Shown here one piece after another: positions 1 through 64,000 of a stretch of DNA of 64,000 bases. The stretch is taken from assembly GCA_000091205.1 (NCBI GenBank), contig AP006494.2. One strand, 5' to 3'. The translations under genes were made by a program, and so were the position numbers. Source of the stretch: Cyanidioschyzon merolae (lineage: Eukaryota). The notes beneath the pieces are model-generated. The model was given only the letters and a program-made list of their open reading frames with translations, was not told the origin of the DNA and ran no database searches. Within the stretch, counting starts at the first letter, position 1; the number at the start of each line of letters is the position of its first letter.

Positions 1-1966
1 AAAGCAGAGGAAGCCGCTGAAGTTTTCTGGGGCTTGGTATTATCGGGTGTCGATCATAATGGACTCCAGGAAGCATAGCAATAGGTGGAATGTCGGCATA
101 CGGATCCACCTGCATGTTCTGAGAATCATGTTGCGTTGAAGCAGGGGCGTTGCTTTGTGTGTTTCAGTTGGAGAGTCGTTGAGCGTGCAGATAGCACGTA
201 AGGACCCCCTTTGGCTGGTTAGCATGCGATTGCGCCAGACTCGCCAGCGGTTTCGGTTGTGCATAAGTACAAAGCGTGAATTCGCCAACTTGTGCAGTGA
301 GTCGGAAAAGCAAAAGACAGAGAAGGCGCGTCGTTTAATCGGAGCCTATGACGCTGGACATACTGTAACGCACGGGGGCTGGTTTCCTGCGCCTTCGACA
401 TGACGCGGCAACGCGTGAAAGAATCGATTCTGCACGATTCGCATCCATGAATTAGGGACGATTTACGCGGATCTTGGATACATATCCAAGCTGAAACTCG
501 TCGAGAAGAAGAACGTGAAACAGAGCAAGGTGCACGAGATGGTATTTGGTTAGCTGACTGAACATCAGATTGCGAGCCAGTTGAAGGTGACATGCTTCCT
601 TGCGCTCGATTCCGCTGGGAACAATGCGCGCAAGCACTTTCTGCACTGGGACTTGAACCCCTCGATCAGCCTACGGAAAGCACTGGCGCCTATGGAGCAC
701 TCAGCGGTTTTTTGTCCAGCGAGTTTTCGCGGCAGTCTTTTCGTACTCAGGGTAAGCACGGGGCAGAAATGCCGTAGACGTGCAGAGAAAAAAACGAGTG
801 GCCAGGAGAGCGCATTGGATTACCGCCTGAAGTAATGCACTGGTATGGTACGATGTAGCAATGCAAAAAGCATACAGGACCGGATGTATACGCAGAGAAC
901 GCCTCTTCTGGGCAATTGCTGGACACTCATGGTAATCCATTATTCGATAGGACAGCGTTTGCGTCTCCCATAGGAATGAGACGCTGCGCGATCCCAGCGC
1001 ACAGTGGAGACCGATTACTGTTTCCTGCTAGATGATGAATGCTACTGCCCCATTGGTCCGTGTTGTTGATTCGGAAGCGGCAAACGCTCCGATGAAAAGG
1101 ACCTGCAGAATCGCTATCTGAAGCGGAAAGGTTCTCGCGTGTTGCCGCTGTGCGGTGCAACGCAGGAGCTCTTCGGCGCGGCTGCTGCGACGGCCAAGTT
1201 TTTCCATTTGTTTCGCCGTTTCCGTGAATCGAGCACCTGCTGCACAAAAATTCCACACACCGGAATCGGACCTGGTGCGGATTATGAAGAGACCCTCAAT
1301 AACGAGGCGCGAATTGCTGGCGCTGCAAGCATTGCCGATCATTCCGTGGATTCGCTCTGAGCGGGAGTAAGCCGCTGGCGAGTCACATGGCCACTGTACC
1401 GCATACGACCTGCGACATCGAGTGACAAACGAGGTGCTTTACGTTTTCCACGGGAACCCGAGATCCATTCGATGCATACAGCCTGGCGCTGGGACAGCTT
1501 CAAACCCGCGCAATGGACCGGGTGCATCGACTAGGCAGTGGCCGCAGTTCTGCGTACGATTCGATGCGCTTTGCTGAACACCAATGTCGTATAAAGCGCC
1601 GATGGATAGCTGAGGTTTTCCGAGCAATCCGTTAGCGAGGGTCTTCGGTTTGCAGGCACGGGATATCCTAGTCCGTGGTGCATACTCCTGGCGAGTCTCT
1701 AGGCCGTTCGCGTGCTCGGCAGCCGCGGAGGTACCGCGCGAGGCACCGGTCGCTTTTCCCGCCAACCGTACGCATCACCACCACCACCACCAGCACCACC
1801 ACGAGGAGCGCGCATAGAATTATTTCACGGAACATGTCCAGCGAAGTGGTTGCTTCGTTGCCGCTCAAGCTATGCAGGCGAAAAACAGCATGCTTACAGG
1901 CGGTGCGCGCCTTGTGCGCTGTTTTCACGATATCTGCTTCGTGCCGCACGACAGGGTAGAGCTGTT

Positions 1967-4900
1967 TCAGGTAGCGTCCGATTCATCGGTGTTGGTGTTG
2001 CGAAAGCGGGACGCATGCCGTGGCTGCTCGAACTGCCTATCTCGTGCGGGGAGAAGGCGCTCCAAAAGGGGGTCTCGTGCTGTCATTTCCAGCTCCAGAC
2101 GAGTCTCGGGTGCGCTAGAGGCTGCTCTGCGCACTCTCGATGCTTCGATATCGCTCTCTCCCGACGCATCTATTTCATCCGCACTGCTACCAGAGTTGGC
2201 AGAATCCTCCTCCTCGTCCTCCTCCTCCTCCTCCTCGGAGAGAGAATGGACGGAACCCGCCTGCTCTGCTGGATCATTTGGTCTGGTTTGCGGTGCGACG
2301 CCTACAATAGGTTCCAAATTGATGTAAAAGAGTTCGTACATGTCGAGCCAAGCACCGCGCAGCTCGTTCCGCGGTCTTCCCTCCTGCCGGTGATACGTGC
2401 TCGCTTCGTGTACAATACGACTCAAGTCGCGGATACGGCGCGGCATGGGCGCTTCTGGTCGCCACAGCTTGATCGTGGCATCAATGCCGCAAGTCACCAG
2501 GTACGGCTCGTAGGGATGTTTCTCGACGCAGTTGACAACGTCGCGATCTGCGAGGAAAACCTGGATCAAATCGCCGGTGTAGCGATCCCATATGTACACG
2601 CGACCATCATCGCTACCCGAGATGACGTACTCGTCGTTTGGACCGTAAAAGTTCACCTCCTTGATGGTGATGGCGTTGCGATGCCCCAGAAAGCAACGCA
2701 CATAGGAACCGTCTGGCGAGCAGCGCGTCGTCAGCCAGCGAGGTACTCGCGTCCAATCACCGGGCGGCTCCAGCTCCTCGTCGGCAGGCGAGGTTGCGCC
2801 ATCCACCGCCAAAGTGCTCCGCATCTGGCCCCGGACCTGCATCGATTCAGCCGCTTCGTATTCCTGCGGCTCAGATGACCCCCTTCGCAACACCCTCGGA
2901 CGATTTGCGCTCGATACGTCGACGCTGGTGCGCACCGAAGGATGCGATGCCATTGCTGCTGGAGGCGCACTGAGGCGGCTCACGAGCGAATGCGTCTCCG
3001 GACGAGAGCCCGCGGGCTCATCAGCGGTACCAGCAAAGCTCTGCATGTTTCGCTCTGCGACTTGGAGTACTGCATCGCGTCCAGGCGGACCCACTCCGAG
3101 GTCTGTGGCGCCATCCAAACGAGATAGACTGCTTTCCGCTTGTTCGCCCGAGGTAGCAGTTGCGCGAATGCAGTCAGGAGGTAGGCTTCGCGATCCCGTC
3201 ACACTACCCGTTGGCCGAATCGCATGCGAAATGCTCACCTCCGAGTGTTCGGATAGCGTTGTGGACGTCATTGGTTGAGGTTGTGATGCTGTGTGCGCCT
3301 GTGCGCTCATGGAATCCGCCTGGATTACTCGATCACTGTGACTAGCCTGCGTCTGGATGCGCAGCGAGTGGGCCCTTCTCCGCGTGATTGGCCTTGAAAC
3401 GCCCTCACTCTGCAGATCATGAGGTATCGAAGTCCGCTCGCTGCTATCATCTGCGAACAGGGGTGCATTGCTTGCGACAATAGGCTGTTGCTGCTGCTGT
3501 TGATGCAGCTCTACCCTGCTGCTCCGCTGATCCATAGCATCGACGATTGTTTCCGCGGGCCTTTCAGAGGGCGCTTCATAATCACCACCACTACCACCGC
3601 CACCGCCACCACCACCACAGAGAAAAGAGCCTTTCTTCGGCTCGGTATCGAAGAGATAGATGGCATCGTGTGCGTAGCTTGCCAGAAGCTGAGAACCGTC
3701 CCGAGAGAACGCCACACCGGTAATCGAAACGCTCTCATACATCTCTTGGAGAAGCATACGACCGAGCCGACCGAGGATCGGTTCCGTATCAACCAGACCG
3801 CCACCCGCATCGTCGGGGTCAGTATCTTCGTAGACATGCCCAGCTGGATTGACAAGTCGACGCAAGTTGCGCCGGCGGACCCGGGCGGCACGACGTTCTC
3901 TCTCAAGGAGCACCTGGCGATACGCCTCACGTTCTTGACGATGTTGCTCCGCGACCGTGCGCCTCTCTAGTGGGGCATACACTCGAACAGGCCCTCGCAA
4001 CTGACTCAACATTCGTCGATCATAGAGCTGAACAAATTCATTGGTTCCAGCGACAACAAACCGATTCGAATCCAACGGATGTAGTTTGAGGCTGTAAAGT
4101 TCAATGGAAGGTTCCGTGATGAGCAGATTTCTCTGCGGCGAGAGTTGCCGCAGGCGATAGGTCCGCTCGTGCTCGCTATCGAACGCCTGTTCCTGAAAGG
4201 AGGCATGAATACGACGCCAATCGATCTCATTCACATCGAGGAGGATGTTCTGACAACGGCGGGTGTCACGGCTATGTCTCAGTGTCGGACGACATCGGTG
4301 TCGATGCGCTTCACGCAAATCAAACTGTCTCACAGTGCCGTCCTCGGAGCAGCTTAATATCACCTGCGGGTTCTGCGGGTCCACAGCGAGCTTCTTGACG
4401 CGCCCCGTGTGGCAGCAGACAGTGCGAATACATCGCCTCTCGAGGTCGCAGACACGGATCTCGTGGTCACCCGCACAGCTGACAATCACCCGATCGCCGG
4501 TGAACGGAACGAAGCGAACGTCGAAGATATTTGCCGAGTGTCCAGTTTGAAAGGTGAGGAGCGGGCGCTGACGCCAACGCTCCGGCGACACACCAGGAGC
4601 CGCTCTGGGCTCATCCTCCGCCGCCAGGTACCGCTCGTAGTCATTTGGCTCTAAAGGTCCCCTACGTGTCGTACTCCGAGCGTTTGGCAGCCACAACTCC
4701 CCGTCCTCGTTGAGGTGCTGGTAGTTCAGGTTCCAGAGCGCGATGCGAGTGTCATCCGAGCCAGACAGGCACAGGGTTCCGCTATCGTTCCAGCAGAGCG
4801 CGTTCACACAGCCGGTGTGCCCGTCCCAGACAGAGCAAAGCGCTAACCGATAGAGGAACGCTCGACTCGCACCGACGGCAGCCTCGGTTGTTCCCGGGTG

Positions 4901-5023
4901 CGTCGCTCGAACTGGCCACAGGGGCTCGCAGTACCGGCCCGAGGGTGACGGTTCAAAGTGGGCTCGAATGCCAAGCTCGCGTGCTCGCAAGAGCGTCGCA
5001 GTCGAGCCCAGCCCACGTTGCAT
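1967..5023 (-). CDS. WD40-repeat protein of the DDB1/CUL4-associated factor 8 (DCAF8/WDR42) type, 1018 aa, with long low-complexity insertions (polyQ, polyG, acidic tail)
   Basis: N-terminal LRARELG...GHTGCVNALCWNDSGTLCLSGSDDTRIALWNL and C-terminal GHRNAITIKEVNFYGPNDEYVISGSDDGRVYIWD...VVNCVEKHPYEPYLVTCGIDATIKLW resemble the DCAF8 WD-repeat blocks. Single uninterrupted ORF. Confidence 0.6.
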   Translation of the reverse strand: MQRGLGSTATLLRARELGIRAHFEPSPSGRYCEPLWPVRATHPGTTEAAVGASRAFLYRLALCSVWDGHTGCVNALCWNDSGTLCLSGSDDTRIALWNLNYQHLNEDGELWLPNARSTTRRGPLEPNDYERYLAAEDEPRAAPGVSPERWRQRPLLTFQTGHSANIFDVRFVPFTGDRVIVSCAGDHEIRVCDLERRCIRTVCCHTGRVKKLAVDPQNPQVILSCSEDGTVRQFDLREAHRHRCRPTLRHSRDTRRCQNILLDVNEIDWRRIHASFQEQAFDSEHERTYRLRQLSPQRNLLITEPSIELYSLKLHPLDSNRFVVAGTNEFVQLYDRRMLSQLRGPVRVYAPLERRTVAEQHRQEREAYRQVLLERERRAARVRRRNLRRLVNPAGHVYEDTDPDDAGGGLVDTEPILGRLGRMLLQEMYESVSITGVAFSRDGSQLLASYAHDAIYLFDTEPKKGSFLCGGGGGGGGSGGDYEAPSERPAETIVDAMDQRSSRVELHQQQQQQPIVASNAPLFADDSSERTSIPHDLQSEGVSRPITRRRAHSLRIQTQASHSDRVIQADSMSAQAHTASQPQPMTSTTLSEHSEVSISHAIRPTGSVTGSRSLPPDCIRATATSGEQAESSLSRLDGATDLGVGPPGRDAVLQVAERNMQSFAGTADEPAGSRPETHSLVSRLSAPPAAMASHPSVRTSVDVSSANRPRVLRRGSSEPQEYEAAESMQVRGQMRSTLAVDGATSPADEELEPPGDWTRVPRWLTTRCSPDGSYVRCFLGHRNAITIKEVNFYGPNDEYVISGSDDGRVYIWDRYTGDLIQVFLADRDVVNCVEKHPYEPYLVTCGIDATIKLWRPEAPMPRRIRDLSRIVHEASTYHRQEGRPRNELRGAWLDMYELFYINLEPIVGVAPQTRPNDPAEQAGSVHSLSEEEEEEDEEEDSANSGSSADEIDASGESDIEASRVRRAASSAPETRLELEMTARDPLLERLLPARDRQFEQPRHASRFRNTNTDESDAT

Positions 5024-5361
5024 CGAAGCAGGAGTGCTCGCAAACGAGGCCCCGAGGCGTGCCGCTCGCTTTCGGGTCGAGCGGTGCGGCTTCGGCGAAC
5101 ACCAGCAACGCCGACTATGGAGCCAAAAGCCGTGTCCAACGGTGCACGAACGACGAACGCTCTACCTGTTCGTATGCTGGTTGTTTCTAAACAACCAGAG
5201 TCACGGTTACAGGTAGGAGTTCCACCAGGTCGACGGCGTCTTCGAACGACACCCCCAGGTTTACGAAAGTGCCCCGAGGTCGAAGCCATTTCGTCATAGA
5301 ACGCGTTGCTCCTGGGTCGACGCACTAGCACACGCTGCCGCTGCTCCTTTACCAGAGACTG

Positions 5362-5904
5362 GTGTCGCTTATGACAACACTTCGCAAGTTCGTCGCCACA
5401 GACCTTTTCAATTTCAACTTGATCAATCTGGACCGGTTCACAGAGACCTATAATCTTGGTTTTTATGGGTACTACTTTACGCGCTGGCCTTGGTTGCAGC
5501 GGGTCGTGGTGGCCCCCGACGGCACGCTGGCCGCCTACATCCTTGGCAAAGTGGAAGGAAGTGGCCGCATGCTGCACGGACACATTTCCGCGGTCACAGT
5601 CGCACCGGAGTACCGCCGCCTCGGTGTGGCACGGGCACTGTTGCAGTTTCTCGAACAGGTCTCGGAGCAGCACGCGGGGGCTTTCTTTATCGACTTGTTC
5701 GTACGGGTGAGCAACCGTACCGCCGTGGACATGTACCAGAGACTCGGATACGCGATTTATCGTACTGTAGTTGGCTACTACGCTGACTCCGAAGACGCCT
5801 ACGACATGAGGAAACCGTGTCCCAGTCGTGACCCTACCGGAAGCTGTCTGGTTTGCGCTCGCAACCGCCGTCGCGTCCGTCCGCATGAATTGGAGTTCGA
5901 CTAG
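5362..5904 (+). CDS. NAA20: N-alpha-acetyltransferase 20 (NatB catalytic subunit), 180 aa; true start probably at Met-4 (MTTLRKF)
   Basis: MTTLRKFVATDLFNFNLINLDRFTETYNLGFYGYYFTRWP...HGHISAVTVAPEYRRLGVARAL...AVDMYQRLGY is a near-canonical NAA20/Nat5 sequence with the GNAT acetyl-CoA motif. Confidence 0.85.
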   Translation: MSLMTTLRKFVATDLFNFNLINLDRFTETYNLGFYGYYFTRWPWLQRVVVAPDGTLAAYILGKVEGSGRMLHGHISAVTVAPEYRRLGVARALLQFLEQVSEQHAGAFFIDLFVRVSNRTAVDMYQRLGYAIYRTVVGYYADSEDAYDMRKPCPSRDPTGSCLVCARNRRRVRPHELEFD

Positions 5905-6172
5905 TTCTGGTGGCCTGGTGATGAGCTTGGAGCCCTCAGATAACAAGGCCCAGTATCCGAGCACATGCGTTCGAGTTCGATGAGGTCTGGTGGCGGGGCG
6001 ACAAGAGCGAGCGCTGAAATAGCAAGGCCATATTTTGTTCACGGGTGCAGAGGCAGCTGGCGATTCGCCTTGACACCGGCACGCCAACATCTCGACACTA
6101 CCATAGGGGGTGCGAGGTTTTTACGAAGCGCTGAAGGAGGCGTCACGGGCCTTGGTTCACGATCCTTGTCAT

Positions 6173-7381
6173 CTACAACGCGTCATCCAGTTCCTCCGAG
6201 CACATGACATCAACTTCTTCAGGTACAAGGGCCGACGACGATGACGATAATCCGAGGCCTGACGTCTCATGATCACCATCGCCACCTCCACGAAACGGAA
6301 CAACTGGTGGCGGCATGCAGAGACGTGGACGCTTCTTCGGGGCCCCAGAAGGATAGAAAGTGCGATCAAAGAACAAGCTTTCAGATGAGAGCAAATACGA
6401 GTCTTCATGTGCGTCTCCAGAGATGTTCTCCTGGGATGCGGCAGTCCTTTCGAGGTACGCCGCAAGCTCCATGACAGAACGAGGCGACTGGGACGATTTC
6501 ACTGAGGACAGGATAGGGCGTCGCGAAACCTGGTGTTGACACAAATCCTCGATCCCTGCCAGGCATGCCTGCACATCACTCGCTGCATCGGATAGAAACT
6601 GACCCAAACGGAGGCCCGCCTCGATCGAACCGGGCAGTTGATGGCTCGCACACAGAATGCTCGCTGCTGCGACGACTGATGGCCGATACGAAAGCGCGAT
6701 AGAGGAAGCTCGCAAGGCGATATCCGCGAAACGCAACGACTCGGCAAGGAGGGCGTACGCGAGCGGACTGCGACCCTGACGCCGATCCGCCTGTGTGGAT
6801 ACGCCTTTGCTTCTCGCTGGCTCACTGCCTTGCTTCCCCGACAAGCAAACCCACCCATCATGCATCGGAGTATCCATTGTGGACGTCATGTCGATTTCCA
6901 TAAAATAATAGATAAATGGAATTGCAGACACTCGGACGACGTCCCATTCGAGTATACGCAACAGCTCCTGCTCCATGCGCACGATAGCTGACTTGGAGTA
7001 GAAGCCCGCATTCAATGCATGTAACTTGTGCAAGACCGCCGGGTCGCTCTCCGTCTCTTCACACTTTGCCGCCACTAGGATACACGCGCTCGCCAGCAGT
7101 TGCCACACGTTGCACGACACGCCCTTGTTTCGCGCGAAATACTCGTCGAAACAACTGACGGCGCTATGCACGGTACTTCTCTCGAGGCGCAGCACCTCGC
7201 CGGCATCCAACATCCACTCGACCACTTGCCCGCGATAGAACGCGTACTGCTGCGGAAAACAGAAGCGTTCAGCGACATTGGCATAGAGAAAACGAACGCG
7301 GCGCTCTCGCTCGAAAAACACAAGCCCAGCGTCGTCCCATTCAGATCCCTTCGTTTCAACCAGCATGACCACTCGATCCAC
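6173..7381 (-). CDS. Cyclin (cyclin N-terminal box), 402 aa
   Basis: Cyclin box: VVEWMLDAGEVLRLERSTVHSAVSCFDEYF...CNVWQLLASACILVAAKCEETE...MEQELLRILEWDV. Confidence 0.7.
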   Translation of the reverse strand: MDRVVMLVETKGSEWDDAGLVFFERERRVRFLYANVAERFCFPQQYAFYRGQVVEWMLDAGEVLRLERSTVHSAVSCFDEYFARNKGVSCNVWQLLASACILVAAKCEETESDPAVLHKLHALNAGFYSKSAIVRMEQELLRILEWDVVRVSAIPFIYYFMEIDMTSTMDTPMHDGWVCLSGKQGSEPARSKGVSTQADRRQGRSPLAYALLAESLRFADIALRASSIALSYRPSVVAAASILCASHQLPGSIEAGLRLGQFLSDAASDVQACLAGIEDLCQHQVSRRPILSSVKSSQSPRSVMELAAYLERTAASQENISGDAHEDSYLLSSESLFFDRTFYPSGAPKKRPRLCMPPPVVPFRGGGDGDHETSGLGLSSSSSALVPEEVDVMCSEELDDAL

Positions 7382-8057
7382 GACAGAACGCTTTCCTGTA
7401 GCCCAAAGCAGAAAACTTGGCCCTGTCGCTGCTGCTGCTGCCGTCGTCGTCGTCGCTGTTCAGGAGACTGCACAGCTCGCTTAGGTACCCGAGCAGTGGC
7501 GGACGCTTCCTCGAGCGCCGGTGTCGCCAAGTCGCCTCCTGCAATTGAGTTCCCCGCTATGCTTGGTATGTCAGACCCCCAGCTGATCTGACTGCAGGAG
7601 GAAAGCGACGTTGCCACACAGCGTGGCAGCCTGGGCACCTGTTTCCAAGCGATACCGCCGAGGGGCGTCACTACTGCAAGGTAGAGAGCGAGAAATATCT
7701 GGGGATGGGCGGGAGGCGGCTGGCGGCGACGTCTCCCGCCGCAGCTGCCGCTGCTGCTGTTGTAACGTGTGACCGTTGCGTTGGATGATCGACGCGCGCG
7801 CGCGCTGCGATCTGGGATTTTTTCTCAGATGACGAAAAGTGCCCAGTGATCAGGGATCCCAGATTGCGGGATGGGTAGGTATTCGTTATCGAAAAAGCGT
7901 CCATGATGCTTCACGATACCTCCAAGTTCCATTACTTGTGCCTCCGTTAGGATGCACTGGTCGTTTCGTACGTTCTATCGAGCGCTGAGTGTCTGCTTTG
8001 CTGCACCCTGCTGAAGCGTCTACACCGACAGAGCAGATGCTGCGCGGAGACAGCGCG

Positions 8058-8345
8058 GCGTTACTGTACCACTGATGACTTCGGCTCGAGGCGCGGTCCA
8101 TCTGATAAGGGATCAGGATTCATGATCATTCTGGGATCCAGCGATCTGCGTAGGCGTTGCTGTGCCACTGATGACTTCGGCTCGAGGCGCGGTCCATCTG
8201 ATAAGGGATCAGGATTCATGATCATTCTGGGATCCAGCGATCTGCGTAGGCGTTGCTGTGCCACTGATGACTTCGGCTCGAGGCGCGGTCCATCTGATAA
8301 GGGATCAGGATTCATGATCATTCTGGGATCCAGCGATCTGCGTAG
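8058..8345. repeat. Perfect or near-perfect tandem repeat, 96-bp unit x3, inside the 5' region of the long element (the paralogous copy at 50242-50337 has one unit)
   Basis: Direct reading: the unit gcgttgctgtgccactgatgacttcggctcgaggcgcggtccatctgataagggatcaggattcatgatcattctgggatccagcgatctgcgtag is repeated head-to-tail. Both strands stay ORF-open through the array only because the unit lacks stop codons. Confidence 0.9.
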
Positions 8346-9012
8346 ACAGACGCACTGGCTGCGGCAGCGCGAAGCGATATGCTACGAGATAATCGTCATA
8401 TTGGCGACGCCCAGACGCAGTCTAAGTGTACCTGGTCTCGGAATAAACCGCGTTGCCGACGAGTTACTCAGATCTCAATAGAGTACTAGGCACTGGGTGC
8501 AGCATGGAGCACCAGCCTGGCAGACTTGTCCGGCTCGCAGGACATTCCGCCTGGAAGGTAAACGTTCGAAAATATGGAAACATTTTCCCCCTTTGAACGT
8601 TTACCGTAGAGGGGAAAGAACATTTTATCCACTTGGTAGTTAGTCCTTGGTTTATGATCTTTTTTGTACATGGTGCGCTCGATATGCGCACACCCATATC
8701 TGGCAGGCATGCGACCTAGCATGTGCATCTCGCCGCTGAGGGGAAACGCGAACCTGATCATGAGCGTGTTGCTCTGACTTACAAGATGTATTTGCGTTCA
8801 AGGCACAAGAGAGTATGTTTTTCTCAGTTCAATTGTGTGTCAGCTCTCAAGTGAGTGTATTCGAGCGATTTTTCGCGGGTTGTAGCAGAAGCTTTCAAAG
8901 TGCGTTGTTTTGAAAAATAGTCGAGATAAATCGGGAAAAATATGGTTGTAGAAGTGGAGGATCCTGGAGGGCCCCGTATCGCCGGCTGCCGCAAAAAAAA
9001 AACCGAAGAACA

Positions 9013-10986
9013 GTGCCAACCAAAGAGGAACAACACAGGACCAGGAAGCAAGGCGGCGAGGGCCGACACCAAAACCTGCAGGGAAAACGACAGTACGACG
9101 AGATGGAAGTGAAAGCCTGTCTTTTACGCTGCGTCAAGGATCCGTGCAGGGAAAAGTTGCAAGAGGGCATCAGAAACCGTGTCGATTCGTACTCCAGGAG
9201 TATTGTAAAGGCCTGTTCAGGAATGATGCATGTGGTGAAGGTGATGTGTCGCGACGTGACGGACATCCAAACCGTCGAGGTTCCGGACGAGATTTTCGGC
9301 AAGACCTTCATTCGTCACCTGATGGTTGGAACAGGGGAAACGTCGAGGAGAAATGAGCGAGTTCGTGCCCTCCACGAAAATTACATCAAATACCGCTCCA
9401 ACGGTACTCGATACACGGGAGACTCGCGTATTTACGAATACGGGGCGATCAAGTACCTCACGAACCTGAAGAACCACGTGACCATGAACCTCAAAGGCTT
9501 CATGATACGCTCCGTCTTTGCCCTCGACCTGGAGCTGTCTCGCATAGGGATACGGGCCATCATCGACGGCATCAAGAACGATAGTCGGAATGAACAGGAG
9601 ATCGAATTTGCCGACAAGAAGACATCAAGCAGAGGAAAGAATGAACCTTCTGGAATCCCTGCGGCTATTCAGGAGCACCGTGCAGACTTGGGGCTTGTCA
9701 ACCCCGCGGATAAAGTATCAGAGATGAAAAAGATGACGAAAGATTTTATCCCCGCGTCCAGCGCTATTCCGTGTTTTTGGAGCGAGAACTCGAACGCCAG
9801 GCGGAGATGGAGCTCACTAGGGGAATACGTGAAGATTCGGAGAAGCGGAAGGCTTTCGTAATGGGTAAGCGCTTCAACGTCATTCCATTATGCAACAGCA
9901 AGTAGCACTTTGTGCGAATCGACGCTAGCGTCCTTCATGGCATCACGGGGGAGATGTGTCCGGAGTTCAGTTTTTTCAGGAAGGAGTTCGCCGGCGAAAA
10001 CCCGGAATCGTACTGGAAGAGTATCTTCGATTTCAAATGTCAGAATACAAGCAAAGAAAGATGTATACGGGGAATATCGAAAGAGATGGGATTCTGATGA
10101 ATGTGCACTACGGGTGCTTGATGGCGGATCTTCCTATTCTGTCTTTGTCGGTGCCTTTGACGGAGCATGAGAAGGACAAGGAGGTCGGTCCACGACGCAG
10201 GAGGTGCAGGAGAACGACTTTGTCGTCGGCGTGTGATACCGGGAACACGAATATCGTGACCATCGCTGCACCCAATTTTGCGGAAGATGGCATCGACGGT
10301 AACTTACGTCAGAGAGACATGCGTCTTTTAAAGCTCTCGAGAGCGAGATATTACCGAGACTCGGGAAAAATGAATGCAAGGAAACAAATTGTGACGTGGA
10401 ATGCTGGAGTGAAAGAGCACCTGGAAGCGGTCAGCCAGGTGACTAGTCGTCGAGCGGACCGCTGAGCATTTCTGGAATTCATGAAAAGTTGCGTTGCTCA
10501 TCAAGAGGAGCTGTGGAAAGAGTACACCAAGCCCCGGTGGGTTCGTCAGCATATAACTTTTGTACTGTGGAAAACAACCTGCATTCGCGAACTTTCTTAA
10601 TCAGTTGAGCGCCCTCATAGAGGACAAGAGTCGAAGGCTTGTAGTAGCATACGTTGCAGGTCGCTGAGCCTCCAAAACCAGGGAGCATATCTGCTCCATC
10701 GACAAGAGCGTACACGTAGTGCGCACATCGTTCCGTTACAGTACCGACAGATGAGTTCTGAGCGTCCTACATACACCATGAGCTGGGATGTACACTTCAG
10801 AGGGTCGAGATGGCGAAAAGCCAGCGGAGTCTTGAGGATATAGAAAGGTACGGAGAGCTTGCAGAACAGGAAATTGCACAGAGGGCACGAGCACGAGGAC
10901 TTGTCGCACTGCTTCGTACCACTTGTGGCAAGAAACGCATGAAGTTCGTGAACCGTGACTTTAACGCCGTTATCAAGATCCGATGA
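9013..10986 (+). pseudogene. TnpB/Fanzor-like RuvC nuclease gene, disrupted. N-terminal ORF 9013-9861 (likely start MEVKA at 9103), middle ORF 9956-10465 with RuvC-I-like SSACDTGNTNIVTIA near 10229-10270, C-terminal ORF 10810-10986 ending KKRMKFVNRDFNAVIKIR-stop. Frame changes could be introns or frameshifts
   Basis: The N-terminus MEVKACLLRCVKDPCREKLQ...RVDSYSRSI mirrors the TnpB start pattern (M.KAYK.RLYP..EQ...RFVYN). ACDTGNTNIV matches GIDLGIKNxAT (RuvC-I). RDFNAVIKI matches (D/N)RDxNAAxNI (RuvC-III). An in-frame TGA lies 3 codons after the motif, where the 36-kb copy has Cys. Confidence 0.45.
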
Positions 10987-12130
10987 TTTGCGGCGCTGGA
11001 GAGGAGACCCGAGCAGCTGACGCCATCTAACTTTGTCGGGAAACCGCTCCGGGTCGAGATGAATAAGGAGAAAGTGAAGCCAGTAGTTGGCGACCGGTCG
11101 ACAAAGACTGGGAGCTGTCTCCTTATCGATGGATTGACATCCAGTCTATGGCGGGCGGCGCGCCGCTCGCCACTATTGGACCCCGCTTATGTAGCGTACG
11201 CCGCTCGGAAGGCATGTCGTTGTTACCGGTGCGACGGATGCGTTGATGCTGGCTCTGCTGGGGCAATGCAGCTGGTGCTTGAAGCACTGCGGGTGCGCTC
11301 GTTGATGCGCTGCTGCTTTGATCCTCGGGCGACTCGTCTCGACGGCTGCGTACGACCGGACGACGCTGATGCTGATGCTGATGCTGATGGCGTACGATCG
11401 CGAGCGAAACTGTTTCTATGTGCATAGTGAGGGCGTATTCGATGTCAGAAACAGACTGGGTCACGTTTCCGGTACACTGGTCATGCGGATCATCAGAATG
11501 CTGTTACCAGTGGCATTGGAAATGCGATGATGCGCTTGCATCCGCGTCTGAACACAATGTGGGCTTTCGCGAGCTCCCCCGGACTGCATGCGACGCGTGA
11601 GCACGCATCGCGCACCGATCGCCACAGCTGTTTGCGCGTTTGTGGAACAGCAGCTGCCTTGGCGCTCCGACTTGTCGCTGAAGCACCTCATTGCGATTCG
11701 GTGGCAACGCAGATCCATTGCAGGCGTCAGCATCCGTCCCTGGGCAATGTCCAGGTTGCAGGTACGCGATCCATGCTTCAGCAATATGCACAAAACATAA
11801 TGATAGCCTCGTGACGCTTGCAGAGCAAACGTCGTCCGAGTCCCTTGTTTGGGCTGATGCACATGAACCAGAGATCCCGGGTTGCGCGATGGACGCTGTT
11901 TTCTTGCACTGACGGCAACTTTCGGGAAATCGCCCTAGATCCGGGTACTCCCCAGTCCAGTAGGGCGCCGCAGCGTATCGAGCAGCGCACGCTCTAGGTG
12001 GACACCATGGCAATGTCCAAAATAATCCATTTTATACTGATTTACCTCCGGATCACTCGTGGACGGTACGTAGCGCCTGCCGCGATCCGGCCCGCAGCGC
12101 TTTGTCCATCCTGAACTGTTTCGTCCGCGA

Positions 12131-12733
12131 GTGCTTCTATTTTTGTTGACGAAGACGCAGAATGCCCCGTGCTCGATGGGTTTGATTTTCCATGTAGTGG
12201 TCCTCATCGCTGAGGGTATCTCGTTGGCGTTTCTAGGTTTTTCTCTTTTGGTAGGTATTCAGGCGCTCACTGGTCTCGCGGAGGAGTTCCCAACTTCGTC
12301 CAAGCGACTGTTACGGGCGCTGGCACTGCTCGTGTTGCTTCTGCAAGTGCTACTCCTTGCGATCGACGGCCTTCCTCCTGTGCCAGTGGCGGTTGGCTGC
12401 CTCGCGCACTACACCTACTATTTATGGACTTGGAAGGACAACTTTGTTCGTGTGCGCGTGCGGCAGCTCCTGTTGATCAGCACTGTTGTACTGTTTCTCG
12501 TGTCCAACGTAGTGTGGGCGCAAACGTTATGGCACTTTTACGACCCGTGGATATACAGCCATCGTATGACAAGCGATGTGGCAAGTTGGCGCGAGGGTTT
12601 GCTGGCGCGGAACACGTTTACTGCCGCACACATCATGTTTATTTGCGTCTGGCTCTTGCCACTAAGTCTGCTCCTGGTCTTTGGAAGCAGAGAGCGCGAT
12701 GCAGAAAATAGTTTTGCACGCGACCAATCATGA
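12131..12733 (+). CDS. TEX261/Erv26/Svp26-family multipass membrane protein (ER export adaptor-like), about 200 aa; start may be the internal Met
   Basis: About 4 predicted TM helices. GLAEEFPTSSKRLLRALALLVLLLQ resembles the TEX261 segment [22 protein letters not shown]. Size and topology fit. Confidence 0.45.
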   Translation: MLLFLLTKTQNAPCSMGLIFHVVVLIAEGISLAFLGFSLLVGIQALTGLAEEFPTSSKRLLRALALLVLLLQVLLLAIDGLPPVPVAVGCLAHYTYYLWTWKDNFVRVRVRQLLLISTVVLFLVSNVVWAQTLWHFYDPWIYSHRMTSDVASWREGLLARNTFTAAHIMFICVWLLPLSLLLVFGSRERDAENSFARDQS

Positions 12734-13101
12734 ATGGCTAGTCTCCTGGCTCCATAGACGCATCGTGCGTGTTGTCAGCGATGCTGCGGGGCGTCTGGAC
12801 GGGAGCGGGCTGCTTGCGTGGTTGCGCGTGGGCGCTGGCGACCCGCCGCAAGACCTGCATGATGCCAGGCACTGGTCTGGATGTTGTGAGCTGCAGGCAC
12901 CGAAGCGAGTGTACGCAGACGGGTAATCGTCAAAGACGCAGCGCCGGGGCGGTTGCCCAGAGCGGATGTGTTGCCGTCTGCTGCAGCCGCTGGGGTATGC
13001 GCATCTCTTCTGGCAAGTTTCGATGATGCACATTGACTACGGATATTTATTCGGATTGCGGGACGGTTTCGATGCATACAGAACGACCGAATCCTAGCTA
13101 G

Positions 13102-14601
13102 TCACATAATAAAGACCTTGCGGCATATATCGCGACTAAACTCGTGACCCGTTGCAGGGTCGCGCACAAAGCGTCCATCAGGTCGTTGTTCGGTAAGCAG
13201 GTCCACAGCTTCGGCACTGTACACGTTGCCGTTTGGTAAGACAATTGGCGGATTATGCTCATCCATCAGTTTTCCGGTAACGCGGCATAGCAGAATGGAG
13301 TGCGTATGCGAGCTGTATGGGAGGTCCTTGGCAAGCGCGTTAAAGGGATAAGCGCAGGTCGGACACAGTCGAGCGCGATCGCCCAGCGCACTGACATGCT
13401 CGTCGAAAGCCGAGGAAGCGAGCTGGCCTCGCTCAGCGTCGCCTGTCGACATGCTGACTTCTTGGTGTCGCGCATGCCCGACGGGGCCCTCTATTGACGT
13501 TGGGCCTTGGCTCGCTCTCCCTGCACGTGTCGCAGGGTTCGTTTCCAAGGTGTACGGCTTGCACTTGCGGGTCTTCAGGGCGGCGAGGCCCGGCTCAATG
13601 AGCAGATCGAGCAACGGCACGGATGGTAGCATATTCAATTCAAAATGGGTGGATAGGAACTTTTCGATCAGAGTATCCCACCGTTTCGGATCATAGAGCC
13701 GCCTGTAGGGTTCGCATGATGTTTCCGGCGGATATGCCAGCAGCGTGACGCATCGTTTCACCAGAGCGTACTCCTCCAGCGCGCGTGGATCGGCGTCAGC
13801 GTCAGGCTTGCTCGCAAGGAGTCCATTGAAATGTTTCCGAGCATAGAGCACTGCCGCATTCACCTCACGTGCCCGACATAGTTCTATAAACTCTTGAACT
13901 CTGAGGTTCAGCTCTAGACTGGAGCCCAGTCGAGACAAGCGACGGCGATTTTCCGCACAGTACTGAAGCGCCTCGGTAGCGCGATTCGCTCGCAGCCCAA
14001 CCACCACTGGAACTATGGCTTCAAATACGCCCATGTCAACAAAGGGTGCCAGTCCCCAGCGCTCAATAGCGCGTCGCGCAGTTTCGAGATACCCCTGTCT
14101 GAGCATGAAATCGACCAGGAAACGAAGCAGGCGATGCTGGGTGGCGTCCGTGGATACCTCCCTTTGGCTCAGGTCGCATTGTCCGCTGTCCATCGCCGGC
14201 TCCCTAGCACGCTCGGTTGTATCTTTTGCATCAGAATCCGTGACCTGGTATCTCGCAAACGCCGGGGTTTGGGCGCTCTCTTGCGCCAAGTCAAGCATTT
14301 GGGTATCGAGGCCAGCCTCCGTCAGCAAAATCCTCAAACGCTGCCTCAAGTTACTGATCTGCTCCTGGTCTTTTCGATCCCAGCTCTCCAATGCAGTACG
14401 GAACTCGTCAATTTCTTTTGAAAGCTCTTCAAGGACGCTCGCCACAGTGGCACTGTCACCAGCGTCACCAAGCTGGCTGAGAAGCGTTCGCAGCTGCTCC
14501 GCCTTGCGATCGCAGAGCCGTTTGTGATTACGCAGGTTCACTTGAAAGGCCTCAGCTGGCAAGACCAGCATGGCTCTTTCGAGCTCCATGGTTTTACGCA
14601 C
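13102..14601 (-). CDS. MAEA: GID/CTLH E3 ligase subunit MAEA/Fyv10 (Gid9)-like, 499 aa, with LisH-CTLH-CRA and a C-terminal degenerate RING-Gid
   Basis: C-terminus CPTCAYPFNALAKDLPYSSHTHSILLCRVTGKLMDEHNPPIVLPNGNVYSAEAV is the characteristic MAEA/Fyv10 RING-Gid motif. A CTLH-like region (LLRFLVDFMLRQGYLETARR) lies upstream. Confidence 0.8.
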   Translation of the reverse strand: MRKTMELERAMLVLPAEAFQVNLRNHKRLCDRKAEQLRTLLSQLGDAGDSATVASVLEELSKEIDEFRTALESWDRKDQEQISNLRQRLRILLTEAGLDTQMLDLAQESAQTPAFARYQVTDSDAKDTTERAREPAMDSGQCDLSQREVSTDATQHRLLRFLVDFMLRQGYLETARRAIERWGLAPFVDMGVFEAIVPVVVGLRANRATEALQYCAENRRRLSRLGSSLELNLRVQEFIELCRAREVNAAVLYARKHFNGLLASKPDADADPRALEEYALVKRCVTLLAYPPETSCEPYRRLYDPKRWDTLIEKFLSTHFELNMLPSVPLLDLLIEPGLAALKTRKCKPYTLETNPATRAGRASQGPTSIEGPVGHARHQEVSMSTGDAERGQLASSAFDEHVSALGDRARLCPTCAYPFNALAKDLPYSSHTHSILLCRVTGKLMDEHNPPIVLPNGNVYSAEAVDLLTEQRPDGRFVRDPATGHEFSRDICRKVFIM

Positions 14602-16223
14602 CCCGCTATAGGACGAAAGGAAAACCCCTGCACACTCGTATGGAACGCGTGCTAAGCAAACCTAGCTGCGACGAGTACCCGAGGCTGCGGCTGCAACCTG
14701 CCTGTTGGCGAGGCGATCTGCGTCCGTTACGATGGGCGTCACGCGCTGCAGCGGCGCGACGCTGGGGTCGTCACCCGGCCCTGTGGGGGCACACGCGCTT
14801 CCACGGCAGTAGAGGTCGTCTAACGCCGATGCGAAGCCCTGAACACGGGTATACATGGTGGAGCGCTTCAGCACCCAAGAGCCGCTATCTGTGTTCCTGA
14901 TTAGTAGTGGTAGCAGATGTTGTTGCTGTAGCTGTAGATGCAGCACGAATTGGAGATGCTCTCAGCAATTTCCCATCTGTGGGCCAGAGCGTCCGAGGAA
15001 CATCTCATCGACACAAGGGTCCTTGCTCGTTCTGTCCACAACTAGTTTCGCGAGGAACCTGTAACAGAGCTGACGCGCTCGCTATCCCGTCCGAATCGGT
15101 AGCGTTCCAGAGGCTCACTTTGCCAGCAACCTGCCTGTCGCTTGACGCACCTTCAGCAATGCTATTGGAGCGGTCGTTGGCGCTGCAGGCCACCAGGGCC
15201 TCAGCGCAAACTGCCCGTTCGAAGCTGGTCTCGTGAACGCTGACGGGACAAGTTTTGAACTTGGATGGTATGCCGTCCAGAACGATCCCCGTATCGGTGC
15301 TGCGTGAAATGGTGCTTGCAAGTTAGAAAGGGTTACTGCATCGCCTGCTGAACGCGCGATGGATCATGCCTTTTCTATGAACGTGACTCCTGCTCTTTTT
15401 ATTTGCGGGTTCTGGGTTTGTGTGTGTGTGTATAAAATCATATACGCTATACGGGGCTTCTCGATTGCGTGATGCTCATCGGCTACCGGGAAGACGTCCA
15501 GCGTTCCGCACCAGAGCAGCGCGTTTTCCCTGCCATCAACGCGAAACCCCGGACATTCCCCTTCATGAGATCCCTCGTCAACGAGCGTATGGTGCAGTCC
15601 AGAGGGGACTGAGTGATGCGGAAATTCCTTCGTTATATAGGGTCGAATTCTGGTGCAATTTCAGGGAGACACGGTGGCGTCGTCATCACGAGCTCACCTG
15701 TGCAGATGGCCTCCATTCGGTGAGCTGGTGTGGCGGACGCCCCCGTCCCGCCCTCAAGTCTCTATCGCCGGAGGCATTACCTGAGCACGCAGCGGCTCGC
15801 AAATGCGAGTTGCATGCCCCAGTCTGGGTCAGTACGCACCGGCACCCTGTCGATACGAGGCAGCGGTACTGGCAACGGGATCCAAACCCCTGCCAGATGC
15901 AGTGCTGGGGAATTTTAACGGGTACTCGGGGCGCTGCCCTGGGCCGCTCCCGAGGATCGCCCCCCCCCCCCCCCAGCACCGAATCCCCTGGTACGGCACG
16001 ATTCAGGGATTAAATTTTTGAGTTTTGAGCGAGTTGCAAGAGCGATCTCCCGCGACCAGCACGATTAACAGCAGCTAATACCTCTGTCCGAGTATCGAAA
16101 AGATCTGGAACCTTTAAAAGCGTTTCTTTTGTGTGCGTGTGTCGCAGAGCAGAGGACTGTATACTGCCCACTACTGCCTGCTCCTGCGCACTGTAGGGAC
16201 TCCGTCCGGAACCGGTAGCTGGC

Positions 16224-17681
16224 GTGCCCGGAGCGCGACGCAGCGTGCCTGTACGCAGGCTGCATAGAGCAGTGCGCTCGCTTGCTTCAGAAATAGAGCA
16301 GCGAATGACCTCTGGATCGAATCCTGCAGAGGCTGTAGAGAGCAGCGTGCTTGCTGACGGCACGTACGACGTGGTGATTACTGGAACCGGCCTCACCGAG
16401 TGCATCCTTTCAGGGCTGCTCTCCAAGCGAGGTTTCAAAGTGTTGCATATCGATCGCAATCCATACTATGGCGGTGCGTGCGCCTCGTTGGATCTCCAGC
16501 AGATGTGGAAAAAGTTCTGTTTGTCGGGTTCGATTCCCGAGGAACTGGGGAGTGCTCGTGAGTACAACATCGACCTGATTCCCAAGTTTATCCTTGCGAC
16601 TGGGAAGCTGGTGCGGATTCTCGTTTATACGGGAGCGACGCGTTACCTGGATTTCAAGCTGGTTGACGGATCCTTTGTTCACACAGGTGACCGACCGCAC
16701 CGCGTACCGTCGACACCCATGGACGCCCTGCGATCCAGCCTGTTTAGCCTTCTGGAAAAGAACCGTTGCCGTCAGTTTTTTGGGTTCGTCCAATCGTACG
16801 ATCCGGAGCAGGTCACCCAGCGGGGGCCCGATCCCAGAACGATGACCATGCGAGCGCTCTATGACTATTTCGGTCTCCAGGAGACAACGCGAACACTCAT
16901 CGGACATGCGATAGCGCTCTACACGAACGACGCCTATCTGGAATGGCCAGCGCTGCCAACCATCGAGCGAATCAAAGTTTACGCACAGAGTGTTGCCCGA
17001 TACGGCAGTTCCCCTTATATCTATCCGATGTACGGTCTGGGCGAATTACCCCAGGCATTCGCTCGACTCAGCGCTGTTCACGGGGGCGTCTATATGCTCC
17101 GAACCGACGTTGAAACGATTCTAACCGACACCGAAACTGGACGTGTATGTGGAATTCGGACCCCAGATGGCCGCGAAGCGCGTTGTCGCTTTGTTGTGGG
17201 CGATCCGAGCTACTTTCCAGATTTGGTGCATCGAGTGGGGCGTATCATCCGATGCTACTGTATCCTGCGGGCGGCACCGGCACACATCCGTGAAGCATCA
17301 TCCTGCCAAGTCATTGTACTGCACCGAGCAGTAGCCGCTGAGCGCCGCAACGACATCTACGTACTGGTACTCAACAGCGCACACCGCGTCGCTGCGCCGG
17401 ATCGCTATATCGCCTTGGTGAGTACCGTCATGGAAACCGCGGACGCGGAGCAGGAGATTGAGGCAGGTCTAGCAATTCTCGGTGGTGAAGCCAATATTCT
17501 CGCCCGTTTCCTCACGGTCGACGACGTTTTCGAACCGATACACGACGGTCGAGAATGCGGTATCTTTGTGAGCAGAAGCTACGACGCAACGACGCATTTT
17601 GAATCGACAACTGAGGACGTGCTCGATCTCTACAGGCGCATCGTCGGTGAAGAGTTGATGTTTGATGACAAGCCCGTTTGA
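16224..17681 (+). CDS. GDI: Rab GDP-dissociation inhibitor (GDI); likely true start MTSGSN at 16305
   Basis: YDVVITGTGLTECILSGLLSKRGFKVLHIDRNPYYGG...DLIPKFILATGKLVRILVYTGATRYLDFK...SPYIYPMYGLGELPQAFARLSAVHGGVYML...DATTHFESTTEDVLDLYRRI is collinear with GDI alpha/beta along the whole length. Confidence 0.9.
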   Translation: MPGARRSVPVRRLHRAVRSLASEIEQRMTSGSNPAEAVESSVLADGTYDVVITGTGLTECILSGLLSKRGFKVLHIDRNPYYGGACASLDLQQMWKKFCLSGSIPEELGSAREYNIDLIPKFILATGKLVRILVYTGATRYLDFKLVDGSFVHTGDRPHRVPSTPMDALRSSLFSLLEKNRCRQFFGFVQSYDPEQVTQRGPDPRTMTMRALYDYFGLQETTRTLIGHAIALYTNDAYLEWPALPTIERIKVYAQSVARYGSSPYIYPMYGLGELPQAFARLSAVHGGVYMLRTDVETILTDTETGRVCGIRTPDGREARCRFVVGDPSYFPDLVHRVGRIIRCYCILRAAPAHIREASSCQVIVLHRAVAAERRNDIYVLVLNSAHRVAAPDRYIALVSTVMETADAEQEIEAGLAILGGEANILARFLTVDDVFEPIHDGRECGIFVSRSYDATTHFESTTEDVLDLYRRIVGEELMFDDKPV

Positions 17682-18823
17682 ACCTGGCGTAAATGCGTTG
17701 ATTTGTGCGCAGCAGCGTTTTACCTTTCCCAGGGAGCGGGGTCAAGGCGAATGAGTGCCATTGATGGAATCCAAGGCACGAGTCAACATGCTCACCGTAG
17801 GCTTGTCACCGATTTGCATGCACTGGTTGTCGCTCATTGCATCACAGGATGACAAGGCGAGCGCTCCTGCAGAACAGAGTGCCCAATCCCAGCGAATTGC
17901 ACCCACCGCCAAGTACACTGCGTGCGCGGCGGCAACGAAATGCACCCAGTGATCCATATTCGAATGAGCACCGAAGGCTTCTCTGTGCGCTGCAAATCCT
18001 GTCCGATTCTCTGCGCAGGAAGCGCACGAACAGCGCGCAGTCCGTCCGGGGGACAGCGAATGCTCGGCACAATCGCTGGGCCTCGGCAGGAACAGAGCGC
18101 CTGCTTGTGTTCCCTTCGACGAAAGAGGGCGACTTGTGAGCAATTGGTATCGATAAAGATGAGGTTCCATCGGGTTCTGAGCCGCACACGATGGCGCTTG
18201 CCCCCGCGCCTCCATAGACTCGCAATTTCCCTGGGGTAGAGATTTCAACCAAATGAAGCCGTGAGCGGCTCTGAGACAAAGTCTAGCGCCTTAAACCCTC
18301 TTGTTTGATACAGTACAAGAGTCGGCACAACCAGGTGATGCAAAAACAAGGTCCATAGCTTTGATTCATGCATCGCGGCGCTTTAGAGCGGATCGCCTAG
18401 GTGCATACTCTCGATCGATCTATCATTCATGCACCAGTGCGTAAATCCTCTTACGCACAAATCCTTGCATTTGCTGATACAGGAAGCACGCAGTCAGATA
18501 CCCTACCACAGCGTTCTTGCAACGATCCCACGGATGCAAACGGGTATCCGTTTGCATCATGGCTTTCAGTATGGCACATGCTTCTCGATCCCGGGACGGC
18601 GTCACAAGAGACGCTGCAACTGATGCAGCGCTCGGGACAGCTGCATGTTCACGCTCATCTTGCGGGCATTTTGTACAAGTCAGCGCCTTTCCAGAAACCG
18701 TTCGATATGCTTGCGGCAGCGTTTCGGGCAAGCTGCAAGCGACACACGTGACGAAGCTCCCGCCGTCACGTGTACGGGGCGTCCACGCGCATCCACCAGC
18801 GCCTGTGTATGTGTATGTGTTTT

Positions 18824-19678
18824 TCAAACACAAGACGAAGCGTCTCGCTGCATTGCGTCCGATGGTGATGATGATGATGCCTGAACGCCGAGCCACTCGA
18901 CCAGCGTCCTCACGCCGTGCTTCCCGCCAAGCGCCCTACGAACACGAGCAGGCAGAGGTTTTTCCATGAATTCACAACCCTCAACATCCAAACGCCGCAA
19001 GGACGGAGCGATGACCTGGATCCCGAGTGGCAGCTGTCGCAGACGAGCATTGCCACGGAGGTCGAGGCTCCACAACCGGTGCCAGAGACGAATGGAGTCG
19101 GGCAGCTCCTCCAGATCGCAGTACTCCAGTTTAACTACCCTGATGTTGCTCGTATGCATTGAGCAGAGCCCAATTATCCGCTTTAAACCCGTATAGCTGA
19201 GGTCTATAACACGGATTGGATGGGTGCACGCCAAACCGGTGATCAGCGTTTGAGGAAGCGCTTGGACTTGGGGATTGTGTGCCAGCGACAAGACTTCCAA
19301 CTCAGGTAAGCGAGCAAGCTCAAGACCATCCAGCGGCGACGCTAGATGATTATTTGACAAGTCTAGTACGCGAAGTGTTTCGCCGACTTCCTCAATCAGC
19401 CAGCTGGGAAAGTGTTGCAGCCGGTTGTGGGCAAGGTTCAGGTACCAAACGGGACACGGAGGCGTGTCAGGGCAGACTTCATTTTCTAAACACCGAAACT
19501 CTCTCCAAACCTCAAGTAACTCGACGTCTACAAGGCAAAGTCCACTCAGGTCGACAATACCGAGTTTGTCACCGACACTCCGCTCCAGTTTCCGCCGCGT
19601 CTCCGCAGCGAGGCAACGTCGGTCGTCGACGACATCCTTCGTGCAGCCTGCTCGCTGTAACTCGATTGCATGGTTCAT
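18824..19678 (-). CDS. Leucine-rich-repeat protein, 284 aa
   Basis: Tandem LxxLxLxxN motifs: LRVLDLSNNHLASPLDGLELARLPELEVLSLAHNPQVQALPQ...IRVIDLSYTGLKRI...LWSLDLRGNARLRQLP. Confidence 0.6.
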   Translation of the reverse strand: MNHAIELQRAGCTKDVVDDRRCLAAETRRKLERSVGDKLGIVDLSGLCLVDVELLEVWREFRCLENEVCPDTPPCPVWYLNLAHNRLQHFPSWLIEEVGETLRVLDLSNNHLASPLDGLELARLPELEVLSLAHNPQVQALPQTLITGLACTHPIRVIDLSYTGLKRIIGLCSMHTSNIRVVKLEYCDLEELPDSIRLWHRLWSLDLRGNARLRQLPLGIQVIAPSLRRLDVEGCEFMEKPLPARVRRALGGKHGVRTLVEWLGVQASSSSPSDAMQRDASSCV

Positions 19679-19943
19679 CCAGTGCTAACCTGCCAACCTT
19701 TCTATTCTGAATATGACAGAGACAGGGAGTTTTCCGTGTCACCAGTACCAGCAGCCGTGGCTAGGGACCCGCGTGTACCCCGGGCGGGCAACAGTTCTCG
19801 CAAGCTTCGCCACAGCGCATGCTCGCTCGACAGCGGCATGCGGTTTTGTTGGGACACAGCAAGCACCGGGTTGCTGTTGCAGGTTGCAGGGCTAGAACGC
19901 CCGATGCTATCCGGAGCGCGTTTTCCGCACGGGTTAAGATGAG

Positions 19944-21245
19944 ATGACCAGGCAGAAGCTTTTGGAGGAGCTCGAGCTGCGGCTACAGGAACGCAAACGG
20001 CGGGGGCTCTGGAGAGCGCTTCGCTCACCGGGTGAGGCCGGTGCTCAAGATCCGGCCTACGAGTTTGCATCAAACGACTATCTTAGCTTTGCACGAAGCC
20101 CTGAGCTGGAAGAACTCACAGCAAAGCTGGTTGAGGAGGCGCGATGGAGCGGGAGTCTCAGGAACGGCTCTGGTGGCTCGCGGTTACTCACAGGTGACTC
20201 GGGGTTCGCGCACGCCGTCGAGAAGCAGATTGCGCACTTCCACGAGGCAGAGGCTTGTCTGCTTTTCAACTCTGGTTACGACTGCAATCTCGGTGTTTTC
20301 AGTTGTATTGCAGCTGCCGGCCGGGACGTCGTGCTCGTTGACGAGCGCGTGCACGCGAGTATTCACGACGGATGTCGTTTGAGTCGAGCCCGCACTGTTC
20401 GACGCTTTCGACACAACGACCTCACTGATCTGAGGGAAAGTCTATCGACACTCCGCAAGGCGCTGGGCGACGAGTGCTGGATCTTCGTGGGCGTGGAATC
20501 CTGTTATTCAATGGATGGCGACCTACTAGCTCGCCCAGGAGAGCTACTCGACATGTGTGGTGCTTTTGGAGCGCTCCTTATCGTCGATGAGGCGCATTCC
20601 GTTGGTGTTCACGGACCGGATGGCCGCGGTCTCCTGCACCCATATAGAGCGCACCCAGCGCTGTTGGCGCGCGTGGTGACGTTTGGTAAGGCATTTGGTC
20701 TGCATGGGGCTGCGGTCCTGGGCGCACAACCACTCCTGCAGTATCTGCTGAACTATGCGCGACCGCTCATTTATAGCACCTCGCTACCACTGCACAGCTT
20801 GTGTGCTGTGAGCGCGGCGTACCGGCTCATGGCGACAGAGACCGCGGCACATCGGCGGAAGCTGCTCTGGGAGGCGGTTCGAATGTTCCATTCCCTCACG
20901 AGGGATCTGCGTTCGCGTTGCCCCCAGTTGCCACCGCCTTTAGTGAATCGGGAGAGTCCCATTCAGGCGATCATTATTCCCGGCAATGAAAACTGTGTCT
21001 TCGTGGCCAATGAACTTCGTCAGCGCGGTTTCGACGCCCGTCCAATTCGGTATCCAACCGTAGAGCGCGGAGCAGAGCGCATTCGAGTGGTGCTACACGC
21101 GCACAACACACCTGAGGCGATCAACGCCTTCGTACAGGCTCTGATCGATATCGTCGGGCAGCTTCCTAGTGCCATGTGTGACGCTAGGGGCACTCACCAG
21201 TCGGGTGCGCCGTTGCGTCCGGCGCTGTTGAACGCACGACTCTAA
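19944..21245 (+). CDS. Class-II aminotransferase of the alpha-oxoamine synthase family (8-amino-7-oxononanoate synthase/BioF or KBL-like), 433 aa
   Basis: ASNDYLSF...LLFNSGYDCNLGVFSCIA...IVDEAHSVGVHGPDGRGL...VVTFGKAFGLHGAAVLG. The PLP-lysine motif TFGKAFG and the SGY..N motif are typical of BioF/KBL/ALAS. Confidence 0.75.
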   Translation: MTRQKLLEELELRLQERKRRGLWRALRSPGEAGAQDPAYEFASNDYLSFARSPELEELTAKLVEEARWSGSLRNGSGGSRLLTGDSGFAHAVEKQIAHFHEAEACLLFNSGYDCNLGVFSCIAAAGRDVVLVDERVHASIHDGCRLSRARTVRRFRHNDLTDLRESLSTLRKALGDECWIFVGVESCYSMDGDLLARPGELLDMCGAFGALLIVDEAHSVGVHGPDGRGLLHPYRAHPALLARVVTFGKAFGLHGAAVLGAQPLLQYLLNYARPLIYSTSLPLHSLCAVSAAYRLMATETAAHRRKLLWEAVRMFHSLTRDLRSRCPQLPPPLVNRESPIQAIIIPGNENCVFVANELRQRGFDARPIRYPTVERGAERIRVVLHAHNTPEAINAFVQALIDIVGQLPSAMCDARGTHQSGAPLRPALLNARL

Positions 21246-24200
21246 GGCGTCAATGAATGCCCTTTGGCTGTATTATCCATAGCGCTCCAGGCATGACCCT
21301 GCGTCGAGGTATCGGCTATGGAAATTGTAATGCGTATTGGTGCTCGTTGCTGGATCCTGGAAACACGGGCGCTGGACAGGCTTCGTGCGAAAGAGTGGTG
21401 CAATGTGACAGCGATCCGCTAGGCGCCCTCATGACAGTCACAGCCTAGCTGGAGGTGATTCTCGGGATTTTCGAATTGTGTCTCTGTTGATCGTTGCATC
21501 GCTGCTGTCGGCGCCCATCCGATTATGCCTTGCGTATCCTGATTCGTATGATGTATTCGTGTGGACGCCTGTGCTCGTCGCGAGCTGAGCAATAGCACCT
21601 ACCCTGGTTTTTTTTTGAATCTGAGCAGGCAACTGAACCGCTTCATCGTGTTCAATGGAGGTCCCAGCAGTGCAGCTCTATTCGAGATGCACCGCAGAGA
21701 ATGGGCAACGCTCGCCGCATTCCGGTTTACACCACGTAGTTGCTGCAAATGGAAACCCAGGAATGTCTAGCGCTCTCGAATTCCAAACAACAAACACCCT
21801 GGTGGAGCGCAGGGCATCGCTACCCAGTATGCGTTCGAATCCTTGGGATTGATGCTCGATGCATCCTCTGTTTGATGAACGCGCCACTGAACGTGACGTA
21901 TACCTGATTAGATGCCCATGCTCGTATGCGTTTGGTTGGCCTTGGAAGAAACGAATCCAGATTGCAAGCCCGCGAACGAGATTACCAGATGCTGTTGAGA
22001 CTCGTCGTGTACAGTACGCAATGGAGCCTGAGCGAAACGGAACTGGCGAAACTGCCGCCCAGGCGGTGCGGAGACTTGTAGCGCCTTCGCCTTGCGCGAC
22101 ATTCTGGCGCCGGGCTCTGTGCATCTTTACGTAGGATAGCAGTGACGAGCCAGCCTGGATGGTCGAAGCGGTTACCCTTGTCTATGCAGCAACGCTAGTC
22201 AGTAAGCAACCAGCCTCCGAACAGCACGTTGAAGCAAATGCTGGTGCAAACCGAGCACGCTACTCGCTATTCGCTGGACACGATGCATGTATCAATCCAG
22301 AGGCAGCTTGACATCAGTAGGAACCCTCTAGGACAGGGCATAACAGTGGCCCTGGTATTCGGTGCTCGCGAGCAATAGCACTGCCCTGCAAAGCGACGTA
22401 TATGATGAATACGTTATCTTCTTGGCGTCCGTAGACGCGTGCACCGTCTGCTGTCCCGTCAGCGGGTTAGCATACGCAGTGCACCTGCGCAGTGCTCCCT
22501 GATCCAAGGACTCGTTTTCTTGGGGAAAGCTCTCCACAGACCTCGACCTCGTCTCGAATAAGCTCGTTGAAGAAGAGTCTGTACTCCTGGCCGAGTGCAC
22601 CAGCGTGTAGAGCAAATTCCACGCGGGCGTCGTTCGCCACTCCAGGTCGCAGAGTGAGAGAAGGGATCAAAGCTCTTTGATCTTAATGTGGTGCGGCAGA
22701 ACTTGAACATCCGGGTCTTTATTAAAGGTAGCGTTCGCAGCTGCTGCCGCTGTTTCTTGAAAATGCCGAGTCCGGTGATGCTGGAAGCGAGCCTGCTCTT
22801 CGCAGTACAGCGGTATCAGACGAACACGTACCTTTGAATTGGTCGCTCTGCTTCTTATTTCGGGGTTTTCCGAAATTTTTTAGACTCACAGCCTCAACGT
22901 TAGAACTGCAGAAATAAAAATGGTTTGCGTTCTCATCCGTACTGGTTTTGGATTCTCGATCGTCTTTTAGGAGTGCCGCCTTGGACTCTTTCCCGCTAGA
23001 TTTCGTTCTGTTATCGAAGTCTAACTTATTCGCTAGGCAGTTGAACAACAATTTTTTTCAAAATGAGAGATATCAATCGTAAATTCATACGTAGAAAACT
23101 CCACTCTTCTCCTCTCTTGACATCTACTATGTTCAAATAAGGCAGCCTTCAACCTTTCTATCAACGCAAGTTGCAGGCGCAGCAATGCACGCCGCATCTT
23201 AGACGACGTCGTCCCTTTAGGACGCGATCGCAAGCTCAGGTCGAAATTTCACTGAACTTGCTACGTAAAATAACCGATTTCGGTAGAGAAACAACTCCTC
23301 ATTTCGTAGTGGCCACTGACAAGAAAAGATTCGACAGCACCACGATATCGCTCATGGGATATGCTTAGGGGGGATCCCGTCACTTCGATTCTGGTTTGCG
23401 TGAGAACGGGTCTCAGACTTGAACTACAATCATCGCAGCGATCGCGCCTAGTGGAGCGTGCGTGATCGCTTTGCAGGAAGGGAGCGTAGACTTAGCGAAC
23501 TTGCTCTGCGTCTTTGTCAGCGAGAATTTTCCTGTAGGTACTTGGTCCATTACGGACAACATCGCGTTCCAACAATGATTTATCGAGTGAAACAGCAAGC
23601 GCTTGCGTTTGCCGCGCACAGCATACTTGCCCAGAAGACCGCCTCAAAGATGTCTGGAGTTGTCGGGCACGGCACTGGGTGCGATAGCGGAGCGAGGCAT
23701 CAAGGAGCGCCTCCTTCATTCATGAAGGACATGTACCCAGCGTTGTAGGAAACCGTCCGGGGCCATAAGGCGAAGCTTGAAGCATTGCGAAGTTCGGTGG
23801 ATATATGGAAACACCTGAATACAGCCATATATCATCGCTACAAAGGCACACTGAGGCTAGATACAAAGAGGAAGATACTGGCAAGCAGAGCCTAGACCGC
23901 AACTCCCGCCTGTACACGAAATGCGTAAACAACTACCGGAAATAGCGGAATCTGTATACTAATGCTGCCATCTACATCCTCCGACTACGACCAACGGAGC
24001 TCGAGTCAAGGAAGCGACCGGCTCATTTAAAGCCCCCGATAAGGGAGAGAAAGTGGACCCTGCTGCGGAGAACACCCGAAAAAGTCAGAGACTGATGGCG
24101 CATGACGCATGTAACTGGGACAAATCGCACCTGCGTTGTGATGCGCACACAACGCACCTCGCGCTCCGCACAGCATGCCGTATTCTGTATCGTATCTGTG

Positions 24201-24537
24201 TTGCGGAAAGGACGGGTGAGCGTTGTTTGTTTGTTTGGTTGTTCGTTCGCGGTACTCAGCGGGTGTACGGCAACGCTTGTCGACAACACTTCAACTAGTC
24301 CTGTTTGTCGAGTGTATAAGAAAAAGTTAGTGCCCGACAAGGTGCGCTGCTCGTGTGAAGAAGTGCTGTCAGTGGGGAGACCTGGTGGCTGCCCACACCA
24401 CCACCACCACCACCACCACCACCACGCAGGTTAACGGTGGCGCGACGTTCACGGGGAGCGAGTCCCTTTCAGGTACCGGTGTTGGTTCTAACGTGGTCAC
24501 TGCACGACGAGAAGCATACAGATACAGTAATCGATAG

Positions 24538-26181
24538 TTGTTCACTCAGGATACAAGGGTCTGTTCCGAGCGCATGTTCGGGCGTCAGCGGCTCCTGCTG
24601 TGGGCGTATGCTCATTCGCCGTCTAACGGAAAGCACGCGCGCGGACGTTCCGAGTCCCAGCTCTGTCCGTCCAGTTCTCCAGAGGTTCGGGCTATCCGTA
24701 GTCGGTTTTTGGGTTGCTCACGAAGTGCGCACAGCTGGCTATCAACGAAACTAGTTAGGCAGCGGCAGCGGTGGCGTCCAGGCCTCACTGAACTTTCAGC
24801 CTCGTCGACCGCGGATGCAAGCGATAACTCCAGACGACCTCGTGGATCCGGACGCCTGATACGTAGACTAGCACTCATATCAGATGTGCATATCTTCGAT
24901 CCTGAGGGTATCGGACAGGAATCGGTCACGAACTTTATGAACTTACGCTTACTGGGCCTGCTGAACATTTGGCTGCTGCGTGGACCTGAGCGCTTCTCCG
25001 AGCGCATTCTGCGCGCAGCACTGCGGGATATGCAAGAACATATGCATGTAGACCATTTAATCCTAGCGGGCGATATCACGAATCTCTCGCTGGAGTGTGA
25101 GTTCTCTCGCGCTGCCGGCGCTTTTGCGCACTTCGCCGCTAACGATCCGCAGCGAATAACTGCAGTGCCGGGAAATCACGACCTCTACAACAATTTCGAG
25201 GCACTGCGACGCCCGACACTCTTCTCGAAATACTTTGGGCAGTATGCGCGGAGCGATGTTCCCCGACCATCGTACGCGTGGAATCTGGTAAACGGGATGA
25301 GCGGTCGTTCACAAGGCCTTCTGCGGCGGCTCTATGGCGAGCGCAAGATGATGAAACAACGCGCTCGCTTGGCGAGGCTCGGAGAGCCACTGTGGGACGG
25401 CGGACGCCTGTCTACGGCGGTCCTGGAGGAACCCACGGATGTAGATGTTCCTCAGCAAACGACCAGGTTTACGCCAAGTGATACAACACCATCGTCTACG
25501 ACTGAGCAAAATGCAGATAACAAGGGGGGCGAGTTCCCATTCATCCAGCTTCGAGGCGATGTTCTTTTCATTGGGTTGAACACCGCGCTTCCGGGTACTG
25601 CACAAGGTGAAGTAGGTGCGTCACAATGGAAGCTGTTGCGCACCATGATGGATTCACCTCTAGGCAGAAAGCTGCGTGACCGGGCACAACTACGGGTGAT
25701 GGTTCTGCACCATCCGGCACAGGACCCAGATGTTCGTGGGTTGCCCCTCATTCGTGACATCGGTCATGATTTGAAGGATTGGGCGGAAATCCCGCCAATA
25801 GCGAAAGCGTACAATATTGATCTCGTGGTCCATGGTCATAACCACGTGCCGTACATCGGATGGCTGAAGGATGCACCGAACACCCTCGTGCTGGAGGGCG
25901 GCTCTGGCACCCTCATTGACCTGAAGCATCCCGAACGCATGGCTCGTTACACGGTTTTCGAGCTGGACGAGACGGGACGCATCGCACGAATTGTGGCGCG
26001 GGTCTGGAACCACGCCTACTATGATAGCATATGCAGTCTGCTGGGTCGCCCTGAGCCGCTACCATGCGATGTTTTCCGCACCGTGGAGATCGCGATCCCG
26101 AGTCACTGGAACCTCGAACGCTGGGACACGTCGCGACCACAGCCTCGAAAACGCACCCTATTCCGCGGCTTGCCGCTCTAG
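24538..26181 (+). CDS. Calcineurin-like metallophosphoesterase, 547 aa, with N-terminal R/S-rich extension
   Basis: All four phosphoesterase motifs in order: ISDVHIF, LILAGDITNLS, VPGNHDLYNN, VVHGHNHVPY. Confidence 0.7.
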   Translation: MFTQDTRVCSERMFGRQRLLLWAYAHSPSNGKHARGRSESQLCPSSSPEVRAIRSRFLGCSRSAHSWLSTKLVRQRQRWRPGLTELSASSTADASDNSRRPRGSGRLIRRLALISDVHIFDPEGIGQESVTNFMNLRLLGLLNIWLLRGPERFSERILRAALRDMQEHMHVDHLILAGDITNLSLECEFSRAAGAFAHFAANDPQRITAVPGNHDLYNNFEALRRPTLFSKYFGQYARSDVPRPSYAWNLVNGMSGRSQGLLRRLYGERKMMKQRARLARLGEPLWDGGRLSTAVLEEPTDVDVPQQTTRFTPSDTTPSSTTEQNADNKGGEFPFIQLRGDVLFIGLNTALPGTAQGEVGASQWKLLRTMMDSPLGRKLRDRAQLRVMVLHHPAQDPDVRGLPLIRDIGHDLKDWAEIPPIAKAYNIDLVVHGHNHVPYIGWLKDAPNTLVLEGGSGTLIDLKHPERMARYTVFELDETGRIARIVARVWNHAYYDSICSLLGRPEPLPCDVFRTVEIAIPSHWNLERWDTSRPQPRKRTLFRGLPL

Positions 26182-26986
26182 TCCATTACGATGGAAACTC
26201 GTGCAGGGAGGGAGCTTTTTGGTGAACGATGCAATAGCGAGGCACTTGCTTGGCTTGCCGCCCTGGTCCATTTCGAAGCAAACGAGCGCGCGTAAGGAGC
26301 GTCTCTTGAACGGTGCAATGGCAAAGACCTTTTTTGCTGGTTTGAAGAGTTATCCGAAACCGTGCTGCGCACCTGGAGAGAATCCCAGGACAACCATACG
26401 CATTGCTGTCGAGGCACAGTGAACTTGTTCACGAGTGTTTCTATGGCGAACGCGATGACGCGCAACCCGATTAATCAGCAGCACGGCATTCGGAGTGGGG
26501 TCCCAGAAGATTCAATGGAAGCGTCTGGGCTCCTTTGGAGAAACGATGTACCCGTGGCACCTTTGAGAACTTTGTGCATCCGTGGTCGGAAAACGCAGGC
26601 GCGAAATCCTGTTATGTACATTTGTGAATCGATAAAGTGGGAGGGATACGGCATTGTAACGCCAAGTTCATGTTCTGGGATCGCAGCGATACACCAAATC
26701 GCTTTTGTTGACGTATTCTGTCTAGAGCACCGTCGGCTTCCAGTGTCCACTACAGAAAGGCGCATGCGCACCTGTTGATGGCACCTTGTCCAGACTATCG
26801 TTATCGACTTGGCATCCGCCGGGTATGCTACTGGATTCTGTGCCATGCGCTTCGGAAAGGTCCGCGTTTTCCCGTCATCCACGCTCTAGGCGGCATTTTT
26901 CGGAAATGTTCAGAGCACCGCACAGCAGTGCAACCGCACGCATCCCTGGAACGAATTCATGAGGTCAATTTGCATCCATGGGTATC

Positions 26987-28360
26987 CTACATTCCCGTGC
27001 GAATCCAGCTGAGCGCACTCGGTTGCACTAGCCCAAAGAGGGCTCTCCTCGAGGCCCTAGTTCGAAAGACCTCTTCCGGATACCAGACTCCACTCTCGTA
27101 TGGTACATCAACACCGAGTCTATCGGGAAAGAGCCGCGCTAACGAGAACGCTGCAGTGCACTCACCAACAGCGTCCGTCAGACGGTCATGTACGTAGAGA
27201 AAATGGGTACGCGACGCCGGCCCCGATACGACATCCTGGTACCAACAGTCGACGCGTACAGCAGTGCGTGCCCCGACCAGCATATCTACCAGGCGTACGA
27301 GCGGCAGGCTTGCCACAGTGATTCCAGTCATTCGCTTCCGGAGAATTTCCGGTCGCAGGTAACGAGCCATGCACCACATGAGTCCGTTCCACAATGCGGG
27401 AGCGGTCCCGAATCGAGCCTCCACGTGCCCAACTCCGTGCACTATATGCGCAGAGCGCACCTCCGGCAAGTTCAACAGGTAGGCTGTGCGATGACCTCCG
27501 CATGCCGGGCCAAAGTCAATGCGCTGGGGATCGCTGAATGCGGGTCTCCAGCGAATCTCACCGTTTTCAACAGTGTACACCGGCTCTGCCAGCAACAGGT
27601 AGGTCGCACTGAGAATCGTGGCACCGGCACCACCAGAGCCAGCAGTGAAGTACGAGAATGCTATGCCGAATTTACTTGGAGCGGCTCGTTCTCCCAGTAG
27701 GTCGGTCATTTGGTCGAGCAAGTCTGCTGCCATGAGATTGCTCACACCCGGATAGATACCCGTACTTATCCAAGCACTGATCTTCGACTGCTTCGCCGCA
27801 GACGCGTAGCGCTTGCGGCACCATTCGGCATGATGCATATCGTCCGCCACATCCTGGTAGGCGACTCCAGCCCGGATACACGCGTCTAGGAGACGGCCAG
27901 CCTTTTCCTCGCGATTCTGGAACGGGCCTGCTGTGTGGATAACCAGGTCGTATGGACGGAGTATCTCTACCAGGGTCTCAGGGCGATATTCGGACCAGTC
28001 AAGCTGGACGTGGTCCTGGACCGCGGAGCGCTCCACATCCGATGCGAGACGCTGCCGAAGACGCTGGGCAGCCGCCTGTCCACGCTCGCGGTCACGGCTG
28101 CCGAGGTCGATGCGCACGCTCGGTGCTACACCGAGCTGGTACGCTTTCTTCACAAGGTGCTCGGTAACAGCGCTGCCAACACGCCCACTGCCACCAACTA
28201 CAAGAATTCGATGAGAAGCGGCTGACGAAAGCACGGTTAGGACTGCCGGTCGTGATTGCCGTTCCCGACGAAGGCGTCCACTGCGTGCTCGGCGCTGGAC
28301 TCCCTGAGTGCGTTGCAGGCACGCCATCCGAAAACCTGGGGCTTTCTGGGCAAGGAACAT
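26987..28360 (-). CDS. Saccharopine-dehydrogenase-like NAD(P)-binding oxidoreductase (SCCPDH family), 457 aa, with N-terminal presequence-like extension
   Basis: Rossmann motif ILVVGGSGRVGSAVTEHLVK followed by LVIHTAGPFQN, typical of the saccharopine dehydrogenase NADP-binding domain. Confidence 0.7.
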   Translation of the reverse strand: MFLAQKAPGFRMACLQRTQGVQRRARSGRLRRERQSRPAVLTVLSSAASHRILVVGGSGRVGSAVTEHLVKKAYQLGVAPSVRIDLGSRDRERGQAAAQRLRQRLASDVERSAVQDHVQLDWSEYRPETLVEILRPYDLVIHTAGPFQNREEKAGRLLDACIRAGVAYQDVADDMHHAEWCRKRYASAAKQSKISAWISTGIYPGVSNLMAADLLDQMTDLLGERAAPSKFGIAFSYFTAGSGGAGATILSATYLLLAEPVYTVENGEIRWRPAFSDPQRIDFGPACGGHRTAYLLNLPEVRSAHIVHGVGHVEARFGTAPALWNGLMWCMARYLRPEILRKRMTGITVASLPLVRLVDMLVGARTAVRVDCWYQDVVSGPASRTHFLYVHDRLTDAVGECTAAFSLARLFPDRLGVDVPYESGVWYPEEVFRTRASRRALFGLVQPSALSWIRTGM

Positions 28361-28599
28361 AGCGTGCTGCTATACAGAAATCTTTCCTACTGAATCCAGC
28401 CCTGCTGCCTGGTACCTCCTTGATCAGGCACCTTGCTTGTCCAGACCAGAGCCAGTATTGCACGTGGAGAAGCGCCGCTGCCTGCGCATGAGCGGCAGCG
28501 TGTCACCGGGATCAAGAGTCGCATTGGGGAAGTTGTCGTATTTCACTTTTGTACCAGCCCCGCTGCTGGGGTGTATAGAACGAGATCGAAATCACGATG

Positions 28600-29750
28600 C
28601 AAAGTATCGTAGAGATCGTGGATGAACTGCGTGTGGAGTACATGATCTTTACTGAACAGTACATGGAGGGCTGCATTCTTCCTCCAGATCAGTCATAGTA
28701 CAGTACGCACGTAGTTTGGGAACAATGAAAAAAAAGTAGATGCGCTCTGCGCCAAAACCGATATGCTCAAAGCGCCCATGCGGTCAATGGTAGAAAATGA
28801 CGTGTTGGTCATCTTACGGAAAGCAAAATGAGAAGATCATAGCCACCACGGGCGTCTCTGTTTCTCAATAGCTTGTTGATGTGCTCCTGAAATCACTGGG
28901 GTACAGTCACAAACAAATTCTAGGTCACGGACGGTTACGTTCCACCGATATTGCCCCTGGGGAGTTCCTGGAACGTCGCGGTCGCTATGAAGCAGAGGGA
29001 CGTTGGTTTTATTTTCCAGTAGATGAGACTTTCTTTGGACGAAACGGTCCGAGCGTATCTAAGCATTCGAGGTGAGAGGAGCCAACGGTACCGACCATGG
29101 AACTCGTAGAGAACGACGACATCGTCATCTATCCTAACTGGAGTGGATTCATTTTTGGTGGTCTTATTTCCGCTCGTAGAGAAGACGCATACAACAGCAT
29201 TCACTTCTGCGAACCATTACAGACATTTCTGCTAAGGTCTGGTGACTTCCCTCTATAGGACAATGTAGTATTTCACCGTTTAGCATATGTTCAAGCGTAT
29301 GCGGATTCTATCGGGATAGAGCGACTTTTCACTCTTCCGTATTCGCCATGGTTCAACCGCACCAAAGCATGGTCGAGATGGTGCGAAGCCTGCGGAGTGC
29401 TTCGGCGATACAAAAGCACGGAGAGCTGACACACCAGCATATGGCAGAGAGAGTTCGAGGAATCCTCGATATGATGAGTTCATTCAGAGGCAATAAACGC
29501 ATGGAATCGGTGAACCGAGACTCCGGTGCTGGTATTCATACCAGACCATGTGCGGTGCTCCAGAAAAGACCTGAGGAGCTGACGCAAGTCCGCTTGTGCG
29601 GCAGCCTCTCAGACCCGAAACACCCAAGGAGAAGCTGAGACCGGTGGCGCGGGGCCGGATAAAAAACGTCCGGAGGCACCTCTGGGTGGATATTAATGTA
29701 CCCGACATGGTAGGCAGACATTTTTTGTTTCATTCACGACGTATGCGTGT
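28600..29750 (+). mobile_element. Short degenerate copy of the TnpB/Fanzor-like element family; RuvC-III region decayed to NKRMESVNRDSGAGIHTRPCAV (29498-29563)
   Basis: DNA and peptide similarity to the 35.9-37.35 kb copy: the 5' segment ...ctgaacagtacatggagg..., the RGRYEAE...PVDETFFG block and the RuvC-III region. Ends about 0.5 kb upstream of the AGC kinase start. Confidence 0.4.
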
Positions 29751-30236
29751 GTACGATCGGATTCATCGACCTGTCCGTTTCTCTAACTTCAACCTATTCG
29801 GCGCAGCGTTTCAGCTCGTGCGAAACAAGCACTCCAACAATGACCGTATACATATTCTTCGCTATGCTTCTTATCCCTAAATCCATTTTGTCATCAGCAT
29901 ATGCAACAGTTGCATTGAAAAATAGGTTTCCTGGAAACAAATCGTCGATGAACGACGCGCTCACCAGTCGCTGCACATGGGGTTCCGCCTGCGTGCCTGC
30001 CGCACCAGGGCGATCTCGCCGCCCGCGGGATCTCGGAAGCATGCGTGCGCGGATCGCATGCGTGCGCGGATCGCATCCATGCAGCGCATGTTCGCCGCCG
30101 TTCATTCGATCGCCAGCGGTGTCGAGAAGCCCTCATGCGTGTGCGTGCGCGCATGCATGCATGCGCTTCTGGAAGCTCGTCTGCGTGAAGCGTTCGTTAT
30201 CTTCTACAGCGAGGACTGGGGCTGCTCGAGTTTGCT

Positions 30237-33200
30237 TTGATGGCTAGTGCGGCTGGAAAGAATCAACGAGCCCCTCATTCTTTAGGTAGAGCAGAGGTAG
30301 TTCCTGTAACTGGCACGGCCGGTCGTGTTCCCGTGCCGCAACCTGGACAGGATGCGAGACCGCCTGTAGAGCACCGTGACTCCCCGGCGCGTTACCCCTG
30401 GGTCGGGCCTGCATCGCGTCCCGCTGCTGGGGGTCGTATGGCGCAAGCGGCACAACCACCAAAGCCTAATATGGACCTCTGCCGCGAGGCACTTCAGCTT
30501 CGTATTCTGCGGTCGCACGTGGCGCTCTGCAGTGGCTGGGTCGAGGCTAAGAAAAGTTCGGAGCCTGTTCCGGTGCCTACACGCCCGTTACCGCGGGATT
30601 CATCGGGTTCGCTTTCAGTGACTTCGGCGGTGAGTGAGCGAACTCCCTCACAGGGAGACGACGAGAAGGTAGATAGACACAAGTTACGACGCGAGTTTTC
30701 ATCTCCAGATCTGGGTGAGTTCAATAACCTCTCAGTTGAACAGCGGAGTGTGCCTCATCGACCACTGCTTCCCGAGTTTGCACACGCGGGGAGCAGAAAG
30801 CTGCAAAGCGCGCGACAGCAAGGAGACTCCGGCGGGGTAGCGATAGCGTCCGTACAATCGTCAACGTCGGACGGCTCGCAGGCGAGCGTCGATGCAGCGA
30901 GCCACTCGGAGCAGGAAGCATCCCCGAGCCCAGCAGAGCGTCGACCGCATGAATTCGACCATACGCAGCGGGACCAAGCCATAACAAAAACATCAAAAAA
31001 TGAGACTTCTCGGCAAGCGGTTTCCAAAATGGGCACCAAGCCCGCTGCGTCAACGGGTCGCGGGGGGACCCCGCCAGCACCCTCGCACAGGGAGAAGGGT
31101 GCCGAACGGGACAAAGGCCGCGTAGCAAAGACGTTTTCCAAACTGCTGATCCCGCGGAAATTGTCGCTGGAATCACTTGCGAAGAAGATGACCTTTGGTC
31201 TGGTACGAAAGAAACCTCAGCGTGAGCCGTGGCAACTGCTTTGGGCTGAGGTTCGTGCCGGTTTGCTCATCTTCTACCAGTGCGATAAGGCAAAATCACG
31301 AGGAATGCCCTGTCCATATGCCATTGTTCCTCTGCTTGGATGTACAGTTTACAGTCGAACGGTGGATCTGTGCCGCTCAGAAAAGGAGCAGGGTGCCTGT
31401 GCGATTACATATCAGGCCGGTGCAGGCGTTTCGAGTTCCTCTGGTACAGATTCGTCTGTGGCGAGTGAATGCCCATGCAGATCCGCATATGATGCGGTCT
31501 CCCAGTACTATGCTCGAGCCGGAAAATCCGGCCAATCTGGTAATGATACGAACGACGATGGGCCGCTCGTTCTCCAGTTGGAGCCGAATTCCGAATTTCT
31601 CCATCGATCGAACGAAACCTCGCACAATCCCCAATTCCGTTCCATTCGAATGCGATTCCAGACCGTGGAGGAGCTCTTCCACTGGCATCATGTGCTCTCT
31701 CTATATTCGTCACATCGCGTGGTCACACGTGCAGACTTTGATCTCATTTGCCTGTTAGGACGGGGTGCGTTCGGACGGGTCGCCCTCGCTCGAGACCTTC
31801 ACGGCTCGGGAGCGTTAGTCAGCATTAAGTTTATCGACAAACGCATGATTTTTAGCAGCCGCGACAAACTGCGGCGTATGGTGGATGAGCGCCTCATCCT
31901 CCAAGCTGTCACAGGGAAACCGTATTTTGTCCGACTTTTGTACGCTTTTGAAACTGGCGACTCGCTTTGCATGGTCAATGATTTTTGCGAGGGAGGTGAC
32001 CTGTTCCACTTCCTTTCAGCGTTTGCAGTGTATCGCGAACGGCAGTACCGCGCGCGGGAAGAGGCGGGCGAAAAAATCGACTGGGATCGCTTTCGTCGCA
32101 TTCGGCGATCGTTGCCATTGCCGGTAGCGCGCTTTATCGCAGCTGAGATCCTTGCCGCGCTGGAATTCCTGCATCGCGCGGATATCGTGTACAGAGACTT
32201 GAAACCGGAGAACGTTCTAATCGACAATCAAGGGCACATTTGTTTAACGGATTTCGGTCTGGCGCGCGTTCTTGAAGCCGTTCCAGCACATGCTGGCTCT
32301 GCTGCTACATTGAGCGGCGACGGTGACCTGGACGCCGCCCACCATATCAAGCCGGGTCGCCACGCAATATCCGACGTCTCGTCTCCATCGTCTTCGTCTT
32401 CATCGACGTCGTCGTCGACAACAGCAAGCCCGGACAATTCTTTCGCAGCAGCCCTGGATGGCACCGCCAACGACGACGACGACGACAATGCTGCACCCGA
32501 AGGTAAGCACCCCAGCAGCGGCAACGGCAACGAGACGGCATATGTGCGTCAACGAGCGTCGTCGTTCTGTGGAACCAAATCGTATATCTCACCGGAAATG
32601 CTCAAGACACGGGCTCGTCTGCTGCATGGATACGGCTTCTCCGTCGACATCTGGGCGTATGGAGTGCTCCTCTATGACATGCTGGTTGGCAGACCACCGT
32701 TTTATTCCAGCGATCGGGAGCGCAGCTTTGCGCTTACGATGACGGCGCGTCTGAGTATCCCAGACTTTGTGGATGAGACGAGCGCGGACTTCCTCATGCG
32801 TTTGCTGGAGAAGAACGAACGAAAGCGAATCGGTTGCCGTTCTGCGTTTGCGACCGATTTCGACGAGATCAAACGGCACCCGTTCTTTGCGGGAATCGAC
32901 TGGAACCTGGTGGAACAGCGCAGATTGCCAGTTCCCCAGGAGATTATGGATGTGCTCCAACTGGGCCCCGACGCGGCACAGAAGGCGAACGTCGACCCGT
33001 CCAGCGTCGAATGGATTGTGCGTAACTTTGATCGCCGCTTCACTGAAAGTGATATGGACTCGCTCATCGCCGCCCTGAACCGCTCATTCGATGAGTCCTC
33101 GCACCCGCTCGGTGTTGGTAGTGCAGTACAGGTGAGTACCAAACAGAGCGATCCAAGTGCCGCACGGCGTAACCGAGCCGGCAGCATTCCCGGCTTTATG

Positions 33201-33278
33201 TTTACGTATGAGGTTGCCGCAACCGGTGGAGCGCCCCTGAGCCGAGTGCGCACCGCTGACTCGAAAGCAGCTGCGTGA
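30237..33278 (+). CDS. AGC-family Ser/Thr protein kinase, 1013 aa, with long N-terminal low-complexity region, a roughly 110-aa insert between DFG and APE, an AGC C-terminal extension and hydrophobic motif (FMFTYEV)
   Basis: LGRGAFGRVALARD...VSIKFIDK...HRADIVYRDLKPENVLIDNQGHICLTDFGLAR...GTKSYISPEML...HPFFAGIDWNLV. Confidence 0.85.
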   Translation: MMASAAGKNQRAPHSLGRAEVVPVTGTAGRVPVPQPGQDARPPVEHRDSPARYPWVGPASRPAAGGRMAQAAQPPKPNMDLCREALQLRILRSHVALCSGWVEAKKSSEPVPVPTRPLPRDSSGSLSVTSAVSERTPSQGDDEKVDRHKLRREFSSPDLGEFNNLSVEQRSVPHRPLLPEFAHAGSRKLQSARQQGDSGGVAIASVQSSTSDGSQASVDAASHSEQEASPSPAERRPHEFDHTQRDQAITKTSKNETSRQAVSKMGTKPAASTGRGGTPPAPSHREKGAERDKGRVAKTFSKLLIPRKLSLESLAKKMTFGLVRKKPQREPWQLLWAEVRAGLLIFYQCDKAKSRGMPCPYAIVPLLGCTVYSRTVDLCRSEKEQGACAITYQAGAGVSSSSGTDSSVASECPCRSAYDAVSQYYARAGKSGQSGNDTNDDGPLVLQLEPNSEFLHRSNETSHNPQFRSIRMRFQTVEELFHWHHVLSLYSSHRVVTRADFDLICLLGRGAFGRVALARDLHGSGALVSIKFIDKRMIFSSRDKLRRMVDERLILQAVTGKPYFVRLLYAFETGDSLCMVNDFCEGGDLFHFLSAFAVYRERQYRAREEAGEKIDWDRFRRIRRSLPLPVARFIAAEILAALEFLHRADIVYRDLKPENVLIDNQGHICLTDFGLARVLEAVPAHAGSAATLSGDGDLDAAHHIKPGRHAISDVSSPSSSSSSTSSSTTASPDNSFAAALDGTANDDDDDNAAPEGKHPSSGNGNETAYVRQRASSFCGTKSYISPEMLKTRARLLHGYGFSVDIWAYGVLLYDMLVGRPPFYSSDRERSFALTMTARLSIPDFVDETSADFLMRLLEKNERKRIGCRSAFATDFDEIKRHPFFAGIDWNLVEQRRLPVPQEIMDVLQLGPDAAQKANVDPSSVEWIVRNFDRRFTESDMDSLIAALNRSFDESSHPLGVGSAVQVSTKQSDPSAARRNRAGSIPGFMFTYEVAATGGAPLSRVRTADSKAAA

Positions 33279-33550
33279 TCGACTTGTGCAGCGCTCTCGA
33301 TCCAAACTTGTTTCTATGTTTTTAGCCCCGTGATGTAAACACACCTGGTAGCCCGTGACGCCATCTAAAACCGCTAGTAGAACACAGCGCAAGCTTTCGT
33401 TCTAGGGGGAATTCCAGGCACGCTGGTTTGTCGCAAGCGCTTGATGCGGCTTCGCTTTGTACGCAGCCGCCGGCTCAGAGCGTCTGCGTTACCGGAATGG
33501 AGAAGAGAACGCTATCGATGCCCAGAGGGAAGAGACTTTACTGTTTCCGT

Positions 33551-33764
33551 CGATGCTTCCGTTTTTACCAGCTCCGTGCCAAAAACTTCCCCAGAACAAT
33601 AAAGGTGTGATCACTCTGACGACTTGCTGAGAACCGCGCCCCTTGCAGGCGCTCGGCGATGCTTCCGTTTTTACCAGCTCCGTGCCAAAAACTTCCCCAG
33701 AACCATAAAGGTGTGATCACTCTGACGACTTGCTGAGAACCGCGCCCCTTGCAGGCGCTCGGCG
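33551..33764. repeat. Tandem duplication, about 107-bp unit x2, in the 3' flank of the AGC kinase gene
   Basis: gatgcttccgtttttaccagctccgtgccaaaaacttccccagaac[a/c]ataaaggtgtgatcactctgacgacttgctgagaaccgcgccccttgcaggcgctcggcg occurs twice head-to-tail with 1 mismatch. Confidence 0.85.
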
Positions 33765-35929
33765 CTGCGCTAGCTGTGCAGTCGCCGTCGACATACCGTA
33801 AGAGGAAGGCGTGGCCATGCCTACACGGGCTGCGCTTCCAGTCTCATCGCCGCGGTACCAGCATGACCTCGTCAACGGCACCGTTGCTACCGAGCGCGCT
33901 CAACGTCATCTCAGCGCTTTCTATGAGTGCACCAAGACAGAGCGGCAGCGATAGGCAATGAGACGGACCTTTCCATGAGGTACAGCACACGGTGCTGTGC
34001 TGCGCGTGGCCTGCATGCTCCCCAAAGACATAACTGGACAGAGGGTTTTTAGCGGCGCCAAGGTACAGCAAAGCACAGCAAAACGAGGCAAGGTACGGCT
34101 CTGTTGCAATGATGCCGAGCGAGCCGCGAAACGCGCTGGGAACGGTACAGTAGGCAAGCGGCGCGCGTGCTCCCCTATGCCCTAGTTATCGTAAAGTAGA
34201 ACACTGAAGTACTCGCTGTGTTCCCGCTTTTCAATTTTTCCAGAGTTGGTCTAGAAATACGGCATAGAAACTCGAAGTTCAGGAATGAATTCGAATGGAC
34301 GACTATGCAAATGTAGAATTCTTGAATGTTTTCTCGGAGTATTGTGTACGATGCTTTGCCACCGGAATTTGTTACGTAATCGTCATGATTCGCGTCGCAC
34401 TCGAACCCGGATTCGTAAAGTAACCGATATCGTTATGCGATGCTTGCGTACTAGCGTCGACTCATGTCCTGGCTGTAGGTGCAGCATGCCCAAATCAAGC
34501 ATTGTATGGAATTCGATCCTTCTGTTGCAAGGCCACTCGAGGCTGAAGCATCTTGCGCCGCCTAGTAGACGAGAAAAGCGAAAATGCTCGACTTCTTCTG
34601 TGAGCGACTTTATGACCTACTCATGCTGATAGCGTACTGAACGTCTCATGCCGAATACTCGATTCTGCTCGAAATACAAACGCTTTACACTGTCTGGTTA
34701 TTGATGAAATCGGAAATGAGCGCAGTATAACCATGCCTCTCACAGGGTATGTCGGTTGGGATCGTCTGTCTTCGGTTTGCACGGAAAATGGTCTTCGAAT
34801 TGCAGTTCAGTGAGCCTAGCGGTCAGTGGCTGTAGAGCGTGCATGTCGCTTCGCCTGAAACGAGCCTAAACGAATCGGAACTCCTCGACTTGATGTCTAA
34901 CCTGAATTTTCCTTACGATATGTGTTTAATCATGGATAACATCGTGTTCCATAAATCCTCTATCGAACGGAAATGCGCACACTTTCGCATATGCAGCGGA
35001 CCGGGCACCTGCCTTGGGGATCGCCTCGAAGAAGTCCTTGATCGTAGGACGCGGCACTCTGTGCGGATACAGAGGAAAACAGCGCTGGGAGCCTTGCGTT
35101 CACGTCAACCGCATGTACCGAGCGATGAAGCGCGCTGTCGTGCGACTCTGGGCGGCGCTCGGAGCCGCAGAAGGTCTAGTGCATCCCTGGGAGCACTTGA
35201 TCGCAGTCACTTGTCACCGCTGGAAAGCGCGCATGGAGACCGTCTGCATAGTAGGCGAAACAGGTGAACGAAACCTGGATCAGAACTTTTGCCTGTGCGA
35301 GGAACCCCCAGAGAACAACCGGAAGCGGCGGAAACGGGCTTTCATGCTGCGATCAGTATCCACGACTGATTCCAACAGAATTTGCGGGATAGGTAGGACC
35401 GGCGTATTCGAAGCGCGAGACAAGGGAGAGGAAAATGAACCGGTCGCAGAAAAAGCTTGCCATGGCTGGTGTTGATGACAATGCTGAGCGAGCCATACGT
35501 CAGTGTGTGTGTGTGTGCGCTCGTGCTATGTGAGAGCGCCCGTCCCACGGTATTCCGACATGAGTGTACGGCATGCAGGACGATACCGGAATGTTTTTTT
35601 CTGCGGTGAGAGGTCGACGCATCGATCCAGGGATCTGTAGCGAGTGCGATGCTCCTGCGTATCGATCGATGCAAACAGTGCGCGGGCCCAGTGCCCCCAG
35701 TGCTCTACGAACCATAGACCAGACTTCACTTTGTGAATAATGGTTTGTTCGCACGACCTTCCCAAGTATAGGTCCTACTGTGAGTGTCTAGAATGGCGCT
35801 AGTCGTAGCAGCAGCACTGCGGGCCGCTGAATGCAGACAGATCGGTTTCACGAGTCCCCGTCTGGCGCCCGCTCGAACGTCGATTCTCATCAGGGAAACG
35901 GATCACTACGGGCGCTATGAGATCGGCCT

Positions 35930-37350
35930 CAGAAGTTTTTGTCTTTCAACTCAGTTTCGTGGCAAGTCTGCTGCGGTGTGCAGTAGGCGGTTGAAATCTC
36001 CATGGAATGTACTGTACCGATCGTAGACGAATCGCCAATAGAATATGTTGTTTGCTGAACAGTGCACGGAGGGTTTCATTTCTCCATCGGATCAGTGATA
36101 CCACAATACCCATATGGTTGAGGAACACTGAACGAAGCAAGTACACGTGGTCTGCATTAAAACAACCGATATTCTCGAAGACTGCGACCTGTTAGTGGTA
36201 TAAACCAACCCACCGGACACGTTCCGGAAAGCGAAATGAACAATAGTAGGCAGCACGGGCGCCGCTTTTCTCAATTGCCTGTTCGCGTGATCCTGAAAAC
36301 ACTGGGATGCAGTCGGAATAAACTTCTGGTTCACGAACGGACATCTTCCACCAAAATCGGAACGAGAGCGTTCTCAGAATGTCGCGGTCGGTATGAAGCA
36401 GAGCATCATCGGTTTGTTTTACCGGTCGATGAGACTCGCTTCGGAAAAAGACGGTCCGAGCGTATATGGGTATTCGTGGCGGGGGCGCCCCCTTCTATGT
36501 ACAATCAAATTCGATGAGGACGATGACATCAACTGTCCTAGATGTAGTGGATTCTAGTGGCGGCCGCAGTTTCGCTCGTAGGCAAGGCTCACACAACAGC
36601 ATCTACATGCTTAAATCATTGAAGACATTTGCCTCTGACGTTTGATCACGTTCGTCCATTGGATATCGAGGCATCTCACTCTTCGCTTTACGTAACTGCA
36701 TTTGCTGCGCGTGCCGGAGGTAGAGCCGGTCTTTTCTTCCCTGTACGCCTAGTGCCTTAACTCCATCGACGGAGCGTTTCCATCGTGAAACGTAATGATC
36801 GCTCTAGTAGGCGAATCGTTGAAGCGTACATCACACGGTGACACGTTGACACATACCGTCTTTTACCAGCAAGTGCTTCTCCCTTTAGGATGGTTCTCAC
36901 CCAGGCACATAAATAAGTGCGTTCATTTTAGAAAAATAAGGGATGAGCTCGGACGTACATTTCAAAAGGTCGAGTTTGAGCAGAGGCAGTGGAGCGCTTC
37001 GGCTATAGAAAACTACGAAGCGCTGACCGAAGAGCAAATGGAAAGGAGGGCGAAAGCTCGTGGATTGCTTGCACCAGTGAGTACAACGAATGATGGCAAG
37101 AAACGTATGGAGTTCGTGAACCGAGACTTTAACGCCGCCATCAATATCAGGAGATGTGCCGTGGTGGAGCATAGACCTCCAGAGTGGACAAGAAGGTGTT
37201 TTGTTGGACAACCTCCCAAAGTCGAACTATATGAGAAAAAATTTGAAGCAGTAGAAGGTGGCCTGTCCCAAAAGACTGCAAGGCATCTGCACGTCAGTTG
37301 GCTACGTTTCCTCCAAGGCGCGTTGCCGCTACTACTGTGCACCGCTGGCG
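35930..37350 (+). mobile_element. Short copy of the TnpB/Fanzor-like element family with the best-preserved 3' module (ORF 36795-37436 carries intact RuvC-III KKRMEFVNRDFNAAINIRRCAV at 37122-37148); 5' part has an HTH-like ORF (36007-36195) and a middle ORF (36236-36517) in different frames
   Basis: RDFNAAINI exactly fits the TnpB/Fanzor RuvC-III consensus. The 5' end aligns with the 62.9 kb and 28.6 kb copies. The 3' end aligns with 10.8-11.2 kb of the long copy. It abuts the ChaN-like gene start. Confidence 0.45.
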
Positions 37351-37365
37351 ACGTTCGACTTTTGA

Positions 37366-38781
37366 ATGGCTATTGGCTGCATGGAGCAAACTCGAAAACG
37401 ACGGCGGACGGGATGTTTTCATACCCTCGGCTTTGACTGGAGACAAGCGCTCGCGACTGCCTTTATGCCACCAGAACCACGAGGCTTTTCCGCAGCCGCG
37501 TGCCAACGCGCAACACGTTGGCAGACGGTACAGCCTCGAGCTCGTCGACGGACGCTTTCAGAGCGTCGGCTACAAATGCTATACGTCAGCCGTCGAGAGT
37601 TTCTGTGGCAACTCGCAGCGGGCGCGGCAACGCTGGGCTTTCACAGTGTGAAAAAACCTGTGGCGCCAGCGGCTTCAAACTCGGCACCACCGGCGCCCGT
37701 GAATGGGCGCTTGGCACCACTGGGTGCTATCTTCGACACGATGATCGGCTCTTTTCTACCACCGCGACCTGAGCGACTCTTATCGAGGCGAATTCGGCAT
37801 AAAGGAGCACGCTCTGTTCTCTTGGTCGGGGAGACACACACGGACCGACAACACCATCGGGTGCAACTGGCGTTGCTGGACTCGTTTGTGAAGCATGTTC
37901 GAGGTCAGCGGAATGAGTCGATTGCAGGAGCTCCAATTGCGATCGGCATGGAGCATTTCTATCGGCAGCATCAAGTGCATCTGGATCGGTACATTGCGGG
38001 CAAGATTGAGCTACGACAGTTACTCGCTATTACTCGTTTCGAACTTACCTTTGGGTATAGCGCGCAACTTTGGCAGGATATTTTGGAGTATGCACGGGAA
38101 AACCGTATTCAGGTTGTTGGTCTCAATACTCCGTTCGAATTGGTGCAGCTGGTTGCCCACTACGGCCTGGATCACTTACCAGAACGTTTGTATGAAGTGC
38201 TTCCTCGCGATATGGATGTGCATGGTAATGCTGCACACCGTGAGCGTTTTATTCAGAGGATGAAAGCGTTGGGGGTGGAAGCGCATGGTCCACTCATTAA
38301 CGACGAGGCAGCACTGCAGCGAATGTATGAATCGCAGGTGCTCTGGGACGAATACATGAGCGAATCGGCGGCCTTGTGGCTAGAGCGGAACCCCCGCGGT
38401 CACTTGTGTATTTTTGCGGGTAATGGTCACGTCGAAGGCCGTGTTGGGATTCCAGACCGCCTGACTCGTCGTTCTGGGAGGCCGACCTTCACCGTCGTGC
38501 CGTATACGGTGCCGTTCCAATCAGACGGCTGGCCCGATATACCGCATCCCGGCAACAGAGATGTCGGAGATTGGCTCTGGTACCTGCCTGTAGGATCTGG
38601 GGGTGCCGAATCTGACGAATCGGACCCCAAGTCGCAGCGACAGCAACGGTTCGGGGAGCGTTTCGGCTATCGAATCGCACGCAGTACCGAGTCCGACATG
38701 AGACTGATGGGGCGAGGCGCAGCCAGAACCATTCAGAGAGGTACGCAGACGAAATCTGTGGACGAGCCGGACTGGGTATGA
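37366..38781 (+). CDS. ChaN/DUF399 (Tiki-superfamily, haem-binding-uptake-like) protein, 471 aa, with N-terminal R-rich extension followed by a twin-arginine motif; true start may be an internal Met (37465 or 37579)
   Basis: VLLVGETHTDRQHH and FAGNGHVEGRVGIP match the two GxxH signature blocks of the ChaN/Tiki fold. SRREFLWQLAAGAATLGF is a textbook Tat (S/T-R-R-x-F-L) signal. Confidence 0.55.
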   Translation: MAIGCMEQTRKRRRTGCFHTLGFDWRQALATAFMPPEPRGFSAAACQRATRWQTVQPRARRRTLSERRLQMLYVSRREFLWQLAAGAATLGFHSVKKPVAPAASNSAPPAPVNGRLAPLGAIFDTMIGSFLPPRPERLLSRRIRHKGARSVLLVGETHTDRQHHRVQLALLDSFVKHVRGQRNESIAGAPIAIGMEHFYRQHQVHLDRYIAGKIELRQLLAITRFELTFGYSAQLWQDILEYARENRIQVVGLNTPFELVQLVAHYGLDHLPERLYEVLPRDMDVHGNAAHRERFIQRMKALGVEAHGPLINDEAALQRMYESQVLWDEYMSESAALWLERNPRGHLCIFAGNGHVEGRVGIPDRLTRRSGRPTFTVVPYTVPFQSDGWPDIPHPGNRDVGDWLWYLPVGSGGAESDESDPKSQRQQRFGERFGYRIARSTESDMRLMGRGAARTIQRGTQTKSVDEPDWV

Positions 38782-39683
38782 ACGCGCGCGACTCGAGCTT
38801 TCGATAAGCGAAACAAGAGCAGCGCCACCAGACAGACTTGAGCAACTCGTCCTACCGGTTGTCAGCGTGGCACGGAGGACATGTTTATGGAGCCTTTCAC
38901 GGTGCATGCTAAGGAATCTAGCGAAACGTGACTAGCCTCTGGTAACTGCGGAGCGCTGGAGCGCCCAAGCGGTGTTGCGGCAGCGCAACAGCGCGCGCTT
39001 CGCACTGGATGAAACAGCTACGCGGGCGGCTGGATCGGTTCACCAGTCATACACACGCAAGACGATTGGAATCTTGGCTAGAAGCACGACGCTAGCGCAC
39101 ACATTGCAACGGATCAGGAGCTGTGCTTCATGACCCGTGATGGGTATGATTGATGACTCGAGCGGCCTGTGTAGACAGACATCCGACATAAGAGGGAACA
39201 AACGGGATACGAGGAAATCAAGTTCCAATGATTTGCAACTCCTATCCTGTGGAATCAGCTTTTCGCGCTCCTGCGTATACAGCCTGTCGATGCCCGCTCG
39301 GCGAAAAGGACCTGCAGAAAAGCAGCAGTGCGAAAGCGCGGGCGTGAAGCGTCACGACCTGGACATGACGCGCACGAATGACGACTTTGCTGGCAAGCCA
39401 GGCATGCTGGGTCCATCGCCTCTGATCCAGATCAGTCATCCATCGCGTTAAATATTTTTTTGTTGTTGTACGGGTAAATACATGATGCACAGTTACATGA
39501 TAATGCCGGCTTGCGTTCTTCTACATTCTGTGAAACAAACTGCACGGATTCCAGACGAGCGCAAGCGATGTCCATCCAGAGCCCAGCGGAGCGGATTGCA
39601 TCCTCCGGTGACGCGGACCAGTCTACGACGCAGTGGCGCTTGACGTGGCTCCATCGGCCTATCGAACATCTCCTGTAAGCAAT

Positions 39684-40736
39684 TCAGACTGGGAAGCCTA
39701 GCAGCGTCGCGACCTGAACTGCTAAATCACTGAACATGGTTTGCACGGCAGTGTCCTGCGCCATGCGACCTTGGTCGGCGGCCTCACAAAGTGTCTTGTT
39801 CAAAGGCAAGTGAGCGAGGACTTGTACGGAAGCGGCTTGTGCGAGCGCTGCGGCACGCTGTTCCGGCGCGCCGAAAACCTCCTCTTTATGCTGACACCGC
39901 GAGCACTCCACATATGCCATGTTCTCGACGATGCCGAGTACCGGTATCGAGAGGCGAGCAAGCGCCTCCAAGCCCCTGCGAACCTGAACCTCTACCAGCT
40001 GTGGCGGTGTGGTGACCAGAATCGCTCCCTGCACCTTGAGCTGTTGCGCCAAGGTCAGGAGAACGTCGCCGGTCCCCGGCGGGGTATCCACCACCAGAAT
40101 ATCAAGAGGCGCCCAGTCCACGTCGAAGAGCAGTTGCTGGACCGCTCTGGTGGCCACAGGTCCTCGCCATACCAACGCTTCGGTTGCTCGTTTCTGCAAA
40201 GCGGCCAGCCCGAATACTTTGAGCCCAGACTCGGTGACAAGAGGAACGAGTGGTCGACTCGTCTTGGGGTTGCGATCGCGGCTTGCTTGTGTGACGCTCG
40301 CCCGCAACAAGTGTAGAACCGATGGACCGTAAATGTCCGCGTCTAGGATCCCGCAACGTAGTCCAAGTCCCTGCTGCAACGCGCTTGCAAGACCCACTGC
40401 TACCGTAGACTTTCCCACACCGCCTTTGACGGCGCTCGAGAGCACAACCGCAGTCACGCCGGCAAGCACGCGTTTCTGGAACGGCCCGCTGACTGCAGCT
40501 CCCTGAGTCAAGTCTCGAAGCTGGAGAGGGGCGTGCCCGATCAAGCGTGAAAACACCGTGGTAGCTGGTGGCAGCCGCAGATATCGTGACAGCCAAGCCC
40601 GCTGCGTTGAGCAACCCCCGTACAAGTTCATGGGCTGGAGCGCTGGTACCCAGCAGGTGTTGCACGGGATACTGCGGACCCTGCTGGGCGCCCTGCTCGC
40701 GCCCTCAACCGCGCATAACCAGGCAGGGACGTGCAA
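39684..40736 (-). CDS. Mrp/NBP35-family P-loop Fe-S cluster carrier ATPase (Ind1/NUBPL- or HCF101-like), with N-terminal organellar presequence-like extension; likely start at internal Met
   Basis: Deviant Walker A SAVKGGVGKSTVAVGLASAL, GILDADIYGPS, and the C-terminal CxxC (VECSRCQHKEEVFG) that defines the Mrp/NBP35 family. Confidence 0.8.
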   Translation of the reverse strand: MHVPAWLCAVEGASRAPSRVRSIPCNTCWVPALQPMNLYGGCSTQRAWLSRYLRLPPATTVFSRLIGHAPLQLRDLTQGAAVSGPFQKRVLAGVTAVVLSSAVKGGVGKSTVAVGLASALQQGLGLRCGILDADIYGPSVLHLLRASVTQASRDRNPKTSRPLVPLVTESGLKVFGLAALQKRATEALVWRGPVATRAVQQLLFDVDWAPLDILVVDTPPGTGDVLLTLAQQLKVQGAILVTTPPQLVEVQVRRGLEALARLSIPVLGIVENMAYVECSRCQHKEEVFGAPEQRAAALAQAASVQVLAHLPLNKTLCEAADQGRMAQDTAVQTMFSDLAVQVATLLGFPV

Positions 40737-41688
40737 CGGACTGCCAGCACTAGCGATTACGTCCGTTTCATGAGCAGGACTGGAGTGGATCAGTTGTATG
40801 TTGCGATGGCTTTCGTGAAGCGACGAGCACTGTCGTACTCGCTTTCGTCAGATCTGGCTTTCTTGTTGCGAGACGAGAACCTCTGGGCCAGGCACGAAAT
40901 AAGCGGGAAGGAATTTACGTTTTCCGCCTATGTGTGGACGTTACCCAGCAGCATCTTGACCGGCGAGCGCATACAGAGCGGCGAAAGGGCAACTACGCAC
41001 GTGCGTCCGCGGGTGCACATAGGAGCTTGCGCGCGACGCTGTTAGCAGGTAGTGCACCCTCATGACGACGTTCGCATTGTCAAGGCGTCATCAGACTCGA
41101 TTCGTACACGCACACGAGAAACTGTATGGATATGAGCAGCGCTTTTCTGGGAACGCCACGCTGAACGAGCGGGGATATCGTTCGGTGTACCTCGGTGCTG
41201 GCCGCATCAACGCGCACGCTGCAAGGAACGGTTGCGTCCGGTGGTATTCATCATATGCAGATATCTACAGAATGAACATCTCGCACAGATGTTGAACCCT
41301 TTGGATCGCTTCTCCCTAGGTGAACCGGTCGCGTCGAGGCGCGGGTGTACACAAGCCGCACATCGAAACGTCAGCGTGCTAGAAGGGATGAACTGTTTTA
41401 CCTCAAAACTGATGCCCACGACTGCAGCACGCTGCCCAGTCTAAATACTCGACATGAAAAAGATCCATACGTCCAAGTGCCGTACCAGTAAACCTAGACG
41501 AGACTCGAAGAACAGCGCTGGTACACCATGCAACAAACGCTTGCGTCAAGGAAACCGAGTCGCAGCCTCTGCTCTGCTGCACATAGGTGGCGACGTCCAT
41601 TGTCGATACTCAAATCGTCCACGCTTTAAAAGAGCGCCTTCATGGAAGCTGATTGAACGGTGAAGCGCTTTGAGTGTTCGTGAACGTC

Positions 41689-44600
41689 CTACAGTCCAGA
41701 ACGCGACGTCTGTGACGCACTGTCCGAGCTCGACGCCACCGGGTGACGCCTGCTGGGGACGCTACTGCTCCGACCGCTGGTGGCGCTTCGTGCTCGACTA
41801 ACTCGAGCCATGTCGAGGTTCATCGCCTCGAGACTGTCCAGATTACGAAAGGAGAAATCGGAAAAAGCGGGATCTGCCAAGGTAAGCACGCATTGCGATT
41901 CACTCGATGAGGGTCTGTTTGCCTTGTAGCGTGCTCGTCGGCCAGATTTGGCAAGGTTCACATTCGGATCGCTATAACTCGCTTCTGGTGGCCTTTCCGA
42001 AGACGAAACCCCAGCGCTCGCCTGAACTGGTGCGCTGCCCTCGCGTCCTATATTGGAACGCGCTAGCGTAGCTCGTCGAAAAGGATCCACGGCGTTGTTG
42101 TTGTTGTTGTTGAAATCGTCGTCGTCGTCGTCGTCGTCGTCGTTCTCGATATCGCCCTCACTACACAGGTTCGAGTCGCTACTTGAATCTTCGAATAAAA
42201 GCATACCGTCGCTGGTATTCCAAACATTGCGCGTGGGTGTTGTTGCCGCAACAACTGCTACGCTCGTCGCGTCGCTACCACGCAAACGCACATTGGATGA
42301 ACGTAGAACGCTTGGACTGGTGCATACCGATGCCGATCGTTCTCGATTCTGTTCATCGGCGGACGTGCTGACCGACGGATCCCGTTCTGTTTCCGAAAGC
42401 CAGCCGCGTGTAGGCGCTCGTCGACGCAAACAATGCTGCAAGAGCTGCTCCCGGGAGCGTTGCCGTCGATTGCGTAGGGTCCGCATGTCGACGCGTCGCC
42501 ACCCTGTTTCCGTCGAGCAAGTCGCAGACGATGACCAGCTCGGTACTTCCGTCTGTTTCCAGTCCATTTCCGGATGCGAAGTTTCCGACTGAGTTCCAGC
42601 TGGCTCCGAAGGCATCGCCGAAGCCGCTGCACCAGTGTTCCCCGAGACTCCCACGGCATGAGGCGAATCCGGTACCGCGACGATTTGCGTCGCTCTACCC
42701 AAAGCGCCGTCGGAGTCAGTGCTTACGTCGCCTGTTCCTGCTATCGACGTCGCCTCTGAGAGCGTCTCCTGCCCCTGAGTGCGCGTCGTGTGAGCGATGG
42801 AGCAATCGGCGGATATCCGTTGCGTCTTGTCTGCATCGAGCTCATGCTCGGGTACCGTGTACGAGAGAGACCATCCCGGGCGGTGCCGATAGAGCCCGTC
42901 AGCGCATGGCGCATCTCGGACCTGATCCTCAATGCCTTCTGCCGAATCTGTTGCCTGGCTCGATGTTGTGATGCCGCTCACCACGATCTGGTCGCTTAGG
43001 GACGAGTTCTCCGCGTTCACTGCATGCAGCAACCGCTGCGGCATAGTTTCCGCTCCCGAACGGGACAAAGGCTCCATGGATACCCCTGCAAGCGCCGTAC
43101 CATCGCTCCAGCGACACGCTCGCTCTGCAACCAATACCGACTCGTTGTGTTCGCATGTCGTATCTATAGCACTTTGCTCTCGGACAGACGATGAAGATAA
43201 TACAGGGCGCTCGGCATCATGTGAAACGGCAGGCAAAGCCGGGATCCCCAGATCGAGCGCTCCCGATGCAGCACACGGCGACGAGCGCGGTGCCGGCTCT
43301 CGTATGCCGCCAGGCGCCGCTGGTGCTCTGGAGACACCGTAGCAGCACGCGCTGCTCGAGGTCGCAAGTGGCTCTGTGGAACAAACTTTCCCATATGTAG
43401 AACAGTGCATGCCGCACGCCGCAGTGCCCTCATCGGCGCTACGCCAGTCGCCATCCGTGGGATTTTCCCGCGGCCAGCAATCCGCCGTAGCGCACCAGCG
43501 CATCATGACCTTCTGTCCACCCTGTCGCATTTCAAGATGCGCTGCTACGTCACTCCAGCGAGGCTCCGAAGCGTGCACAGACTGTCCACCCTGTCGCATT
43601 TCAGGATGCGCTGCTACGTCACTCCAGCGAGGCTCCGAAGCGTGCAGAGCCTCGGATGACGCGATCGCTGCGGTGCGTGTCTCGGGGACACGCATCCGTG
43701 ACGACGACGACAACGACAACGGCACGGACGCAACATGCGACTTCGAGGCCGTCACCAGCAACGGCAATGCTTCTGCTCGTTCTACGTCGCCCAGGCCGTG
43801 CTCGCTAAGCGTTCTCATTAGTTTCTGGGTGCTCTCGTCGTCAGGAGAGAGCGATCCGACCGCTTTGCGCGACGAAAAGTAGCTGGTGTCATCGGCGGCA
43901 GCAAACTGGGGTACGAAAGCCGGTGGCTGATTCCTTACATGCTCAAAATCAACATCGCGGAAAAAGGGATGGGCTTTCACCTCTGCTGCACCACGAGCAC
44001 CCAGTCTTTTGGAGGGATCCGGCTCCAAAAGACGCTGAATGAGGTCACGTGCCTCGGCACTCATGGCCTCATCGACATCGTCAGGCCACTGGATTCGACC
44101 CGACAATATGTTCGAGAAGATGCCACGCACAGAGCTCGCGTGAAAGGCAGGGATGCCCACGAGGAGCTCAAAGAGGACAACACCGAGAGCCCACCAGTCC
44201 ACAGCGAAACCGTGACCCGTTCCCAGCAGCAGCTCGGGAGCCAAATAGTCGGGAGTGCCCAGCGGCGGCTCCACAGGTGCGACCACCGTGGTGCCGCCAA
44301 CCGGGCTACCCGATTGACTCTCGGTTGCCAACGTCTGAGGTGACGGAGAACGGACACCTCTGACTCCATTCGCCCACAAGTGCCCTGTGTGGCTCTCAAA
44401 CGGACCGGCATACCCAGATCCGCCAGTGCTCGCAGCAGCCGAAAACTGACCGCGTGCATCCGACGCTGTTAGGGTGTTTTGTCGCCCGGCTGTGCGTGTG
44501 CCAGCTTGTACGGAACTCGTGGTCGTGTCCACAAGACGCATATCCACGTCACGCTGCAGGGGTACTGTGGACGAGCCTCGCTGGGTCCTGACCTCGGAAC

Positions 44601-47600
44601 CCGATCCAGACATCACGCTGACGCTCATGGAATCCATGCACAACTGACTGGAGGGTACTCCCGATGCTCCATGCATCTGTTGAGGACCAGTACCGGCACC
44701 AGCAATCGCTCCCGCACCAACCGATGTATCATACCGCGGCTTAGTTGCACCGGAGATGGCGCTCAAACCACTGACCGGTGCCTTGGCGGAGCGAGCAACG
44801 AACCCCGCCGGTGATAGTGCCCGTTGCCACAGGGTGTCGGTGCCCGGCGACAGGCTCGCTCTCGTGCTCGCAGGACTGCTGTGCGGAAGATCCAATGCCC
44901 CCTGTTTGCTTAGACCAAAGTCGGTCAATTTGATATGTCCATCCCGATCGATGAGAATGTTATCCGGCTTGAGATCACGGTGAACGATACCCGCTTGATG
45001 CAGATATTCCAAAGCGAGTACGATTTCGGCTACGTATTGTCGAGCAACATCTTCATCGAGATAGCCGAGATTGCTCAAGAGCGAGAAAAGGTCACCCCCG
45101 GGCAGAAACTCCATCACCAGAAACAATTTGCGTGCCGACTCGAACGACCAAATAAAGCGGACTACAAACGGGTTCTGGATGGTTGCCAGAATATCCCTTT
45201 CTGCACGCACGCGTCGAACGAGGTTTTTGCGCACGAGTTCGGACTTTTGAAACACCTTGATTGCGTAGAGATCACCAGTGGTTTTCTTGGACGCCAAATA
45301 CACTCTTCCGAATGCCCCGCGAGAGATTGGCTTAAGAATGTCAAAGTCGCGAATACTGGGTACCGCCGGATGCAGATGCGGACTCGCACCCACTCGTAGC
45401 GACTGCCGGGACGGGGACACTTCAGCGCCCCCGGAAGACCGCAAGCGACTCGAAGACGAATCCGAGCGATGCTGACCCTGCTTCCGACTTTGACTCGCGC
45501 CGTGCGCTTCACAAAGTGCATCCTGGAGATGATGACGACGACGACGACGGCGACTCGAACCGGTATCGGAGGAGTGCGCTGCTTCCGCAAACGCGACACC
45601 AGTGTCGGTCTTCGCCGCGTTGCCGAAGCGGATGTCGCCACCGCGATGTACATCCTCAGAGACGAGGCCACGCTCAGCATCGCATGGAGAGGCGGAATCG
45701 GCTGCATCACGTGTTTTCCAGTGAACGTGATCACAAGGCTCAACCGTAGCAGCAGCAGCAGCAGCAGCAGCGATATCGCAATTACGAGCGCTATCATCAT
45801 CAACAACAGCACCGGCACTGGCACCGGCACCGGCATGATCATCATCCGCGGCAGCGTCTTCGCTTGTGCGGCAGGAGACATCCTCCGCTGGGCGGGCTCT
45901 GCGAAGATCACTGGTCAATGCTCCCGACTCGAGGCTGCCGTCGTCAGCGGCGACAATGGCAGGTTCAAACACTGCCGGTATCATGGAAAGCGCTTCAAGC
46001 TTTTGGCTCACCAGGCAGTGTGCTCGTTCGACCAGTGCCAGACACCAGCGAGAAATCGTCGAACTAGTCGTATTGGCAGTCGCTGCCTGGCAGGCTTGCA
46101 GGGCGTGTTCCAACCGAGAACGAACGGCTTCCAGTTTCGCGCGTGCAACATTCTCCTCTAGATTCGGACGAAAGCTTGCCATATCTGAATCCGTTCGCAG
46201 ACGTAAACAAGAGCGAACTTGCTCATAGCTCTGATTCTCGAGATCATCCAGGTCAGCGGGGACAAAGCTGCTGATTCTCGTGCAACTCTCCGACGGCTCA
46301 ACTGCTGCGGCGTAGAGGCAGAGTTTTGCCACGCGCGATAGCAGCGCCTGCTGCGCACTGTCCACAGAAGCAGTAGACACGTCGCCCGCGGGTGCTTCGG
46401 TGAACGCTGAAGAGGTCGCTGCGCGAGCCCCGTGTCGTCCCAGTTTCTCGAGCTGCTTATCGCAGGCAGCAATGAGCACCGCTGCACGCGCTCGCGCTGC
46501 ACAGCATTTGGTGTGCTCCTCGAAGATCTCACACGGGTAGACTTCCTCACAGATGCGGCAAATGAGATAGGCATACGGATCCGTGACTTCTTCGTTTTCT
46601 TCCACGGCGTCCGCGTCCTTCTCGATTGCCTCTTCGTCTTCGTTGGAAATGAATTCCGCTCCAGAACACGGGGATGGCGGCATCGCGGTTTGTAGTGAAA
46701 CTGGGGTTTGTGAGCGAGCCGCAGGTAGCTGGATCAGTTTCGCGGTGGTGTTCTCTGGTCGGTGCAAGCCGCCAGCGTCGGCTTCTGTTGTTCGCACTTT
46801 CGCTAGCTCATTGGTTTCGTTGTTGTTGTTGTTGTTGTTGGTGTTGTTTTCTGCTGCGGGCGCTCCTTTTTCAGATAGGTTAGAGACGTCGAATGGCCCA
46901 TGGACTCGGAGCGAAAGGTTTCCCTCACGACCAGTGGTTTGCAGCGCTCTCATCGCTCGGACTGGATGCACATGAATCGCCTCATTCCGGGCAGCTAGCG
47001 CGACCGTATCAGAGCTGTAGCCTCGCTGAGCTTGTGTCTTACCAGTCAGCAGGGTCGCAAGTACCCCAGCAGGCAGCGATGGACGCTCGGCGGGCGTGGA
47101 ACGCTGCGTCGCCTCCGAAGCTGCTGCTTGCAACCCGGGGGCGTTGCTGCTCCCCGAGTGTACCAGAGTCTGCGAAGAACTCGGTTCTGTCAAGCGTTGC
47201 GTGTGACGCGACTTGTCGTCGTCGTCGTCGTCGTCGGGTTCAGCGCGCAGTTGCGTCGTGTCTGCTTCCGACTTTTCTAGATGCGTCGCAGGCGCCAGCA
47301 CTGCGATTCTATTGGGGTCTCGTTCGACTCCCAGACGCATCGTAGTCGCTTGAGCAACGCCTTGTGCTCCTGTCTCGCGTGCATGTTGTCGTGGACGTAT
47401 GCTCGTAAATAAATGCACATCTGAATTCGCCAAGTTCGGTGGCGAGCGCGGCCTCGTTTCCATGGATGACAGGCATACCGAGGAAACACAACGACGCGGC
47501 GGAAACGTCCAAGCATCTCGTGCAACCGCTATCGAAGGCTGCGGTTTGGCCCAAGGCGCCGGTTCATGAACACGTGCTGCAGCATTCGAGTCTTCCAGTG

Positions 47601-49599
47601 CGCGCTGCGCTTCCGATGTAGGTTCCGTTCGCTCGTAATACGCTGCAGCATACGAGTCTTCCACTGCGCGCTGTGCTCCTGCTGCAGGTTCAGCGACATG
47701 GTTGCTCAGGCTCGACTTGAGCGATATCCGGCCTGCCGCTACTGTAGCAGTTGACAGCTGCGTGCCCGGCTCTATAAAACGCTCATCCGCGGTTCCCGAT
47801 GACCACGACGAGGCATGAGCAGCGTCAGCCGGATCTATGTGCTCCGAACCGAAACCCTTCCCAGTCGACTGAGACATTCGCGTTCGGCGGGTGCCGCTCC
47901 CGCGCTGGCTGTTGCTCTCCGCCCGAAATTCAATGCGCTCAGCGGCTGCTTCGAGGAAACGCGTCAGCCTCGATAGCGTGAAGAGGAGGTGAATCACCGG
48001 CGAGGAGCGATGCGTCCACGAGACAAAGCTTACATGCATCCGCATTCGTTGCAGTTCATTCACGTACTCATGCAGATTGCCGCTGAATGCTATTACGGTT
48101 GAATGGCCCCGTGATACAAACGTTTCCGCCAATAACGCATCAGCGGACGTTGCCAACACGGCGGATGCAATATCCATCATACGGCGAACAGCTTTGCTGA
48201 GCTCGGGTGTCTCCTGCCCCTGCTGAAGTTCTGCTTCGCATTGTGCCATAAACTGCGCCAGCTCGTGATCAGTCTCCTTCTTGATCGCCTGTAACCGTCC
48301 ACGGATAGTTGACACGTTACCAGAGACAGCAAAATAACCCAAAGCACCCGCTAATAAGGCAGAATACGCATTGCCCCCCGAGGCGGCCGCAGTTGCAGGT
48401 GCCGCACCGGTGCCGATCGGGCTCGCCCATGACGCTGTGCGGTGTAGGCGTCTTGTAGTGCGTCGTCCCGCTTGTGTATGGCCCTCCATAAGACGCACCT
48501 GGTGCCACTGGAGCGTCGGCGTTGTAGCCTGGTCCGATGGACCGAGCCATCCGGTGCCGGCAGTGGACCACGATGTTGCCGCAACGCCGCCAGCGCCGAT
48601 CATTCGCCTCCAAGCGGATGCCACTGGGATTTCCCATCGATTTTGCGGCACTTTTTCATGCTCTTGCCGATGATGATAATGGTACTGATGGTGCTGATGA
48701 GCATCATGCTCGCTCTCACGATATTGTCGTCGGTGCGAATACCGATAGCGTAGGCGATGCGGGTCGCATCCCGCCAGTGACGTTGACTCGGGTGGCTCCA
48801 TCCGAAGGAGCATCACGTCTTGGTTGCTGCGCAGTTCGGTCGGAAGCGATGCACTCACGATGTGAGCGTCAGCGGGCTCAGAGTCGCTACTGGGCGCTTC
48901 GCAGCGTGCATCACTCACCAGTAATCGCTGTGACTTGGCAAACGCCTCCGATCGACGTCTTTCCCCAGAGGCTTTGCGTCGTTCGATCCGGGTAGTCTGA
49001 TCGCTCATCCGTGCCCTTCCAGTAGACTCCGCTTCGTCATCATCATCATCATCATCATCACCGTCACCATCGTGATCAGCCAGTTGTTGCAGCCGAGCGA
49101 AAACGGGAACGTCTCCGGTCGCCGCTGGGAACCCATCCGCTTCAACCGCTGCCTGCAGTGCTGCCACGTTGTCAACGCTTACAGGAGTCGAGCTCGCGTG
49201 CTTTATTGTCTCGTTAGAGAGCATCCAACTATCTTCGCGGCTTTCGGCGCCAGCGAGATAACCTTCCAAGCCGCTCGAGTCTGAGCTCCAGCCCGAGTTC
49301 CGTCTGAGGTCGAGCGCGTAGCGCTCCGCCAAGAGCTGCGCTGTTGTCTGTGGTCGTTCAACTGGAACGCTTACACCGACAGCGGTCAGCGCGCTCTGTA
49401 GCGACTGAACCTGGCGCTCGGTGGCGGCATCGCTTACCGGGTCAGCGACAGGCACGTCGCTTGCCTGCGCACCTGTGTCTACGCAAGCGCACTCACTACC
49501 TGGGACGTGCACCGGCTCATCAACGTGCGCACGCTCGCTCTCGTTCGCACCTGCTCGCATCCAAAGACGCGATGACGTCCACGATCGCAGGTTCCACAC
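41689..49599 (-). CDS. Giant (2636 aa) Greatwall/Rim15/MAST-like AGC kinase: central kinase domain with a roughly 270-aa insertion between DFG and GTPDYLAPE, an AGC C-tail, an N-terminal Cys-cluster and extensive low-complexity regions
   Basis: [22 protein letters not shown]...[14 protein letters not shown]...[26 protein letters not shown]...[long insert]...[39 protein letters not shown]...[12 protein letters not shown]. The activation-segment insert is the Greatwall/Rim15 hallmark. Confidence 0.75.
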
Positions 49600-49993
49600 A
49601 AAATAGTGACAGCAAGCACCTGCTCACGGCTTTTCGTACGGTGTGGCCGCCGCAGAAGCCCCGCTCGCCGGCGATGGCAACACACCGGAAACGACACTGG
49701 CCCCCGTGTTTCTCTGGAGTGCTGCTGCTGAGACCCCAATGGGTTCACAGCCAATACCAGCTGTTACAGCGTCCGCGTATTCGGTGTTCGCTGTCTCGAG
49801 CTGGCAGCGCAGTGCGCGAGGAGTACCAGATGGGCCCGTTTCAAGCTGCCCTGCGAGTGCCACGACGGTATTGTCCAGGTTGTCGTGAGGCACTGGGATG
49901 GACAGATTGGGAAATGGGACAGATTTGCCATCTGAGTGACTGCGGCGGCGGCGGCGGCGGCGGCGGGATCTCGACTTTGCGCATCGATCTGCG

Positions 49994-51927
49994 ATCTGGG
50001 ATTTTTTCTCAGATGTCAAAAAGTGCCCAGTGATCAGGGATCCCAGATTGCGGGATGGGTAGGTATTCGTTATCGAAAAAGCGTCCATGATGCTTCACGA
50101 TACCTCCAAGTTCCATTACTTGTGCTTCCGCTAGGATGCACTGGTCGTTTCGTACGTTCTATCGAGCGCTAAGTGTCTGCTTTGCTGCACCCTGCTGAAG
50201 CGTCTACACCGACAGAGCAGATGCTGCGCGGAGACAGCGCGGCGTTGCTGTACCACTGATGACTTCGGCTCGAGGCGCGGTCCATCTGATAAGGGATCAG
50301 GATTCATGATCATTCTGGGATCCAGCGATCTGCGTAGACAGACGCACTGGCTGCGGCAGCGCGAAGCGATATGCTACGAGATAATCGTCATATTGGCGAC
50401 GCCCAGACGCAGTCTAAGTGTACCTGGTCTCGGAATAAACCGCGTTGCCGACGAGTTACTCAGATCTCAATAGAGTACTAGGCACTGGGTGCAGCATGGA
50501 GCACCAGCCTGGCAGACTTGTCCGGCTCGCAGGACATTCCGCCTGGAAGGTAAACGTTCGAAATATGGAAACATTTCCCCCCTTTGAACGTTTACCGTAG
50601 AGGGGAAAGAACATTTTATCCAGTTGGTAGTTAGTCCTTGGTTTATGATCCGTTTTGTACATGGTGCGCTCGAGATGCGCACACCCATATCTGGCAGGCA
50701 TGCGACCTAGCATGTGCATCTCGCCGCTGAGGGGAAACGCGAACCTGATCATGAGCGTATTGCTCTGACTAACAAGATGTATTTGCGTTCAAGGCACAAG
50801 AGAGTATGTTTTTCTCAGTTCAATTGTGTGTCAGCTCTCAAGTGAGTGTATTCGAGCGATTTTTCGCGGGTTGTAGCAGAAGCTTTCAAAGTGCGTTGTT
50901 TTGAAAAATAGTCGAGATAAATCGGGAAAAATATGGTTGTAGAAGTGGAGGATCCTGGAGGGCCCCGTATCGCCGGCTGCCGCAAAAAAAAACCGAAGAA
51001 CAGTGCCAACCAAAGAGGAACAACACAGGACCAGGAAGCAAGGCGGCGAGGGCCGACACCAAAACCTGCAGGGAAAACGACAGTACGACGAGATGGAAGT
51101 GAAAGCCTGTCTTTTACGCTGCGTCAAGGATCCGTGCAGGGCAAAGTTGCAAGAGGGCATCAGAAACCGTGTCGATTCGTACTCCAGGAGTATTGGAAAG
51201 GCCTGTTCAGGAATGATGCATGTGGTGAAGGTGATGTGTCGCGACGTGACGGACATCCAAACCGTCGAGGTTCCGGACGAGATTTTCGGCAAGACCTTCA
51301 TTCGTCACCTGATGGTTGGAACAGGGGAAACGTCGAGGAGAAATGAGCGAGTTCGTGCCCTCCACGAAAATTACACCAAATACCGCTCCAACGATACTCG
51401 ATACACGGGAGACTCGCGTATTTACGAATACGGGGCGATCAAGTACCTCACGAACCTGAAGAACCACGTGACCATGAACCTCAAAGGCTTCATGATACGC
51501 TCCGTCTTTGCCCTCGACCCGGAGCTGTCTCGCATAGGGATACGGGCCATCATCGACGGCATCAAGAACGATAGTCGGAATGAACAGGAGATCGAATTTG
51601 CCGACAAGAAGACATCACGCAGAGGAAAGAATGAACCTTCTGGAATCCCTGCGGCTATTCAGGAGCACCGTGCAGACTCGGGGCTTGTCAACCCAGCGGA
51701 TAAAGTATCAGAGATGAAAAAGATGACGAAAGATTTTATCCCCGCGTCCAGCGCTATTCCGTGTTTTTGGAGCGAGAACTCGAACGCCAGGCGGAGATGG
51801 AGCTCACTAGGGGAATACGTGAAGATTCGGAGAAGCGGAAGGCTTTCGTAATGGGTAAGCGCTTCAACGTCATTCCATTATGCAACAGCAAGTAGCACTT
51901 TGTGCGAATCGACGCTAGCGTCCTTGA
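49994..51927 (+). mobile_element. Second, 3'-truncated copy of the long TnpB/Fanzor-like element: 5' region (one 96-bp unit, same hairpin) plus intact N-terminal ORF 51003-51851; lacks the RuvC-bearing part
   Basis: About 98% nucleotide identity to 7806-9936. The 282-aa ORF differs from its paralogue at 6 residues. Similarity stops abruptly at 51927. Confidence 0.6.
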
Positions 51928-52487
51928 ATGCACAAAACGACCAGTGCATCCGAGAACAGGTAATGGAACATGGAGGTAGGGCGCATCATGATGGACGCTT
52001 TCCCAAATGCTTGTACCCAGCTCGCAATCCTGGGTCCCTGGTCAACGTAAACGTTTTTTGAACAAAAATGCCTGAAGCAGCTGCATCGGGACTGCAATGC
52101 TGCCAGTATCGACCTTCGACAGTTGATAACGGAACTGGAGGGAAATGAGCACTCACATGAAATACACGCGAAATCTGGTATGGATGATCCCGAAGAGCGT
52201 GTCAAACTTTGAGGTTTCCAGTCGAATTTGAGAATATGTCATACTTTATGCTACCCTGGATGTATCATCGTGTACGGCACGTTCGTGGTCGACACCCCGT
52301 GTAACGCCGCACGTCGATACAACATAGCCCTTATTCTCCTCTAGACCAGTCACTGGCGGTGTACCTGTTTTGACACACGACCAAATCGAGTGTCTTACGC
52401 CTTAGTTCAAGCTCCACGGCACCAAGCGTAGTTCGTAGGCGGCCAAGTAGACAGACATGAACTGGACGCTGGCTCGCCGCGCTTGAC

Positions 52488-54275
52488 ATGCCTCAGCTCG
52501 ATTCCTTTACAGGCCGGCGTTTGGTGTTCCGGGCCCCTTTGCTGACGATTACGGCACTCTACAAGGAGCACTCTACTCGGAAAGCGCTCCAAGGCGTTGC
52601 TGTTGCAGGCGGTGGCGGTAGTCAGACTCGCTCTGGCGTGCCAAACGGACTCTGGTTCGTATCCTTGCACCAGCTCGGGTGCGACTCGGAAACCGAAAAC
52701 CTGCTCTACCTCGCGCTGGAAGAGACACCATGCTATGTACACGCTGTGCCCGGACCTGGATATTGGCTTGTGATTATCGTTGCGGCTGCCTGTGTAGAGT
52801 TCGTAACCATATCAACGGACACCACAGCGCACACGCAGCAGCGCGGTCGAATTGCTGCCCCCGCAAGAAACCGTATTTCGCCTTCTGAAACCCGTAATGT
52901 GTCAACAGGACTCGTGTGGCGATGGATCGGTGCCGCAGGCCCCTGGTTAGCTGGCATCGACGAGGACGACGAGGCCCGCGTCTGGTTGCTGCACTGGCCC
53001 AGTGCACGACGCTTTGCAGAGCAGAAGCACCTGAATGACTCGCCCAATGCACCGTCGCTTCAGGCCTTGTACCAAAGCATTCGACTTCCCGCTGGTTTCC
53101 AGTTTGATACGAGCAACGCTGATGCTCCGCTCTGGGCATACTTTCGAATCGACGGTATGGACCGTCTCTCGAGTGGCGCCTTGTCAAGCGACGGATCGTG
53201 GCTTGCGATCACAGGCCTTGCAGCGGATACCGAAGATGCTGCTGCTGCTGCTGCTGCTGCCGTCCTTCAGCACGGAACCAAGAGCGACCAGAGGACGCAT
53301 CGTATCTCGGGACAAGCGCCTCGAGATGCCCGTTCGAGCGCCCGGCTCGCACTGGTCATTTTACCGCTGTACGGTGCCGAGTGCACTGACGCCCTGGGTG
53401 CAAGCGCACCGAAACCAGTGCGGGAGCATCCACCCGCACCTCGTGGCAACATGCTGATCCTCGCGAGCAAGGCACGTTACCGTCACCACCACCGGTGCTA
53501 CGAAGCATGCCGTTCGCAACTGCAACGCGGGCGTCGACATCGTCCTCGTGCACGTCTAGCGCCTCCGTCATCACCTGGACCATGTGTGTTTCTGGATGCG
53601 CACACCTTGATCACGACATTCTGGGACGGCGACGACGCTTCGACGACATTCGCACTATGGCAATGCGGTTCCTCGTCCCGAGACGCACGCCACCGGGAAG
53701 ACTGGAACCTGCGCCGCACTTGGAAGTTGCCGCAAGCACAGCCAGTTACGGCAATGGACTGGTTTGCACCCAATCCATCGTCCACGACACCAGCCCAGAT
53801 CGGTGTGCTCGCCGTGGCGCTGGTGAACGGACACGTTCAAGCGTGGATTGTGGAGGTGCCCTTTGGATGCACGACACGAGCACCGCTGATGTGTTCGAGT
53901 TGGATCCACGATAGCGGACGCATGACAGGACAAGTGCAGCGCTTCTCGCGGCGCTGGTTGCGAGCGGGAGCAGCGCCCCGCCTGGTGCACGGCCTGCCCG
54001 CGAGCGCGCTGCTGGTGCTACCTGTCGCCGAACACCGAAGCAGCGCTGTGGATGACCTCGTCGCTTCAGAACAGTCGCGCTCGTGGCTCCTCTTCTCAAC
54101 CAGCACAGACGGAACGTTGCTCTGTATCGAATTGCGACAAGCATTCGCGAGAACACTACAGCGACGTGCGTTACGATCCCTGATGTTTTACGTTTTCGTG
54201 CTAGGTATTGTGCGCCTGCTGATGAGCCCATGGGCCAGGCAAGACGTCATACGCCACGTCTCTGCTATCGAGTGA
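52488..54275 (+). CDS. Hypothetical protein, 595 aa, no motif I can recognise
   Basis: Long uninterrupted ORF with coding-like composition. Contains an (Ala)7 tract and Arg-rich segments. Function unknown. Confidence 0.35.
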   Translation: MPQLDSFTGRRLVFRAPLLTITALYKEHSTRKALQGVAVAGGGGSQTRSGVPNGLWFVSLHQLGCDSETENLLYLALEETPCYVHAVPGPGYWLVIIVAAACVEFVTISTDTTAHTQQRGRIAAPARNRISPSETRNVSTGLVWRWIGAAGPWLAGIDEDDEARVWLLHWPSARRFAEQKHLNDSPNAPSLQALYQSIRLPAGFQFDTSNADAPLWAYFRIDGMDRLSSGALSSDGSWLAITGLAADTEDAAAAAAAAVLQHGTKSDQRTHRISGQAPRDARSSARLALVILPLYGAECTDALGASAPKPVREHPPAPRGNMLILASKARYRHHHRCYEACRSQLQRGRRHRPRARLAPPSSPGPCVFLDAHTLITTFWDGDDASTTFALWQCGSSSRDARHREDWNLRRTWKLPQAQPVTAMDWFAPNPSSTTPAQIGVLAVALVNGHVQAWIVEVPFGCTTRAPLMCSSWIHDSGRMTGQVQRFSRRWLRAGAAPRLVHGLPASALLVLPVAEHRSSAVDDLVASEQSRSWLLFSTSTDGTLLCIELRQAFARTLQRRALRSLMFYVFVLGIVRLLMSPWARQDVIRHVSAIE

Positions 54276-54632
54276 GCGGTATGCTCATGGACTCGTGGAG
54301 CGACGGAAGCGCCACCAGTGACCGCAACGTCTCGAGGGCGGTTTCGTTGGCTGCTTTCGCTGCGCTCGCCATTCTCCAGGACTCGACAACGACGACGACG
54401 ACGACGACGACGACGGGGAGAGCGGCTCGGTATTCACAACGGTTATAGTGATGGATCCGAGCTCTACGTCGTCGTCATCGAATATCTTCAGGTCGTCGGA
54501 AAGCAGCGAATCACTGCGCAGTGCGGGCAGCGGCTTTGGCTCAGGGATCAGCGGTCGTGGCGGCATTGCCTGAACGAGAGAGTTCCTCGTTGGCGTTGGA
54601 GGCAGCGCCAGCCGTGCTTCTTCAGGGCCGCT

Positions 54633-57600
54633 TTACGCTAGCTGTGTTTCCGTAGTTGGAGGTCCCGCTTCGTGAGCTGACCTGCCTGTGCGCTCTAGTA
54701 CCATTGCTTTGGGCGCAACATTGCTGGTGGCGGTGCTGTGCGCGAATGCAGTACGAGCAGCGGAGGTGCCGCTCCCCGTTCCGCCTGCAATGGGAGCGCT
54801 CGCGTCTACACCTGCAGACGATAACAACAACGATGACGACGACAAGGACGAGTCTGGCGGTGCGAGGGAAAGCGGCGAGCCCGGCGCGGACAGGGCTTCG
54901 CGTCGTGCCTGCTCTGCCGCTAGGTCGCTAGTCTCGGAAGTGGTATCTGGAGGTATCTCGGGGCTTGCGTTCGTGACGACTACTGGACCACGTTCGGCGT
55001 TATCCTTTTGCGAGGCGCTCTGGCGAGTCGCCTCTGTAGGATGTCGCACAGATGCGGGCAGAGCGGTCCGTTCCTGGTCCAGGTCACTTCCCAGGTCGCT
55101 ACGGGAACATGTGGATCGAGGTGCCGGGCTCAGATGTGCGCCCTGCGACGTATCCGCGTCGCCTTCGGGGTAAAATACACGACGTTCCGTAGGTGTCGTC
55201 AGCGGAGCGGTGAATGCAGGTGCTCGAGCCGCATGCACTGCCGCCGCCGACCCAGTCGGGGTACCGTTCCTCATCGCTGGTGTCGATGGATCGACGGCAG
55301 CGCTAAGGCTACCAGCACCAGCATCAGCATCAGCATCGGCATCAGCATCGGCTTCAGCGTCGGTGTCACCTTTGGATGTGCCACCAGTACTGGCACTCGT
55401 GTGAGCAATGCTATCACTCGATTCCACCAGGATTTCCACAGACGGAGCTACGACGAACGGCTCCGTCAGCGCCACCATGACAGCCTCTGCAACCTGAACG
55501 TCCTCCAGCGTAGCAGCAACATCGAGCAACGTGCGCCCGTGCACATCATTCCAGGCGGTTGGATCAAATGCTTCGGCGAAAACGGATCCGCGAAGCTTTT
55601 GCAGTGCAGCACGATCACCCGTAGCTACAGCGGCAAAGAGGAACTGCCACTGCTCTCGCACGGACATGTGCAAGAGAAGCGTTTCCTCGTACATGACGAG
55701 AAAGCGTGCAACAGCGTAGGCAGCATCTTCGTGACGCGCTGCATGATCCAATGAAGCATCGCTATGCAGCGGGACACGACGACGGGCGTTGCCCCGAATA
55801 CCTCGGATATCCGGTTCTCTCTGGAACTTGGACCGGTCGCTTCGGGGCTGCTCATGCGTTCCACTGCGAGCACTGAACGTAGGCGACATGCCCGTCACGA
55901 CCGGTTGCAGCATAGAGATCGACTCGCGCAGGATGCGCACCCCTAATGGACTCTGAACGAAACGCCGGAGGCAACCGGGCTCATGATCATGATCATCATG
56001 ATCATCATCAGGGAACTCCGTGATTCGCATCAGGGCGGCCACAACCGAGTCCTGTGCATGAGCCAGTGCTCGAAGCACCAGAAACAGGTCGAATTCGTCG
56101 AGCAGCTGGAGTTTGGCACCCCGTTCAATGAGCTCGATTACCGTCTGGATGCGCTGGAGCGACGCCATCGGCACTTGTTCGCCAATAGCGCTTGTATCGA
56201 GCGGCAATAATCGCTCGGGATGCAGCGGACGCAGTGCCAGCTGGAGCGCACTGAAGCCGTCCTTATCGGTAGCGTTCACGTCCACGTCCAGATCCCGAAT
56301 GCAGAGCTTCACGAGTTCAGCCTTGCCCTCAGCGGCTGCCAACAGAAGCAGTTGAGTTCGCTCTTTCATCGCCAGTTTTCGGCGGTAGACGCTGATCGAG
56401 CGGTTCAAACGGAGCAAACGTAGGGCCATTTCCGTGTTCCCCAGGACGAGTGCTCGCACGAGGATATCAGCTGTCGGGTCCAAAACAACCGGATGAACGC
56501 TCTCGTTCCGCTGACTACGGGTAACCGCTTCGAGGAATGCATCCATGGTGTTGAGATCGTTTCCTTCGACCGCACAAAGAAGGAGTTCGTTGAGATTCGC
56601 TTGGGATATAGCGAGGCCGAGCTGGAGCAACAGTTGCAACAAGATCGCGTAGCGCTCGCGGACAGACCAGTTCAGCATCTGTACCAGCAGCGGTTGCCGG
56701 ATAGAGCCCAGACCTCTGAGGAGATACGCCGGTGTCGCTTCGTTGGAGGCGTTGCCAGCCGACTGCCTCTGCAGCGAGGCATGCTGTATTCGCGCACTGG
56801 ACGCTGCACCAGCGCTATTCACTGAGACAGAACATGCCTCCTGTTGATGGGGTTCAGTGCCGAACATACGAGCCGGGGACTGCTGGTGCTGGTGCTGGTG
56901 CTGGTGCTGGTGCTGCGGCGTCGTGATGGTGATCCGTACAAAGGACGCGTCATCGCTGGGAGCTCCAGCTGGGCTGCGCTCGTCGAATGCTCTGATGCGC
57001 TCCCCTGGAAAGAAGGTCGCTGGGCTTGGCAAACCGTCGCTAATCCGCTTCGATGCCCGACTCGAGTCGTCATCCATGGATGAAACGCTGGAGGCGTCAA
57101 GGCCGTACCGTCCTCGACTGACCTGGGATGCACGACGACTGCCATGCTTCTGTTCATGGCCAGCAACTGCATCGGTAGCACTGCCTGCATTAGGTGCTAC
57201 GGTCCCTGCATGCTCCCTGGTGCTGTTCGCGACCGGAGCACGCACGTTCAGTAGCTCAGTAAGCAAGGCAGCGGCCTTGTCGCGGGTGATTCCTTCCTCC
57301 ATCCGGTTATGGTAGATCAAGACCGTATTTTGTCCAATGCATGCCTCCGGTGCTCGATGAAGAACCGATGGATACCTCGCGCCAAGGAACCCAACGAGCT
57401 GAACGTGGCCGTACTGAACAGCGAGCCGCAAAAGCTCGATGAGCAGCTCATCACGACTCGAAGTATCCGTTGCAAACTCTCGAAAGAATAGCCGGATAGC
57501 GTCATGGAGCACTGCTAGATCGCCGTGCATCGCCGCTATGCGAGCGAGCTCACGCAGGTCAACGTCGCTGAGTTGCTGGAACAGCTCCATACAGGTGTGA

Positions 57601-59816
57601 GCTAGATCAGTCGTCTCTAGTCCGGTACCATATTTGTCGTCATAAAGTGCTTCGCACACCAGGCGATGCACTGAAAACAGCAAGGGAAACTGTCCTAGGC
57701 GGGCGGCTTTGGCCAGATTGACACTGAGCTCGGTGATATTTCTTAGTCGTCGCTGCTTGACGAGCAGCAGTTGACGCGCGAGCTCCTCATCGCCTTGCTC
57801 AGCGCAAGCATCGACTAGGCGAAATGCATCGGCGTCCGAGAGTACTGCAAGTATCTGGGCAGCGCTCTGATCTTTGCGACTCGTATCGATGGTGGCGTGT
57901 TCCAGGAGCAAGCGTACGCAGCTCAAGTTGGCACTGGGAATGACTCGACACAGCGCCTCCTGCAGTGTCCAGTCCCAGAGTTGCGGATACTTGCGGTACG
58001 GCTCCTGGTTGCGTTCCTGGGCCAGGAGGATACGGAGCAGCGTTGGCTCGCCGCGCTCGGCGCTCTGGAACAAGGCATGCTGCTCGTTGCGCAAGAGCAA
58101 CTGCCCTAAACGGATAACATGATGATGCGCAGCCCATTGAAGGAGGTTTGCGGATTGGAGCGCACACTCCTGAAACACTTTCTGGAGTGCGCTGTCGAAG
58201 GATGCATCCGCGGGCAGGCTGACACCGTCTTCCCGCTCGCCGCTGCTGGTAACGACCTGCTCATGGAGGCATGTTGAAGGCGTCGCTAAGAGTTGCTGCA
58301 CAAGCTGCACGATTAGGTTTTGATCTAGCGCATCTGGTTTCAAGGGCATTGCACTGAACTCCAGCTTCTTTTCTGTTTTCAAAAGCTCACAGCAGAGCAT
58401 GCCCAGTAGATGTGCATTGTGCGCAGCCGCAAACGGGAAAGTGCGCAGCACGTGAAGCAATGAAGGTGCAGGATGCTGGACTGCCCAGCGCATGCACTGA
58501 GCGCACACAGTATCGAACTGGGACGGATCGATTTGCAAGGCCCCTTGTCGCCCTCTGAAACGCTCCAGGATCTCTGCACACACATTTCGAACAGATTCTG
58601 AAGCACCGGTTTTCCAGCTGGACTCGAATAGACAGAACAGCGTCTGATCCGCGAGTTGAGATTCCATCGAGCGTTGAATTGCTGGATCCATCTTTTGAAC
58701 TGTTTCGTACAGAACAAGGAGCGAGGAGACATATCCCGCGTTTGCAAGCAGGTCCGCAACCAAATGCAAATCAGCGCGATGCTGCAACTGCAGCAACAGC
58801 GCATAGAGGCCATTGGCTGCTTCTGGACGAACCTGTTTCTCGTCGTGCGTACAAGCACGAATGATACCATCGAACATCACTGGGGAGCGTGCAGCTGCTG
58901 CTCTGTTCCAGAGCCAAACTCGCGTCGATAGGGTAAACTGTGTGTACGGCAAGCTCTGGATATCGAAGTGGTAGTGCGTGAACAACCAGTCGGCGGCATG
59001 CTCATGGTGGACCTCGACGAACCATTCGAGCATCAGCGGCGGAACCGGGCACAGAACGCATGTCAGAGCATCCAGTACACGTTCTTGGAAACCTTTATCA
59101 TGCGCCTGGTCATCCAAAGCAGAGGTATCGAGATCCGTTGCAGTTGCTGGCGAGTCGCTAGGCACCGACGGTGTTGCCGGAGCGAGCAGTGCACGCACCA
59201 TGTCCTCATCGGTGACGCGGGCGCTGGGAGCTTCAGATGCCACGAAATTTCCCGTATCTTTGTACCGCATCGTCCGATGATAGGCTCGAAGGAGCATCTC
59301 CGCCAGGAACAGCGGCTCGTGGAGCCGCTTTACTGGCGCGTTTCGCAGGATCCGTACTACGCCCGGCTCTTCCATATCGATTGCCTGCGTCATACAGGTA
59401 GTCCATGTGTCGCGGGGAATCTCAGAGGGGGCTAGGGCACGCTCCGACGCTGTCGCTACCACTTGCGTCAACACATCCATACGCTGTGCCGCTGGCTGGT
59501 TGGCCTCAGCGGATCCAGTGCAGTACCGTAATAAGACAGGCATCGTCCGTGAGAGAGATACTTCCTTCAAAACATGAGGATACTGGTAGCAAAGTTGGAA
59601 AAGGGCGTCATACCGCTTTTTCTCAGCTAACAGGTCAGCAACCTTGGCGAGGCGCTCGTATTCGAGGCCCTTGCGCCGGATATAGACCAGACGCTCCAAC
59701 GCTGCAACATTGCCAGCTCGAAACGCGCTTGCCCAGACCTGACGCAACTCTTGGTTACTTGCAGATTCTGGGTCTTCGATGATACGAAGCGCTTCCGCGT
59801 CAAAGGTTCCGGTCAT
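54633..59816 (-). CDS. Very large (1727 aa) protein with ankyrin-like repeats and long Ser/Ala/Thr-rich C-terminal tail
   Basis: Segments such as LLLAAAEGKAELVKLCIRDLDVDVNATDKDGFSALQLALRP and ...AAMHGDLAVLHDAIRL... fit the ankyrin-repeat consensus. Single ORF. Confidence 0.5.
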   Translation of the reverse strand: MTGTFDAEALRIIEDPESASNQELRQVWASAFRAGNVAALERLVYIRRKGLEYERLAKVADLLAEKKRYDALFQLCYQYPHVLKEVSLSRTMPVLLRYCTGSAEANQPAAQRMDVLTQVVATASERALAPSEIPRDTWTTCMTQAIDMEEPGVVRILRNAPVKRLHEPLFLAEMLLRAYHRTMRYKDTGNFVASEAPSARVTDEDMVRALLAPATPSVPSDSPATATDLDTSALDDQAHDKGFQERVLDALTCVLCPVPPLMLEWFVEVHHEHAADWLFTHYHFDIQSLPYTQFTLSTRVWLWNRAAAARSPVMFDGIIRACTHDEKQVRPEAANGLYALLLQLQHRADLHLVADLLANAGYVSSLLVLYETVQKMDPAIQRSMESQLADQTLFCLFESSWKTGASESVRNVCAEILERFRGRQGALQIDPSQFDTVCAQCMRWAVQHPAPSLLHVLRTFPFAAAHNAHLLGMLCCELLKTEKKLEFSAMPLKPDALDQNLIVQLVQQLLATPSTCLHEQVVTSSGEREDGVSLPADASFDSALQKVFQECALQSANLLQWAAHHHVIRLGQLLLRNEQHALFQSAERGEPTLLRILLAQERNQEPYRKYPQLWDWTLQEALCRVIPSANLSCVRLLLEHATIDTSRKDQSAAQILAVLSDADAFRLVDACAEQGDEELARQLLLVKQRRLRNITELSVNLAKAARLGQFPLLFSVHRLVCEALYDDKYGTGLETTDLAHTCMELFQQLSDVDLRELARIAAMHGDLAVLHDAIRLFFREFATDTSSRDELLIELLRLAVQYGHVQLVGFLGARYPSVLHRAPEACIGQNTVLIYHNRMEEGITRDKAAALLTELLNVRAPVANSTREHAGTVAPNAGSATDAVAGHEQKHGSRRASQVSRGRYGLDASSVSSMDDDSSRASKRISDGLPSPATFFPGERIRAFDERSPAGAPSDDASFVRITITTPQHQHQHQHQHQQSPARMFGTEPHQQEACSVSVNSAGAASSARIQHASLQRQSAGNASNEATPAYLLRGLGSIRQPLLVQMLNWSVRERYAILLQLLLQLGLAISQANLNELLLCAVEGNDLNTMDAFLEAVTRSQRNESVHPVVLDPTADILVRALVLGNTEMALRLLRLNRSISVYRRKLAMKERTQLLLLAAAEGKAELVKLCIRDLDVDVNATDKDGFSALQLALRPLHPERLLPLDTSAIGEQVPMASLQRIQTVIELIERGAKLQLLDEFDLFLVLRALAHAQDSVVAALMRITEFPDDDHDDHDHEPGCLRRFVQSPLGVRILRESISMLQPVVTGMSPTFSARSGTHEQPRSDRSKFQREPDIRGIRGNARRRVPLHSDASLDHAARHEDAAYAVARFLVMYEETLLLHMSVREQWQFLFAAVATGDRAALQKLRGSVFAEAFDPTAWNDVHGRTLLDVAATLEDVQVAEAVMVALTEPFVVAPSVEILVESSDSIAHTSASTGGTSKGDTDAEADADADADADAGAGSLSAAVDPSTPAMRNGTPTGSAAAVHAARAPAFTAPLTTPTERRVFYPEGDADTSQGAHLSPAPRSTCSRSDLGSDLDQERTALPASVRHPTEATRQSASQKDNAERGPVVVTNASPEIPPDTTSETSDLAAEQARREALSAPGSPLSLAPPDSSLSSSSLLLSSAGVDASAPIAGGTGSGTSAARTAFAHSTATSNVAPKAMVLERTGRSAHEAGPPTTETQLA

Positions 59817-61072
59817 GGCGCTTGGACGGGGTCAGGTGTCGACGCCTTCCGAGAACAGGAGTATCATCCGCCCTCAACGGATGCGCCTCGGGGATTCCGT
59901 TTGAAATCAGGATTGCGGCGGGAGGTACAAAAGAACCTCTACATTTAGGGATATGATGGTATTTTGTTGGAAGCACGCGCTCGCTGTGATCTCGGCATCG
60001 CTGGTCGTCCAGCGATTCGGACTCTGGGCACGGGCGTAGTACACACACACACACATATATATATATACCCTGATGCGTCGACACGCATGCGAAGATGCCT
60101 CACGAGTGCTGGGAAGCAACGCAGGACTCAGTGGTTGGCATCGTTCGGGTTGATGCTCGAGGTTGCGGGAGCGTGGCATGCCCTGCGCCTAATGGAGGTT
60201 TACGCCCCGCTCGACTCGGGCGAGCGCGTTTTTGGATTGTGCTTTCCAGGCTGTAAGGATTGGGTCTCTGGTACCTTGCGGACGCGGTAAGAAGACGTAT
60301 GCTGGGTGCCATGATCGAGGAAAGTGATGCACTTTACTCGGCTGTGATTGTGATTGTGGTTGTGTGTGTAGCGGCGCCATGCAGATGCGTTCCCTGGCAA
60401 ACTTGAATAGCACTCAGGGCGAAGCAGAGCATGCGACTGCTGGCAGATGCCGAGCCCCGACAACTAGTGCTACAGCAAATCGAGGCACAAGGCTGTTCGT
60501 ATCTTTTGGGAGCAGAGAGTCGCCAATGATCCCGTGCACGGTGTCAGGGCGAATGCGCCGTGAAGTCCGCACCACCGGGCAGGTTGCGTAGGCAGCCTCT
60601 GCCTCAGTATCTCCCTCATATCCGAGAAAACGTGCGTCTGTTTTGCGATCGCCGTCAATGTATTGTAAAGCGATTTCAGAGAACGCCAGCGGTGCATCCC
60701 TCTTCGAGCCGCACATACAAACGTTTGCCTGGTTATGGCACCCTGCATCCTGCAAGTGACGACGACGACATGCTCGCTCCAACCGGTCGCCGTTGAAGTC
60801 TGTACACGAAACGGGCTGCGGTGCAGTGCCGGGTCTGTGCGCAGCCCGGCACGAAGTCACAAGTTTTCAGTATGAGCGCCCGGTGCGGGTGGCGCCTCGC
60901 TGCTGGCATCTGGGCAGAGGCGCTCGACCCGCGCCTTTCCAACGCTCGCGGACGCTTGGGTAAACACGCACCACCACAGCGCTGCTTCTACGCCTGCTTG
61001 CAGCACAAGGCGGCCTGAGGCGAGTTCGCTCGCGAAGCTCAACGCCAACTCGTTGTCAAAGACGTGTCTCGC

Positions 61073-61510
61073 TCACGATTCCTCCAAGTTGATTGCACTC
61101 CCAAACTTCCCGTATAGTCGCTTCTTGAGTTCAGACATGGTTCTAATGACCGACGCCCGCTGCTCCCGATGTTTTTCTAGGGAATCGTTTAATCGACTCC
61201 TCCGAATCGTTAGCTGGTGCTCCACAAACGTTTGCGGGACTCGAAAGAACGCACTACCGACACGCAGCTCTGCGGTCGCAAGCGAATCGCTTGGCGTGTC
61301 CTCAGTGCCCCTTTCCTCTGAAGCGTCTGTTTCTGGGTTCTCCATATCGTCGCCGAGACCGAGCATGAGCTCCTCTTCGGCGTCGTCCAGACCCTGGAGC
61401 TCACTCTCCTCGACTGCGATCCGTGCGCTAAGCTCGTTGCGTTCGTGGAGCAAACGATTGAACGTGCAGATTTCTTGGAGATCATCGGAAGTGACATCCA
61501 CTTTTGCCAT
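61073..61510 (-). CDS. PFDN4: Prefoldin subunit 4 (beta-type prefoldin), 145 aa
   Basis: Coiled-coil / beta-hairpin / coiled-coil layout. The C-terminal KKRLYGKFGSAINLEES matches PFDN4 (KVQLYAKFGSNINLEADES). The N-terminal DDLQEICTFNRL matches EDQQKINKFARN. Confidence 0.8.
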   Translation of the reverse strand: MAKVDVTSDDLQEICTFNRLLHERNELSARIAVEESELQGLDDAEEELMLGLGDDMENPETDASEERGTEDTPSDSLATAELRVGSAFFRVPQTFVEHQLTIRRSRLNDSLEKHREQRASVIRTMSELKKRLYGKFGSAINLEES

Positions 61511-61539
61511 GTTCTCTTAAAGACTCGGTATAGGCACAG

Positions 61540-62935
61540 TGGGTGCGTCGTCCTTCGCCCCAGGAACCGGCTCGGTACGCACGCTGTCGCCCGTTGCGAG
61601 CACAAGTGCAAACCCAGCTGCACAACGCGTATCACTGCGTTCTGCGTTTGCGCACACCGGGGATGCAGCGCAGCCGCTCGAGCACTCGGACGTACCACTG
61701 TGAGAGTCGTCTGCCTGGACGCAGTCGAAAGCGTCCCGTCGGATGAATATATGTTCTTGCTTGTCTCCCATCTTCTTCTTCGTGGTCGTATGCTCTTCTT
61801 TGCTCCATAATCGGAGACAAGAGGATTTTCCGGTTTTTCGGGCATCTGGGGGTGACGGCGCGCCAGGATCCTCTGCTTGCATGTCCATACCTATTACTTG
61901 GATTTTGTATTTCTTCAAAATAAACGCACTTGTTAATGCCCTTAGATAAGGACCTTTTCGGAGGCAGGAGGACCTGCGGAAGAAAGACGACTTGTGCTCG
62001 CGGTTTGTCCCCGCGGGCTGCACGCTTCAGCGATTCCTCCAGTGAAGCGATCATTATGTGTCACAACAGAGAACAAGCCTTCGATGGGGATGAACCACGG
62101 AGCGTACGGAGGAACCACAAGGAGGTCTAGCACCCAACAGAATCCTCAAAAGCTCGAATGCAAGGGAAACAGTGAGATGCCACGCTGTCCAATAGAGGAA
62201 CGTCGCCAGACGTCAGGGGTAAAGTCGTCAATCCTTTGATAAACTGGGTGCTATTATGTGAGCCTTCTCCACTGGGGAAACTGATGTCGCCACTTGAATC
62301 CACTGCAGCTAGAGCAGATGATGATGTCGTCGTTCTCATCGGGTTCGACTGTGCATACGACGGGCTCCCTCTCCACGAATACCCATATACGCTCCCACGT
62401 TTCGTCCGAAGAAAGTCCTATCAACAGAAAAAAGAAACCGACGATCCTGTGCTTCTCACAGATCGCGACGCTCGATAAACCCTCTCGTTGGGATTTCGGC
62501 AGCAGATAGCCGAGTGTGAACTAGGACTCTCTTCTTGCGACTGTGCCCCTGTGCGTTTCGTAGGACATGAACTAGCCGTAGAGAAACAGAGATTCCGGTG
62601 GTGGCTGCAATCATCGCTTTTATTTTCCGCAAGGTGAACAAAGAGTCGGTTTTGTACCACTGGCCGCAAACAGTGTTTAAGAATATCGGATTCTAACGCG
62701 GACCGCATACACTCCTCTCTTTCAGCGTTCCGCAACCATTTGAAGACTGTGGTATGACTGACCTGAAGGAGGAATGCAGTATTCCTTGCACTGTTCAGTA
62801 AACAATAGTTCTTATAGACGATTCGTCTACGATCTATACAATACATTGCATTGTGATTTCGACCGCCTACGATACACCGCTACGAGGAGGGCACGGTCGA
62901 GTGAAACAAACCTGAGTCAAAAGAATATATAGGTT
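61540..62935 (-). mobile_element. Short copy of the TnpB/Fanzor-like element family in inverted orientation (HTH-like ORF 62421-62846, MIASLEESLKR ORF 61632-62054); RuvC-III region decayed; 3' end abuts the prefoldin-4 start
   Basis: The 5' end ...ggtttgtttcactcgaccgtg...gcggtgtatcgtaggcggtcgaaat... (reverse complement) aligns with 35.93-36.0 kb. The ORFs MYCIDRRRIVYKNYCLLNSAR / MIASLEESLKRAARGD parallel MYCTDRRRIANRICCLLNSAR / MIALVGESLKRTSHGD. Confidence 0.4.
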
Positions 62936-63301
62936 CACACATCAAGATTGATCAACACCGCACTGGGCCGAATGCGCGTCATTGCTCAGCCATTCAGCAG
63001 AGCCCCACATACCATAGTGCTCGGATACCCAAGCACCCTACATACACCAGCGCTCTGTGTTCGATACCACGCTATATGCTGCTGCTCGGGATGCCGCTGG
63101 CGCCTGTGGCAGCGTCGCACCACAGCAGTGCATGCGCGCGCGCGCGCCATCGCGTTCATGATCAAAAGTCTAGGGATGCGGTTTCCGCTGTCATCACTAC
63201 GACTCGAGGCAAGCGTTATTTTTACCGCGTGCCGCTCTCGAGTGTTTGCTACGAGAACGAAACTGGTGCTACGGAAAGCCTCCGCTCAATATAGCTAAAA
63301 T

Positions 63302-64000
63302 ATGTTGAATTTCACGACGAGTGCCGTGCTGGTCACGCGCACCTGGCGAAGGCGTTGCACGGGCTGCCAGCAGGCGCCAAGCGTCGCCTACCGAAAAAGC
63401 ACCTGCTTTGGTGTTGCTGGTGTGCGACTCTGTGCAGAGTCGAGTCCACCGACACCGGCAGGTGCGGCGTCTTTGGAGAGATCTGCGGGCGCTGGAACCG
63501 AGACTGCTGATGGCGGTGTCTCTGGCAGCGGACAAGGTTTCACACCTTCCATTACGGCCGATAACGAGTCGCAGTACTATGCGACGCGTCTCGTTGTGAC
63601 TTGTCGCGACCGAAAAGGGTTGCTGAGTGACCTCACCGATGCGCTGAAGTCGATTGGTTTGCAGATTCGGCGGGCGGTTGCGCGTACAAAGGACGGCATC
63701 GCGAGCGATGAGTTCTTTGTTACCCGGGACGGATCGCAGCTTTCGGACACCGACCTCGATGCAGTGGAGCAAGCACTACAGCCGGTTATGGGTACTTCGG
63801 GTCCGACGTGCCCTGTTCCGCAGAACACTGAACGGCGCCTTCCGGCTCCGCAGTCCCCGGTGCGTTTCGTCGACCACAACCGAGGCGTCCACGTCTACGT
63901 GGATAATCACGCATCGCAACATTATACGACCATAACGGTGAATGCCCCCGACCGGCCGAATCTTCTCAACGAAATCATAGATGTCTTGCACGAGCTAGAG
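63302..64000 (+). CDS. ACT-domain-repeat (ACR-type) protein, 5' part only (runs off the window), with a presequence-like N-terminus
   Basis: Open frame from ATG 63302 to the window end. YATRLVVTCRDRKGLLSDLTDALKSIGLQIRRAVARTKDGIASDEFFVTRDG and HYTTITVNAPDRPNLLNEIIDVLHEL are two consecutive ACT-domain beta-alpha-beta-beta-alpha-beta starts, as in plant/algal ACR proteins. Confidence 0.6.
   Translation, partial: MLNFTTSAVLVTRTWRRRCTGCQQAPSVAYRKSTCFGVAGVRLCAESSPPTPAGAASLERSAGAGTETADGGVSGSGQGFTPSITADNESQYYATRLVVTCRDRKGLLSDLTDALKSIGLQIRRAVARTKDGIASDEFFVTRDGSQLSDTDLDAVEQALQPVMGTSGPTCPVPQNTERRLPAPQSPVRFVDHNRGVHVYVDNHASQHYTTITVNAPDRPNLLNEIIDVLHELE

Follow-up and report, generated by a model that had tools for sequence, protein, structure and literature searches.

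The Fanzor-like element in this stretch of Cyanidioschyzon merolae DNA is almost certainly a pseudogenised, essentially full-length CMe-1A copy (copy 1 below), belonging to the known Fanzor1 transposon family of this species. The present analysis establishes the identity of the element, its homology to Fanzor1 by sequence and by fold, and its dead state. The original Fanzor paper (Bao & Jurka 2013, Mob DNA 4:12; PMC3627910) already includes CMe-1/CMe-1A as the Fanzor1 family of C. merolae. It puts the CMe-1A copy number at about 150 per genome and the identity of each copy to the consensus at about 80%; the copies lack terminal inverted repeats, and some are stated to encode an intact Fanzor1 still. 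The supplement of that paper gives a CMe-1A DNA consensus of 3169 bp (Additional file 2) and a CMe-1 protein of 734 aa. None of this, from the family itself to its copy number, consensus and assignment to Fanzor1, is a discovery of ours. The preliminary description of this DNA was right to expect a multi-copy family, and further copies and fragments are indeed present nearby, but such a family is not a new occurrence of Fanzor, having been published in 2013.

The window (the whole stretch analysed, 64,000 nucleotides) belongs to chromosome 12, as the products of seven of its ORFs are identical to C. merolae 10D proteins within BAM80810-80825. With blastn, positions 2-3082 of the published CMe-1A consensus matched 7828-11120 of the window at 77-80% identity. 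A global alignment with MAFFT gave 79.3% identity, a value typical of the published divergence, and placed consensus position 3169 at about 11214, so that copy 1 is collinear with the consensus across positions 2-3169, over about 3.3 kb of DNA. Its 5' end lies at 7805 if homology with a second copy in the window is used, or at 7828 if the published consensus is. A T-rich sequence of about 20 nt upstream of the consensus start is common to both window copies and to independent copies elsewhere, and for this reason a small part of the 5' end may be missing from the published consensus. These limits agree with the 7806-11200 proposed in the preliminary description. At the protein level, tblastn queries (metagenomic homologues and the published CMe-1 protein) covered 8998-11127, with E-values down to 1e-116, and the frame-corrected translation of copy 1 aligned gap-free with CMe-1 over 728 aa, at 67% identity.

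Table 1. Features of copy 1 and of the other CMe-1A-related sequences in the window.
Feature	Position	Strand	Basis or remark
Decayed full-length CMe-1A Fanzor1 transposon (copy 1)	7805-11214	+	Consensus alignment and homology to copy 2
5' non-coding region (consensus 1-905)	7805-8941	+	Consensus alignment
96-bp unit, three tandem copies (consensus 222-318)	8057-8345	+	TRF: period 96, 3.0 copies, 98% matches
Decayed Fanzor1 CDS (consensus CDS 906-3110, 734 codons)	8942-11150	+	Consensus alignment
ORF, 282 aa	9013-9861	+	Contains MEVKACLLRCVKDPCREKLQ...RVDSYSRSI
ORF, 169 aa	9956-10465	+	Contains SSACDTGNTNIVTIA
RuvC-I aspartate codon GAT (...VDTGNTN)	10235-10237	+	Kept; aligned with invariant D484 in the 50-member family alignment
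Relocated RuvC-II glutamate motif DEF* (family VDEFRTS)	10750-10761	+	Glu kept; Arg codon changed to TGA, stop at 10759
ORF, 58 aa	10810-10986	+	C-terminal end KKRMKFVNRDFNAVIKIR
RuvC-III motif RDFNAVIKI (family RDFNAAINI)	10954-10980	+	R and D kept
Second copy, 3'-truncated (copy 2; consensus 2-1895)	49989-51925	+	98-99% identical to copy 1
Inverted CMe-1A/TE-N2_CMe 5'-end fragment (consensus 8-144, 80%)	51926-52057	-	Adjoins copy 2
3' end of a further CMe-1A copy (consensus 2737-3168, 84%)	36943-37370	+	Homology
Short, older CMe-1A fragment over RuvC-III (consensus 2762-2983)	29371-29602	+	68% identity in DNA, 50% in aa
Very old Fanzor1-like relic, C-terminal half	2-754	+	Several stops; about 33% aa identity; truncated at the start of the window

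The layout of copy 1 is that of the published element, with a single Fanzor1 ORF preceded by a long 5' non-coding region. No terminal inverted repeats link its two ends, again a published trait of CMe-1A. An inverse match between 7847-7975 and 52044-51926 could be taken for such repeats, but it is due to the separate inverted 5' fragment beside copy 2. The 5' region of copy 1 aligns to the CMe-1A consensus, the first ~635 bp of which correspond to a separate repeat, TE-N2_CMe (PMC3627910), and isolated 5'-end fragments exist (e.g. 51926-52057). Copy 1 differs from the consensus and from copy 2, where the 96-bp unit is single, by the triplication of this unit.

The three ORFs, which do not share one frame, are present with their motifs as had been reported, and they are far beyond chance. 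The preliminary description left open whether the frame changes were short introns or decay. In the consensus, the CDS is one uninterrupted ORF of 734 codons. When copy 1 was compared with it, we found 10 frame-shifting indels (1-7 bp), one 3-bp deletion and seven premature stops. Introns are present in many Fanzor genes of other eukaryotes (PMC10530073) and the codons for the catalytic residues D, E and D survive in copy 1, as would be expected of an intact or recently active gene with short spliceosomal introns. Yet every interruption of the frame, when compared with the consensus and the metagenomic homologues, is one of these 1-7 bp indels without any intervening sequence, and the seven in-frame stops stand where the consensus has sense codons. 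C. merolae also has very few introns. An intact, intron-containing gene is thus extremely improbable, and decay accounts for the frame changes.

An active nuclease calls for an intact ORF, which copy 1 no longer has. Because of its frame-shifting indels and its seven premature stops copy 1 is dead and unable to produce the nuclease; the suggestion of a potentially active RNA-guided endonuclease has to be abandoned for a pseudogene that is about 20% off the consensus. Substitutions relative to the consensus amount to 17.8, 17.6 and 24.9% at the first, second and third codon positions, respectively, and noncoding divergence is 22%. This pattern points to an almost neutral decay after an old insertion. 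The excess at third positions is small but real, which means that some of the ~20% divergence may be older than the insertion and reflect subfamily divergence under selection.

The catalytic motifs were affected to different degrees. Among 50 relatives, D484, E656 and R724/D725 vary little or not at all, the RD..N.A.N pattern is invariant, and copy 1 still has the corresponding D (10235), DE (10750-10755) and RD (10954-10959). The RuvC-I-like sequence noted earlier was correct as to its aspartate, which is real and kept. In contrast, the 'SSAC' preceding it arises because translation there runs out of frame, from a 1-bp indel at 10191 to a second one at 10234 that compensates it; the ancestral frame reads FVVGVDTGNTN. 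Where the family has RTS, after the relocated glutamate, copy 1 reads *AS, and in RuvC-III it has undergone two replacements (A to V and N to K), both at positions that are invariant in the family.

The arrangement of these motifs is that of Fanzor1. Bao & Jurka described the constellation as D ... [TS][TS] ... zinc-finger region ... RD (PMC3627910), and the putative zinc-finger region of CMe-1, in which four Cys would be expected, reads HHELGC...C. Fanzor1 proteins have, moreover, a rearranged RuvC-II, in which the canonical glutamate is replaced by glycine or proline and an alternative glutamate lies downstream (PMC10530073). CMe-1 conforms to this, with VVAYGAGR at the canonical site and the alternative glutamate in VDEFRTS, about 36 residues downstream.

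Direct domain searches were negative. Neither the three ORFs nor a hand-joined peptide of 671 aa had any match in Pfam, including PF01385 and PF07282, the two families to which the preliminary description had pointed, and the close homologues had none either. An NCBIfam scan of the homologues and a PDB sequence search with the joined peptide and with a 13-member profile of close homologues were equally negative. Some homologues carry a precomputed match to PF26935 (DUF8286), which our own scan did not reproduce and which is uninformative. For lack of such direct matches, three lines carry the assignment to Fanzor1: a deeper profile, the fold and the assignment made in 2013.

A profile search found 1546 relatives of the family. 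The profile that reached Fanzor1 structures, and the only one to do so, was a 50-member profile built from an exhaustive representative search. It matched the Fanzor1 chains of the PDB, i.e. PpFz (9cf0), SpuFz (8gkh) and GtFz (9cer), with E-values of 2.5e-22, 8.7e-16 and 5.4e-10, respectively, and 14 of the 50 more distant relatives, unlike the window peptides, matched PF07282. For the fold, we used an AlphaFold (AF2) model of an uninterrupted relative (P0001; pLDDT 80.8), which is not a model of the broken window copy; a run with 23 close homologues had a pLDDT of 33.8 and was kept out of the fold search. In a Foldseek comparison with the PDB, the best seven matches of the P0001 model were all Fanzor1 (E-values of 4e-17 to 4e-14, TM up to 0.72), SpuFz being the best (E 4e-17), followed by Cas12 proteins. 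The absence of Pfam or PDB sequence matches to the window peptides alone is what one would expect if RDFNAxIxI were a coincidence and the ORFs had nothing to do with TnpB or Fanzor. The full-length collinear homology to CMe-1, the family profile matching three solved Fanzor1 proteins and the best fold match, to SpuFz, leave this explanation with a negligible probability. The near full-length TnpB/Fanzor-like element that had been recognised in this eukaryotic chromosome is thus confirmed, as Fanzor1, by sequence, profile and fold, and solved Fanzor1 structures now confirm, by the last two, the 2013 assignment of this red-algal family.

CMe-1 shares with SpuFz1 (PDB 8GKH/9CEU), PpFz1 (9CF0) and GtFz1 (9CER) profile similarity (E 1e-10 to 1e-22), a predicted fold (TM 0.58-0.72 between the relative and SpuFz) and the motifs GxDPG (RuvC-I), DE[FY]RTS (relocated glutamate) and NRDxNAA (RuvC-III). 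It differs from them by a sequence identity of only 12-15% and by its carrier transposon, CMe-1A being unclassified and without terminal inverted repeats. For CMe-1, moreover, both the nuclease activity and an omega-RNA are putative, and the copy in the window has decayed to a pseudogene. Bacterial TnpB (IS200/IS605, IS607; e.g. ISDra2 TnpB) and Cas12f belong to the same RuvC nuclease lineage, in keeping with the rank of the Cas12 folds just after Fanzor1 and with the matches of 14 of the 50 relatives to PF07282 (Cas12f1-like TNB/OrfB_Zn_ribbon). Unlike bacterial TnpB, CMe-1 has a eukaryotic host, is much larger (734 aa), carries a long N-terminal extension and has AYGAGR in place of the canonical RuvC-II glutamate, with the alternative glutamate downstream. 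The element contains no TnpA partner or transposase ORF, and the window element lacks the prokaryotic IS context with TnpA of bacterial TnpB, its peptides having no match to Pfam OrfB_IS605 or OrfB_Zn_ribbon.

An intact CMe-1A carries a single, intron-less gene of 734 codons for a Fanzor1 protein, the homologue of TnpB in eukaryotes. By homology with SpuFz1, PpFz1 and GtFz1, this protein would be an RNA-guided double-strand DNA endonuclease, with a RuvC active site consisting of the RuvC-I aspartate (GADPG), the relocated glutamate (VDEFRTS) and the RuvC-III aspartate (NRDFNAA). The guide would be an omega-RNA, presumably a transcript of the element's 3' end. For intact members of the family, nuclease activity, the omega-RNA with its position, and the mechanism of transposition of this unclassified carrier are inferences. 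The window copy, for its part, is in all likelihood an old insertion that then decayed almost neutrally.

Independent copies preserve the 3' end of the element up to a sharp, exact boundary. A search for an omega-RNA there produced nothing convincing: the single-sequence fold of the 3'-terminal 210 nt had a weak z-score (-1.77), RNAalifold found no covariation support for an RNA structure among eight 3' ends, and there were no Rfam matches within 7000-12000. By eye, two hairpins can be made out at the terminus (GCCGCC...GGCGGC as well as CGTTCGA...TCGAACG), but they do not keep the same register from copy to copy and are hence not claimed.

Copy 2, located 42 kb from copy 1, has the 282-aa ORF in common with it. 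Identity between the two copies is 98-99%, whereas to the consensus it is only about 80% for either one; their common 5' boundary coincides with the 5' end of the element. We considered the possibility that copy 1, though dead as a gene, is not inert: decayed CMe-1A copies might be mobilised or homogenised, copy 2 resulting from a recent trans-mobilisation of a dead copy, and their 3' ends might provide guide RNA for intact Fanzor1 proteins made elsewhere in the genome. The near-identity of two copies with the same broken ORF, their shared 5' boundary, the CMe-1A copies reported to encode an intact protein and the exactly bounded 3' end would all fit with this. However, gene conversion between pre-existing copies or a segmental duplication would equally explain the near-identity; copy 2 is without its 3' half, the part expected to hold an omega-RNA and the right end; and the 3' RNA structure is without covariation support. 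We regard this possibility as unlikely. The more specific proposal that dead copies still act in Fanzor biology, the 5'-anchored duplicate having arisen by recent trans-mobilisation or by copying induced by a Fanzor break, and the 3' ends yielding guide RNAs for the few intact CMe-1 proteins, appears doubtful at best. If dead copies did take part, C. merolae, with its tiny, tractable genome, would be a natural system for Fanzor1-assisted transposon maintenance. For the reading that we prefer, a dead CMe-1A copy, the practical consequence is to treat 7805-11214 as CMe-1A repeat, to be masked, and to annotate it neither as a gene nor as a new RNA-guided nuclease.

Beyond copies 1 and 2, the window contains at least four further fragments (Table 1). 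In environmental Cyanidioschyzon-like sequences, the family is still abundant and its reading frames are long and uninterrupted; these are the copies worth testing for activity, e.g. at high temperature or low pH.

By its sequence, copy 1, the element under study at 7805-11214 (+), is a member of an already published family. In the paper that defined Fanzor, Bao and Jurka (2013; PMC3627910) listed for C. merolae a single Fanzor1 family, CMe-1/CMe-1A, whose roughly 150 copies are each about 80% identical to a 3169-bp consensus without TIRs and whose 734-aa protein, CMe-1, is encoded in a single exon. The 5' 635 bp of CMe-1A are 95% identical to TE-N2_CMe, a second repeat with about 70 copies (PMC3627910). 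We took the consensus DNA and the protein from Additional files 2 and 3 of that paper. With the consensus as blastn query, window 7828-11120 matched consensus 2-3082 at 77-80% identity; a global alignment gave 79.3% identity and reached consensus 3169 at about window 11214. CMe-1 aligned with a frame-corrected conceptual translation of copy 1 at 67% identity over 728 residues with zero gaps. These matches make copy 1 a typical member of the known family and not the new occurrence proposed in the preliminary description. Seven ORFs neighbouring it are exact, full-length C. merolae 10D proteins (BAM80810, 80816, 80817, 80819, 80821, 80824 and 80825; CML locus tags), which identifies the window as red-algal chromosome 12.

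The three plus-strand ORFs and their motifs, as first described, were recovered by ORF calling and three-frame translation (see the table). The latter showed a recognisably related peptide that crosses from frame to frame and is interrupted by several in-frame stops. These frame changes had been thought to be possible introns. Scored relative to the consensus CDS (906-3110), they correspond to ten indels (1, 4 or 7 bp) that shift the frame; no inserted sequence was present at any of them, and they are therefore not introns. One 3-bp deletion and seven premature stops, all in former sense codons, were additionally found. Substitutions amounted to 17.8, 17.6 and 24.9% at first, second and third codon positions, and to 22% in the non-coding parts; the decay is essentially neutral, with a small remnant of past purifying selection. 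All three catalytic codons are kept (Asp 10235-10237, Glu 10753-10755, Asp 10957-10959), but the Arg codon following DEF is now TGA, and in RuvC-III RDFNAAINI has become RDFNAVIKI, two family-invariant positions being changed. The 'SSAC' noted earlier upstream of the RuvC-I Asp arises because two compensating indels put the stretch between them out of frame; the ancestral frame gives FVVGVDTGNTN. With its frameshifts and stops, copy 1 cannot encode a nuclease, and its description as potentially active was wrong.

Features of copy 1 and related sequences (window positions unless a locus is named)
Feature	Position	Strand	Remarks
5' non-coding region	7805-8941	+	~1.1 kb
96-bp unit (consensus 222-318), triplicated	8057-8345	+	inside 5' non-coding region
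Decayed CDS	8942 to ~11150	+
3' tail	after CDS	+	~60 bp
ORF 1	9013-9861	+	282 aa; contains MEVKACLLRCVKDPCREKLQ...RVDSYSRSI
ORF 2	9956-10465	+	169 aa; contains SSACDTGNTNIVTIA
ORF 3	10810-10986	+	58 aa; ends ...KKRMKFVNRDFNAVIKIR
Frame-shifting indels, copy 1	8969, 9000, 9726, 10055, 10191, 10234, 10557, 10678, 11134, 11149	+	vs consensus CDS
Premature stops, copy 1	9903, 10463, 10665, 10717, 10759, 10984, 11135	+	vs consensus CDS
Upstream T-rich stretch	7805-7828; 49989-50012; 52057-52085 (-); L001:~8465-8480; L006		L001, L006: metagenomic loci
Copy 2	49989-51925	+	98-99% identical to 7805-9935; ends at consensus 1895
Inverted 5'-end CMe-1A/TE-N2_CMe fragment (consensus 8-144)	51926-52057	-	adjoins truncated copy 2
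CMe-1A 3' fragment (consensus 2737-3168)	36943-37370	+	84%
Fragment spanning RuvC-III region	29371-29602		68%
Much older Fanzor1-like C-terminal relic	2-754	+	~33% aa identity; several stops; at window edge
BAM80821 ORF	37366-38781	+	ChaN/'iron-regulated' protein, 471 aa

Neither the three ORFs nor a hand-joined 671-aa peptide had a Pfam match, and a PDB sequence search with the copy 1 peptides gave none either. Among 5.8 billion proteins, a word-indexed search found 23 homologues (about 50-59% identity, nearly all from JGI metagenomes), which run continuously through the frame breaks of copy 1 and carry clean motifs (VVGADPGNTNII, VVAYGAGRW, VDEFRTSYTHHELGC and FVNRDFNAAINIR). Because their profile matched no solved structure and AlphaFold with their alignment gave no usable model (pLDDT 33.8), we searched 1.84 billion representative proteins exhaustively with HMMER. 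This yielded 1546 relatives at E <= 1e-3, of which 287 passed E <= 1e-30, with many full-length proteins of 600-700 aa. Fifty, 24-39% identical to the homologue P0001, were aligned. Among the few invariant columns were D484 (RuvC-I Asp), E656 (Glu of VDEFRT) and, in RuvC-III, R724, N727, A729 and N731, D725 being nearly so.

In the PDB, the 50-member profile matched the Fanzor1 proteins of Parasitella parasitica (9cf0, E 2.5e-22), Spizellomyces punctatus (8gkh, E 8.7e-16) and Guillardia theta (9cer, E 5.4e-10), with GxDPG, DEFRTS and NRDxNAA in register. PF07282 (Cas12f1-like TNB/OrfB_Zn_ribbon) was found in 14 of the 50. AlphaFold with the same alignment gave a confident model (pLDDT 80.8, pTM 0.79), whose best seven Foldseek PDB matches were all Fanzor1 structures, led by that of S. 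punctatus (E 4.4e-17, TM 0.58/0.70-0.72), then those of P. parasitica and G. theta; Cas12 family proteins ranked after them. A rearranged RuvC-II has been described for Fanzors, and the CMe-1 family resembles them in this: Gly takes the place of the canonical Glu (AYGAGR), with an alternative Glu some 36 residues further downstream. Profile, Pfam, predicted fold and RuvC-II together confirmed, independently of the 2013 assignment, that the family is Fanzor1, in line with the 'Fanzor-like' label of the preliminary description.

By homology with SpuFz1 and other tested Fanzors, intact CMe-1 proteins would be omega-RNA-guided RuvC nucleases, and intact members would cut double-stranded DNA adjacent to a TAM. 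The 3' ends (window copies, consensus and metagenomic loci from L001-L009) share one sharp boundary, consensus 3169, conserved in eight independent copies. However, RNAalifold gave no support for covariation in the eight 3' ends, the fold of the consensus 3' 210 nt reached a z of only -1.77, and Rfam had no match in window 7000-12000, so the omega-RNA of the family is inferred.

The metagenomic loci L001-L009 match the consensus at 85-89% identity. One of them, L001:10001-12259 (a 49-kb contig of JGI metagenome 3300050362), holds an uninterrupted 752-aa reading frame with an early end at ENFIG and extra KHEE-rich repeats; it sits among eukaryote-type genes, the source presumably being Cyanidioschyzon-like algae. 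In most of the other environmental copies, gene calling yields several separate genes, so that these are broken as well.

No TIRs were found in copy 1. Its 5' non-coding region contains an imperfect 26-nt inverted repeat at 8545-8617 (consensus ~520-600), close to the expected end of the 635-bp TE-N2_CMe-equivalent segment, and short palindromes occur at the very 3' end of CMe-1A (11149-11172; in other copies, the final ~20 nt). This hairpin and the palindromes could act as cis-elements or form RNA structure. Independent copies have in common a T-rich stretch (e.g. GGGATTTTTTCTCA / GGCATTTTTGTTCA) immediately before consensus position 1, and the published consensus may lack about 10-25 nt at its 5' end.

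Copies 1 and 2 are almost the same sequence, yet each differs by about 20% from the consensus, and both have the same broken 282-aa ORF; either a dead copy was therefore duplicated or the pair was homogenised, in both cases recently. Trans-mobilisation, gene conversion and segmental duplication would fit equally well here. The 96-bp unit is single in copy 2 versus triple in copy 1. At L006:1637-1946, direct and inverted 5'-end fragments come immediately after a CMe-1A 3' end; this layout and that at 51926-52057 hint at clustered or nested insertion of CMe-1A/TE-N2_CMe elements.

The relic at 2-754 shows ~33% aa identity to CMe-1 and to the distant relative P0105 alike, and its decayed RuvC-III reads HWDLNPSISL; it could represent either a far older CMe-1 insertion or a second Fanzor1 lineage of C. 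merolae, so far uncatalogued. A weak match at 61826-61931 (-) to consensus 869-968 (69%, E 8e-6), the junction of 5' UTR and CDS start, is a possible further small CMe-1A remnant. The 3' end (consensus 3168) of the fragment at 36943-37370 overlaps the annotated ATG of BAM80821 by about 5 nt, and many environmental members of this protein's 90% cluster have 401 aa. The repeat may affect the annotated N-terminus or promoter, or the N-terminus may be mis-called.

Follow-up and report, generated by a model that had tools for sequence, protein, structure and literature searches.

Near-identical copies of a decayed CMe-1A (Fanzor1) element on either side of a 40-kb gene block in Cyanidioschyzon merolae, one probably copied from the other

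On chromosome 12 of Cyanidioschyzon merolae, two near-identical segments lie in the same orientation on either side of a 40-kb block of genes. This arrangement raises the question of what the segments are, how they came to resemble each other so closely and whether they matter for the genes beside and between them. Within the window, i.e., the whole 64,000-nt stretch analyzed here, self-BLAST and a repeat finder align positions 7805–8153 with 49989–50337 (98.3% identity over 349 bp) and 8249–9935 with 50241–51925 (98.9% over 1687 bp, with 16 mismatches and two gaps), both in direct orientation. The repeat pair described in the first-pass annotation is thus confirmed, with coordinates that were correct to 1–5 bp. 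The shared segment measures 2131 bp in copy 1 and 1937 bp in copy 2, because a 96-bp unit is present three times in the former and once in the latter (Table 1).

Table 1. Coordinates of the two element copies, their parts and their neighbors in the window.
Feature	Position	Strand	Basis or remark
CYME_CML220C, "similar to cyclin E2"	6173–7366	-	Cyclin_N and Cyclin_C domains; exact match to BAM80812.1
GATCGAC motif and (GC)6, left of the copy 1 high-identity boundary	7787–7804	+	motif comparison
Copy 1, full-length CMe-1A	7805–11214	+	consensus alignment
Copy 1 segment common to copy 2	7805–9935	+	consensus about -22 to 1902
96-bp unit, three tandem copies in copy 1	8057–8345	+	consensus positions 222–318
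Fanzor1 (TnpB-like) pseudogene of copy 1	8942–11127	+	six-frame translation, tblastn
3′ half present in copy 1 only (RuvC half of the ORF and 3′ terminus)	9936–11214	+	consensus alignment to position 3141 at 11187
Conserved 3′-terminal region with predicted long-range stem	11085–11214	+	stem CAGTAGTGGGTGG / CCGCCACTACTG in the consensus
CYME_CML221C, Erv26 family	12176–12733	+	exact protein match; divergent neighbor of the cyclin gene
2623-aa protein kinase with split kinase domain (Greatwall/Rim15-like)	41689–49560	-	Pkinase matched in two stretches
GGGATCTCGAC motif and 14-nt spacer, left of the copy 2 boundary	49965–49988	+	counterpart of 7787–7804, sequence dissimilar
Copy 2, 3′-truncated duplicate	49989–51925	+	consensus about -22 to 1902
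96-bp unit, single, in copy 2	50241–50337		
Inverted 5′-end fragment of an older CMe-1A/TE-N2_CMe-like copy, fused to the end of copy 2	51926–~52092	-	consensus about -45 to 144
CYME_CML234C, hypothetical protein	52488–54275	+	100% identity over 595 aa; divergent neighbor of the kinase gene

The C. merolae genome has been finished from telomere to telomere (Nozaki et al., 2007; BMC Biol 5:28; PMC1955436). The junctions of both copies were compared with independent metagenome and SRA assemblies, whose strains are about 99% identical to the reference. The left junction of copy 1 is recovered in 10 independent samples (contigs L031–L040), and the transition from its unique 3′ half to the Erv26 gene in contigs L002, L021–L024, and L028–L030. 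For copy 2, the left junction is present in the independent contig L017 and the right junction, including the adjoining inverted fragment, in L015 and L012. Several independent contigs end 74–300 bp into the shared segment, as would be expected of a true two-copy repeat, while many extend from unique DNA through position 11214 and break only at 9638–9862, so that only the 5′ half of the element is present twice. With a finished genome and all four junctions found in assemblies from many samples, an assembly error in which the reference mis-joins or duplicates a repeat, the caveat attached to the first-pass annotation, can for practical purposes be dismissed and the repeat is genuine.

It is close to certain that both repeats are copies of CMe-1A, a known Fanzor1-bearing interspersed repeat of C. 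merolae 10D, with the anatomy given in Table 1. Its Repbase consensus of 3169 bp belongs to a family listed as unclassified, whose copies typically show about 80% identity to it and in some cases keep intact ORFs, and CMe-1 is classed as Fanzor1 (Bao and Jurka, 2013; Mobile DNA 4:12; PMC3627910). Consensus positions 2–3141 align to 7828–11187 in copy 1 (77–79% identity) and positions 2–1902 to 50012–51932 in copy 2 (80% identity), which bears out the proposal that both segments represent the 5′ half of one element. A repeat of about 3.2 kb had previously been found in 253 copies on all chromosomes, amounting to about 5% of the genome; it is transcribed and carries a truncated ORF with weak similarity to WSV486 of white spot syndrome virus (Nozaki et al., 2007). 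This virus is in turn listed as a Fanzor1 carrier (Bao and Jurka, 2013), and from size, abundance and the viral link we infer that the 253-copy repeat is CMe-1A. Genome-wide, the family occurs about once per 65 kb, and the window, with six remnants covering about 15% of its 64 kb, lies above the genome average; a same-strand pair 42 kb apart is therefore expected. The finding is largely ordinary, as the family, its abundance and its Fanzor1 nature have already been published for this genome, and the near-identity of the pair is the only unusual feature.

Copy 1 is full-length and decayed. The part it shares with copy 2 consists of a non-coding 5′ module, about 1.1 kb long, and the N-terminal 45% of the Fanzor1 ORF. 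Identity to the consensus is uniform at 77–87% per 300-bp window and falls to 64% at the 3′ tip, indicating that copy 1 is old. Since this divergence is even along the copy, it gives no evidence of a mosaic with a younger 5′ half. In tblastn searches with proteins of the family as well as the CMe-1 consensus protein, matches to copy 1 fall successively in frames 1, 3, 2, 3, and 1; these five frames cover residues 10/18–728 of the CMe-1 protein, to which both copies show 72% identity in their N-terminal part. Six-frame translation reveals at least five frameshifts and several in-frame stops, such as a TAG at 9903. Remnants of the RuvC motifs can be recognized (the D in CDTGNTN at 10232, the E in TDEF at 10747 and the D in VNRDFNAV at 10948), broken up by stops and frameshifts. 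At the right end, the family 3′ end "...TCGGAAGGCA" finishes at 11214, and in five independent family copies similarity is lost directly after "...CGAAAGGC(R)", the 3′ terminus being sharply conserved. The predicted stem in this region, which overlaps coding sequence, comprises 31 pairs, three of them with compensatory changes, and has a covariation term of about zero; the region might tentatively be considered a candidate omega-RNA scaffold, decayed in copy 1. No Rfam match was obtained over 7300–12200. Nothing at the right end of copy 1 matches its left end in inverted orientation, and the flanks have no target-site duplication in common.

Copy 2 terminates at consensus position 1902, which is not an end of the element, and lacks the RuvC motifs; the first-pass annotation had likewise placed its end ahead of the RuvC region. 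Residues 10–339 of the CMe-1 protein are matched in it by tblastn. The two copies have three lesions in common, namely an additional G near codon 10, a frameshift near 9690–9730 in copy 1 (51680–51720 in copy 2) and the TAG stop at 9903 (51893 in copy 2). Seven of the eight differences between them in a 282-codon ORF are nonsynonymous, pointing to neutral drift of a dead ORF. Fused to the end of copy 2 is a fragment in inverted orientation that is 69% identical to 7804–7975. Its positions 52057–51926 match consensus positions 8–144 at 79.7% identity, as well as any independent family copy does, and its outer motif lies at 52085–52092. The first-pass annotation did not mention this fragment. 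Together with this fragment, copy 2 could be read as an element with terminal inverted repeats (TIRs) of about 170 bp that has suffered an internal deletion; this was rejected, because a right end of that kind is absent from copy 1, from the L001 element and from the published consensus. A plus-strand 5′ fragment predating copy 2 could not be demonstrated at this locus.

The left boundary of the pair is less sharply defined in relation to the family. In both copies, high identity begins 22 nt to the left of where the Repbase consensus starts, and family motifs continue for about 25 nt further left at both loci, where the copies are not alike. Four independent copies have GATCGAC, ATCTCGAC, and ATCTCGGC, together with a T-run, as recurring motifs ahead of consensus position 1. 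Judging from these short motifs in five sequences, the boundary of high identity may be internal to the element, and 7787–7804 is possibly its diverged outermost 5′ end rather than flanking DNA. The 5′ end of the family thus seems to extend beyond the Repbase consensus by at least 22 nt and probably by about 45 nt, a modest point of interest; the 5′ terminus of CMe-1A has never been defined (Bao and Jurka, 2013). Both copies had also been described as lying in simple-sequence DNA. Short arrays do precede them, with (GCCGCAGCT)2 at 7738–7757 and (GC)6 at about 7794–7805 for copy 1 and (GCG)8 at 49942–49966 for copy 2, but the association is weak because the 64-kb window contains about 45 microsatellite arrays and no such array precedes the family 5′ end at three further, independent sites (L001, the L013 locus and the inverted fragment).

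Overall, the two copies are best explained if copy 2 was copied recently from an already dead copy 1, a reading we hold with good confidence. An identity of 98.3–98.9% within a family of about 80% points to one recent partial copying event from an element that was no longer functional. This event, dated by a divergence of about 1.1%, would have taken place shortly before the sampled C. merolae strains split, and would have been a DNA-level copying from copy 1 rather than a normal transposition. The likeliest route would be that a break occurred where old family 5′-end fragments were already present and was mended by homology-directed or template-switch repair; we favor it without regarding it as proven, at roughly even odds. 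Speaking against repair, the 98.9% boundary lies within about 25–45 nt of the family 5′ end, as a transposition-type event that employs this end of the element would give.

A recent transposition into locus 2 by a CMe-1A subfamily that is still mobile, though only in trans since its own ORF is dead, followed by deletion of the 3′ 1.3 kb and of part of the old fragment, could account for the fact that high identity starts 22 nt upstream of the consensus start and thus close to the family 5′ end. A trans-acting source could exist, as some CMe-1A copies have intact ORFs (Bao and Jurka, 2013), and the family is transcribed (Nozaki et al., 2007). However, this scenario requires two events, and the termini of copy 1 are as decayed as its remainder. 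In the independent assemblies the 5′ half is seen just twice and the 3′ half once, the 25 nt or so further left carry family motifs yet differ between the copies, and a target-site duplication was not found. We therefore consider transposition rather unlikely, though it is the strongest competitor of recent copying from copy 1.

Less probable still are two old, independent insertions homogenized by continuing ectopic gene conversion over the 1.9-kb tract. At about nine sites, both copies of strain 10D carry one allele whereas contigs from other samples carry the other at both loci, and the boundaries of identity may fall inside the element, both of which would suit conversion. Short-read metagenome assemblies cannot phase copies that are 99% identical, however, and the alleles shared in a strain-specific manner may be artefacts of collapsed copies. 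Moreover, locus 2 has no older continuation of the full element to the right of position 1902, but the inverted 5′ fragment instead. Continuing conversion is also not needed, as the copies differ from each other (by about 1.1%) to much the same extent as the strains do (0.7–1.4%).

TnpB and Fanzor nucleases have been proposed to preserve and spread their elements through break-repair copying of this kind. There is a slight chance that copy 2 is the footprint of break-induced, homology-directed copying between Fanzor elements, in which a break in an old element fragment, possibly made by a still-active Fanzor, was repaired using the copy 42 kb away. Were this so, dead CMe-1A copies would spread and be homogenized by repair instead of transposition. 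Within the window, the 18-mers next to the right ends of copy 1 and the remnant at 37 kb occur nowhere else, even with up to three mismatches allowed, so that nothing marks locus 2 as a guide target.

The two copies occupy different divergent intergenic regions of chromosome 12. Copy 1 sits in the region shared by the cyclin and Erv26 genes, with its left end 439 bp from the cyclin ATG at 7366, and the left end of copy 2 lies 429 bp from the kinase ATG at 49560; on the other side, CML234C starts about 395 bp to the right of the inverted fragment. The promoter-proximal placement upstream of two cell-cycle regulators, singled out in the first-pass annotation, is accordingly real as to distance, but it is not special. 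Of all non-TE intergenic positions in the window, about 33% are found no more than 500 bp upstream of a gene start, and four of the five internal TE remnants are located in divergent intergenic regions. The placement at about 430 bp from two gene starts looks like insertion tolerance, i.e., survivorship in a compact haploid genome, and not like targeting.

The similar distances from two cell-cycle genes and the common orientation of the repeats would also fit a functional or mobile unit, either with the 40 kb between the repeats as a composite transposon or a block whose copy number the repeats regulate, or with the 5′ module co-opted as a regulator of the cyclin and kinase genes. This is very improbable. 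Copy 2 is missing its 3′ end, and a working protein is encoded by neither of the two; the distances from other family remnants of the window to unrelated gene starts are 210–960 bp. The enclosed genes are ordinary single-copy housekeeping genes, numbering about 12–13 by the ORF list and the locus-tag span CML221C–CML234C rather than the 16 counted earlier. Cyanidiococcus is collinear with window positions 1024–27901, the comparison reaching to about 27.9 kb, so that synteny holds for the left 20 kb of the block; its cyclin and Erv26 genes are adjacent, 1.8 kb apart, with no element between them. The repeat pair thus appears to have no function as a unit. As for its proposed role as a substrate for ectopic recombination, 1.9-kb repeats with 98.9% identity suffice in principle, and a deletion or duplication of 42 kb could result, a deletion taking out housekeeping genes in a haploid alga. 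Among the more than 25 public contigs examined, however, no deletion, duplication or empty-site allele was found, and every contig with Erv26 or the cyclin gene carries the element; in a single metagenome contig (L025), which may be chimeric, unrelated DNA is joined 51 bp upstream of Erv26. The modest interest of the pair lies in its age, about 20 times younger than the family and probably made from a dead copy, which bears on how Fanzors persist without a known transposase.

Compared with CMe-1A as published, copy 1 diverges to the typical extent, and the element has the same build, with neither TIRs nor a recognizable target-site duplication and with about 900 bp of non-coding 5′ sequence ahead of a single Fanzor1 ORF. 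Unlike usual CMe-1A copies, the two are 98.9% identical to each other, and copy 2 joins the 5′ half of the element to a 5′ fragment in inverted orientation. This fragment resembles TE-N2_CMe, a 635-bp element equal to the CMe-1A 5′ end (Bao and Jurka, 2013), in matching the 5′ module only, an assignment that rests on the published equivalence to consensus positions 1–635. Solo 5′ fragments at the metagenome loci L013, L014, L018, and L020 likewise correspond to consensus positions 1–162. Conversely, similarity of the family copies L005, L007, and L001 starts at about position 650, which supports a modular build. In contrast to composite transposons, whose flanking copies have functional outer ends and a transposase source, the pair has a copy 2 without a 3′ end and two dead ORFs, and the enclosed DNA consists of housekeeping genes, collinear with Cyanidiococcus over window positions 1024–27901.

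Tc1/mariner-type elements can carry Fanzor1, as exemplified by PUl-1 of Pythium (Bao and Jurka, 2013; PMC3627910). Intact distant relatives of the protein (P0020, with 33% identity) are found downstream of a DDE_3 transposase and inside 30-nt TIRs (L008–L011). Copies 1 and 2 differ from these elements in having no DDE_3, TIR or TA duplication; no DDE_3 similarity was found in 7805–11214 or 49989–52092. The full set of these features occurs in the distant relatives L008–L011 only, and part of it in other remnants of the window. Three DDE_3 remnants elsewhere in the window lie directly upstream of CMe-1A-type Fanzor fragments, which may hint at descent of the CMe-1A family from a mariner-like carrier, and these remnants may help classify it. 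A candidate TIR pairing of the DDE_3 remnants' left ends with the 3′ end of CMe-1A ("GCGGTGTGCAGTAGGCGG") was discarded as not significant, its local alignment score of 24 falling short of the shuffle maximum of 26.

The Fanzors SpuFz1, GtFz1, and PpFz have reportedly been characterized experimentally by Saito and colleagues in 2023, and structures for comparison are PDB 8GKH, 9CER, and 9CF1. By sequence, neither single proteins nor a profile of the family matched a PDB chain, and the window ORFs and their intact homologs gave no Pfam match for a family assignment, including the TnpB models and OrfB_Zn_ribbon. The AlphaFold model of P0020 is poor (pLDDT 51, pTM 0.40). When it was searched with Foldseek, all six matches with E ≤ 1e-5 were Fanzors (GtFz, SpuFz, and PpFz), at TM-scores of only about 0.2, and the next match had E = 0.7. 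Unlike the TnpB/Fanzor superfamily, the clade, although CMe-1 is listed as Fanzor1 (Bao and Jurka, 2013), has no canonical C4 zinc finger (OrfB_Zn_ribbon) between the [TS][TS] and RD motifs: throughout, the region reads TSYTHHELGC...EKC...LLALVSTT, with no CxxC...CxxC. RNA-guided activity would not be expected from the two copies described here, both being pseudogenes. In the alignment of the family, by contrast, the RuvC motifs GADPGNT, VDEFRTS, and FVNRDFNAAINI are conserved in the C-terminal half in the order D...E...RD, the same D...E...D order as in TnpB of IS200/IS605 elements and characterized Fanzors. The conserved stem predicted at the 3′ end, with compensatory changes in three of its 31 pairs, would fall where TnpB and Fanzor elements encode their omega-RNAs.

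Self-comparison of the window confirms a pair of near-identical, directly oriented repeats, whose coordinates in the first-pass annotation were correct to within a few bases. Positions 7805-8153 match 49989-50337 at 98.3% identity and 8249-9935 match 50241-51925 at 98.9% (16 mismatches and two gaps in 1687 bp), and the similarity ends abruptly at 9935/51925. Apart from small changes, the copies differ only in a 96-bp unit, of which copy 1 has three (8057-8345) and copy 2 one. The triplication is seen in copy 1 of the reference strain 10D, whereas all metagenome contigs (L016, L031-L034) show a single unit, reflecting either a real copy-number polymorphism or collapse of tandem repeats in short-read assemblies. 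The 10D genome was finished telomere to telomere (PMC1955436), and an assembly artefact is refuted by public metagenome and SRA assemblies from strains ~99% identical to 10D, in which all junctions were recovered. The passage from the cyclin flank into copy 1 is found in ten samples (L031-L040), that from the copy-1-specific 3' half to the Erv26 gene in L002, L021-L024, and L028-L030, that from the kinase flank into copy 2 in L017, and that from copy 2 through an inverted fragment to CML234C in L015 and L012. Many Erv26-side contigs traverse the element's right end and do not break until 74-300 bp into the shared segment; the 5' half is therefore two-copy and the 3' half single-copy in the sampled genomes.

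Both copies belong to CMe-1A, a C. merolae Fanzor1 element with ~150 copies, each ~80% identical to a 3169-bp consensus (Bao & Jurka 2013, PMC3627910). The consensus, taken from the supplementary file of PMC3627910, aligns over positions 2-3141 to 7828-11187 (copy 1; 77-79% identity), over 2-1902 to 50012-51932 (copy 2; 80%) and, inverted, over 8-144 to 52057-51926 (79.7%).

Coordinates of the CMe-1A copies and associated features (window positions unless a metagenome or SRA contig, L-number, is named)
Feature	Position	Strand	Basis or remark
Copy 1	7805-11214	+	consensus alignment and family right end
Copy 1 ORF	start 8942	+	comparison with CMe-1 protein
Copy 2	49989-51925	+	ends at consensus position 1902
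Inverted 5'-end fragment	51926-~52092	-	directly after copy 2; different and more diverged family member
Sites of the apparent 5'-end extension	7787-7826; 49965-50010; L001 ~8390-8440; L013 ~7520-7568		
Conserved 3'-end stem	11085-11214; L001 12292-12416; 37246-37370		structure prediction
Solo 5'-end fragments	L013, L014, L018, L020 (one locus, four samples); L019; L013 4023-4096		consensus 1-162, 84-345, 6-79
DDE_3 (Tc1/mariner-IS630-like) transposase remnant	28570-29677	+	upstream of Fanzor fragment, consensus 2762-3078
DDE_3 (Tc1/mariner-IS630-like) transposase remnant	35973-37370	+	upstream of Fanzor fragment, consensus 2737-3168
DDE_3 (Tc1/mariner-IS630-like) transposase remnant	62880-61826	-	upstream of Fanzor fragment, consensus 869-968

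The right end of copy 1 is sharp, as five independent family copies lose similarity just past '...CGAAAGGC(R)'. Across 300-bp windows, identity to the consensus stays at 77-87%, dropping to 64% at the 3' tip; copy 1 is accordingly old and evenly decayed. Compared with the CMe-1 protein, its ORF passes through frames 1, 3, 2, 3, and 1 and contains several in-frame stops, and it retains remnants of the TnpB/Fanzor-type RuvC motifs, CDTGNTN (10232), TDEF (10747), and VNRDFNAV (10948). A database search with the stitched translation found 34 homologues, all metagenomic, in which the motifs GADPGNT / VDEFRTS / FVNRDFNAAINI are conserved, and the family alignment displays the Fanzor1 order of RuvC motifs. 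Throughout the Cyanidiales Fanzor clade (family alignments A1 and A6; window 10760-10950), a canonical C4 zinc finger is missing, with THHELGC...EKC...LLALVSTT in place of CxxC...CxxC. Sequence searches of Pfam and PDB returned no match for the family proteins; with a low-confidence AlphaFold model (pLDDT 51), the only significant Foldseek matches were solved Fanzor structures (E 4e-8 to 9e-6, next match at E 0.7; TM-scores ~0.2). At the 3' end, a conserved long-range stem in which CAGTAGTGGGTGG pairs with CCGCCACTACTG overlaps the last ORF codons and is compatible with a candidate omega-RNA scaffold, covariation being almost absent.

Copy 2 is cut off before the RuvC region, as the first-pass annotation had stated, ending near residue 333 of the 734-residue protein, short of the first RuvC motif. 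The two copies have several lesions in common, namely an extra G near codon 10, a frame change near 9690-9730, and a TAG at 9903/51893, and neither encodes an active protein. Within a 282-codon ORF, the only long one kept by both, seven of the eight differences are nonsynonymous, consistent with a neutrally drifting pseudogene. A reading of the adjoining inverted fragment as a TIR closing an internally deleted element on the right was rejected, since no such right end occurs in copy 1, in a related element on metagenome contig L001, or in the consensus. Solo 5'-end fragments of the family, detached from the rest of the element, resemble this inverted piece.

Divergence between the copies is ~1.1%, while the family itself is old. 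Since this value resembles the 0.7-1.4% separating 10D from the sampled strains, all of which hold both copies, the pair points to a single copying event, from an already dead template, shortly before these strains diverged. The origin we favour, at about an even chance, is repair-templated copying, in which copy 2 would have been made by gene conversion or by a template switch where old family fragments were already present. Transposition followed by deletion is a possible but rather unlikely origin. It would account for an identity boundary only 25-45 nt from the family's poorly defined 5' end, but that boundary seems to lie inside the element: in four independent copies, a GATCGAC / ATCTCGAC motif and a T-run stand at similar spacing ahead of consensus position 1, so that the family 5' end appears to reach ~45 nt past the published start, and at both loci these motifs run ~25 nt left of the boundary, where copies 1 and 2 are unalike. 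Moreover, only the 5' part was copied, and its right junction is not at an element terminus; the ends of the template are themselves decayed, and the public assemblies examined give no sign of more young copies. Continuing concerted evolution is improbable; strain-specific alleles common to both copies hint at it, but may be assembly collapse.

The copies flank a block of ~12-13 ordinary genes, judged by ORF count and the locus-tag span CML221C to CML234C, rather than the 16 claimed previously. Exact protein matches in C. merolae 10D identify the cyclin as CML220C ('similar to cyclin E2'), the Erv26-family protein as CML221C, and the ORF at 52488-54275 as CML234C; the block includes Erv26, a CTLH/MAEA-like protein, Rab GDI, an aminotransferase, a metallophosphoesterase, a NUBPL-type P-loop NTPase, and two kinases. 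The block is not cargo of a composite element, because window 1024-27901 is collinear with Cyanidiococcus yangmingshanensis, in which the divergent cyclin and Erv26 genes are adjacent and separated by 1.8 kb that lacks any CMe-1A sequence. The pair is in principle a substrate for ectopic recombination, as had been proposed, but neither a recombinant junction nor an empty site was seen in the public metagenome and SRA contigs of the ~99%-identical strains. In a single metagenome contig (L025), unrelated DNA (1-1078, including a 281-aa ORF) is joined to window 12125, 51 bp ahead of the Erv26 start codon and at the element's usual position; the contig is either chimeric or reflects a structural variant carried by some strain. 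Two tandem duplications, each 98% identical, also occur in the block: one of 69 bp (43513-43646) doubles 23 residues in frame within the ORF of the kinase beside copy 2, and one of 106 bp (33551-33768) is intergenic, downstream of the kinase gene at 30240-33278.

The promoter-proximal placement that had seemed notable is not distinctive. Both copies occupy divergent intergenic regions, a setting shared by four of five internal TE remnants in the window, and about one third of the window's non-TE intergenic positions have a start codon no more than 500 bp downstream; divergent intergenic regions are probably where insertions survive in a compact haploid genome. The suggested link to simple sequence holds only in that arrays are present upstream of both copies; they are short (20-25 bp), the window contains ~45 of them, and three other independent family 5' ends examined have none.

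Each of the three DDE_3 remnants in the window is immediately followed downstream by a CMe-1A-type Fanzor fragment, which suggests that the 'unclassified' CMe-1A Fanzor module was once carried in a mariner-like element. A distant intact relative (P0020; 699 aa, 33% identity) follows a DDE_3 transposase within a 3.6-kb unit that has 30-nt inverted repeats (TATACTCTGTATAC...) at its ends and is complete in contigs from four samples (L008-L011, 46-48% GC). The left edge of the window contains another Fanzor C-terminal fragment (17-778, plus strand), which is ~33% identical to family proteins at the amino-acid level and is reported as downstream of the WD40 gene at 1967-5023.

CMe-1A was described as an element without TIRs, with TSDs undetermined and its class unknown, whose first 635 bp correspond to another repeat, TE-N2_CMe (PMC3627910). 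A 3.2-kb interspersed C. merolae repeat had earlier been reported as transcribed and present in 253 copies, ~5% of the genome, with a truncated ORF weakly similar to a protein of white spot syndrome virus (Nozaki et al. 2007, PMC1955436), a virus in which Bao & Jurka list Fanzor1 (PMC3627910). From its size, abundance, and viral link, we infer that this repeat is CMe-1A. The pair thus consists of copies of a repeat already known to be abundant in this well-studied genome, and the youth of the partial duplicate, copy 2, is its only unusual feature.

Follow-up and report, generated by a model that had tools for sequence, protein, structure and literature searches.

A decayed transposon family with putative transposase and Fanzor1 remnants in gene-upstream spacers of Cyanidioschyzon merolae

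When a 64,000-nucleotide window from chromosome 12 of Cyanidioschyzon merolae 10D, placed there by exact matches to proteins of that chromosome, was compared with itself using BLAST, three short homologous copies (A, B and C) were observed. They are old, dead copies of one transposon family. This family is probably of composite origin and marked by one deletion in a Fanzor gene, and a bias in the class of intergenic spacer holding its copies would produce the observed pattern, in which the 3' end of an element faces the start of a gene on the same strand. In the compact genome of this red alga, the arrangement of elements and gene starts is largely geometry and an ordinary result. The initial annotation had pointed out the three copies and proposed either a promoter-proximal target preference or a supply of promoter or 5' UTR sequence to the neighbouring genes; its observations were confirmed in part, and its interpretation was likewise supported in part.

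Composition of the short and long copies

After refinement of their ends, the three copies were placed essentially where they had been annotated (Table 1). Copies A and B share 68.6 % identity over 673 bp (E-value 1.6e-61), A and C 68.4 % over 807 bp (6e-73), and B and C 68.3 % over 980 bp (4e-88). All reading frames in A, B and C are broken, and the RGRYEAE..PVDETxFG block was found in each copy; the description of the copies as internally deleted, decaying elements is supported. The family is about 1.5 kb long and occupies at least 17 sites in C. merolae. Identity to a 16-copy consensus is 77 % for A and 75 % for B (75-82 % for the copies overall).

Table 1 Features of the window in order of position (coordinates refer to the whole window; P0075 is an intact 752-aa Fanzor homologue)
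Feature	Position	Strand	Remarks
Further decayed Fanzor1 fragment	17-679	+	Residues 515-734 of P0075, 33 % identity
Long copy, CMe-1A-type Fanzor1 element	7805-11190	+	Self-BLAST, tblastn
Long copy, 5' leader repeats	8057-8345	+	Three 96-bp tandem repeats
Long copy, Fanzor1 pseudogene	9013-11040	+	Several frameshifts/stops; ACDTGNTN, TDEF*ASYIHHELG, FVNRDFNAVIKIR; followed by 3' UTR
Saccharopine-dehydrogenase-like host gene, BAM80819	26987-28360	-
Short copy A	28535-29737	+	Self-BLAST, refined ends
A, putative transposase pseudogene	~28597-29372	+	Stops just past PYSPWFN(PIE) motif
A, putative Fanzor1 C-terminal remnant	29372-29602	+	GNKRMESVNRD; fused directly to transposase pseudogene
A, 3' UTR remnant	ends at 29737	+	Runs to family 3' terminal motif TTTTTTGTTTCATTCAC
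Protein kinase host gene	30240-33278	+	Pkinase match
Short copy B	35938-37366	+	Self-BLAST, refined ends
B, putative transposase pseudogene	36007-36838	+	HTH ORF MYCTDRRRIANR... at 36007-36126
B, putative Fanzor1 C-terminal remnant	36945-37208	+	GKKRMEFVNRDFNAAINIR
B, 3' UTR	ends at 37366	+	Terminal GTTCGACTTTTGAA
ChaN/Cofac_haem_bdg host gene, BAM80821	37366-38781	+	Annotated 471 aa
Second long-type copy, truncated	49989-52057	+	98.9 % identical to 7805-9935
Prefoldin subunit host gene	61073-61510	-	145 aa
C, putative remnant of Fanzor upstream region and start	~61950-61768	-	Profile match
C, putative transposase pseudogene	62846-62011	-
Short copy C	62925-~61768	-	Self-BLAST, refined ends
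ACT-domain host gene	63302-64000	+

The 5' part common to the short copies is a predicted pseudogene of an IS630/Tc1-mariner-type DDE transposase. A consensus of six copies, stitched across frames, matched Pfam DDE_3 (83 bits, E-value 2.5e-23, cutoff 28.6) and the NCBIfam IS630 transposase (125.5 bits, E-value 2.8e-36, cutoff 100), the latter over positions 14-275 of the 299 in the transpos_IS630 model. Six copies were needed for a clear IS630 match, the three-copy consensus giving a weak one, and the raw ORF fragments, whether from long or from short copies, yielded no Pfam match. The catalytic motifs read from the consensus are FSVDETCF (D), LLLDNVVFH (D) and PPYAPWFNPIE (E), and the second D and the E are separated by about 35 residues. 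At the N-terminus, matches to HTH_33 (E-value 0.0012) and HTH_Tnp_Tc3_2 (E-value 0.011) were obtained with the consensus, both under the Pfam cutoffs. No single genomic copy holds an intact transposase reading frame. The HTH-like 5' ORF that had been claimed for all three copies is present in B and C and frame-broken in A; its reading as a Fanzor HTH had to be abandoned, since the consensus is of the IS630/Tc1-mariner transposase type.

Behind the transposase pseudogene, A and B keep only the segment from just past RuvC-II (HELG...) through RuvC-III. When the intact Fanzor P0075 was compared using tblastn, B matched residues 665-752 (68 % identity, E-value 2e-29) and A matched residues 673-752. 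The 3' region of B is of the same subtype as the intact Fanzor1 genes in the metagenome loci L014 and L015. A profile of the Fanzor start (-220 to +150, from four long elements) matched eight short copies with E-values from 1.6e-16 to 4e-6, and the matches sit just 3' of the transposase ORF. None of the short copies has a full split RuvC domain, with the RuvC-I D, the RuvC-II E in a [TS][TS] context and the RuvC-III RD; judged by their sequence, they are Fanzor remnants rather than Fanzor genes. The 3' RuvC-III module had been described for all three; it was located in A and B, and neither a RuvC-III tail nor a 3' end was found in C. A candidate decayed tail in C (61713-61569, E-value 5e-8) was a self-match that was gone when the profile was built without C.

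Wherever a tail was detectable in a classified copy, its match to P0075 begins at residues ~642-705, and this common start argues for one deletion event. Together with the single architecture of the copies, it points to one ancestral event followed by amplification. No intact transposase combined with a full Fanzor was found among the 44 metagenome loci.

The long copy carries a frameshifted Fanzor with 52 % identity to P0075. In the truncated copy near 50 kb, a single 96-bp repeat unit was observed versus three in the other, and at 51926-52057 the copy terminates in ~130 bp of its 5' region repeated in inverted orientation. A profile built from P0075 and other intact homologues matched the S. 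punctatus Fanzor1 SpuFz1 (PDB 8GKH, E-value 6.2e-5) at profile positions 272-643, with RuvC-I, -II and -III and the DPG, DEFRTS and NRD motifs; phmmer of P0075 alone against PDB gave no match. This homology to an experimentally characterised member places the long family in Fanzor1.

Tc1/mariner/IS630 elements normally bear terminal inverted repeats (TIRs) and TA target-site duplications. Neither the individual copies nor their 16-copy alignment showed a TIR between the 5' end (TAGTCTTTCAACTCA...) and the 3' end (...TTTGTTTCACTGAC), and no TIR or target-site duplication was detected for the short family by inverted-repeat finding or when the 130-bp inverted repeat in the 50-kb copy served as a BLAST query. 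TIR-like pieces beside L044 and L027 were head-to-head fragments of the long-family 5' leader. As the copies are about 20 % decayed, short TIRs may have been lost. In many copies TA or TATA directly precedes the 5' end with no matching TA past the 3' end, the termini being uncertain.

In TnpB/Fanzor elements, outward transcription of the 3' end yields the guide portion of omega RNA. For the present tails, neither an omega-RNA structure nor a terminal hairpin gained support from RNAalifold (-0.97 kcal/mol for 13 tails, effectively no consensus structure), from fold z-scores (-2.65 for the consensus tail versus -0.77 for an intact copy), from pair counting or from an Rfam search, which gave no match. 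The proposed terminal hairpin did not outperform shuffled or slid controls.

Neighbouring genes and insertion sites

A same-strand gene does lie beyond the 3' end of each short copy (kinase, ChaN and prefoldin for A, B and C, respectively). The gaps, annotated as 20-500 bp, are 503 bp for A and about 258 bp for C; for B the annotated ChaN ATG overlaps the last base of the element (0 bp), and the start that different species have in common (MLYVSRREFLWQL, position 37576) is 210 bp away. The annotated ATG reads ACG in strain L002, and the annotated ChaN start codon is probably mis-annotated and over-extended. The gaps of about 20 bp did not survive, since they depend on this ChaN annotation and, for C, on an end drawn too far out. 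Between the BAM80819 start codon and the 5' end of A there are 175 bp, so A is within a divergent spacer. The same holds for C, because the ATG of the ACT-domain gene is 377 bp from its 5' end.

Copies A and B are carried by all environmental strains compared (at least 98.5 % protein identity, ~99 %), among which no empty A or B site was found. Empty orthologous sites, which the initial annotation had suggested looking for, were found for both copies in a related species, seen in contig L061 and about 67-74 % identical in coding DNA, where a syntenic 21-kb contig has the gene order conserved without an element at either site and without any transposase, Fanzor or family match. The ChaN-kinase spacer is 656 bp in that species versus 4297 bp in C. 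merolae, and the kinase-Sacchrp_dh spacer 1340 bp versus 1879 bp.

For the family-wide distribution, 16 unique classifiable insertion sites were used (3 in the window and 13 from metagenome contigs, where gene calls were ORF-based with a weak codon-usage score). Ten sites are in divergent spacers, although five of these calls have gaps of at least 1.2 kb that could hide small genes, as the LSM gene at L031 did; four are tandem-sense, two tandem-antisense and none convergent. The codon-usage score was poor at telling real from shadow ORFs, and doubtful flanking ORFs were checked by Pfam; L031 was changed from convergent to tandem-sense by its LSM gene, and a parvulin gene upstream of L045 was confirmed. 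Gene starts are faced by 25 of the 31 classifiable flanks. Against a length-weighted background of 33 % divergent, 48 % tandem and 18 % convergent, itself from a small and biased sample, the divergent enrichment has p ~0.02-0.08. Within the window, four of six divergent spacers hold an element, versus one of the 12 that are tandem or convergent (hypergeometric p ~0.02).

We conclude that the bias is real and is directed towards gene-upstream, promoter-containing intergenic DNA, and that it is not tied to the element 3' end. The suggested promoter-proximal preference therefore stands as a bias of spacer class and falls as a link with the 3' end or with orientation, as a same-strand gene start lies ahead of the 3' end at 13/16 sites and a gene start ahead of the 5' end at 12/16. 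The divergent spacers of the window hold A, C, the long copy and the 50-kb copy, and B is in a tandem spacer. Any orientation in a divergent spacer points at a same-strand gene start, so only B is informative on orientation, and the 3' end pointing at a gene start is no more than geometry gives. Across the 16 sites, the tandem spacers hold four sense versus two antisense copies. A same-strand downstream gene at 13 of 15 classifiable sites is nominally significant when taken alone (binomial p ~0.004), and a weak orientation effect may exist beside the spacer-class bias.

Proposed history and alternative readings

The ancestor would have been a composite DNA transposon in which an IS630/Tc1-mariner-type DDE transposase gene stood immediately 5' of a Fanzor1 gene (TnpB-like, RuvC nuclease). 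About 640 Fanzor codons would have been lost in one internal deletion, which spared the upstream region and the start of the gene on one side and its final ~90 codons, with RuvC-III, and some 150 nt of 3' UTR on the other. The deleted derivative, with its transposase gene retained, would have amplified roughly when the Fanzor-only CMe-1A family did, and all copies would later have decayed and become fixed. The copies are found preferentially in promoter-containing intergenic DNA, above all in the spacers of divergent genes, and not between convergent genes. Since either orientation in a divergent spacer brings the 3' end before a same-strand start, the pattern would be a by-product of spacer class. 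The bias might be caused by insertion into open promoter chromatin or by survival in the dispensable middle of bidirectional promoter regions, other neutral DNA being scarce. Old, fixed copies such as these do not allow targeting to be told from selection, and selection could account for the pattern just as well. A flank of ~100-600 bp remains on either side of an element, where the host genes may have kept promoters of their own; the non-element DNA before the downstream start codons measures ~100-580 bp with the ChaN start corrected.

The same pattern could arise by chance in a compact genome, if insertion or retention in intergenic DNA were random, divergent spacers were longer and a small sample inflated the bias. 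The length-weighted expectation is already ~33 % divergent, the 16 sites rest on imperfect gene calls, and the related 253-copy repeat was described as random on all chromosomes (Nozaki et al. 2007, PMC1955436). We nevertheless regard this as unlikely, because none of the 16 sites is convergent versus ~3-4 expected, and the proportion of flanks facing gene starts and the spacer occupancy within the window speak against it as well.

It is more doubtful still that the elements donate promoters or 5' UTRs, with an outwardly transcribed 3' end driving the downstream same-strand gene and sense copies retained for it. The 13/15 same-strand genes, start codons ~110-260 bp from the 3' end at several sites (LSM at L031 ~113, L023 ~108, B 210) and the annotated ChaN ATG abutting B would fit, and the Fanzor-type repeats of C. 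merolae were stated to be transcribed (Nozaki et al. 2007, PMC1955436). However, the element 5' side faces gene starts nearly as often, tandem spacers hold only four sense versus two antisense copies, and the gene downstream of the element is on the minus strand at L037 (CTP synthase) and L046 (Rpt ATPase). The element is not required at A and B, as the related species keeps the gene neighbourhood without it; the abutting ChaN ATG is ACG in L002, and the cross-species start is 210 bp further on; and C is arranged alike although its 3' tail is lost. No usable transcription-start data for C. merolae were found in the literature.

We give little credence to a division of labour, in which the two Fanzor ends were kept for action in cis. 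The 3' segment could then be a transposon end and an omega-RNA gene transcribed into flanking DNA, and Fanzor protein from CMe-1A copies could serve the transposase-bearing elements in trans; the outward transcription could also enter downstream same-strand genes.

The view that the short copies are independently deleted remnants of long Fanzor elements (7.8-11.2 kb type), with the 5' ORF as the Fanzor N-terminal HTH, has the Fanzor C-terminal module and 3' UTR common to short and long copies in its favour and is already refuted by the transposase identity of the 5' 950 bp, which have no counterpart in the long copy, and by the common deletion architecture. The related description of the short copies as cut-down forms of the long copy fails also, as their 5' part is a putative transposase pseudogene and the deletion would lie in a Fanzor gene behind a transposase gene.

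Comparison with known systems

Fanzor1 family CMe-1A and transposase-like elements of C. merolae were already published. CMe-1A was described as a Fanzor1 family of ~3 kb without TIRs, with ~80 % identity to its consensus, and its TE class was left as unknown (Bao & Jurka 2013, PMC3627910). We take it to be the WSV486-like interspersed repeat (253 copies, 3.2 kb) described by Nozaki et al. (2007, PMC1955436), who also counted eight 'class II, bacterial-transposase-like' elements in the genome. By description, the 7805-11190 and 50-kb copies fit CMe-1A. The short family resembles it in the Fanzor upstream region, C-terminus, 3' UTR and consensus divergence but has the transposase gene where CMe-1A has a ~1.2-kb leader (TE-N2_CMe-related).

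Mariner/Tc1 transposons with a Fanzor1 gene are known, for example PUl-1 and PGv-1 (Bao & Jurka 2013, PMC3627910), whereas a transposase-Fanzor association in C. merolae is unreported in that study. Like these elements, the short family would combine a Tc1/mariner DDE transposase gene with a following Fanzor1 gene in the same orientation. It differs in keeping only the Fanzor start region and the last ~90 codons, in that all copies are dead, and in that no TIRs or TA duplications were found. Relative to IS630/Tc1-mariner transposases (PF13358, NF033545), the consensus is above both curated cutoffs and has the D, D and E residues and two candidate N-terminal HTH-like regions; neither TIRs nor a TA target duplication, both to be expected of such elements, were detected in the short family.

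The corrected reading, in which a supposed Fanzor HTH is a putative Tc1/IS630-type transposase, suggests a transposon class for a Fanzor1 family that Bao & Jurka (2013) left unclassified and that makes up ~5 % of a genome usually called almost transposon-free. The transposase could be rebuilt from the consensus, and the ChaN start codon is flagged as a probable mis-annotation. The concentration of remnants in bidirectional-promoter spacers is relevant to neutral integration sites and promoter definition in C. merolae. The practical value is modest, and no new kind of system is revealed.

Transposons with a bias to promoter regions in compact or gene-dense genomes include the P element, Tf1 of S. 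pombe, mPing, and Hermes in yeast. Their bias was shown for new insertions, whereas the copies studied here are old and fixed; the likeness is that copies gather on the upstream side of genes and seldom lie at gene 3' ends.

Short copies and locus

C. merolae is a red alga with an intron-poor and very compact genome. Exact-sequence look-up of seven window ORFs identified six as annotated C. merolae 10D proteins (BAM80815 to BAM80824, including CML234C), which places the window on chromosome 12. Several hot-spring-type metagenome assemblies contain the same locus (99.1-99.4% identity), and copies A and B are present there too.

When the window was compared with itself, the three short repeat copies proposed in the initial annotation (A, B and C) proved mutually homologous, with identities of 68.6% over 673 bp (A and B), 68.4% over 807 bp (A and C) and 68.3% over 980 bp (B and C) and E-values of 1e-61 to 1e-88. 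Their ends were set in a multiple alignment that included 13 additional copies. Both the HTH-like ORF and the RGRYEAE..PVDET block were present as described, and all reading frames are disrupted. The RuvC-III segment assigned to all three was found in A (GNKRMESVNRD) and B (GKKRMEFVNRDFNAAINIR) but not in C; a weak match in DNA downstream of C was a self-match and disappeared once the profile excluded C.

Repeat copies in the window and the spacers that hold them
Copy	Coordinates	Strand	Remarks	Flanking genes	Spacer
Long copy	7805-~11190	+	frameshifted Fanzor1 gene	cyclin-like (-, ATG 7366) and Erv26/TEX261 (+, 12131)	divergent
A	28535-29737	+	multiple alignment	Sacchrp_dh (-) and kinase (+)	divergent
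B	35938-37366	+	multiple alignment	kinase (+) and ChaN (+)	sole orientation-informative copy
50-kb copy	49989-51925	+	duplicate of the long copy's first 2.1 kb (7805-9935), 98.9% identity	2623-aa gene (-) and CML234C (+)	divergent
C	62925-~61768	-	multiple alignment	prefoldin (-) and ACT-domain gene (+)	divergent

The long and 50-kb copies, 42 kb apart, differ in a 96-bp tandem repeat (8057-8345), with three units in the former and one in the latter, and the 50-kb copy terminates in ~130 bp (51926-52057) that repeat its own 5' region in inverted orientation. Because the pair is 98.9% identical and typical family members are only ~80% identical to their consensus, the pair reflects a recent event, which may have been transposition, segmental duplication or gene conversion. 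Three copies of a family with ~17-20 detected sites fall within 35 kb (28535-62925) and three Fanzor-type copies share the same 64 kb, a density several times the genome average that published counts imply. This may reflect local hopping while the family was active, or a selection effect of the choice of window.

Transposase and Fanzor1 parts of the short family

A majority consensus of three, and later six, copies gave one long reading frame over the common 5' ~950 bp. After it had been stitched across three frame changes, the consensus scored over the curated cutoffs of Pfam DDE_3 (83 bits, E-value 2.5e-23) and of the NCBIfam model 'IS630 family transposase' (125.5 bits, E-value 2.8e-36). 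FSVDETCF, LLLDNVVFH and PPYAPWFNPIE stand at the expected sites of the catalytic D, D and E. Thus, two of the parts described initially are assigned to a Tc1/mariner/IS630-type transposase and not to Fanzor: the HTH-like ORF is its predicted DNA-binding N-terminus, and the 'PVDETxFG block' is predicted to hold its first catalytic aspartate.

The conceptual translation of the long copy retrieved intact proteins of 586-752 aa from metagenomes, which carry the motifs GADPGNTN, VDEFRTSYTHHELG and FVNRDFNAAINIR. Their profile matched the S. punctatus Fanzor1 structure 8GKH (E-value 6e-5) across all three RuvC segments. A Fanzor tail was detectable in most, not all, of the classified short copies, and in all of these the match to the intact 752-aa homologue P0075 starts at residues ~642-705. 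A profile of the Fanzor start (-220 to +150, from four long elements) matched eight short copies (E-values 1.6e-16 to 4e-6), directly after the transposase ORF. As read from these alignments, the unit consists of the 5' end, the transposase, the Fanzor upstream region with its first codons, one deletion of ~640 codons, and the last ~90 codons with a ~150-nt 3' UTR. The initial description of internally deleted, decaying elements holds for the Fanzor part and for the broken frames, but the 5' part belongs to the transposase.

When metagenomes were scanned, 44 loci yielded 13 further classifiable sites and three that were not classifiable. Nearly all short-family sites span the entire 1.4-1.6-kb unit; the shared architecture is the standard form of the family rather than three independent accidents. 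An ancestor combining the transposase with a full Fanzor can only be inferred, as no intact composite was recovered among the 44 loci.

Two metagenome contigs with 95% identity differ at a short copy: in L049 it ends at family-profile position ~889 and is followed by a long-family 5' leader (like window 7848-8614), and in L036 it runs on past that point. The difference resembles a polymorphism, by insertion or rearrangement, between two lineages ~5% apart, and it hints that leader-bearing elements were active later. Directly 3' of the short copy in contig L030 lies a 394-aa ORF (8671-9855) with a transposase-like motif (FVSLDRIPFANNGGPVYGYSNRGRT, compare FSVDETCFGRNGRSVYGYSRRG) and no Pfam match, which may represent a second, more divergent IS630-like family.

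Element ends

Since the 3' end of TnpB/Fanzor elements encodes an omega RNA, the tails were analyzed for conserved structure. RNAalifold found essentially none (-0.97 kcal/mol). The consensus tail folded better than shuffles (z = -2.65); the tail of an intact copy did not (z = -0.77), a candidate terminal hairpin did not outperform shuffled or slid controls, and an Rfam search of the tails gave no match. A putative omega RNA at the 3' end of the short family has no support from these tests.

No TIRs or clear TA duplications were found for the short family, as was reported for CMe-1A (Bao & Jurka 2013, PMC3627910). All short-family copies carry a similar direct motif at both ends (5' ~30 bp, ...CAATTTTGTTTCAC; 3' ~25 bp, ...TTTTTTGTTTCACTGAC), for example at 28535-28556 and 29721-29737. 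The ends look like direct, not inverted, terminal repeats, an unusual arrangement for a DDE transposon. The motif is also resembled by the first bases of the repeat unit in the long copy (7812-7835, GGGATTTTTTCTCAGATGAC).

Gene context and comparison with known families

It was initially noted that the 3' ends of A, B and C point at start codons of same-strand genes. This is so for all three, but in a divergent spacer either orientation gives this result, and only B is informative. At the four divergent copies, distances were alike on both sides: 175 (A), 377 (C), ~430 and ~430 bp from the 5' end to the upstream start codon, and 503 (A), ~258 (C), ~940 and 431 bp from the 3' end to the downstream one. 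In the window, an element is present in four of the six divergent spacers and in one of the 12 that are tandem or convergent (hypergeometric p about 0.02).

Flanking ORFs at the 13 metagenome sites were judged by length, and by Pfam where doubtful, which confirmed an LSM gene and a parvulin gene. The 16 unique sites comprise 10 divergent (L030 being uncertain, as its own downstream ORF is transposase-like), four tandem-sense, two tandem-antisense and no convergent sites. The proposed promoter-proximal preference survives as a bias to gene-upstream DNA but is not specific to the 3' side, which faces a gene start at 13 of 16 sites (clear exceptions L037 and L046), compared with 12 of 16 for the 5' side. 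The real signal is that, on both sides, the elements prefer DNA upstream of genes and avoid gene 3' ends. Its significance is only moderate (p about 0.02-0.08) when spacer lengths are roughly weighted in the background, and the gene calls are imperfect.

B alone abuts a start codon: its final base overlaps the annotated ChaN ATG (37366). This ATG reads ACG in one environmental strain. In a related species (coding DNA 67-74% identical to C. merolae), the ChaN protein starts at MVWSTRREFLWQL. This start aligns with M71 of annotated C. merolae ChaN (MLYVSRREFLWQL, position 37576), and the relative's start Met directly precedes a twin-arginine-like SRREFLWQL motif; the 70 residues upstream of M71 have no counterpart in the relative. 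Annotated ChaN (BAM80821, 471 aa) thus probably starts 70 codons too early, and the true start likely lies 210 bp from B.

The relative keeps the gene order GDI - LRR - aminotransferase - metallophosphatase - Sacchrp_dh - kinase - ChaN, and its 21 kb gave no match to the transposase, Fanzor or family profile. At these empty orthologous sites, its spacers are shorter: 656 versus 4297 bp (ChaN-kinase, site B) and 1340 versus 1879 bp (kinase-Sacchrp_dh, site A). Thus, these genes can do without the elements, and the promoter or 5' UTR donation suggested initially would not be required; the insertions are lineage-specific. Between the aminotransferase and metallophosphatase genes, 3.3 kb (21246-24573) contain no ORF of at least 150 aa and no match to the element probes; the relative has a gap of ~2.4 kb at the same place (L061, 13343-15778). 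Two-copy tandem repeats were also found: one of 106 bp (33548-33768) in the spacer of 2.7 kb that separates B from the kinase gene, and one of 69 bp (43513-43652) inside the 2623-aa ORF (41689-49560, minus strand).

For C. merolae, Nozaki et al. 2007 (PMC1955436) counted eight class II elements related to transposases. The same study found a 3.2-kb repeat in 253 copies, which carries a truncated WSV486-like ORF and was described as ~5% of the genome, transcribed and 'distributed randomly'. Bao & Jurka 2013 (PMC3627910) listed Fanzor1 in shrimp white spot syndrome virus and CMe-1A as a C. merolae Fanzor1 family of unknown class; composites of Mariner and Fanzor1 were described separately, in other organisms. 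Short-family copies are 75-82% identical to their own consensus, a divergence that matches the ~80% identity reported for the Fanzor-only CMe-1A in the latter study. The present analysis adds two points: in C. merolae a DDE transposase is linked to the ends of Fanzor1, and the insertions are biased by spacer class.

Follow-up and report, generated by a model that had tools for sequence, protein, structure and literature searches.

The characterised omega-RNAs of Fanzor1 nucleases are encoded at the 3', right-end location of their elements (Saito 2023, PMC10432273; Xu 2024, PMC11423790). For SpuFz1, the scaffold is encoded after the stop codon and the guide follows directly 3' of it (PMC10432273), and the omega-RNAs of both SpuFz1 and PpFz1 are composed of SL1, SL2, and then the guide (PMC11423790). 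Moreover, 'ghost' loci retain the omega-RNA region without the nuclease gene (PMC10432273). The red alga Cyanidioschyzon merolae harbors a described Fanzor1 family, CMe-1A, with about 150 copies of ~3 kb that are ~80% identical to their consensus and lack terminal inverted repeats (TIRs) (Bao & Jurka 2013, PMC3627910). About 70 copies of its 5'-only derivative, TE-N2_CMe, were reported as well (PMC3627910). The description of CMe-1A predates the discovery of omega-RNAs and includes neither a right-end tail nor hairpins.

We analyzed a 64-kb stretch of the genome of C. merolae 10D (hereafter the window), in which an earlier note had marked positions 36975-37350 as a conserved 3' module and candidate omega-RNA region. 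The repeats in the window belong to the already known Fanzor1 family CMe-1A described in 2013, with which they have in common the organism, an element of ~3 kb with a single Fanzor1 ORF, old copies ~70-80% alike (~80% identical to the consensus), the lack of TIRs, and TSDs that are not determinable. The 5'-only fragments in the window correspond to TE-N2_CMe, and the ~1-kb 5' unit of the copies at 29, 36, and 62 kb represents a divergent subfamily relative to CMe-1A. Our best explanation interprets the marked stretch as the right end of a CMe-1A 'ghost', an element that has decayed and carries an internal deletion, and we regard this explanation as a whole, including an omega-RNA tail, as reasonably likely.

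The consensus of 36 non-redundant copies contains an intact ORF of 740 codons, ending with SWRRFV and a stop codon. A profile of 60 superfamily members (alignment A7, first row P0001) matched the PDB chains of PpFz1 (9cf0, E 1.2e-21), SpuFz1 (8gkh, E 2.4e-13), and GtFz1 (9cer, E 4.2e-8). Judged from these matches to solved structures, the protein family is Fanzor1, in line with the reference to TnpB/Fanzor systems in the earlier note. PDB sequence searches with the narrow family profile, with single sequences, and with the C-terminal half of the consensus returned no matches. Pfam searches with the ORF pieces of the window, four close homologues (P0001, P0003-P0005), and the consensus gave nothing significant, with only subthreshold matches to Cas12f1-like_TNB (E 0.64 for the consensus and 0.002-0.09 for four of ten distant relatives). 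When the family alignment was used for another homologue search, it retrieved close relatives only, all of them metagenomic, and an AlphaFold2 model from a shallow alignment of 20 close relatives had a pLDDT of 31.5. The catalytic triad of the consensus resides in the motifs DPGNTNI, VDEFRTS, and NRDFNAAINI, in which the RuvC-I aspartate (D484), the RuvC-II glutamate (E656), and the RuvC-III aspartate (D725) are invariant throughout the superfamily alignment A7. An ORF longer than 650 amino acids was found at only one locus among the 46 full-length copies examined. Since nearly all copies are pseudogenes, much of the variation among them reflects neutral decay.

The 36-kb ghost spans positions 35968-37379 on the plus strand and consists of a 5' region, 123 C-terminal codons, and a non-coding tail, with ~617 codons deleted in between. 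Its 5' region (35968-36938), comprising the left end and ~1 kb of upstream sequence, is repeated with ~68% identity at 28563-29367 and, on the minus strand, at 62880-61908, and also at another locus (L017, 7150-8265); its first ~100 nt align weakly to the left end of the long copy. The Fanzor1 remnant at 36943-37313 covers residues 618-740 of the family consensus (76% identity by tblastn, 36945-37313), and at the DNA level it shares ~80% identity with related copies at their 3' ends. RuvC-III, read directly from the sequence as NRDFNAAINI at 37119-37148, is the only triad motif left. At 37314-37316, where the family consensus has TAG or TAA, the former stop codon has become CAA, and the ORF reads through to 37436. 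Both element ends and the candidate tail are kept and the nuclease ORF is gone, the layout of a ghost omega-RNA locus. We take this copy to be a probable relic: the stop codon is lost, the hairpins are weakened, and the 64-kb window contains no intact nuclease gene.

The other copies in the window are preserved to different extents. The long copy (7815-11229, plus strand) is a full-length pseudogene of CMe-1A type with its left end at about 7815-7828, an ORF remnant at 9004-11127 that keeps all three triad motifs and carries frameshifts and stops, and a degraded tail at 11127-11229. A second internally deleted copy (28563-29602, plus strand) joins the 5' unit (28563-29367) to C-terminal codons (29372-29602) and has no recognizable tail. 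The 62-kb copy (61751-62880, minus strand) matches only the 5' unit at 35973-36938, followed by the first codons of the Fanzor ORF (MDMQAEDPGAP). A 5' fragment at 50 kb (49989-51925, plus strand), absent from the earlier list of copies, is cut at 51925 and 98.9% identical to positions 7805-9935 of the long copy. Finally, a divergent Fanzor pseudogene (2-679, plus strand), cut by the start of the window, shows ~33-35% identity over the RuvC half, and no tail was detected downstream of it.

These comparisons change the picture of the 3' module considerably. The internally deleted derivatives proposed previously are borne out by the 36-kb and 29-kb copies, in both of which the 5' unit is joined to C-terminal codons. 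The module was described as common to all copies. Its C-terminal codons are indeed present in the long copy and in those at 36 and 29 kb, but the module is missing from the copies at 62 and 50 kb. By blastn, 36943-37177 is 72% identical to 10778-11009 and 36968-37128 is 68% identical to 29371-29522, and tblastn with the consensus Fanzor detected 10675-11127 and 29372-29602 at 59% and 49% identity, respectively. The module is not the sole conserved part, as the 29-, 36-, and 62-kb copies also have ~1 kb of 5' sequence in common at ~68% identity, nor is it preferentially retained, as the window contains at least as many 5'-only fragments and the ghosts at 29 kb and at locus L017 are tail-less. 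Its true extent in the 36-kb copy is 36943-37379, and the 200 bp following RuvC-III are mostly coding, with ~55 further codons up to 37313 and a non-coding tail of only ~65 nt (37314-37379).

The coding part of the module shows a pattern of codon conservation. In a set of 36 related full-length copies, conservation at third-codon positions is not raised around RuvC-III relative to the remainder of the gene, and over the last 100 codons the identity at third positions and four-fold degenerate sites is 0.61-0.78, compared with gene means of 0.76 and 0.73. Because third positions near RuvC-III show no excess, there is no detectable RNA-level constraint on the ~375-bp coding part, and 36943-37313 is conserved only because it formerly encoded protein. 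The whole 400-bp module as an RNA-constrained unit is thereby ruled out. A further helix considered across the stop codon, H0, was dropped because A·C pairs outnumber G·U pairs in it and because it is located in coding sequence. [quoted passage not shown]

When 65 modules were compared, similarity extended ~65-85 nt beyond the stop codon and then fell to the level of the flanks. The tail is encoded in the same orientation as the nuclease, at the gene's 3' end, and abuts the right end of the transposon. A tail model (R1) matched the 36-kb copy at 37296-37384 (50.7 bits, E 3e-11) and, weakly, the long copy at 11127-11229 (13.8 bits, E 0.07), and found nothing near the 29-kb, 62-kb, and window-start copies or the second ghost at locus L017. 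As the model was built from one subfamily, a correlation between ORF length and tail score (rho 0.40, p 0.02) was discarded as evidence. Rfam 15 at gathering score gave no matches in the whole window.

Aligned by this model, the 36-kb tail carries on the plus strand, next to the former stop codon, hairpin H1 (37317-37330, GGCG-loop-CGCU) of the candidate scaffold. Across the family, the two stem strands of H1 are 0.88 and 0.92 identical and its loop 0.45, compared with 0.73 at four-fold degenerate sites, and its pairs show double changes from GC to CG or AU. H1 is followed by a conserved single-stranded linker (37331-37339, plus strand), ACUACUGUG in this copy and ACUACUGUA in the family consensus, with an identity of 0.80 as opposed to 0.73 at four-fold degenerate sites. 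The long terminal hairpin H2 (37340-37379, plus strand) has the inner stem CGUUCGA/UUGAAUG with two G·U pairs and the loop CUU. Beyond the loop of this hairpin, the copies remain similar for no more than about 25 nt, and the base of H2 marks the right end of the element to within ±5 nt. From there onward, the flanks of independent insertions are unrelated, so that a variable segment lies directly 3' of the candidate scaffold; in the 36-kb copy, it would place a putative guide at 37380-37400 on the plus strand. A search for empty sites found orthologous loci (L086-L092) in 99% identical strains, all of them bearing the element.

Covariation was assessed for H1 and the inner part of H2 with one copy per locus, 48 copies in total, fitted to a hand-drawn structure. 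In this alignment, 79.2% of the cells are paired, compared with 74.3 ± 0.8 in shuffles (0 of 500 reached the observed value), and double changes occur in 14 of 18 pairs, compared with 8.5 in shuffles (0 of 500), with the caveat that related sequences can exceed shuffles without any structure. Controls in which the structure was slid along the alignment were 35-56% paired, and a set of 66 copies gave similar results. Even whole hairpins are replaced at the same place, with CGUUCGA/UCGAACG in some copies, CGUUUUUC/GAAAGACG in others, and an unrelated 15-bp stem at locus L029. Pairing is poor in the outer half of H2 (58%), and H2 contains 169 G·U and 42 A·C pairs, a 4:1 excess. For a conserved structure backed by covariation, the signals are positive in model-fitted alignments, in per-sequence folding, and in the contrast between stem and loop; they are negative within the 12 seed sequences alone and by RNAalifold, which recovered only the 4-bp core of H1 from a MAFFT alignment and nothing from the model-fitted one.

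The folding of individual tails is biased toward the sense strand. The mean folding energy is -18.0 kcal/mol for the sense strand, -12.2 for the antisense strand, and -11.9 for control flanks (Wilcoxon p 2.5e-8), a bias that cannot discriminate RNA from single-stranded DNA of the top strand. The z-score is below -2 in 19 of 47 copies and in 2 of 47 controls, and reaches -3.4 to -3.9 in intact-looking tails. In the window, the 36-kb tail folds with -21.7 kcal/mol in the sense direction, no better than shuffles (z -1.0), and with -10 in the antisense direction (z +2.1); the tail of the long copy has no folding signal (z +0.24).

Taken together with the characterised systems, these features suggest that the most likely function of the family's ~65-85-nt tail is that of an encoded omega-RNA scaffold, which we infer with somewhat better than even confidence. 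The tail would be transcribed on the sense strand, possibly within the Fanzor mRNA and released from its 3' end by processing, and Fanzor1 would bind the RNA through its two stem-loops. The RNA would run on into flanking DNA, the first ~15-20 nt of which may serve as the guide for DNA cleavage.

An unlikely alternative is that the tail is a cis signal for transposition at the DNA level, read on single-stranded DNA by a transposase acting in trans, and need not be RNA, or not only RNA. The models for such a signal are the 3' subterminal hairpin of Helitrons and the right-end hairpin of IS200/IS605. The hairpin is located at the very end of the element, a T-rich tract precedes the left end of every copy, the ghost copy keeps both ends, and the strand bias is also compatible with a specific transposed DNA strand. 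Compensatory changes are known in the terminal hairpins of Helitron2, a group in which some members encode Fanzor1 and use T-rich insertion sites (PMC3627910). However, no transposase was seen in any element according to the gene tables, and the G·U-rich stems are weak as DNA. Also, neither the asymmetric terminal inverted repeats of a Helitron2-type arrangement nor ordinary ones scored above shuffled controls between left and right ends, the left end having been aligned locally with the reverse complement of the right end. A DNA signal is nevertheless compatible with the omega-RNA, since both roles coexist in TnpB systems.

A conventional 3' UTR element that serves the Fanzor mRNA in stability, 3'-end formation, or polyadenylation and is devoid of guide function is, in our view, an improbable reading of the tail. 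The tail's location immediately downstream of the stop codon, in the sense orientation, and its sense-biased structure would suit such an element, whereas its conservation ends exactly at the element boundary instead of at a poly(A) site motif, its size and position as two stem-loops match the characterised Fanzor1 omega-RNAs, and it is kept in a ghost copy without a functional ORF. Slightly less probable still is a module without function, left over from common descent and structured by chance, for although most copies are pseudogenes, the tails in the window fold like shuffles, RNAalifold is negative, and kinship alone can beat shuffles, this reading sits poorly with an H1 stem identity of 0.9 against 0.45 in the loop and 0.73 in the neutral proxy, with the 14 of 18 pairs that show double changes and the far lower slid controls, with a hairpin formed by unrelated sequences at the same position, and with the asymmetry between sense and antisense folding.

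Returning to the omega-RNA scaffold, the T-rich tract might be conjectured to represent a TAM. Because CMe-1A is without transposase, TIRs, and TSDs and a T-rich motif always precedes its left end, one could go further and propose that the family spreads purely by cleavage guided by Fanzor1 and omega-RNA, followed by homology-directed copying, with the T-rich motif as the TAM and ghosts supplying extra guides. Positions 37380-37400 are the first bases of an annotated ChaN-like gene, and the guide of the 36-kb ghost would then make the 5' end of this host gene a target of Fanzor or place it under regulation. We deem this scenario very doubtful.

If the tail is indeed the omega-RNA of CMe-1A, it would provide a compact candidate Fanzor1 scaffold of ~85 nt from a thermo-acidophilic, genetically tractable red alga. 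In the small genome of C. merolae, the natural role of Fanzor1 in a transposase-less element would be directly testable, and the nuclease of this high-temperature host might tolerate heat. In terms of genome annotation, a C. merolae repeat family is accounted for, and the annotated gene start of BAM80821 lies inside the transposon end.

Compared with known systems, the non-autonomous Fanzor1 elements of Helitron2 (CRe-1,2,3) resemble the repeats described here in their 3' terminal hairpin with compensatory changes and their T-rich 5' junction, and differ in their asymmetric terminal inverted repeats, which were not detected here. The omega-RNA (reRNA) of TnpB in IS200/IS605 likewise originates from the terminal part of the nuclease gene together with the transposon's right end, with the flank as the guide, which is a candidate here. 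The TnpB scaffold overlaps the ORF extensively, whereas the last 100 codons here lack synonymous-site constraint; such an overlap with the 3' coding region, as in TnpB and GtFz1, is not required, as SpuFz1 demonstrates. The layout of the 36-kb copy matches the 'ghost' Spu-1 loci, which keep the element ends and the omega-RNA region without the nuclease ORF (Saito 2023). The Spu-1 ghosts of S. punctatus are numerous and well conserved, whereas here a single ghost in the window has a recognizable tail and still carries 123 codons. The tail also resembles the omega-RNAs of SpuFz1 and PpFz1 (Saito 2023, PMC10432273; Xu 2024, PMC11423790) in that its two stem-loops lead straight into a variable flank, the candidate guide. 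H1 has 4-6 pairs compared with the reported 7-bp SL1, H2 has 12-20 bp compared with 4 or more bp in PpFz1, and the 30-nt inverted repeats flanking those systems are absent here. The known organization of Fanzor systems is left unchanged by these results.

One repeat family, traced by self-comparison and by tblastn with related proteins, accounts for six pieces in the window. The long copy (about 7815-11229, plus strand) is full length with many frameshifts, and carries within its 5' region a 96-bp unit repeated three times in tandem at 98-99% identity (8057-8345, plus strand), which occurs as a single unit (50241-50337) in the 50-kb copy (49989-51925, plus strand). The latter consists of 5' sequence only and matches the initial 2.1 kb of the long copy at 98.9% identity, much above any other pair (about 70%). 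This identity, and the abrupt end of the copy at 51925 against an inverted piece of another copy's left end (51926-52063, minus strand), suggest that it was duplicated recently or that elements rearranged with one another. The 29-kb (28563-29602) and 36-kb (35968-37379) copies, both on the plus strand, are short, and the 62-kb copy (61751-62880, minus strand) is another 5'-only piece. A divergent Fanzor pseudogene cut by the window start (2-679, plus strand) contains stop codons; its RuvC half is about 33-35% identical at the protein level. Exact database matches of seven long ORFs place the window on an 859-kb chromosome of Cyanidioschyzon merolae strain 10D (accessions BAM80810 to BAM80825, including CML234C and CML236C). 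It is about 55% G+C and intron-poor, with long ORFs about every 3.5 kb. A 115-bp direct tandem duplication with 97% identity (33548-33768, plus strand) lies in the spacer downstream of a 1013-aa kinase-like ORF and is found in 99%-identical strains too.

Searching with the reconstructed translation of the long copy gave 20 relatives, and a metagenome contig scan gave 423, from which 80 loci were kept. Some of the same samples also contain contigs 99% identical to the window, so genomes resembling that of C. merolae probably supplied many of these loci as further copies. When 36 non-redundant full-length copies were combined into a consensus, they gave an unbroken ORF of 740 codons that ends in GRRLHVSWRRFV and a stop codon. 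This consensus was not recognised by Pfam or when PDB sequences were searched with a narrow profile, and AlphaFold2 on a shallow alignment failed for the family protein. An exhaustive profile search retrieved 1489 cluster representatives (50% clustering) of the wider superfamily, and the Asp/Glu/Asp triad is invariant in an alignment of 60 of them. The 60-member profile matched the solved Fanzor1 chains from Parasitella parasitica (E 1.2e-21), Spizellomyces punctatus (E 2.4e-13) and Guillardia theta (E 4.2e-8), matches that identify the family, at the sequence level, as Fanzor1. This assignment agrees with the description of CMe-1A of C. merolae, with about 150 copies of about 3 kb, about 80% identity to the consensus and neither TIRs nor TSDs (Bao & Jurka, 2013; PMC3627910). 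Among the matches listed, all family relatives came from metagenome or Logan/ENA assemblies and none bore an NCBI or UniRef accession; with about 150 copies in the RefSeq genome, the family is therefore unannotated there.

The internally deleted derivatives proposed in the earlier note are borne out. The 36-kb copy is a decayed ghost, in which a 5' unit is joined near the start codon to codons for ...HELGCTLQRVE, with about 617 codons missing. The start of this unit can be aligned, though weakly, with the long copy's left end, and the unit is followed by the beginning of the ORF in the 62-kb copy. The junction in the 29-kb copy lies within about 60 nt of that in the 36-kb copy. A similar metagenomic ghost (locus L017, 7150-8470) combines the same 5' unit of about 1 kb with the last approximately 35 codons, through a junction different from those of the window ghosts.

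The 3' module itself is real in three copies, because self-comparison aligns 36943-37177 with the long copy (72%) and with the 29-kb copy (68%), and the protein encoded by 36945-37313, with the RuvC-III motif NRDFNAAINI at 37119-37148, is 76% identical to consensus residues 618-740. It had been thought common to all copies and their only conserved part. The 50-kb and 62-kb copies lack it, the latter sharing only the 5' unit of about 1 kb (35973-36938) followed by the ORF start MDMQAEDPGAP; as about 1 kb of 5' sequence (about 68%) is common to the three short copies, the module is not the sole conserved part. Nor is it preferentially retained: within the window, six pieces still have 5' regions and four have the 3' coding module, and the tail, the non-coding 65-85 nt after the Fanzor stop, can be recognised in only one or two. 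No tail was detectable downstream of the window-start pseudogene or recognisable in the 29-kb and L017 ghosts, and the abundant derivative in the literature, TE-N2_CMe (about 70 copies), is 5'-only (Bao & Jurka, 2013; PMC3627910).

The 200 bp following RuvC-III, part of the region proposed to encode an omega-RNA scaffold, are mostly coding, with about 55 codons and only about 65 nt of non-coding sequence. Pairwise identity averages 0.83 at first, 0.85 at second and 0.76 at third codon positions. Sliding windows across the final 100 codons give 0.69-0.77 for third positions and 0.61-0.78 for four-fold sites, values not raised relative to the averages for the gene (0.76 and 0.73), and so the coding part shows no detectable RNA-level constraint. 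Conservation of the RuvC-III codons, which form the best-conserved motif, is of the ordinary protein-coding kind, and the non-coding tail is the remaining candidate for the scaffold.

Among 65 distinct 3' modules, similarity runs 65-85 nt beyond the stop and then drops to flank level. The tail comprises a first hairpin, H1 (GGCGnn-loop-nnCGCC; stem identity 0.88/0.92, loop only 0.45), a linker ACUACUGUA (0.80) and a long terminal hairpin, H2, with a primary-sequence identity of only 0.62. H2 differs among subfamilies while the hairpin is kept: CGUUCGA-CUU-UCGAACG in one, CGUUUUUC-UUUU-GAAAGACG in another, and unrelated perfect stems at loci L029 and L008. A covariance model with 12 seed sequences and a hand-drawn structure found 66 tails in the metagenome loci. 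In the window, it gave one strong match only, in the 36-kb copy (37296-37384, 50.7 bits), together with a weak match (11127-11229, 13.8 bits, E 0.07) where the tail of the long copy would be expected.

Covariation counts on alignments fitted to that hand-drawn structure favour conserved pairing across copies. For H1 and the inner H2 in a one-per-locus alignment of 48 copies, 79.2% of cells were paired (74.3 ± 0.8% after shuffling), 14 of 18 pairs showed both-side changes (8.5 shuffled) and the covariation score was 0.162 (0.110 shuffled), none of which was reached in 500 shuffles. Sliding the partner by 1-3 columns reduced pairing to 35-56% and the score to 0.05-0.085, and 66 copies gave the same picture. 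RNAalifold, however, recovered no more than the H1 core from a MAFFT alignment and nothing from the model-fitted one, the seed set alone showed no covariation, and the outer half of H2 pairs poorly. A further helix, spanning the stop codon, was rejected after pair counts showed more A·C than G·U in it. Because nearly all copies are pseudogenes, a good deal of the variation is neutral.

The tail structure is strand-specific: the 52 nt past the linker fold at -18.0 kcal/mol in sense, against -12.2 in antisense and -11.9 in control flanks (p 2.5e-8), and z falls below -2 in 19 of 47 copies against 2 of 47 controls. Separate folds of well-preserved tails give z of -3.4 to -3.9. Among the H2 pairs, G·U combinations (169) outnumber A·C (42). 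In the window, the 36-kb tail is degraded (stop codon now CAA; z -1.0 sense, +2.1 antisense), and the long-copy tail has z +0.24.

The main rival explanation is that the tail acts in transposition as a signal at the DNA level, in the manner of the terminal hairpins of Helitrons or IS200, which show compensatory changes as well. Also in line with it, a T-rich tract, typically TTTTTC(Y), precedes every left end (consensus GATGACAAAACGTTTACATTGACC...), as at 7815-7828 and 50000-50011 and in L007, L017, L039, L042, L044, L045, L054, L061 and L066; further upstream the copies are unrelated. The tract may serve as a target or TAM-like motif, or the element itself may begin with it. Against a DNA signal, terminal inverted repeats of any kind are undetectable and the elements show no transposase. 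One role need not exclude the other. Head-to-head copies with left ends facing within a few hundred bases are frequent (L005, 1421-4012 minus and 4118-6402 plus; L085, about 2492-2821 minus beside 2834 plus), which hints at insertion into or beside existing copies.

On the omega-RNA reading, 37314-37379 would be a relic scaffold and 37380 to about 37400 the would-be guide. The annotated start codon of the adjoining ChaN/haem-binding-like gene BAM80821 (471 aa, 37366-38781, plus strand) lies within the 3' arm of H2 in this ghost. Gene calls in 99%-identical strains give it 401 or 466 aa, its Pfam domain begins at residue 149, and the annotated N-terminus is probably spurious.

No description of a right-end element of CMe-1A was found in the literature searched; what emerges here is a known Fanzor1 family in its known host, with a candidate right-end RNA element of the expected kind. 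The SpuFz1 omega-RNA has a 75-nt scaffold and a 14-15-nt guide from the flank, and ghost loci of that system keep the RNA without the gene and function with the nuclease in trans (PMC10432273). In both SpuFz1 and PpFz1, SL1 and SL2 together with the guide make up the omega-RNA (PMC11423790), and other Fanzors, when purified, bring along RNA from the non-coding 3' region adjoining the right end (PMC10530073). Because the CMe-1A tail resembles these characterised Fanzor1 omega-RNAs in position, strand, size, two-stem-loop layout and the variable flank that follows, we consider it reasonably likely to be the omega-RNA scaffold of the family, for which we infer transcription, binding and cleavage.

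Follow-up and report, generated by a model that had tools for sequence, protein, structure and literature searches.

Campylobacter jejuni ChaN (Cj0177; PDB 2G5G), the founding member of Pfam family PF04187, is a bacterial lipoprotein which, according to its depositors, binds two cofacial haems; in the literature searched, no enzymatic activity is reported for any PF04187 member. The hydrolases of the Tiki superfamily, among them the Tiki metalloprotease, the erythromycin esterases EreA/EreC/BcR135 and the RRSP endopeptidase, have a common fold, and for the active enzymes of this superfamily a 2His/2Glu motif (GExH ... E ... GxxH) has been defined (PMC6254334). The only eukaryotic DUF399 proteins in the literature that we found are Arabidopsis RETICULATA-RELATED 5 and 6 (RER5 and RER6; AT2G40400, AT3G56140), which contain DUF3411 and DUF399 and are described as thylakoid- or lumen-associated (PMC12114778); Borrelia BB0562, a further literature match to 'DUF399', actually contains DUF3996 and was discarded as irrelevant. 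As regards targeting, the canonical plastid Tat (delta-pH) substrates PsbP, PsbQ and Hcf136 carry a stromal transit peptide followed by an S/T-R-R-x-F-L motif, an h-region of weak hydrophobicity, a c-region with basic residues and an AxA site.

Here we describe a protein whose predicted address has the same layout as that of PsbP, PsbQ and Hcf136 in front of another passenger domain, and for which dependence on the Tat route is predicted. Its open reading frame lies in a 64,000-nucleotide stretch of DNA (the window), and its features are collected in the table below. Since the product is 100% identical to protein XP_005536857.1 of Cyanidioschyzon merolae 10D, annotated as "hypothetical protein, conserved", the host is a plastid-bearing red alga, as had been suspected from the letters alone. 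The remaining reading frames of the window belong to ordinary nuclear genes of a eukaryote, and the ChaN-like gene is an already annotated but unstudied nuclear gene of C. merolae. The protein that it encodes is, in our judgement, probably a ChaN/Tiki-type protein bound for the thylakoid lumen by virtue of a transit peptide and a Tat signal.

Table. Features of the ChaN-like gene and its product (positions in the window; all on the + strand)
Feature	Position	Strand	Remark
Open reading frame, ATG start, 471 aa	37366-38781	+	TGA stop directly before the ATG
Leader at the N-terminus (aa 1-70), a putative transit peptide for passage of the plastid envelope into the stroma	37366..37575	+	Role predicted
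Tat-type thylakoid-transfer signal, aa 71-102 (MLYV-SRREFLW-QLAAGAATLGF-HSVKKPVAPA)	37576..37671	+	RR codons 37591-37596
Predicted mature protein, aa 103-471	37672..38778	+	
Folded ChaN/Tiki-superfamily core, ~aa 120-410	37723-38595	+	AF2 pLDDT >90
Pfam PF04187 domain, aa 149-366	37810-38463	+	Profile HMM
GETH with Glu156 and His158, the first Glu and the first His of the 2His/2Glu motif	37831..37839	+	
Glu196 in IGMEHFYRQHQ, second Glu of the 2His/2Glu motif	37951..37953	+	
His355 in GNGH, the second 2His/2Glu histidine	38428..38430	+	Aligns with GSYH of ChaN 2G5G
C-terminal tail, aa 412-471, lineage-specific, predicted disordered	38599..38778	+	pLDDT <50 over most
Stop codon	38779..38781	+	

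In the surroundings of the gene, a Fanzor-type repeat ends about 60-90 nt upstream of the ATG at 37366. An upstream reading frame of 213 amino acids had no match in Pfam, NCBIfam or the PDB, and its identity came from the repeat family together with the literature. A contig corresponding to window positions 37315-38853 (L002) is ambiguous as a marker of the transcript ends, because its 5' end is also the repeat edge, which would break a genomic assembly. The original prediction counted the presequence of an Mrp-like neighbour among its hints of a plastid. According to Pfam, this neighbour is a P-loop NTPase of the NUBPL type. Such NTPases are usually mitochondrial; thus, this presequence does not speak for a plastid.

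The assignment of the passenger domain is firm. The predicted arrangement of an extension of about 70 residues, a twin-arginine motif with a hydrophobic core and a ChaN-like domain is present exactly, and the domain matches PF04187 (Cofac_haem_bdg/ChaN/DUF399) with an E-value of 7.2e-45 and a score of 154 bits (cut-off 27.7), over profile positions 8-213 of 213. With the AF2 model as query, the best Foldseek match was ChaN 2G5G (E=3e-12; TM 0.80 when normalised to the target); BcR135/EreC, RRSP and HopBA1 came next, and a sequence-profile search of the PDB also matched 2g5g (E=1.6e-9). The GExH, E and GxxH positions of C. jejuni ChaN align with those of the C. merolae protein; identity over the structural alignment is only about 13%. 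Glu156 and His158 are invariant in alignment A1 and at least 90% conserved in alignments A2 and A3, while Glu196 and His355 are invariant in both A1 and A2. The Tiki superfamily hydrolases share the fold and the motif formed by these four residues, but they are further from the C. merolae protein than ChaN is (TM 0.25-0.36), and their substrates are unrelated. Unlike ChaN, the algal protein has no lipobox, a Cys after the h-region being absent from its sequence; instead, it carries the predicted transit peptide and Tat signal, and it has two extra conserved segments, IFDTxxGSFLPP on the N-terminal and FTVVP...DWxWY on the C-terminal side. Its C-terminal tail can be aligned within the Cyanidiales only. 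PF04187 was the sole Pfam match at E<=0.01, in contrast to the approximately 745-residue RER5 and RER6, which are fusions with the DUF3411 membrane domain; since no DUF3411 was found in it, the C. merolae protein is not a member of the RER family. Moreover, RER5 and RER6 were absent among the best 150 matches listed of a representative search, as well as from word-indexed searches, which indicates that they are more distant from it.

In SRREFLWQLAAGAATLGFHSVKKPVAPA, which follows the leader, a twin-arginine motif precedes a weakly hydrophobic core, a c-region of basic character and an AxA site. Within this region, SRREFLWQLAAGAATLGFHS spans residues 75-94 (nucleotides 37588-37647), with Met71 ahead of it. 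The heptapeptide S-R-R-E-F-L-W fits the Tat consensus S/T-R-R-x-F-L-K at six of seven positions, and the h-region, FLWQLAAGAATLGF, consists of about 14 uncharged, Ala/Gly-rich and weakly hydrophobic residues, followed by HSVKK. A Tat-like pattern, defined as [STN]RRx[FLIVM][LIVMFW] plus 16 uncharged residues, arose by chance in 225 of 200,000 composition-preserving shuffles of the protein, and of the 226 frames in the window that run from stop to stop over 100 amino acids or more, the ChaN-like one was the only one to contain it. The TIGR01409 TAT_signal_seq model aligned to residues 74-93 with 14.8 bits, just below its cut-off of 16.7 bits; at E<=1 the same model matched 6 of 44 orthologues. 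In the AF2 model residues 76-88 form a helix. No substitution was seen in residues 71-102 among seven close variants, and in an alignment of the presequences of 44 orthologues the RR columns were the sole majority-conserved motif. The pair stands at the same position in every named red-algal orthologue (Cyanidiococcus, Cyanidium, Porphyridium purpureum, P. aerugineum, Pyropia and Timspurckia) and in two further cyanidialean lineages. It is also kept in the orthologues of Heterosigma and Prymnesium, while brown algae and several other complex-plastid orthologues have a single Arg.

Whether the signal is removed bears on the final state of the protein. In C. merolae, A-P-A lies at residues 100-102, ten residues past the h-region, and cleavage after it is predicted only. 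The c-region of the Cyanidiales, conserved as F/Y-H-S/P-V/L-K/R, lacks a classic AxA directly past the h-region; taken together with the distance of the A-P-A, this means that the signal might stay attached and anchor the ChaN domain on the lumenal face of the thylakoid, in the manner of the Tat signal of the Rieske protein. Tethering may be of functional importance, given that the bacterial relatives are lipoproteins held at the membrane. We nevertheless consider a permanent anchor unlikely, since the h-region is short, weakly hydrophobic and Ala/Gly-rich, and most orthologues outside the Cyanidiales show a clear AxA past it (ANA|D, AWA|D, ALA|A, AVA|A), and C. merolae itself has the A-P-A.

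The 70-residue leader contains 20% Arg, 12.9% Ala, 12.9% Ser plus Thr and 5.7% Asp plus Glu, with a net charge of +11, and is disordered in the AF2 model (pLDDT <50). The original description of this segment as R/S/T-rich therefore holds for Arg but not for Ser and Thr; R/A-rich and acid-poor fits better. Upstream of the RR the frame is open for 74, 157, 88 and 210 codons in four cyanidialean lineages, with an in-frame Met in each, and the leader is intact in all seven environmental or strain variants of the C. merolae-like sequence. In one of these, codon 1 reads ACG rather than ATG; a start at Met6 may thus be used as well. Within the leader, each of the seven carries one to three substitutions, every one of them non-synonymous; the mature part shows few, and nearly all of these are non-synonymous as well. 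The dN/dS of the leader gave no answer, because leaders of different species are too diverged for nucleotide-level alignment and the variation among strains is too low. Comparison with the extension of the Cyanidium protein revealed weak homology (PPEPRGF/PPTRPGF, RWQT/GWQT) and a common 'AF' motif.

If translation began at Met71, the first 70 codons would be untranslated, and the protein would have a signal-peptide-like N-terminus leading to the ER and the secretory route, or would be cytosolic. A Met four to six residues ahead of the RR is indeed conserved in all four cyanidialean lineages, and it is there that the prokaryotic-style gene callers applied to metagenomes begin their models of 401, 370 and 375 amino acids; the closeness of the Fanzor-type repeat to the upstream ATG (about 60-90 nt) could also be read in this way. 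Yet the curated models are long, with 471 residues in C. merolae, 449 in Cyanidiococcus and 462 in Cyanidium, the short ones being products of prokaryotic-style calling, and neither the open frames with their in-frame Met in four lineages and seven variants, nor the residual protein-level similarity of the leaders, nor the leaders encoded by transcript-derived orthologues would be expected of untranslated sequence, which makes a start at Met71 very unlikely.

The orthologues also bear on the organelle to which the leader points. Transcript-derived (MMETSP) orthologues of other red algae have a leader upstream of the RR with a Phe near the N-terminus (MKSEASIPFAFVAL; MSCTFIQNL), a residue that the C. 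merolae leader lacks. Among the orthologues from algae whose complex plastids are of red origin, many carry an extra ER signal peptide ahead of the RR region, and Phe often comes directly after it, at junctions such as ALA|F, ASS|F, VNG|F, LG|F and TTA|F. In complex-plastid algae, this pairing of ER signal peptide and Phe is the mark of proteins imported into the plastid, hence these orthologues speak for the plastid rather than the mitochondrion. The leader could otherwise be taken for a matrix presequence, with the RR and the hydrophobic segment as a sorting signal for the intermembrane space or as a mitochondrial Tat signal: its Arg content, net charge and scarcity of acidic residues also fit mitochondrial presequences, the adjacent NUBPL-like gene shows that genes for organelle-targeted proteins of either kind lie nearby, and red-algal mitochondrial genomes encode tatC. 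Given the complex-plastid route of the ochrophyte and haptophyte orthologues, the Phe in other red-algal N-termini, which is typical of rhodophyte transit peptides, and the fact that all nameable eukaryotic homologues sampled come from plastid-bearing algae, a mitochondrial location seems distinctly improbable. As a prediction, then, the proposed bipartite presequence leading to the thylakoid lumen is upheld by the conserved RR of the named red algae, by the ER signal and Phe of the complex-plastid orthologues and by the open frame.

A profile search for the ChaN family returned 6,423 matches, mostly of bacterial type, and we take the algal gene to stem from a bacterial one of the ChaN type, the relatives of which rely on Sec or lipoprotein signals. 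A lipobox-like motif was present in 37 of 100 bacterial-type homologues, and the Tat consensus in none of the 100; thus, the Tat signal looks like an algal addition and not a relic of a recent transfer, and judging from the sequences, transit peptide and Tat signal alike look like gains of the algal lineage. The second origin that had been considered, namely recent acquisition from a bacterium with retention of a bacterial Tat export signal, draws on the overwhelmingly bacterial membership of the family and on the 30-37% identity of the nearest named bacterial relatives. We rejected it as extremely improbable, because synteny around the gene is conserved across the Cyanidiales, orthologues occur throughout red algae and red-plastid algae (the family is common to red algae, ochrophytes and one haptophyte), the bacterial relatives lack the Tat motif, and the N- and C-terminal segments common to the eukaryotic sequences are missing from the bacterial matches, the former matching profile positions 20-343 and the latter approximately 88-310. 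Phylogeny of the ChaN domain, which had been suggested as a check, gave a mixed answer: in neighbour-joining bootstraps the Cyanidiales were recovered in 200 of 200 replicates, but a single eukaryotic clade in only 106 (53%), a weak value, and a red-algal subclade in 17. The closest neighbours in this tree look Planctomycetota-like, and no cyanobacterial homologue was found in a GTDB scan narrowed by its search patterns.

On the route to the lumen that we favour, the precursor would be made in the cytosol from the ATG at 37366 or from Met6, and the Arg-rich, acid-poor leader of about 70 residues would take it across the plastid envelope and be removed in the stroma. This would expose the twin-arginine signal with its SRREFLW motif, 14-residue weakly hydrophobic core, Lys-Lys c-region and A-P-A, which would pass the ChaN-type domain, folded by then, to the Tat (delta-pH) translocase of the thylakoid and then probably be cut off after Ala102. 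The predicted mature protein of about 370 residues has the alpha/beta fold of the ChaN/Tiki superfamily with the full 2His/2Glu motif. By family resemblance, its lumenal role would most likely be either that of a metal-dependent hydrolase, be it a peptidase or an esterase, or that of a haem- or tetrapyrrole-binding protein.

Going further, and with considerable doubt, the C. merolae protein may be the founding member of an unrecognised family of thylakoid-lumen enzymes across red and red-plastid algae. These would be metal- or haem-dependent proteins of the Tiki/ChaN type, taken from a non-cyanobacterial bacterial source and re-addressed from Sec or lipoprotein export to Tat, with the cofactor loaded in the stroma; in the lumen they might handle haem, supplying or salvaging it for cytochromes c6, c550 and f, or carry out a specific proteolytic step. 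On this reading, the change to Tat would imply that proteins of the family fold and load their cofactor in the stroma before they enter the lumen. C. merolae allows targeted gene replacement, which makes direct testing feasible in this alga.

Lumen targeting of a ChaN-like protein is sensible rather than startling, and it leaves current views of plastid targeting unchanged. It would illustrate cleanly how a bacterial family with Sec/lipoprotein signals was re-addressed by a transit peptide and a Tat signal after entering an alga. Lumen proteomes are poorly charted both in red algae and in the red-plastid algae that dominate ecologically (haptophytes, and ochrophytes such as brown algae and raphidophytes), and to these a conserved, Tat-addressed ChaN/Tiki-type protein would add a candidate lumenal hydrolase or haem-handling factor.

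The ChaN gene opens with an ATG directly 3' of an in-frame TGA and encodes a bona fide PF04187 member (Cofac_haem_bdg/ChaN/DUF399, Tiki superfamily; E=7.2e-45; its sole Pfam domain). Since the protein matches XP_005536857.1/BAM80821.1 of Cyanidioschyzon merolae 10D (471 aa) with 100% identity, and the remaining large ORFs of the window are nuclear genes of familiar kinds (WD40, cyclin, CTLH, GDI, kinases), the host is a plastid-bearing red alga, a possibility that the original prediction had raised. The gene is already annotated, as the long ORF and as "hypothetical protein, conserved", and is uncharacterised; a literature search for the accession found no mention. As predicted, an N-terminal extension precedes a Tat motif, and the ORF, Pfam match and sequence bear this out. 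The leader (aa 1-70), described as R/S/T-rich, is rather Arg/Ala-rich: Arg 20%, Ser+Thr 12.9%, acidic residues 5.7%, net charge +11. A Tat-like pattern ([STN]RRx[FLIVM][LIVMFW] followed by 16 uncharged residues) occurred in 0.11% of composition-preserving shuffles of the protein and in 1 of the 226 window frames of at least 100 aa, the ChaN frame alone, while NCBIfam TIGR01409 (TAT_signal_seq) scored 14.8 bits against aa 74-93, slightly below its cut-off of 16.7 bits. Conservation of the arginine pair (RR) across the family is a stronger argument for the motif than these chance statistics.

Homologues gathered by word-indexed and exhaustive profile searches fell into two score tiers. The first, ~60 sequences with clearly higher scores (E below ~1e-60), covers the profile from the RR region through the C-terminus; its nameable members are algae in every case, annotated throughout as hypothetical or ChaN-domain proteins, and comprise red algae (Cyanidiococcus yangmingshanensis, Cyanidium caldarium, Porphyridium purpureum, P. 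aerugineum, Pyropia yezoensis, Timspurckia) and algae with red-derived plastids (Ectocarpus, Undaria, Discosporangium, Heterosigma akashiwo, Prymnesium parvum, plus MMETSP transcripts). All named red-algal orthologues carry RR at the identical position, with a run of uncharged residues behind it (TRRE in both Cyanidiococcus and Cyanidium, TRRD in P. purpureum, NRRT in P. aerugineum, SRRQ in Pyropia, SRRS in Timspurckia), after which orthologues outside Cyanidiales usually show a clear AxA site (ANA/D, AWA/D, ALA/A, AVA/A). In a 44-sequence alignment, "RRxxL" was the sole majority-conserved presequence motif; several complex-plastid lineages keep a single Arg at the site, e.g. TRQGF in Ectocarpus. 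Transcript-derived red-algal orthologues begin with a further leader in which Phe lies close to the N-terminus (MKSEASIPFAFVAL, MSCTFIQNL), as is typical of rhodophyte transit peptides. Complex-plastid orthologues carry in addition a hydrophobic ER signal peptide, in many cases with Phe as the next residue (ALA/F, ASS/F, VNG/F, LG/F, TTA/F); this is the plastid-import signature of complex-plastid algae, and therefore speaks against the family being mitochondrial.

A Met 4-6 residues 5' of RR is kept in all four cyanidialean lineages (the window and contigs L001, L015 and L017) and in MMETSP1475 (MLYVSRRE, MHWSTRRE, MVWSTRRE, MSEDRHTRRE, MQISRRD), and prokaryote-style gene callers start there. 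That translation initiates solely at this residue, Met71, is nevertheless unlikely: ahead of RR the frame runs without a stop for 74, 157, 88 and 210 codons in the four lineages, with an in-frame Met in each, the 70-codon extension is intact in 7 close C. merolae-like variants, and the leaders are faintly similar, sharing an "AF" motif that lies 40-47 residues ahead of RR; C. merolae and Cyanidium also have PPEPRGF/PPTRPGF and RWQT/GWQT in common. A dN/dS analysis of the leader favoured neither the long form nor the Met71 start. Codon 1 is ACG in one of the 7 variants, so Met6 may also initiate. The conserved Met could be left over from the start codon of a bacterial ancestor, or could serve as an alternative site of initiation.

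Bacterial ChaN proteins, in their thousands, make up the second tier and match only in the core (profile positions ~88-310). Of 100 full-length bacterial-type homologues, 37 carry a lipobox-like motif and none the strict Tat consensus in the first 60 residues; the Tat signal thus looks like an algal acquisition and not a bacterial relic. The gene is also syntenic in Cyanidiococcus, Cyanidium-like and further cyanidialean contigs (saccharopine-DH-like/protein kinase/ChaN/NUBPL-type ATPase/giant kinase), and with the Tat consensus missing from those 100 bacterial-type homologues this rules out recent bacterial acquisition, the alternative origin first proposed. In a neighbour-joining tree the eukaryotic sequences grouped (bootstrap 53%; Cyanidiales 100%), nearest to Planctomycetota-like sequences; a pattern-limited GTDB genome scan returned homologues of 30-37% identity from Myxococcales, Planctomycetota, Nitrospirae and Proteobacteria and none from cyanobacteria.

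An AlphaFold2 model built from a 33-sequence alignment was confident at aa 120-410 (pLDDT >90), disordered at 1-73 and 412-471, and placed a helix, the hydrophobic h-region, at 76-88. Its best Foldseek match in the PDB was ChaN 2G5G (TM 0.80, E=3e-12), followed by erythromycin-esterase-family structures (BcR135, EreC), RRSP and HopBA1, together representing the Tiki superfamily, whose active members use a 2His/2Glu motif (PMC6254334). Because this fold match is accompanied by invariant or nearly invariant equivalents, E156, H158 (GETH), E196 and H355 (GNGH), the protein looks competent as a hydrolase or ligand/metal binder. Unlike bacterial ChaN lipoproteins, it has no lipobox and hence is not a bacterial-type lipoprotein. 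Plant RETICULATA-RELATED RER5 and RER6, described as thylakoid or lumen-associated, combine DUF399 with DUF3411 (PMC12114778); the algal protein lacks DUF3411 and is not a member of that group, and neither was among the 150 best matches listed in the profile search.

The presequence-like N-termini of neighbouring genes had been read as a plastid hint. The "Mrp-like" neighbour belongs to the NUBPL/Ind1-type P-loop NTPases (PF10609, E=2e-70, domain from aa 94) and is listed with a TTG start; its first ATG leaves a presequence of ~58 aa. Since proteins of this type are mitochondrial and serve complex I assembly, that leader has no bearing on plastids.

The kinase-ChaN spacer is ~4.1 kb long; its counterparts in Cyanidiococcus and further Cyanidiales measure ~0.5-0.65 kb. 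Its extra DNA contains a degenerate repeat, detectable up to 60-90 nt 5' of the ChaN start codon and inserted in 6 of 6 environmental variants examined; an ORF there bears FVNRDFNAAINIR, which resembles the RuvC-III motif of TnpB/Fanzor proteins. Of three further degenerate copies of this repeat, two keep decayed yet recognisable NRDxxAxxxI motifs, one with an in-frame stop; Pfam and NCBIfam matched none of the three. The repeat 5' of ChaN is most likely a copy of CMe-1A, the C. merolae Fanzor1 element (~150 copies, ~3 kb), and a 1.2-kb duplication may be the TE-N2_CMe/CMe-1A 5' module (PMC3627910); no family match was found for its ORF.

Coordinates of features in the window
Feature	Position	Strand	Details
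ChaN ORF	37366-38781	+	471 aa; PF04187 at aa 149-366
Leader	aa 1-70	+	MAIGCMEQTRKRRR...RARRRTLSERRLQ
Tat-type segment	aa 71-102	+	MLYV-SRREFLW-QLAAGAATLGF-HSVKKPVAPA; ASNS comes next
Met before RR	37576-37587		
NUBPL-type ORF	39684-40736	-	
Kinase-ChaN spacer	33279-37365		
115-bp direct repeat	33548-33768	+	overlapping copies 33548-33662, 33654-33768; 97% identity; just 3' of kinase gene
Repeat 5' of ChaN	35968-37304	+	
ORF in repeat	36795-37436		213 aa
Further Fanzor-type copies	10771-11136; 28563-29620	+	64-72% nucleotide identity
Further Fanzor-type copy	61797-62880	-	same range
1.2-kb duplication	8701-9935; 50692-51925	+	99.1% identity
Duplicated ORF	9013-9861; 51003-51851		282 aa; 275/282 identical
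Long ORF	52488-54275	+	595 aa; no Pfam match at E<=1e-4
Long ORF	4843-6090	-	415 aa; no Pfam match at E<=1e-4

Conservation of RR and the ER signal plus Phe of complex-plastid orthologues, both observed directly, favour the original thylakoid-lumen reading, and on this comparative evidence we predict a lumenal protein. We infer that the precursor would be made in the cytosol, imported across the envelope via its basic leader and processed in the stroma, after which the folded ChaN domain would be transferred to the lumen by the Tat pathway, with probable cleavage near Ala103; there it may act as an enzyme or haem-binding protein. The ChaN protein is thus a predicted addition to the plastid Tat substrates and to the ChaN/Tiki proteins.
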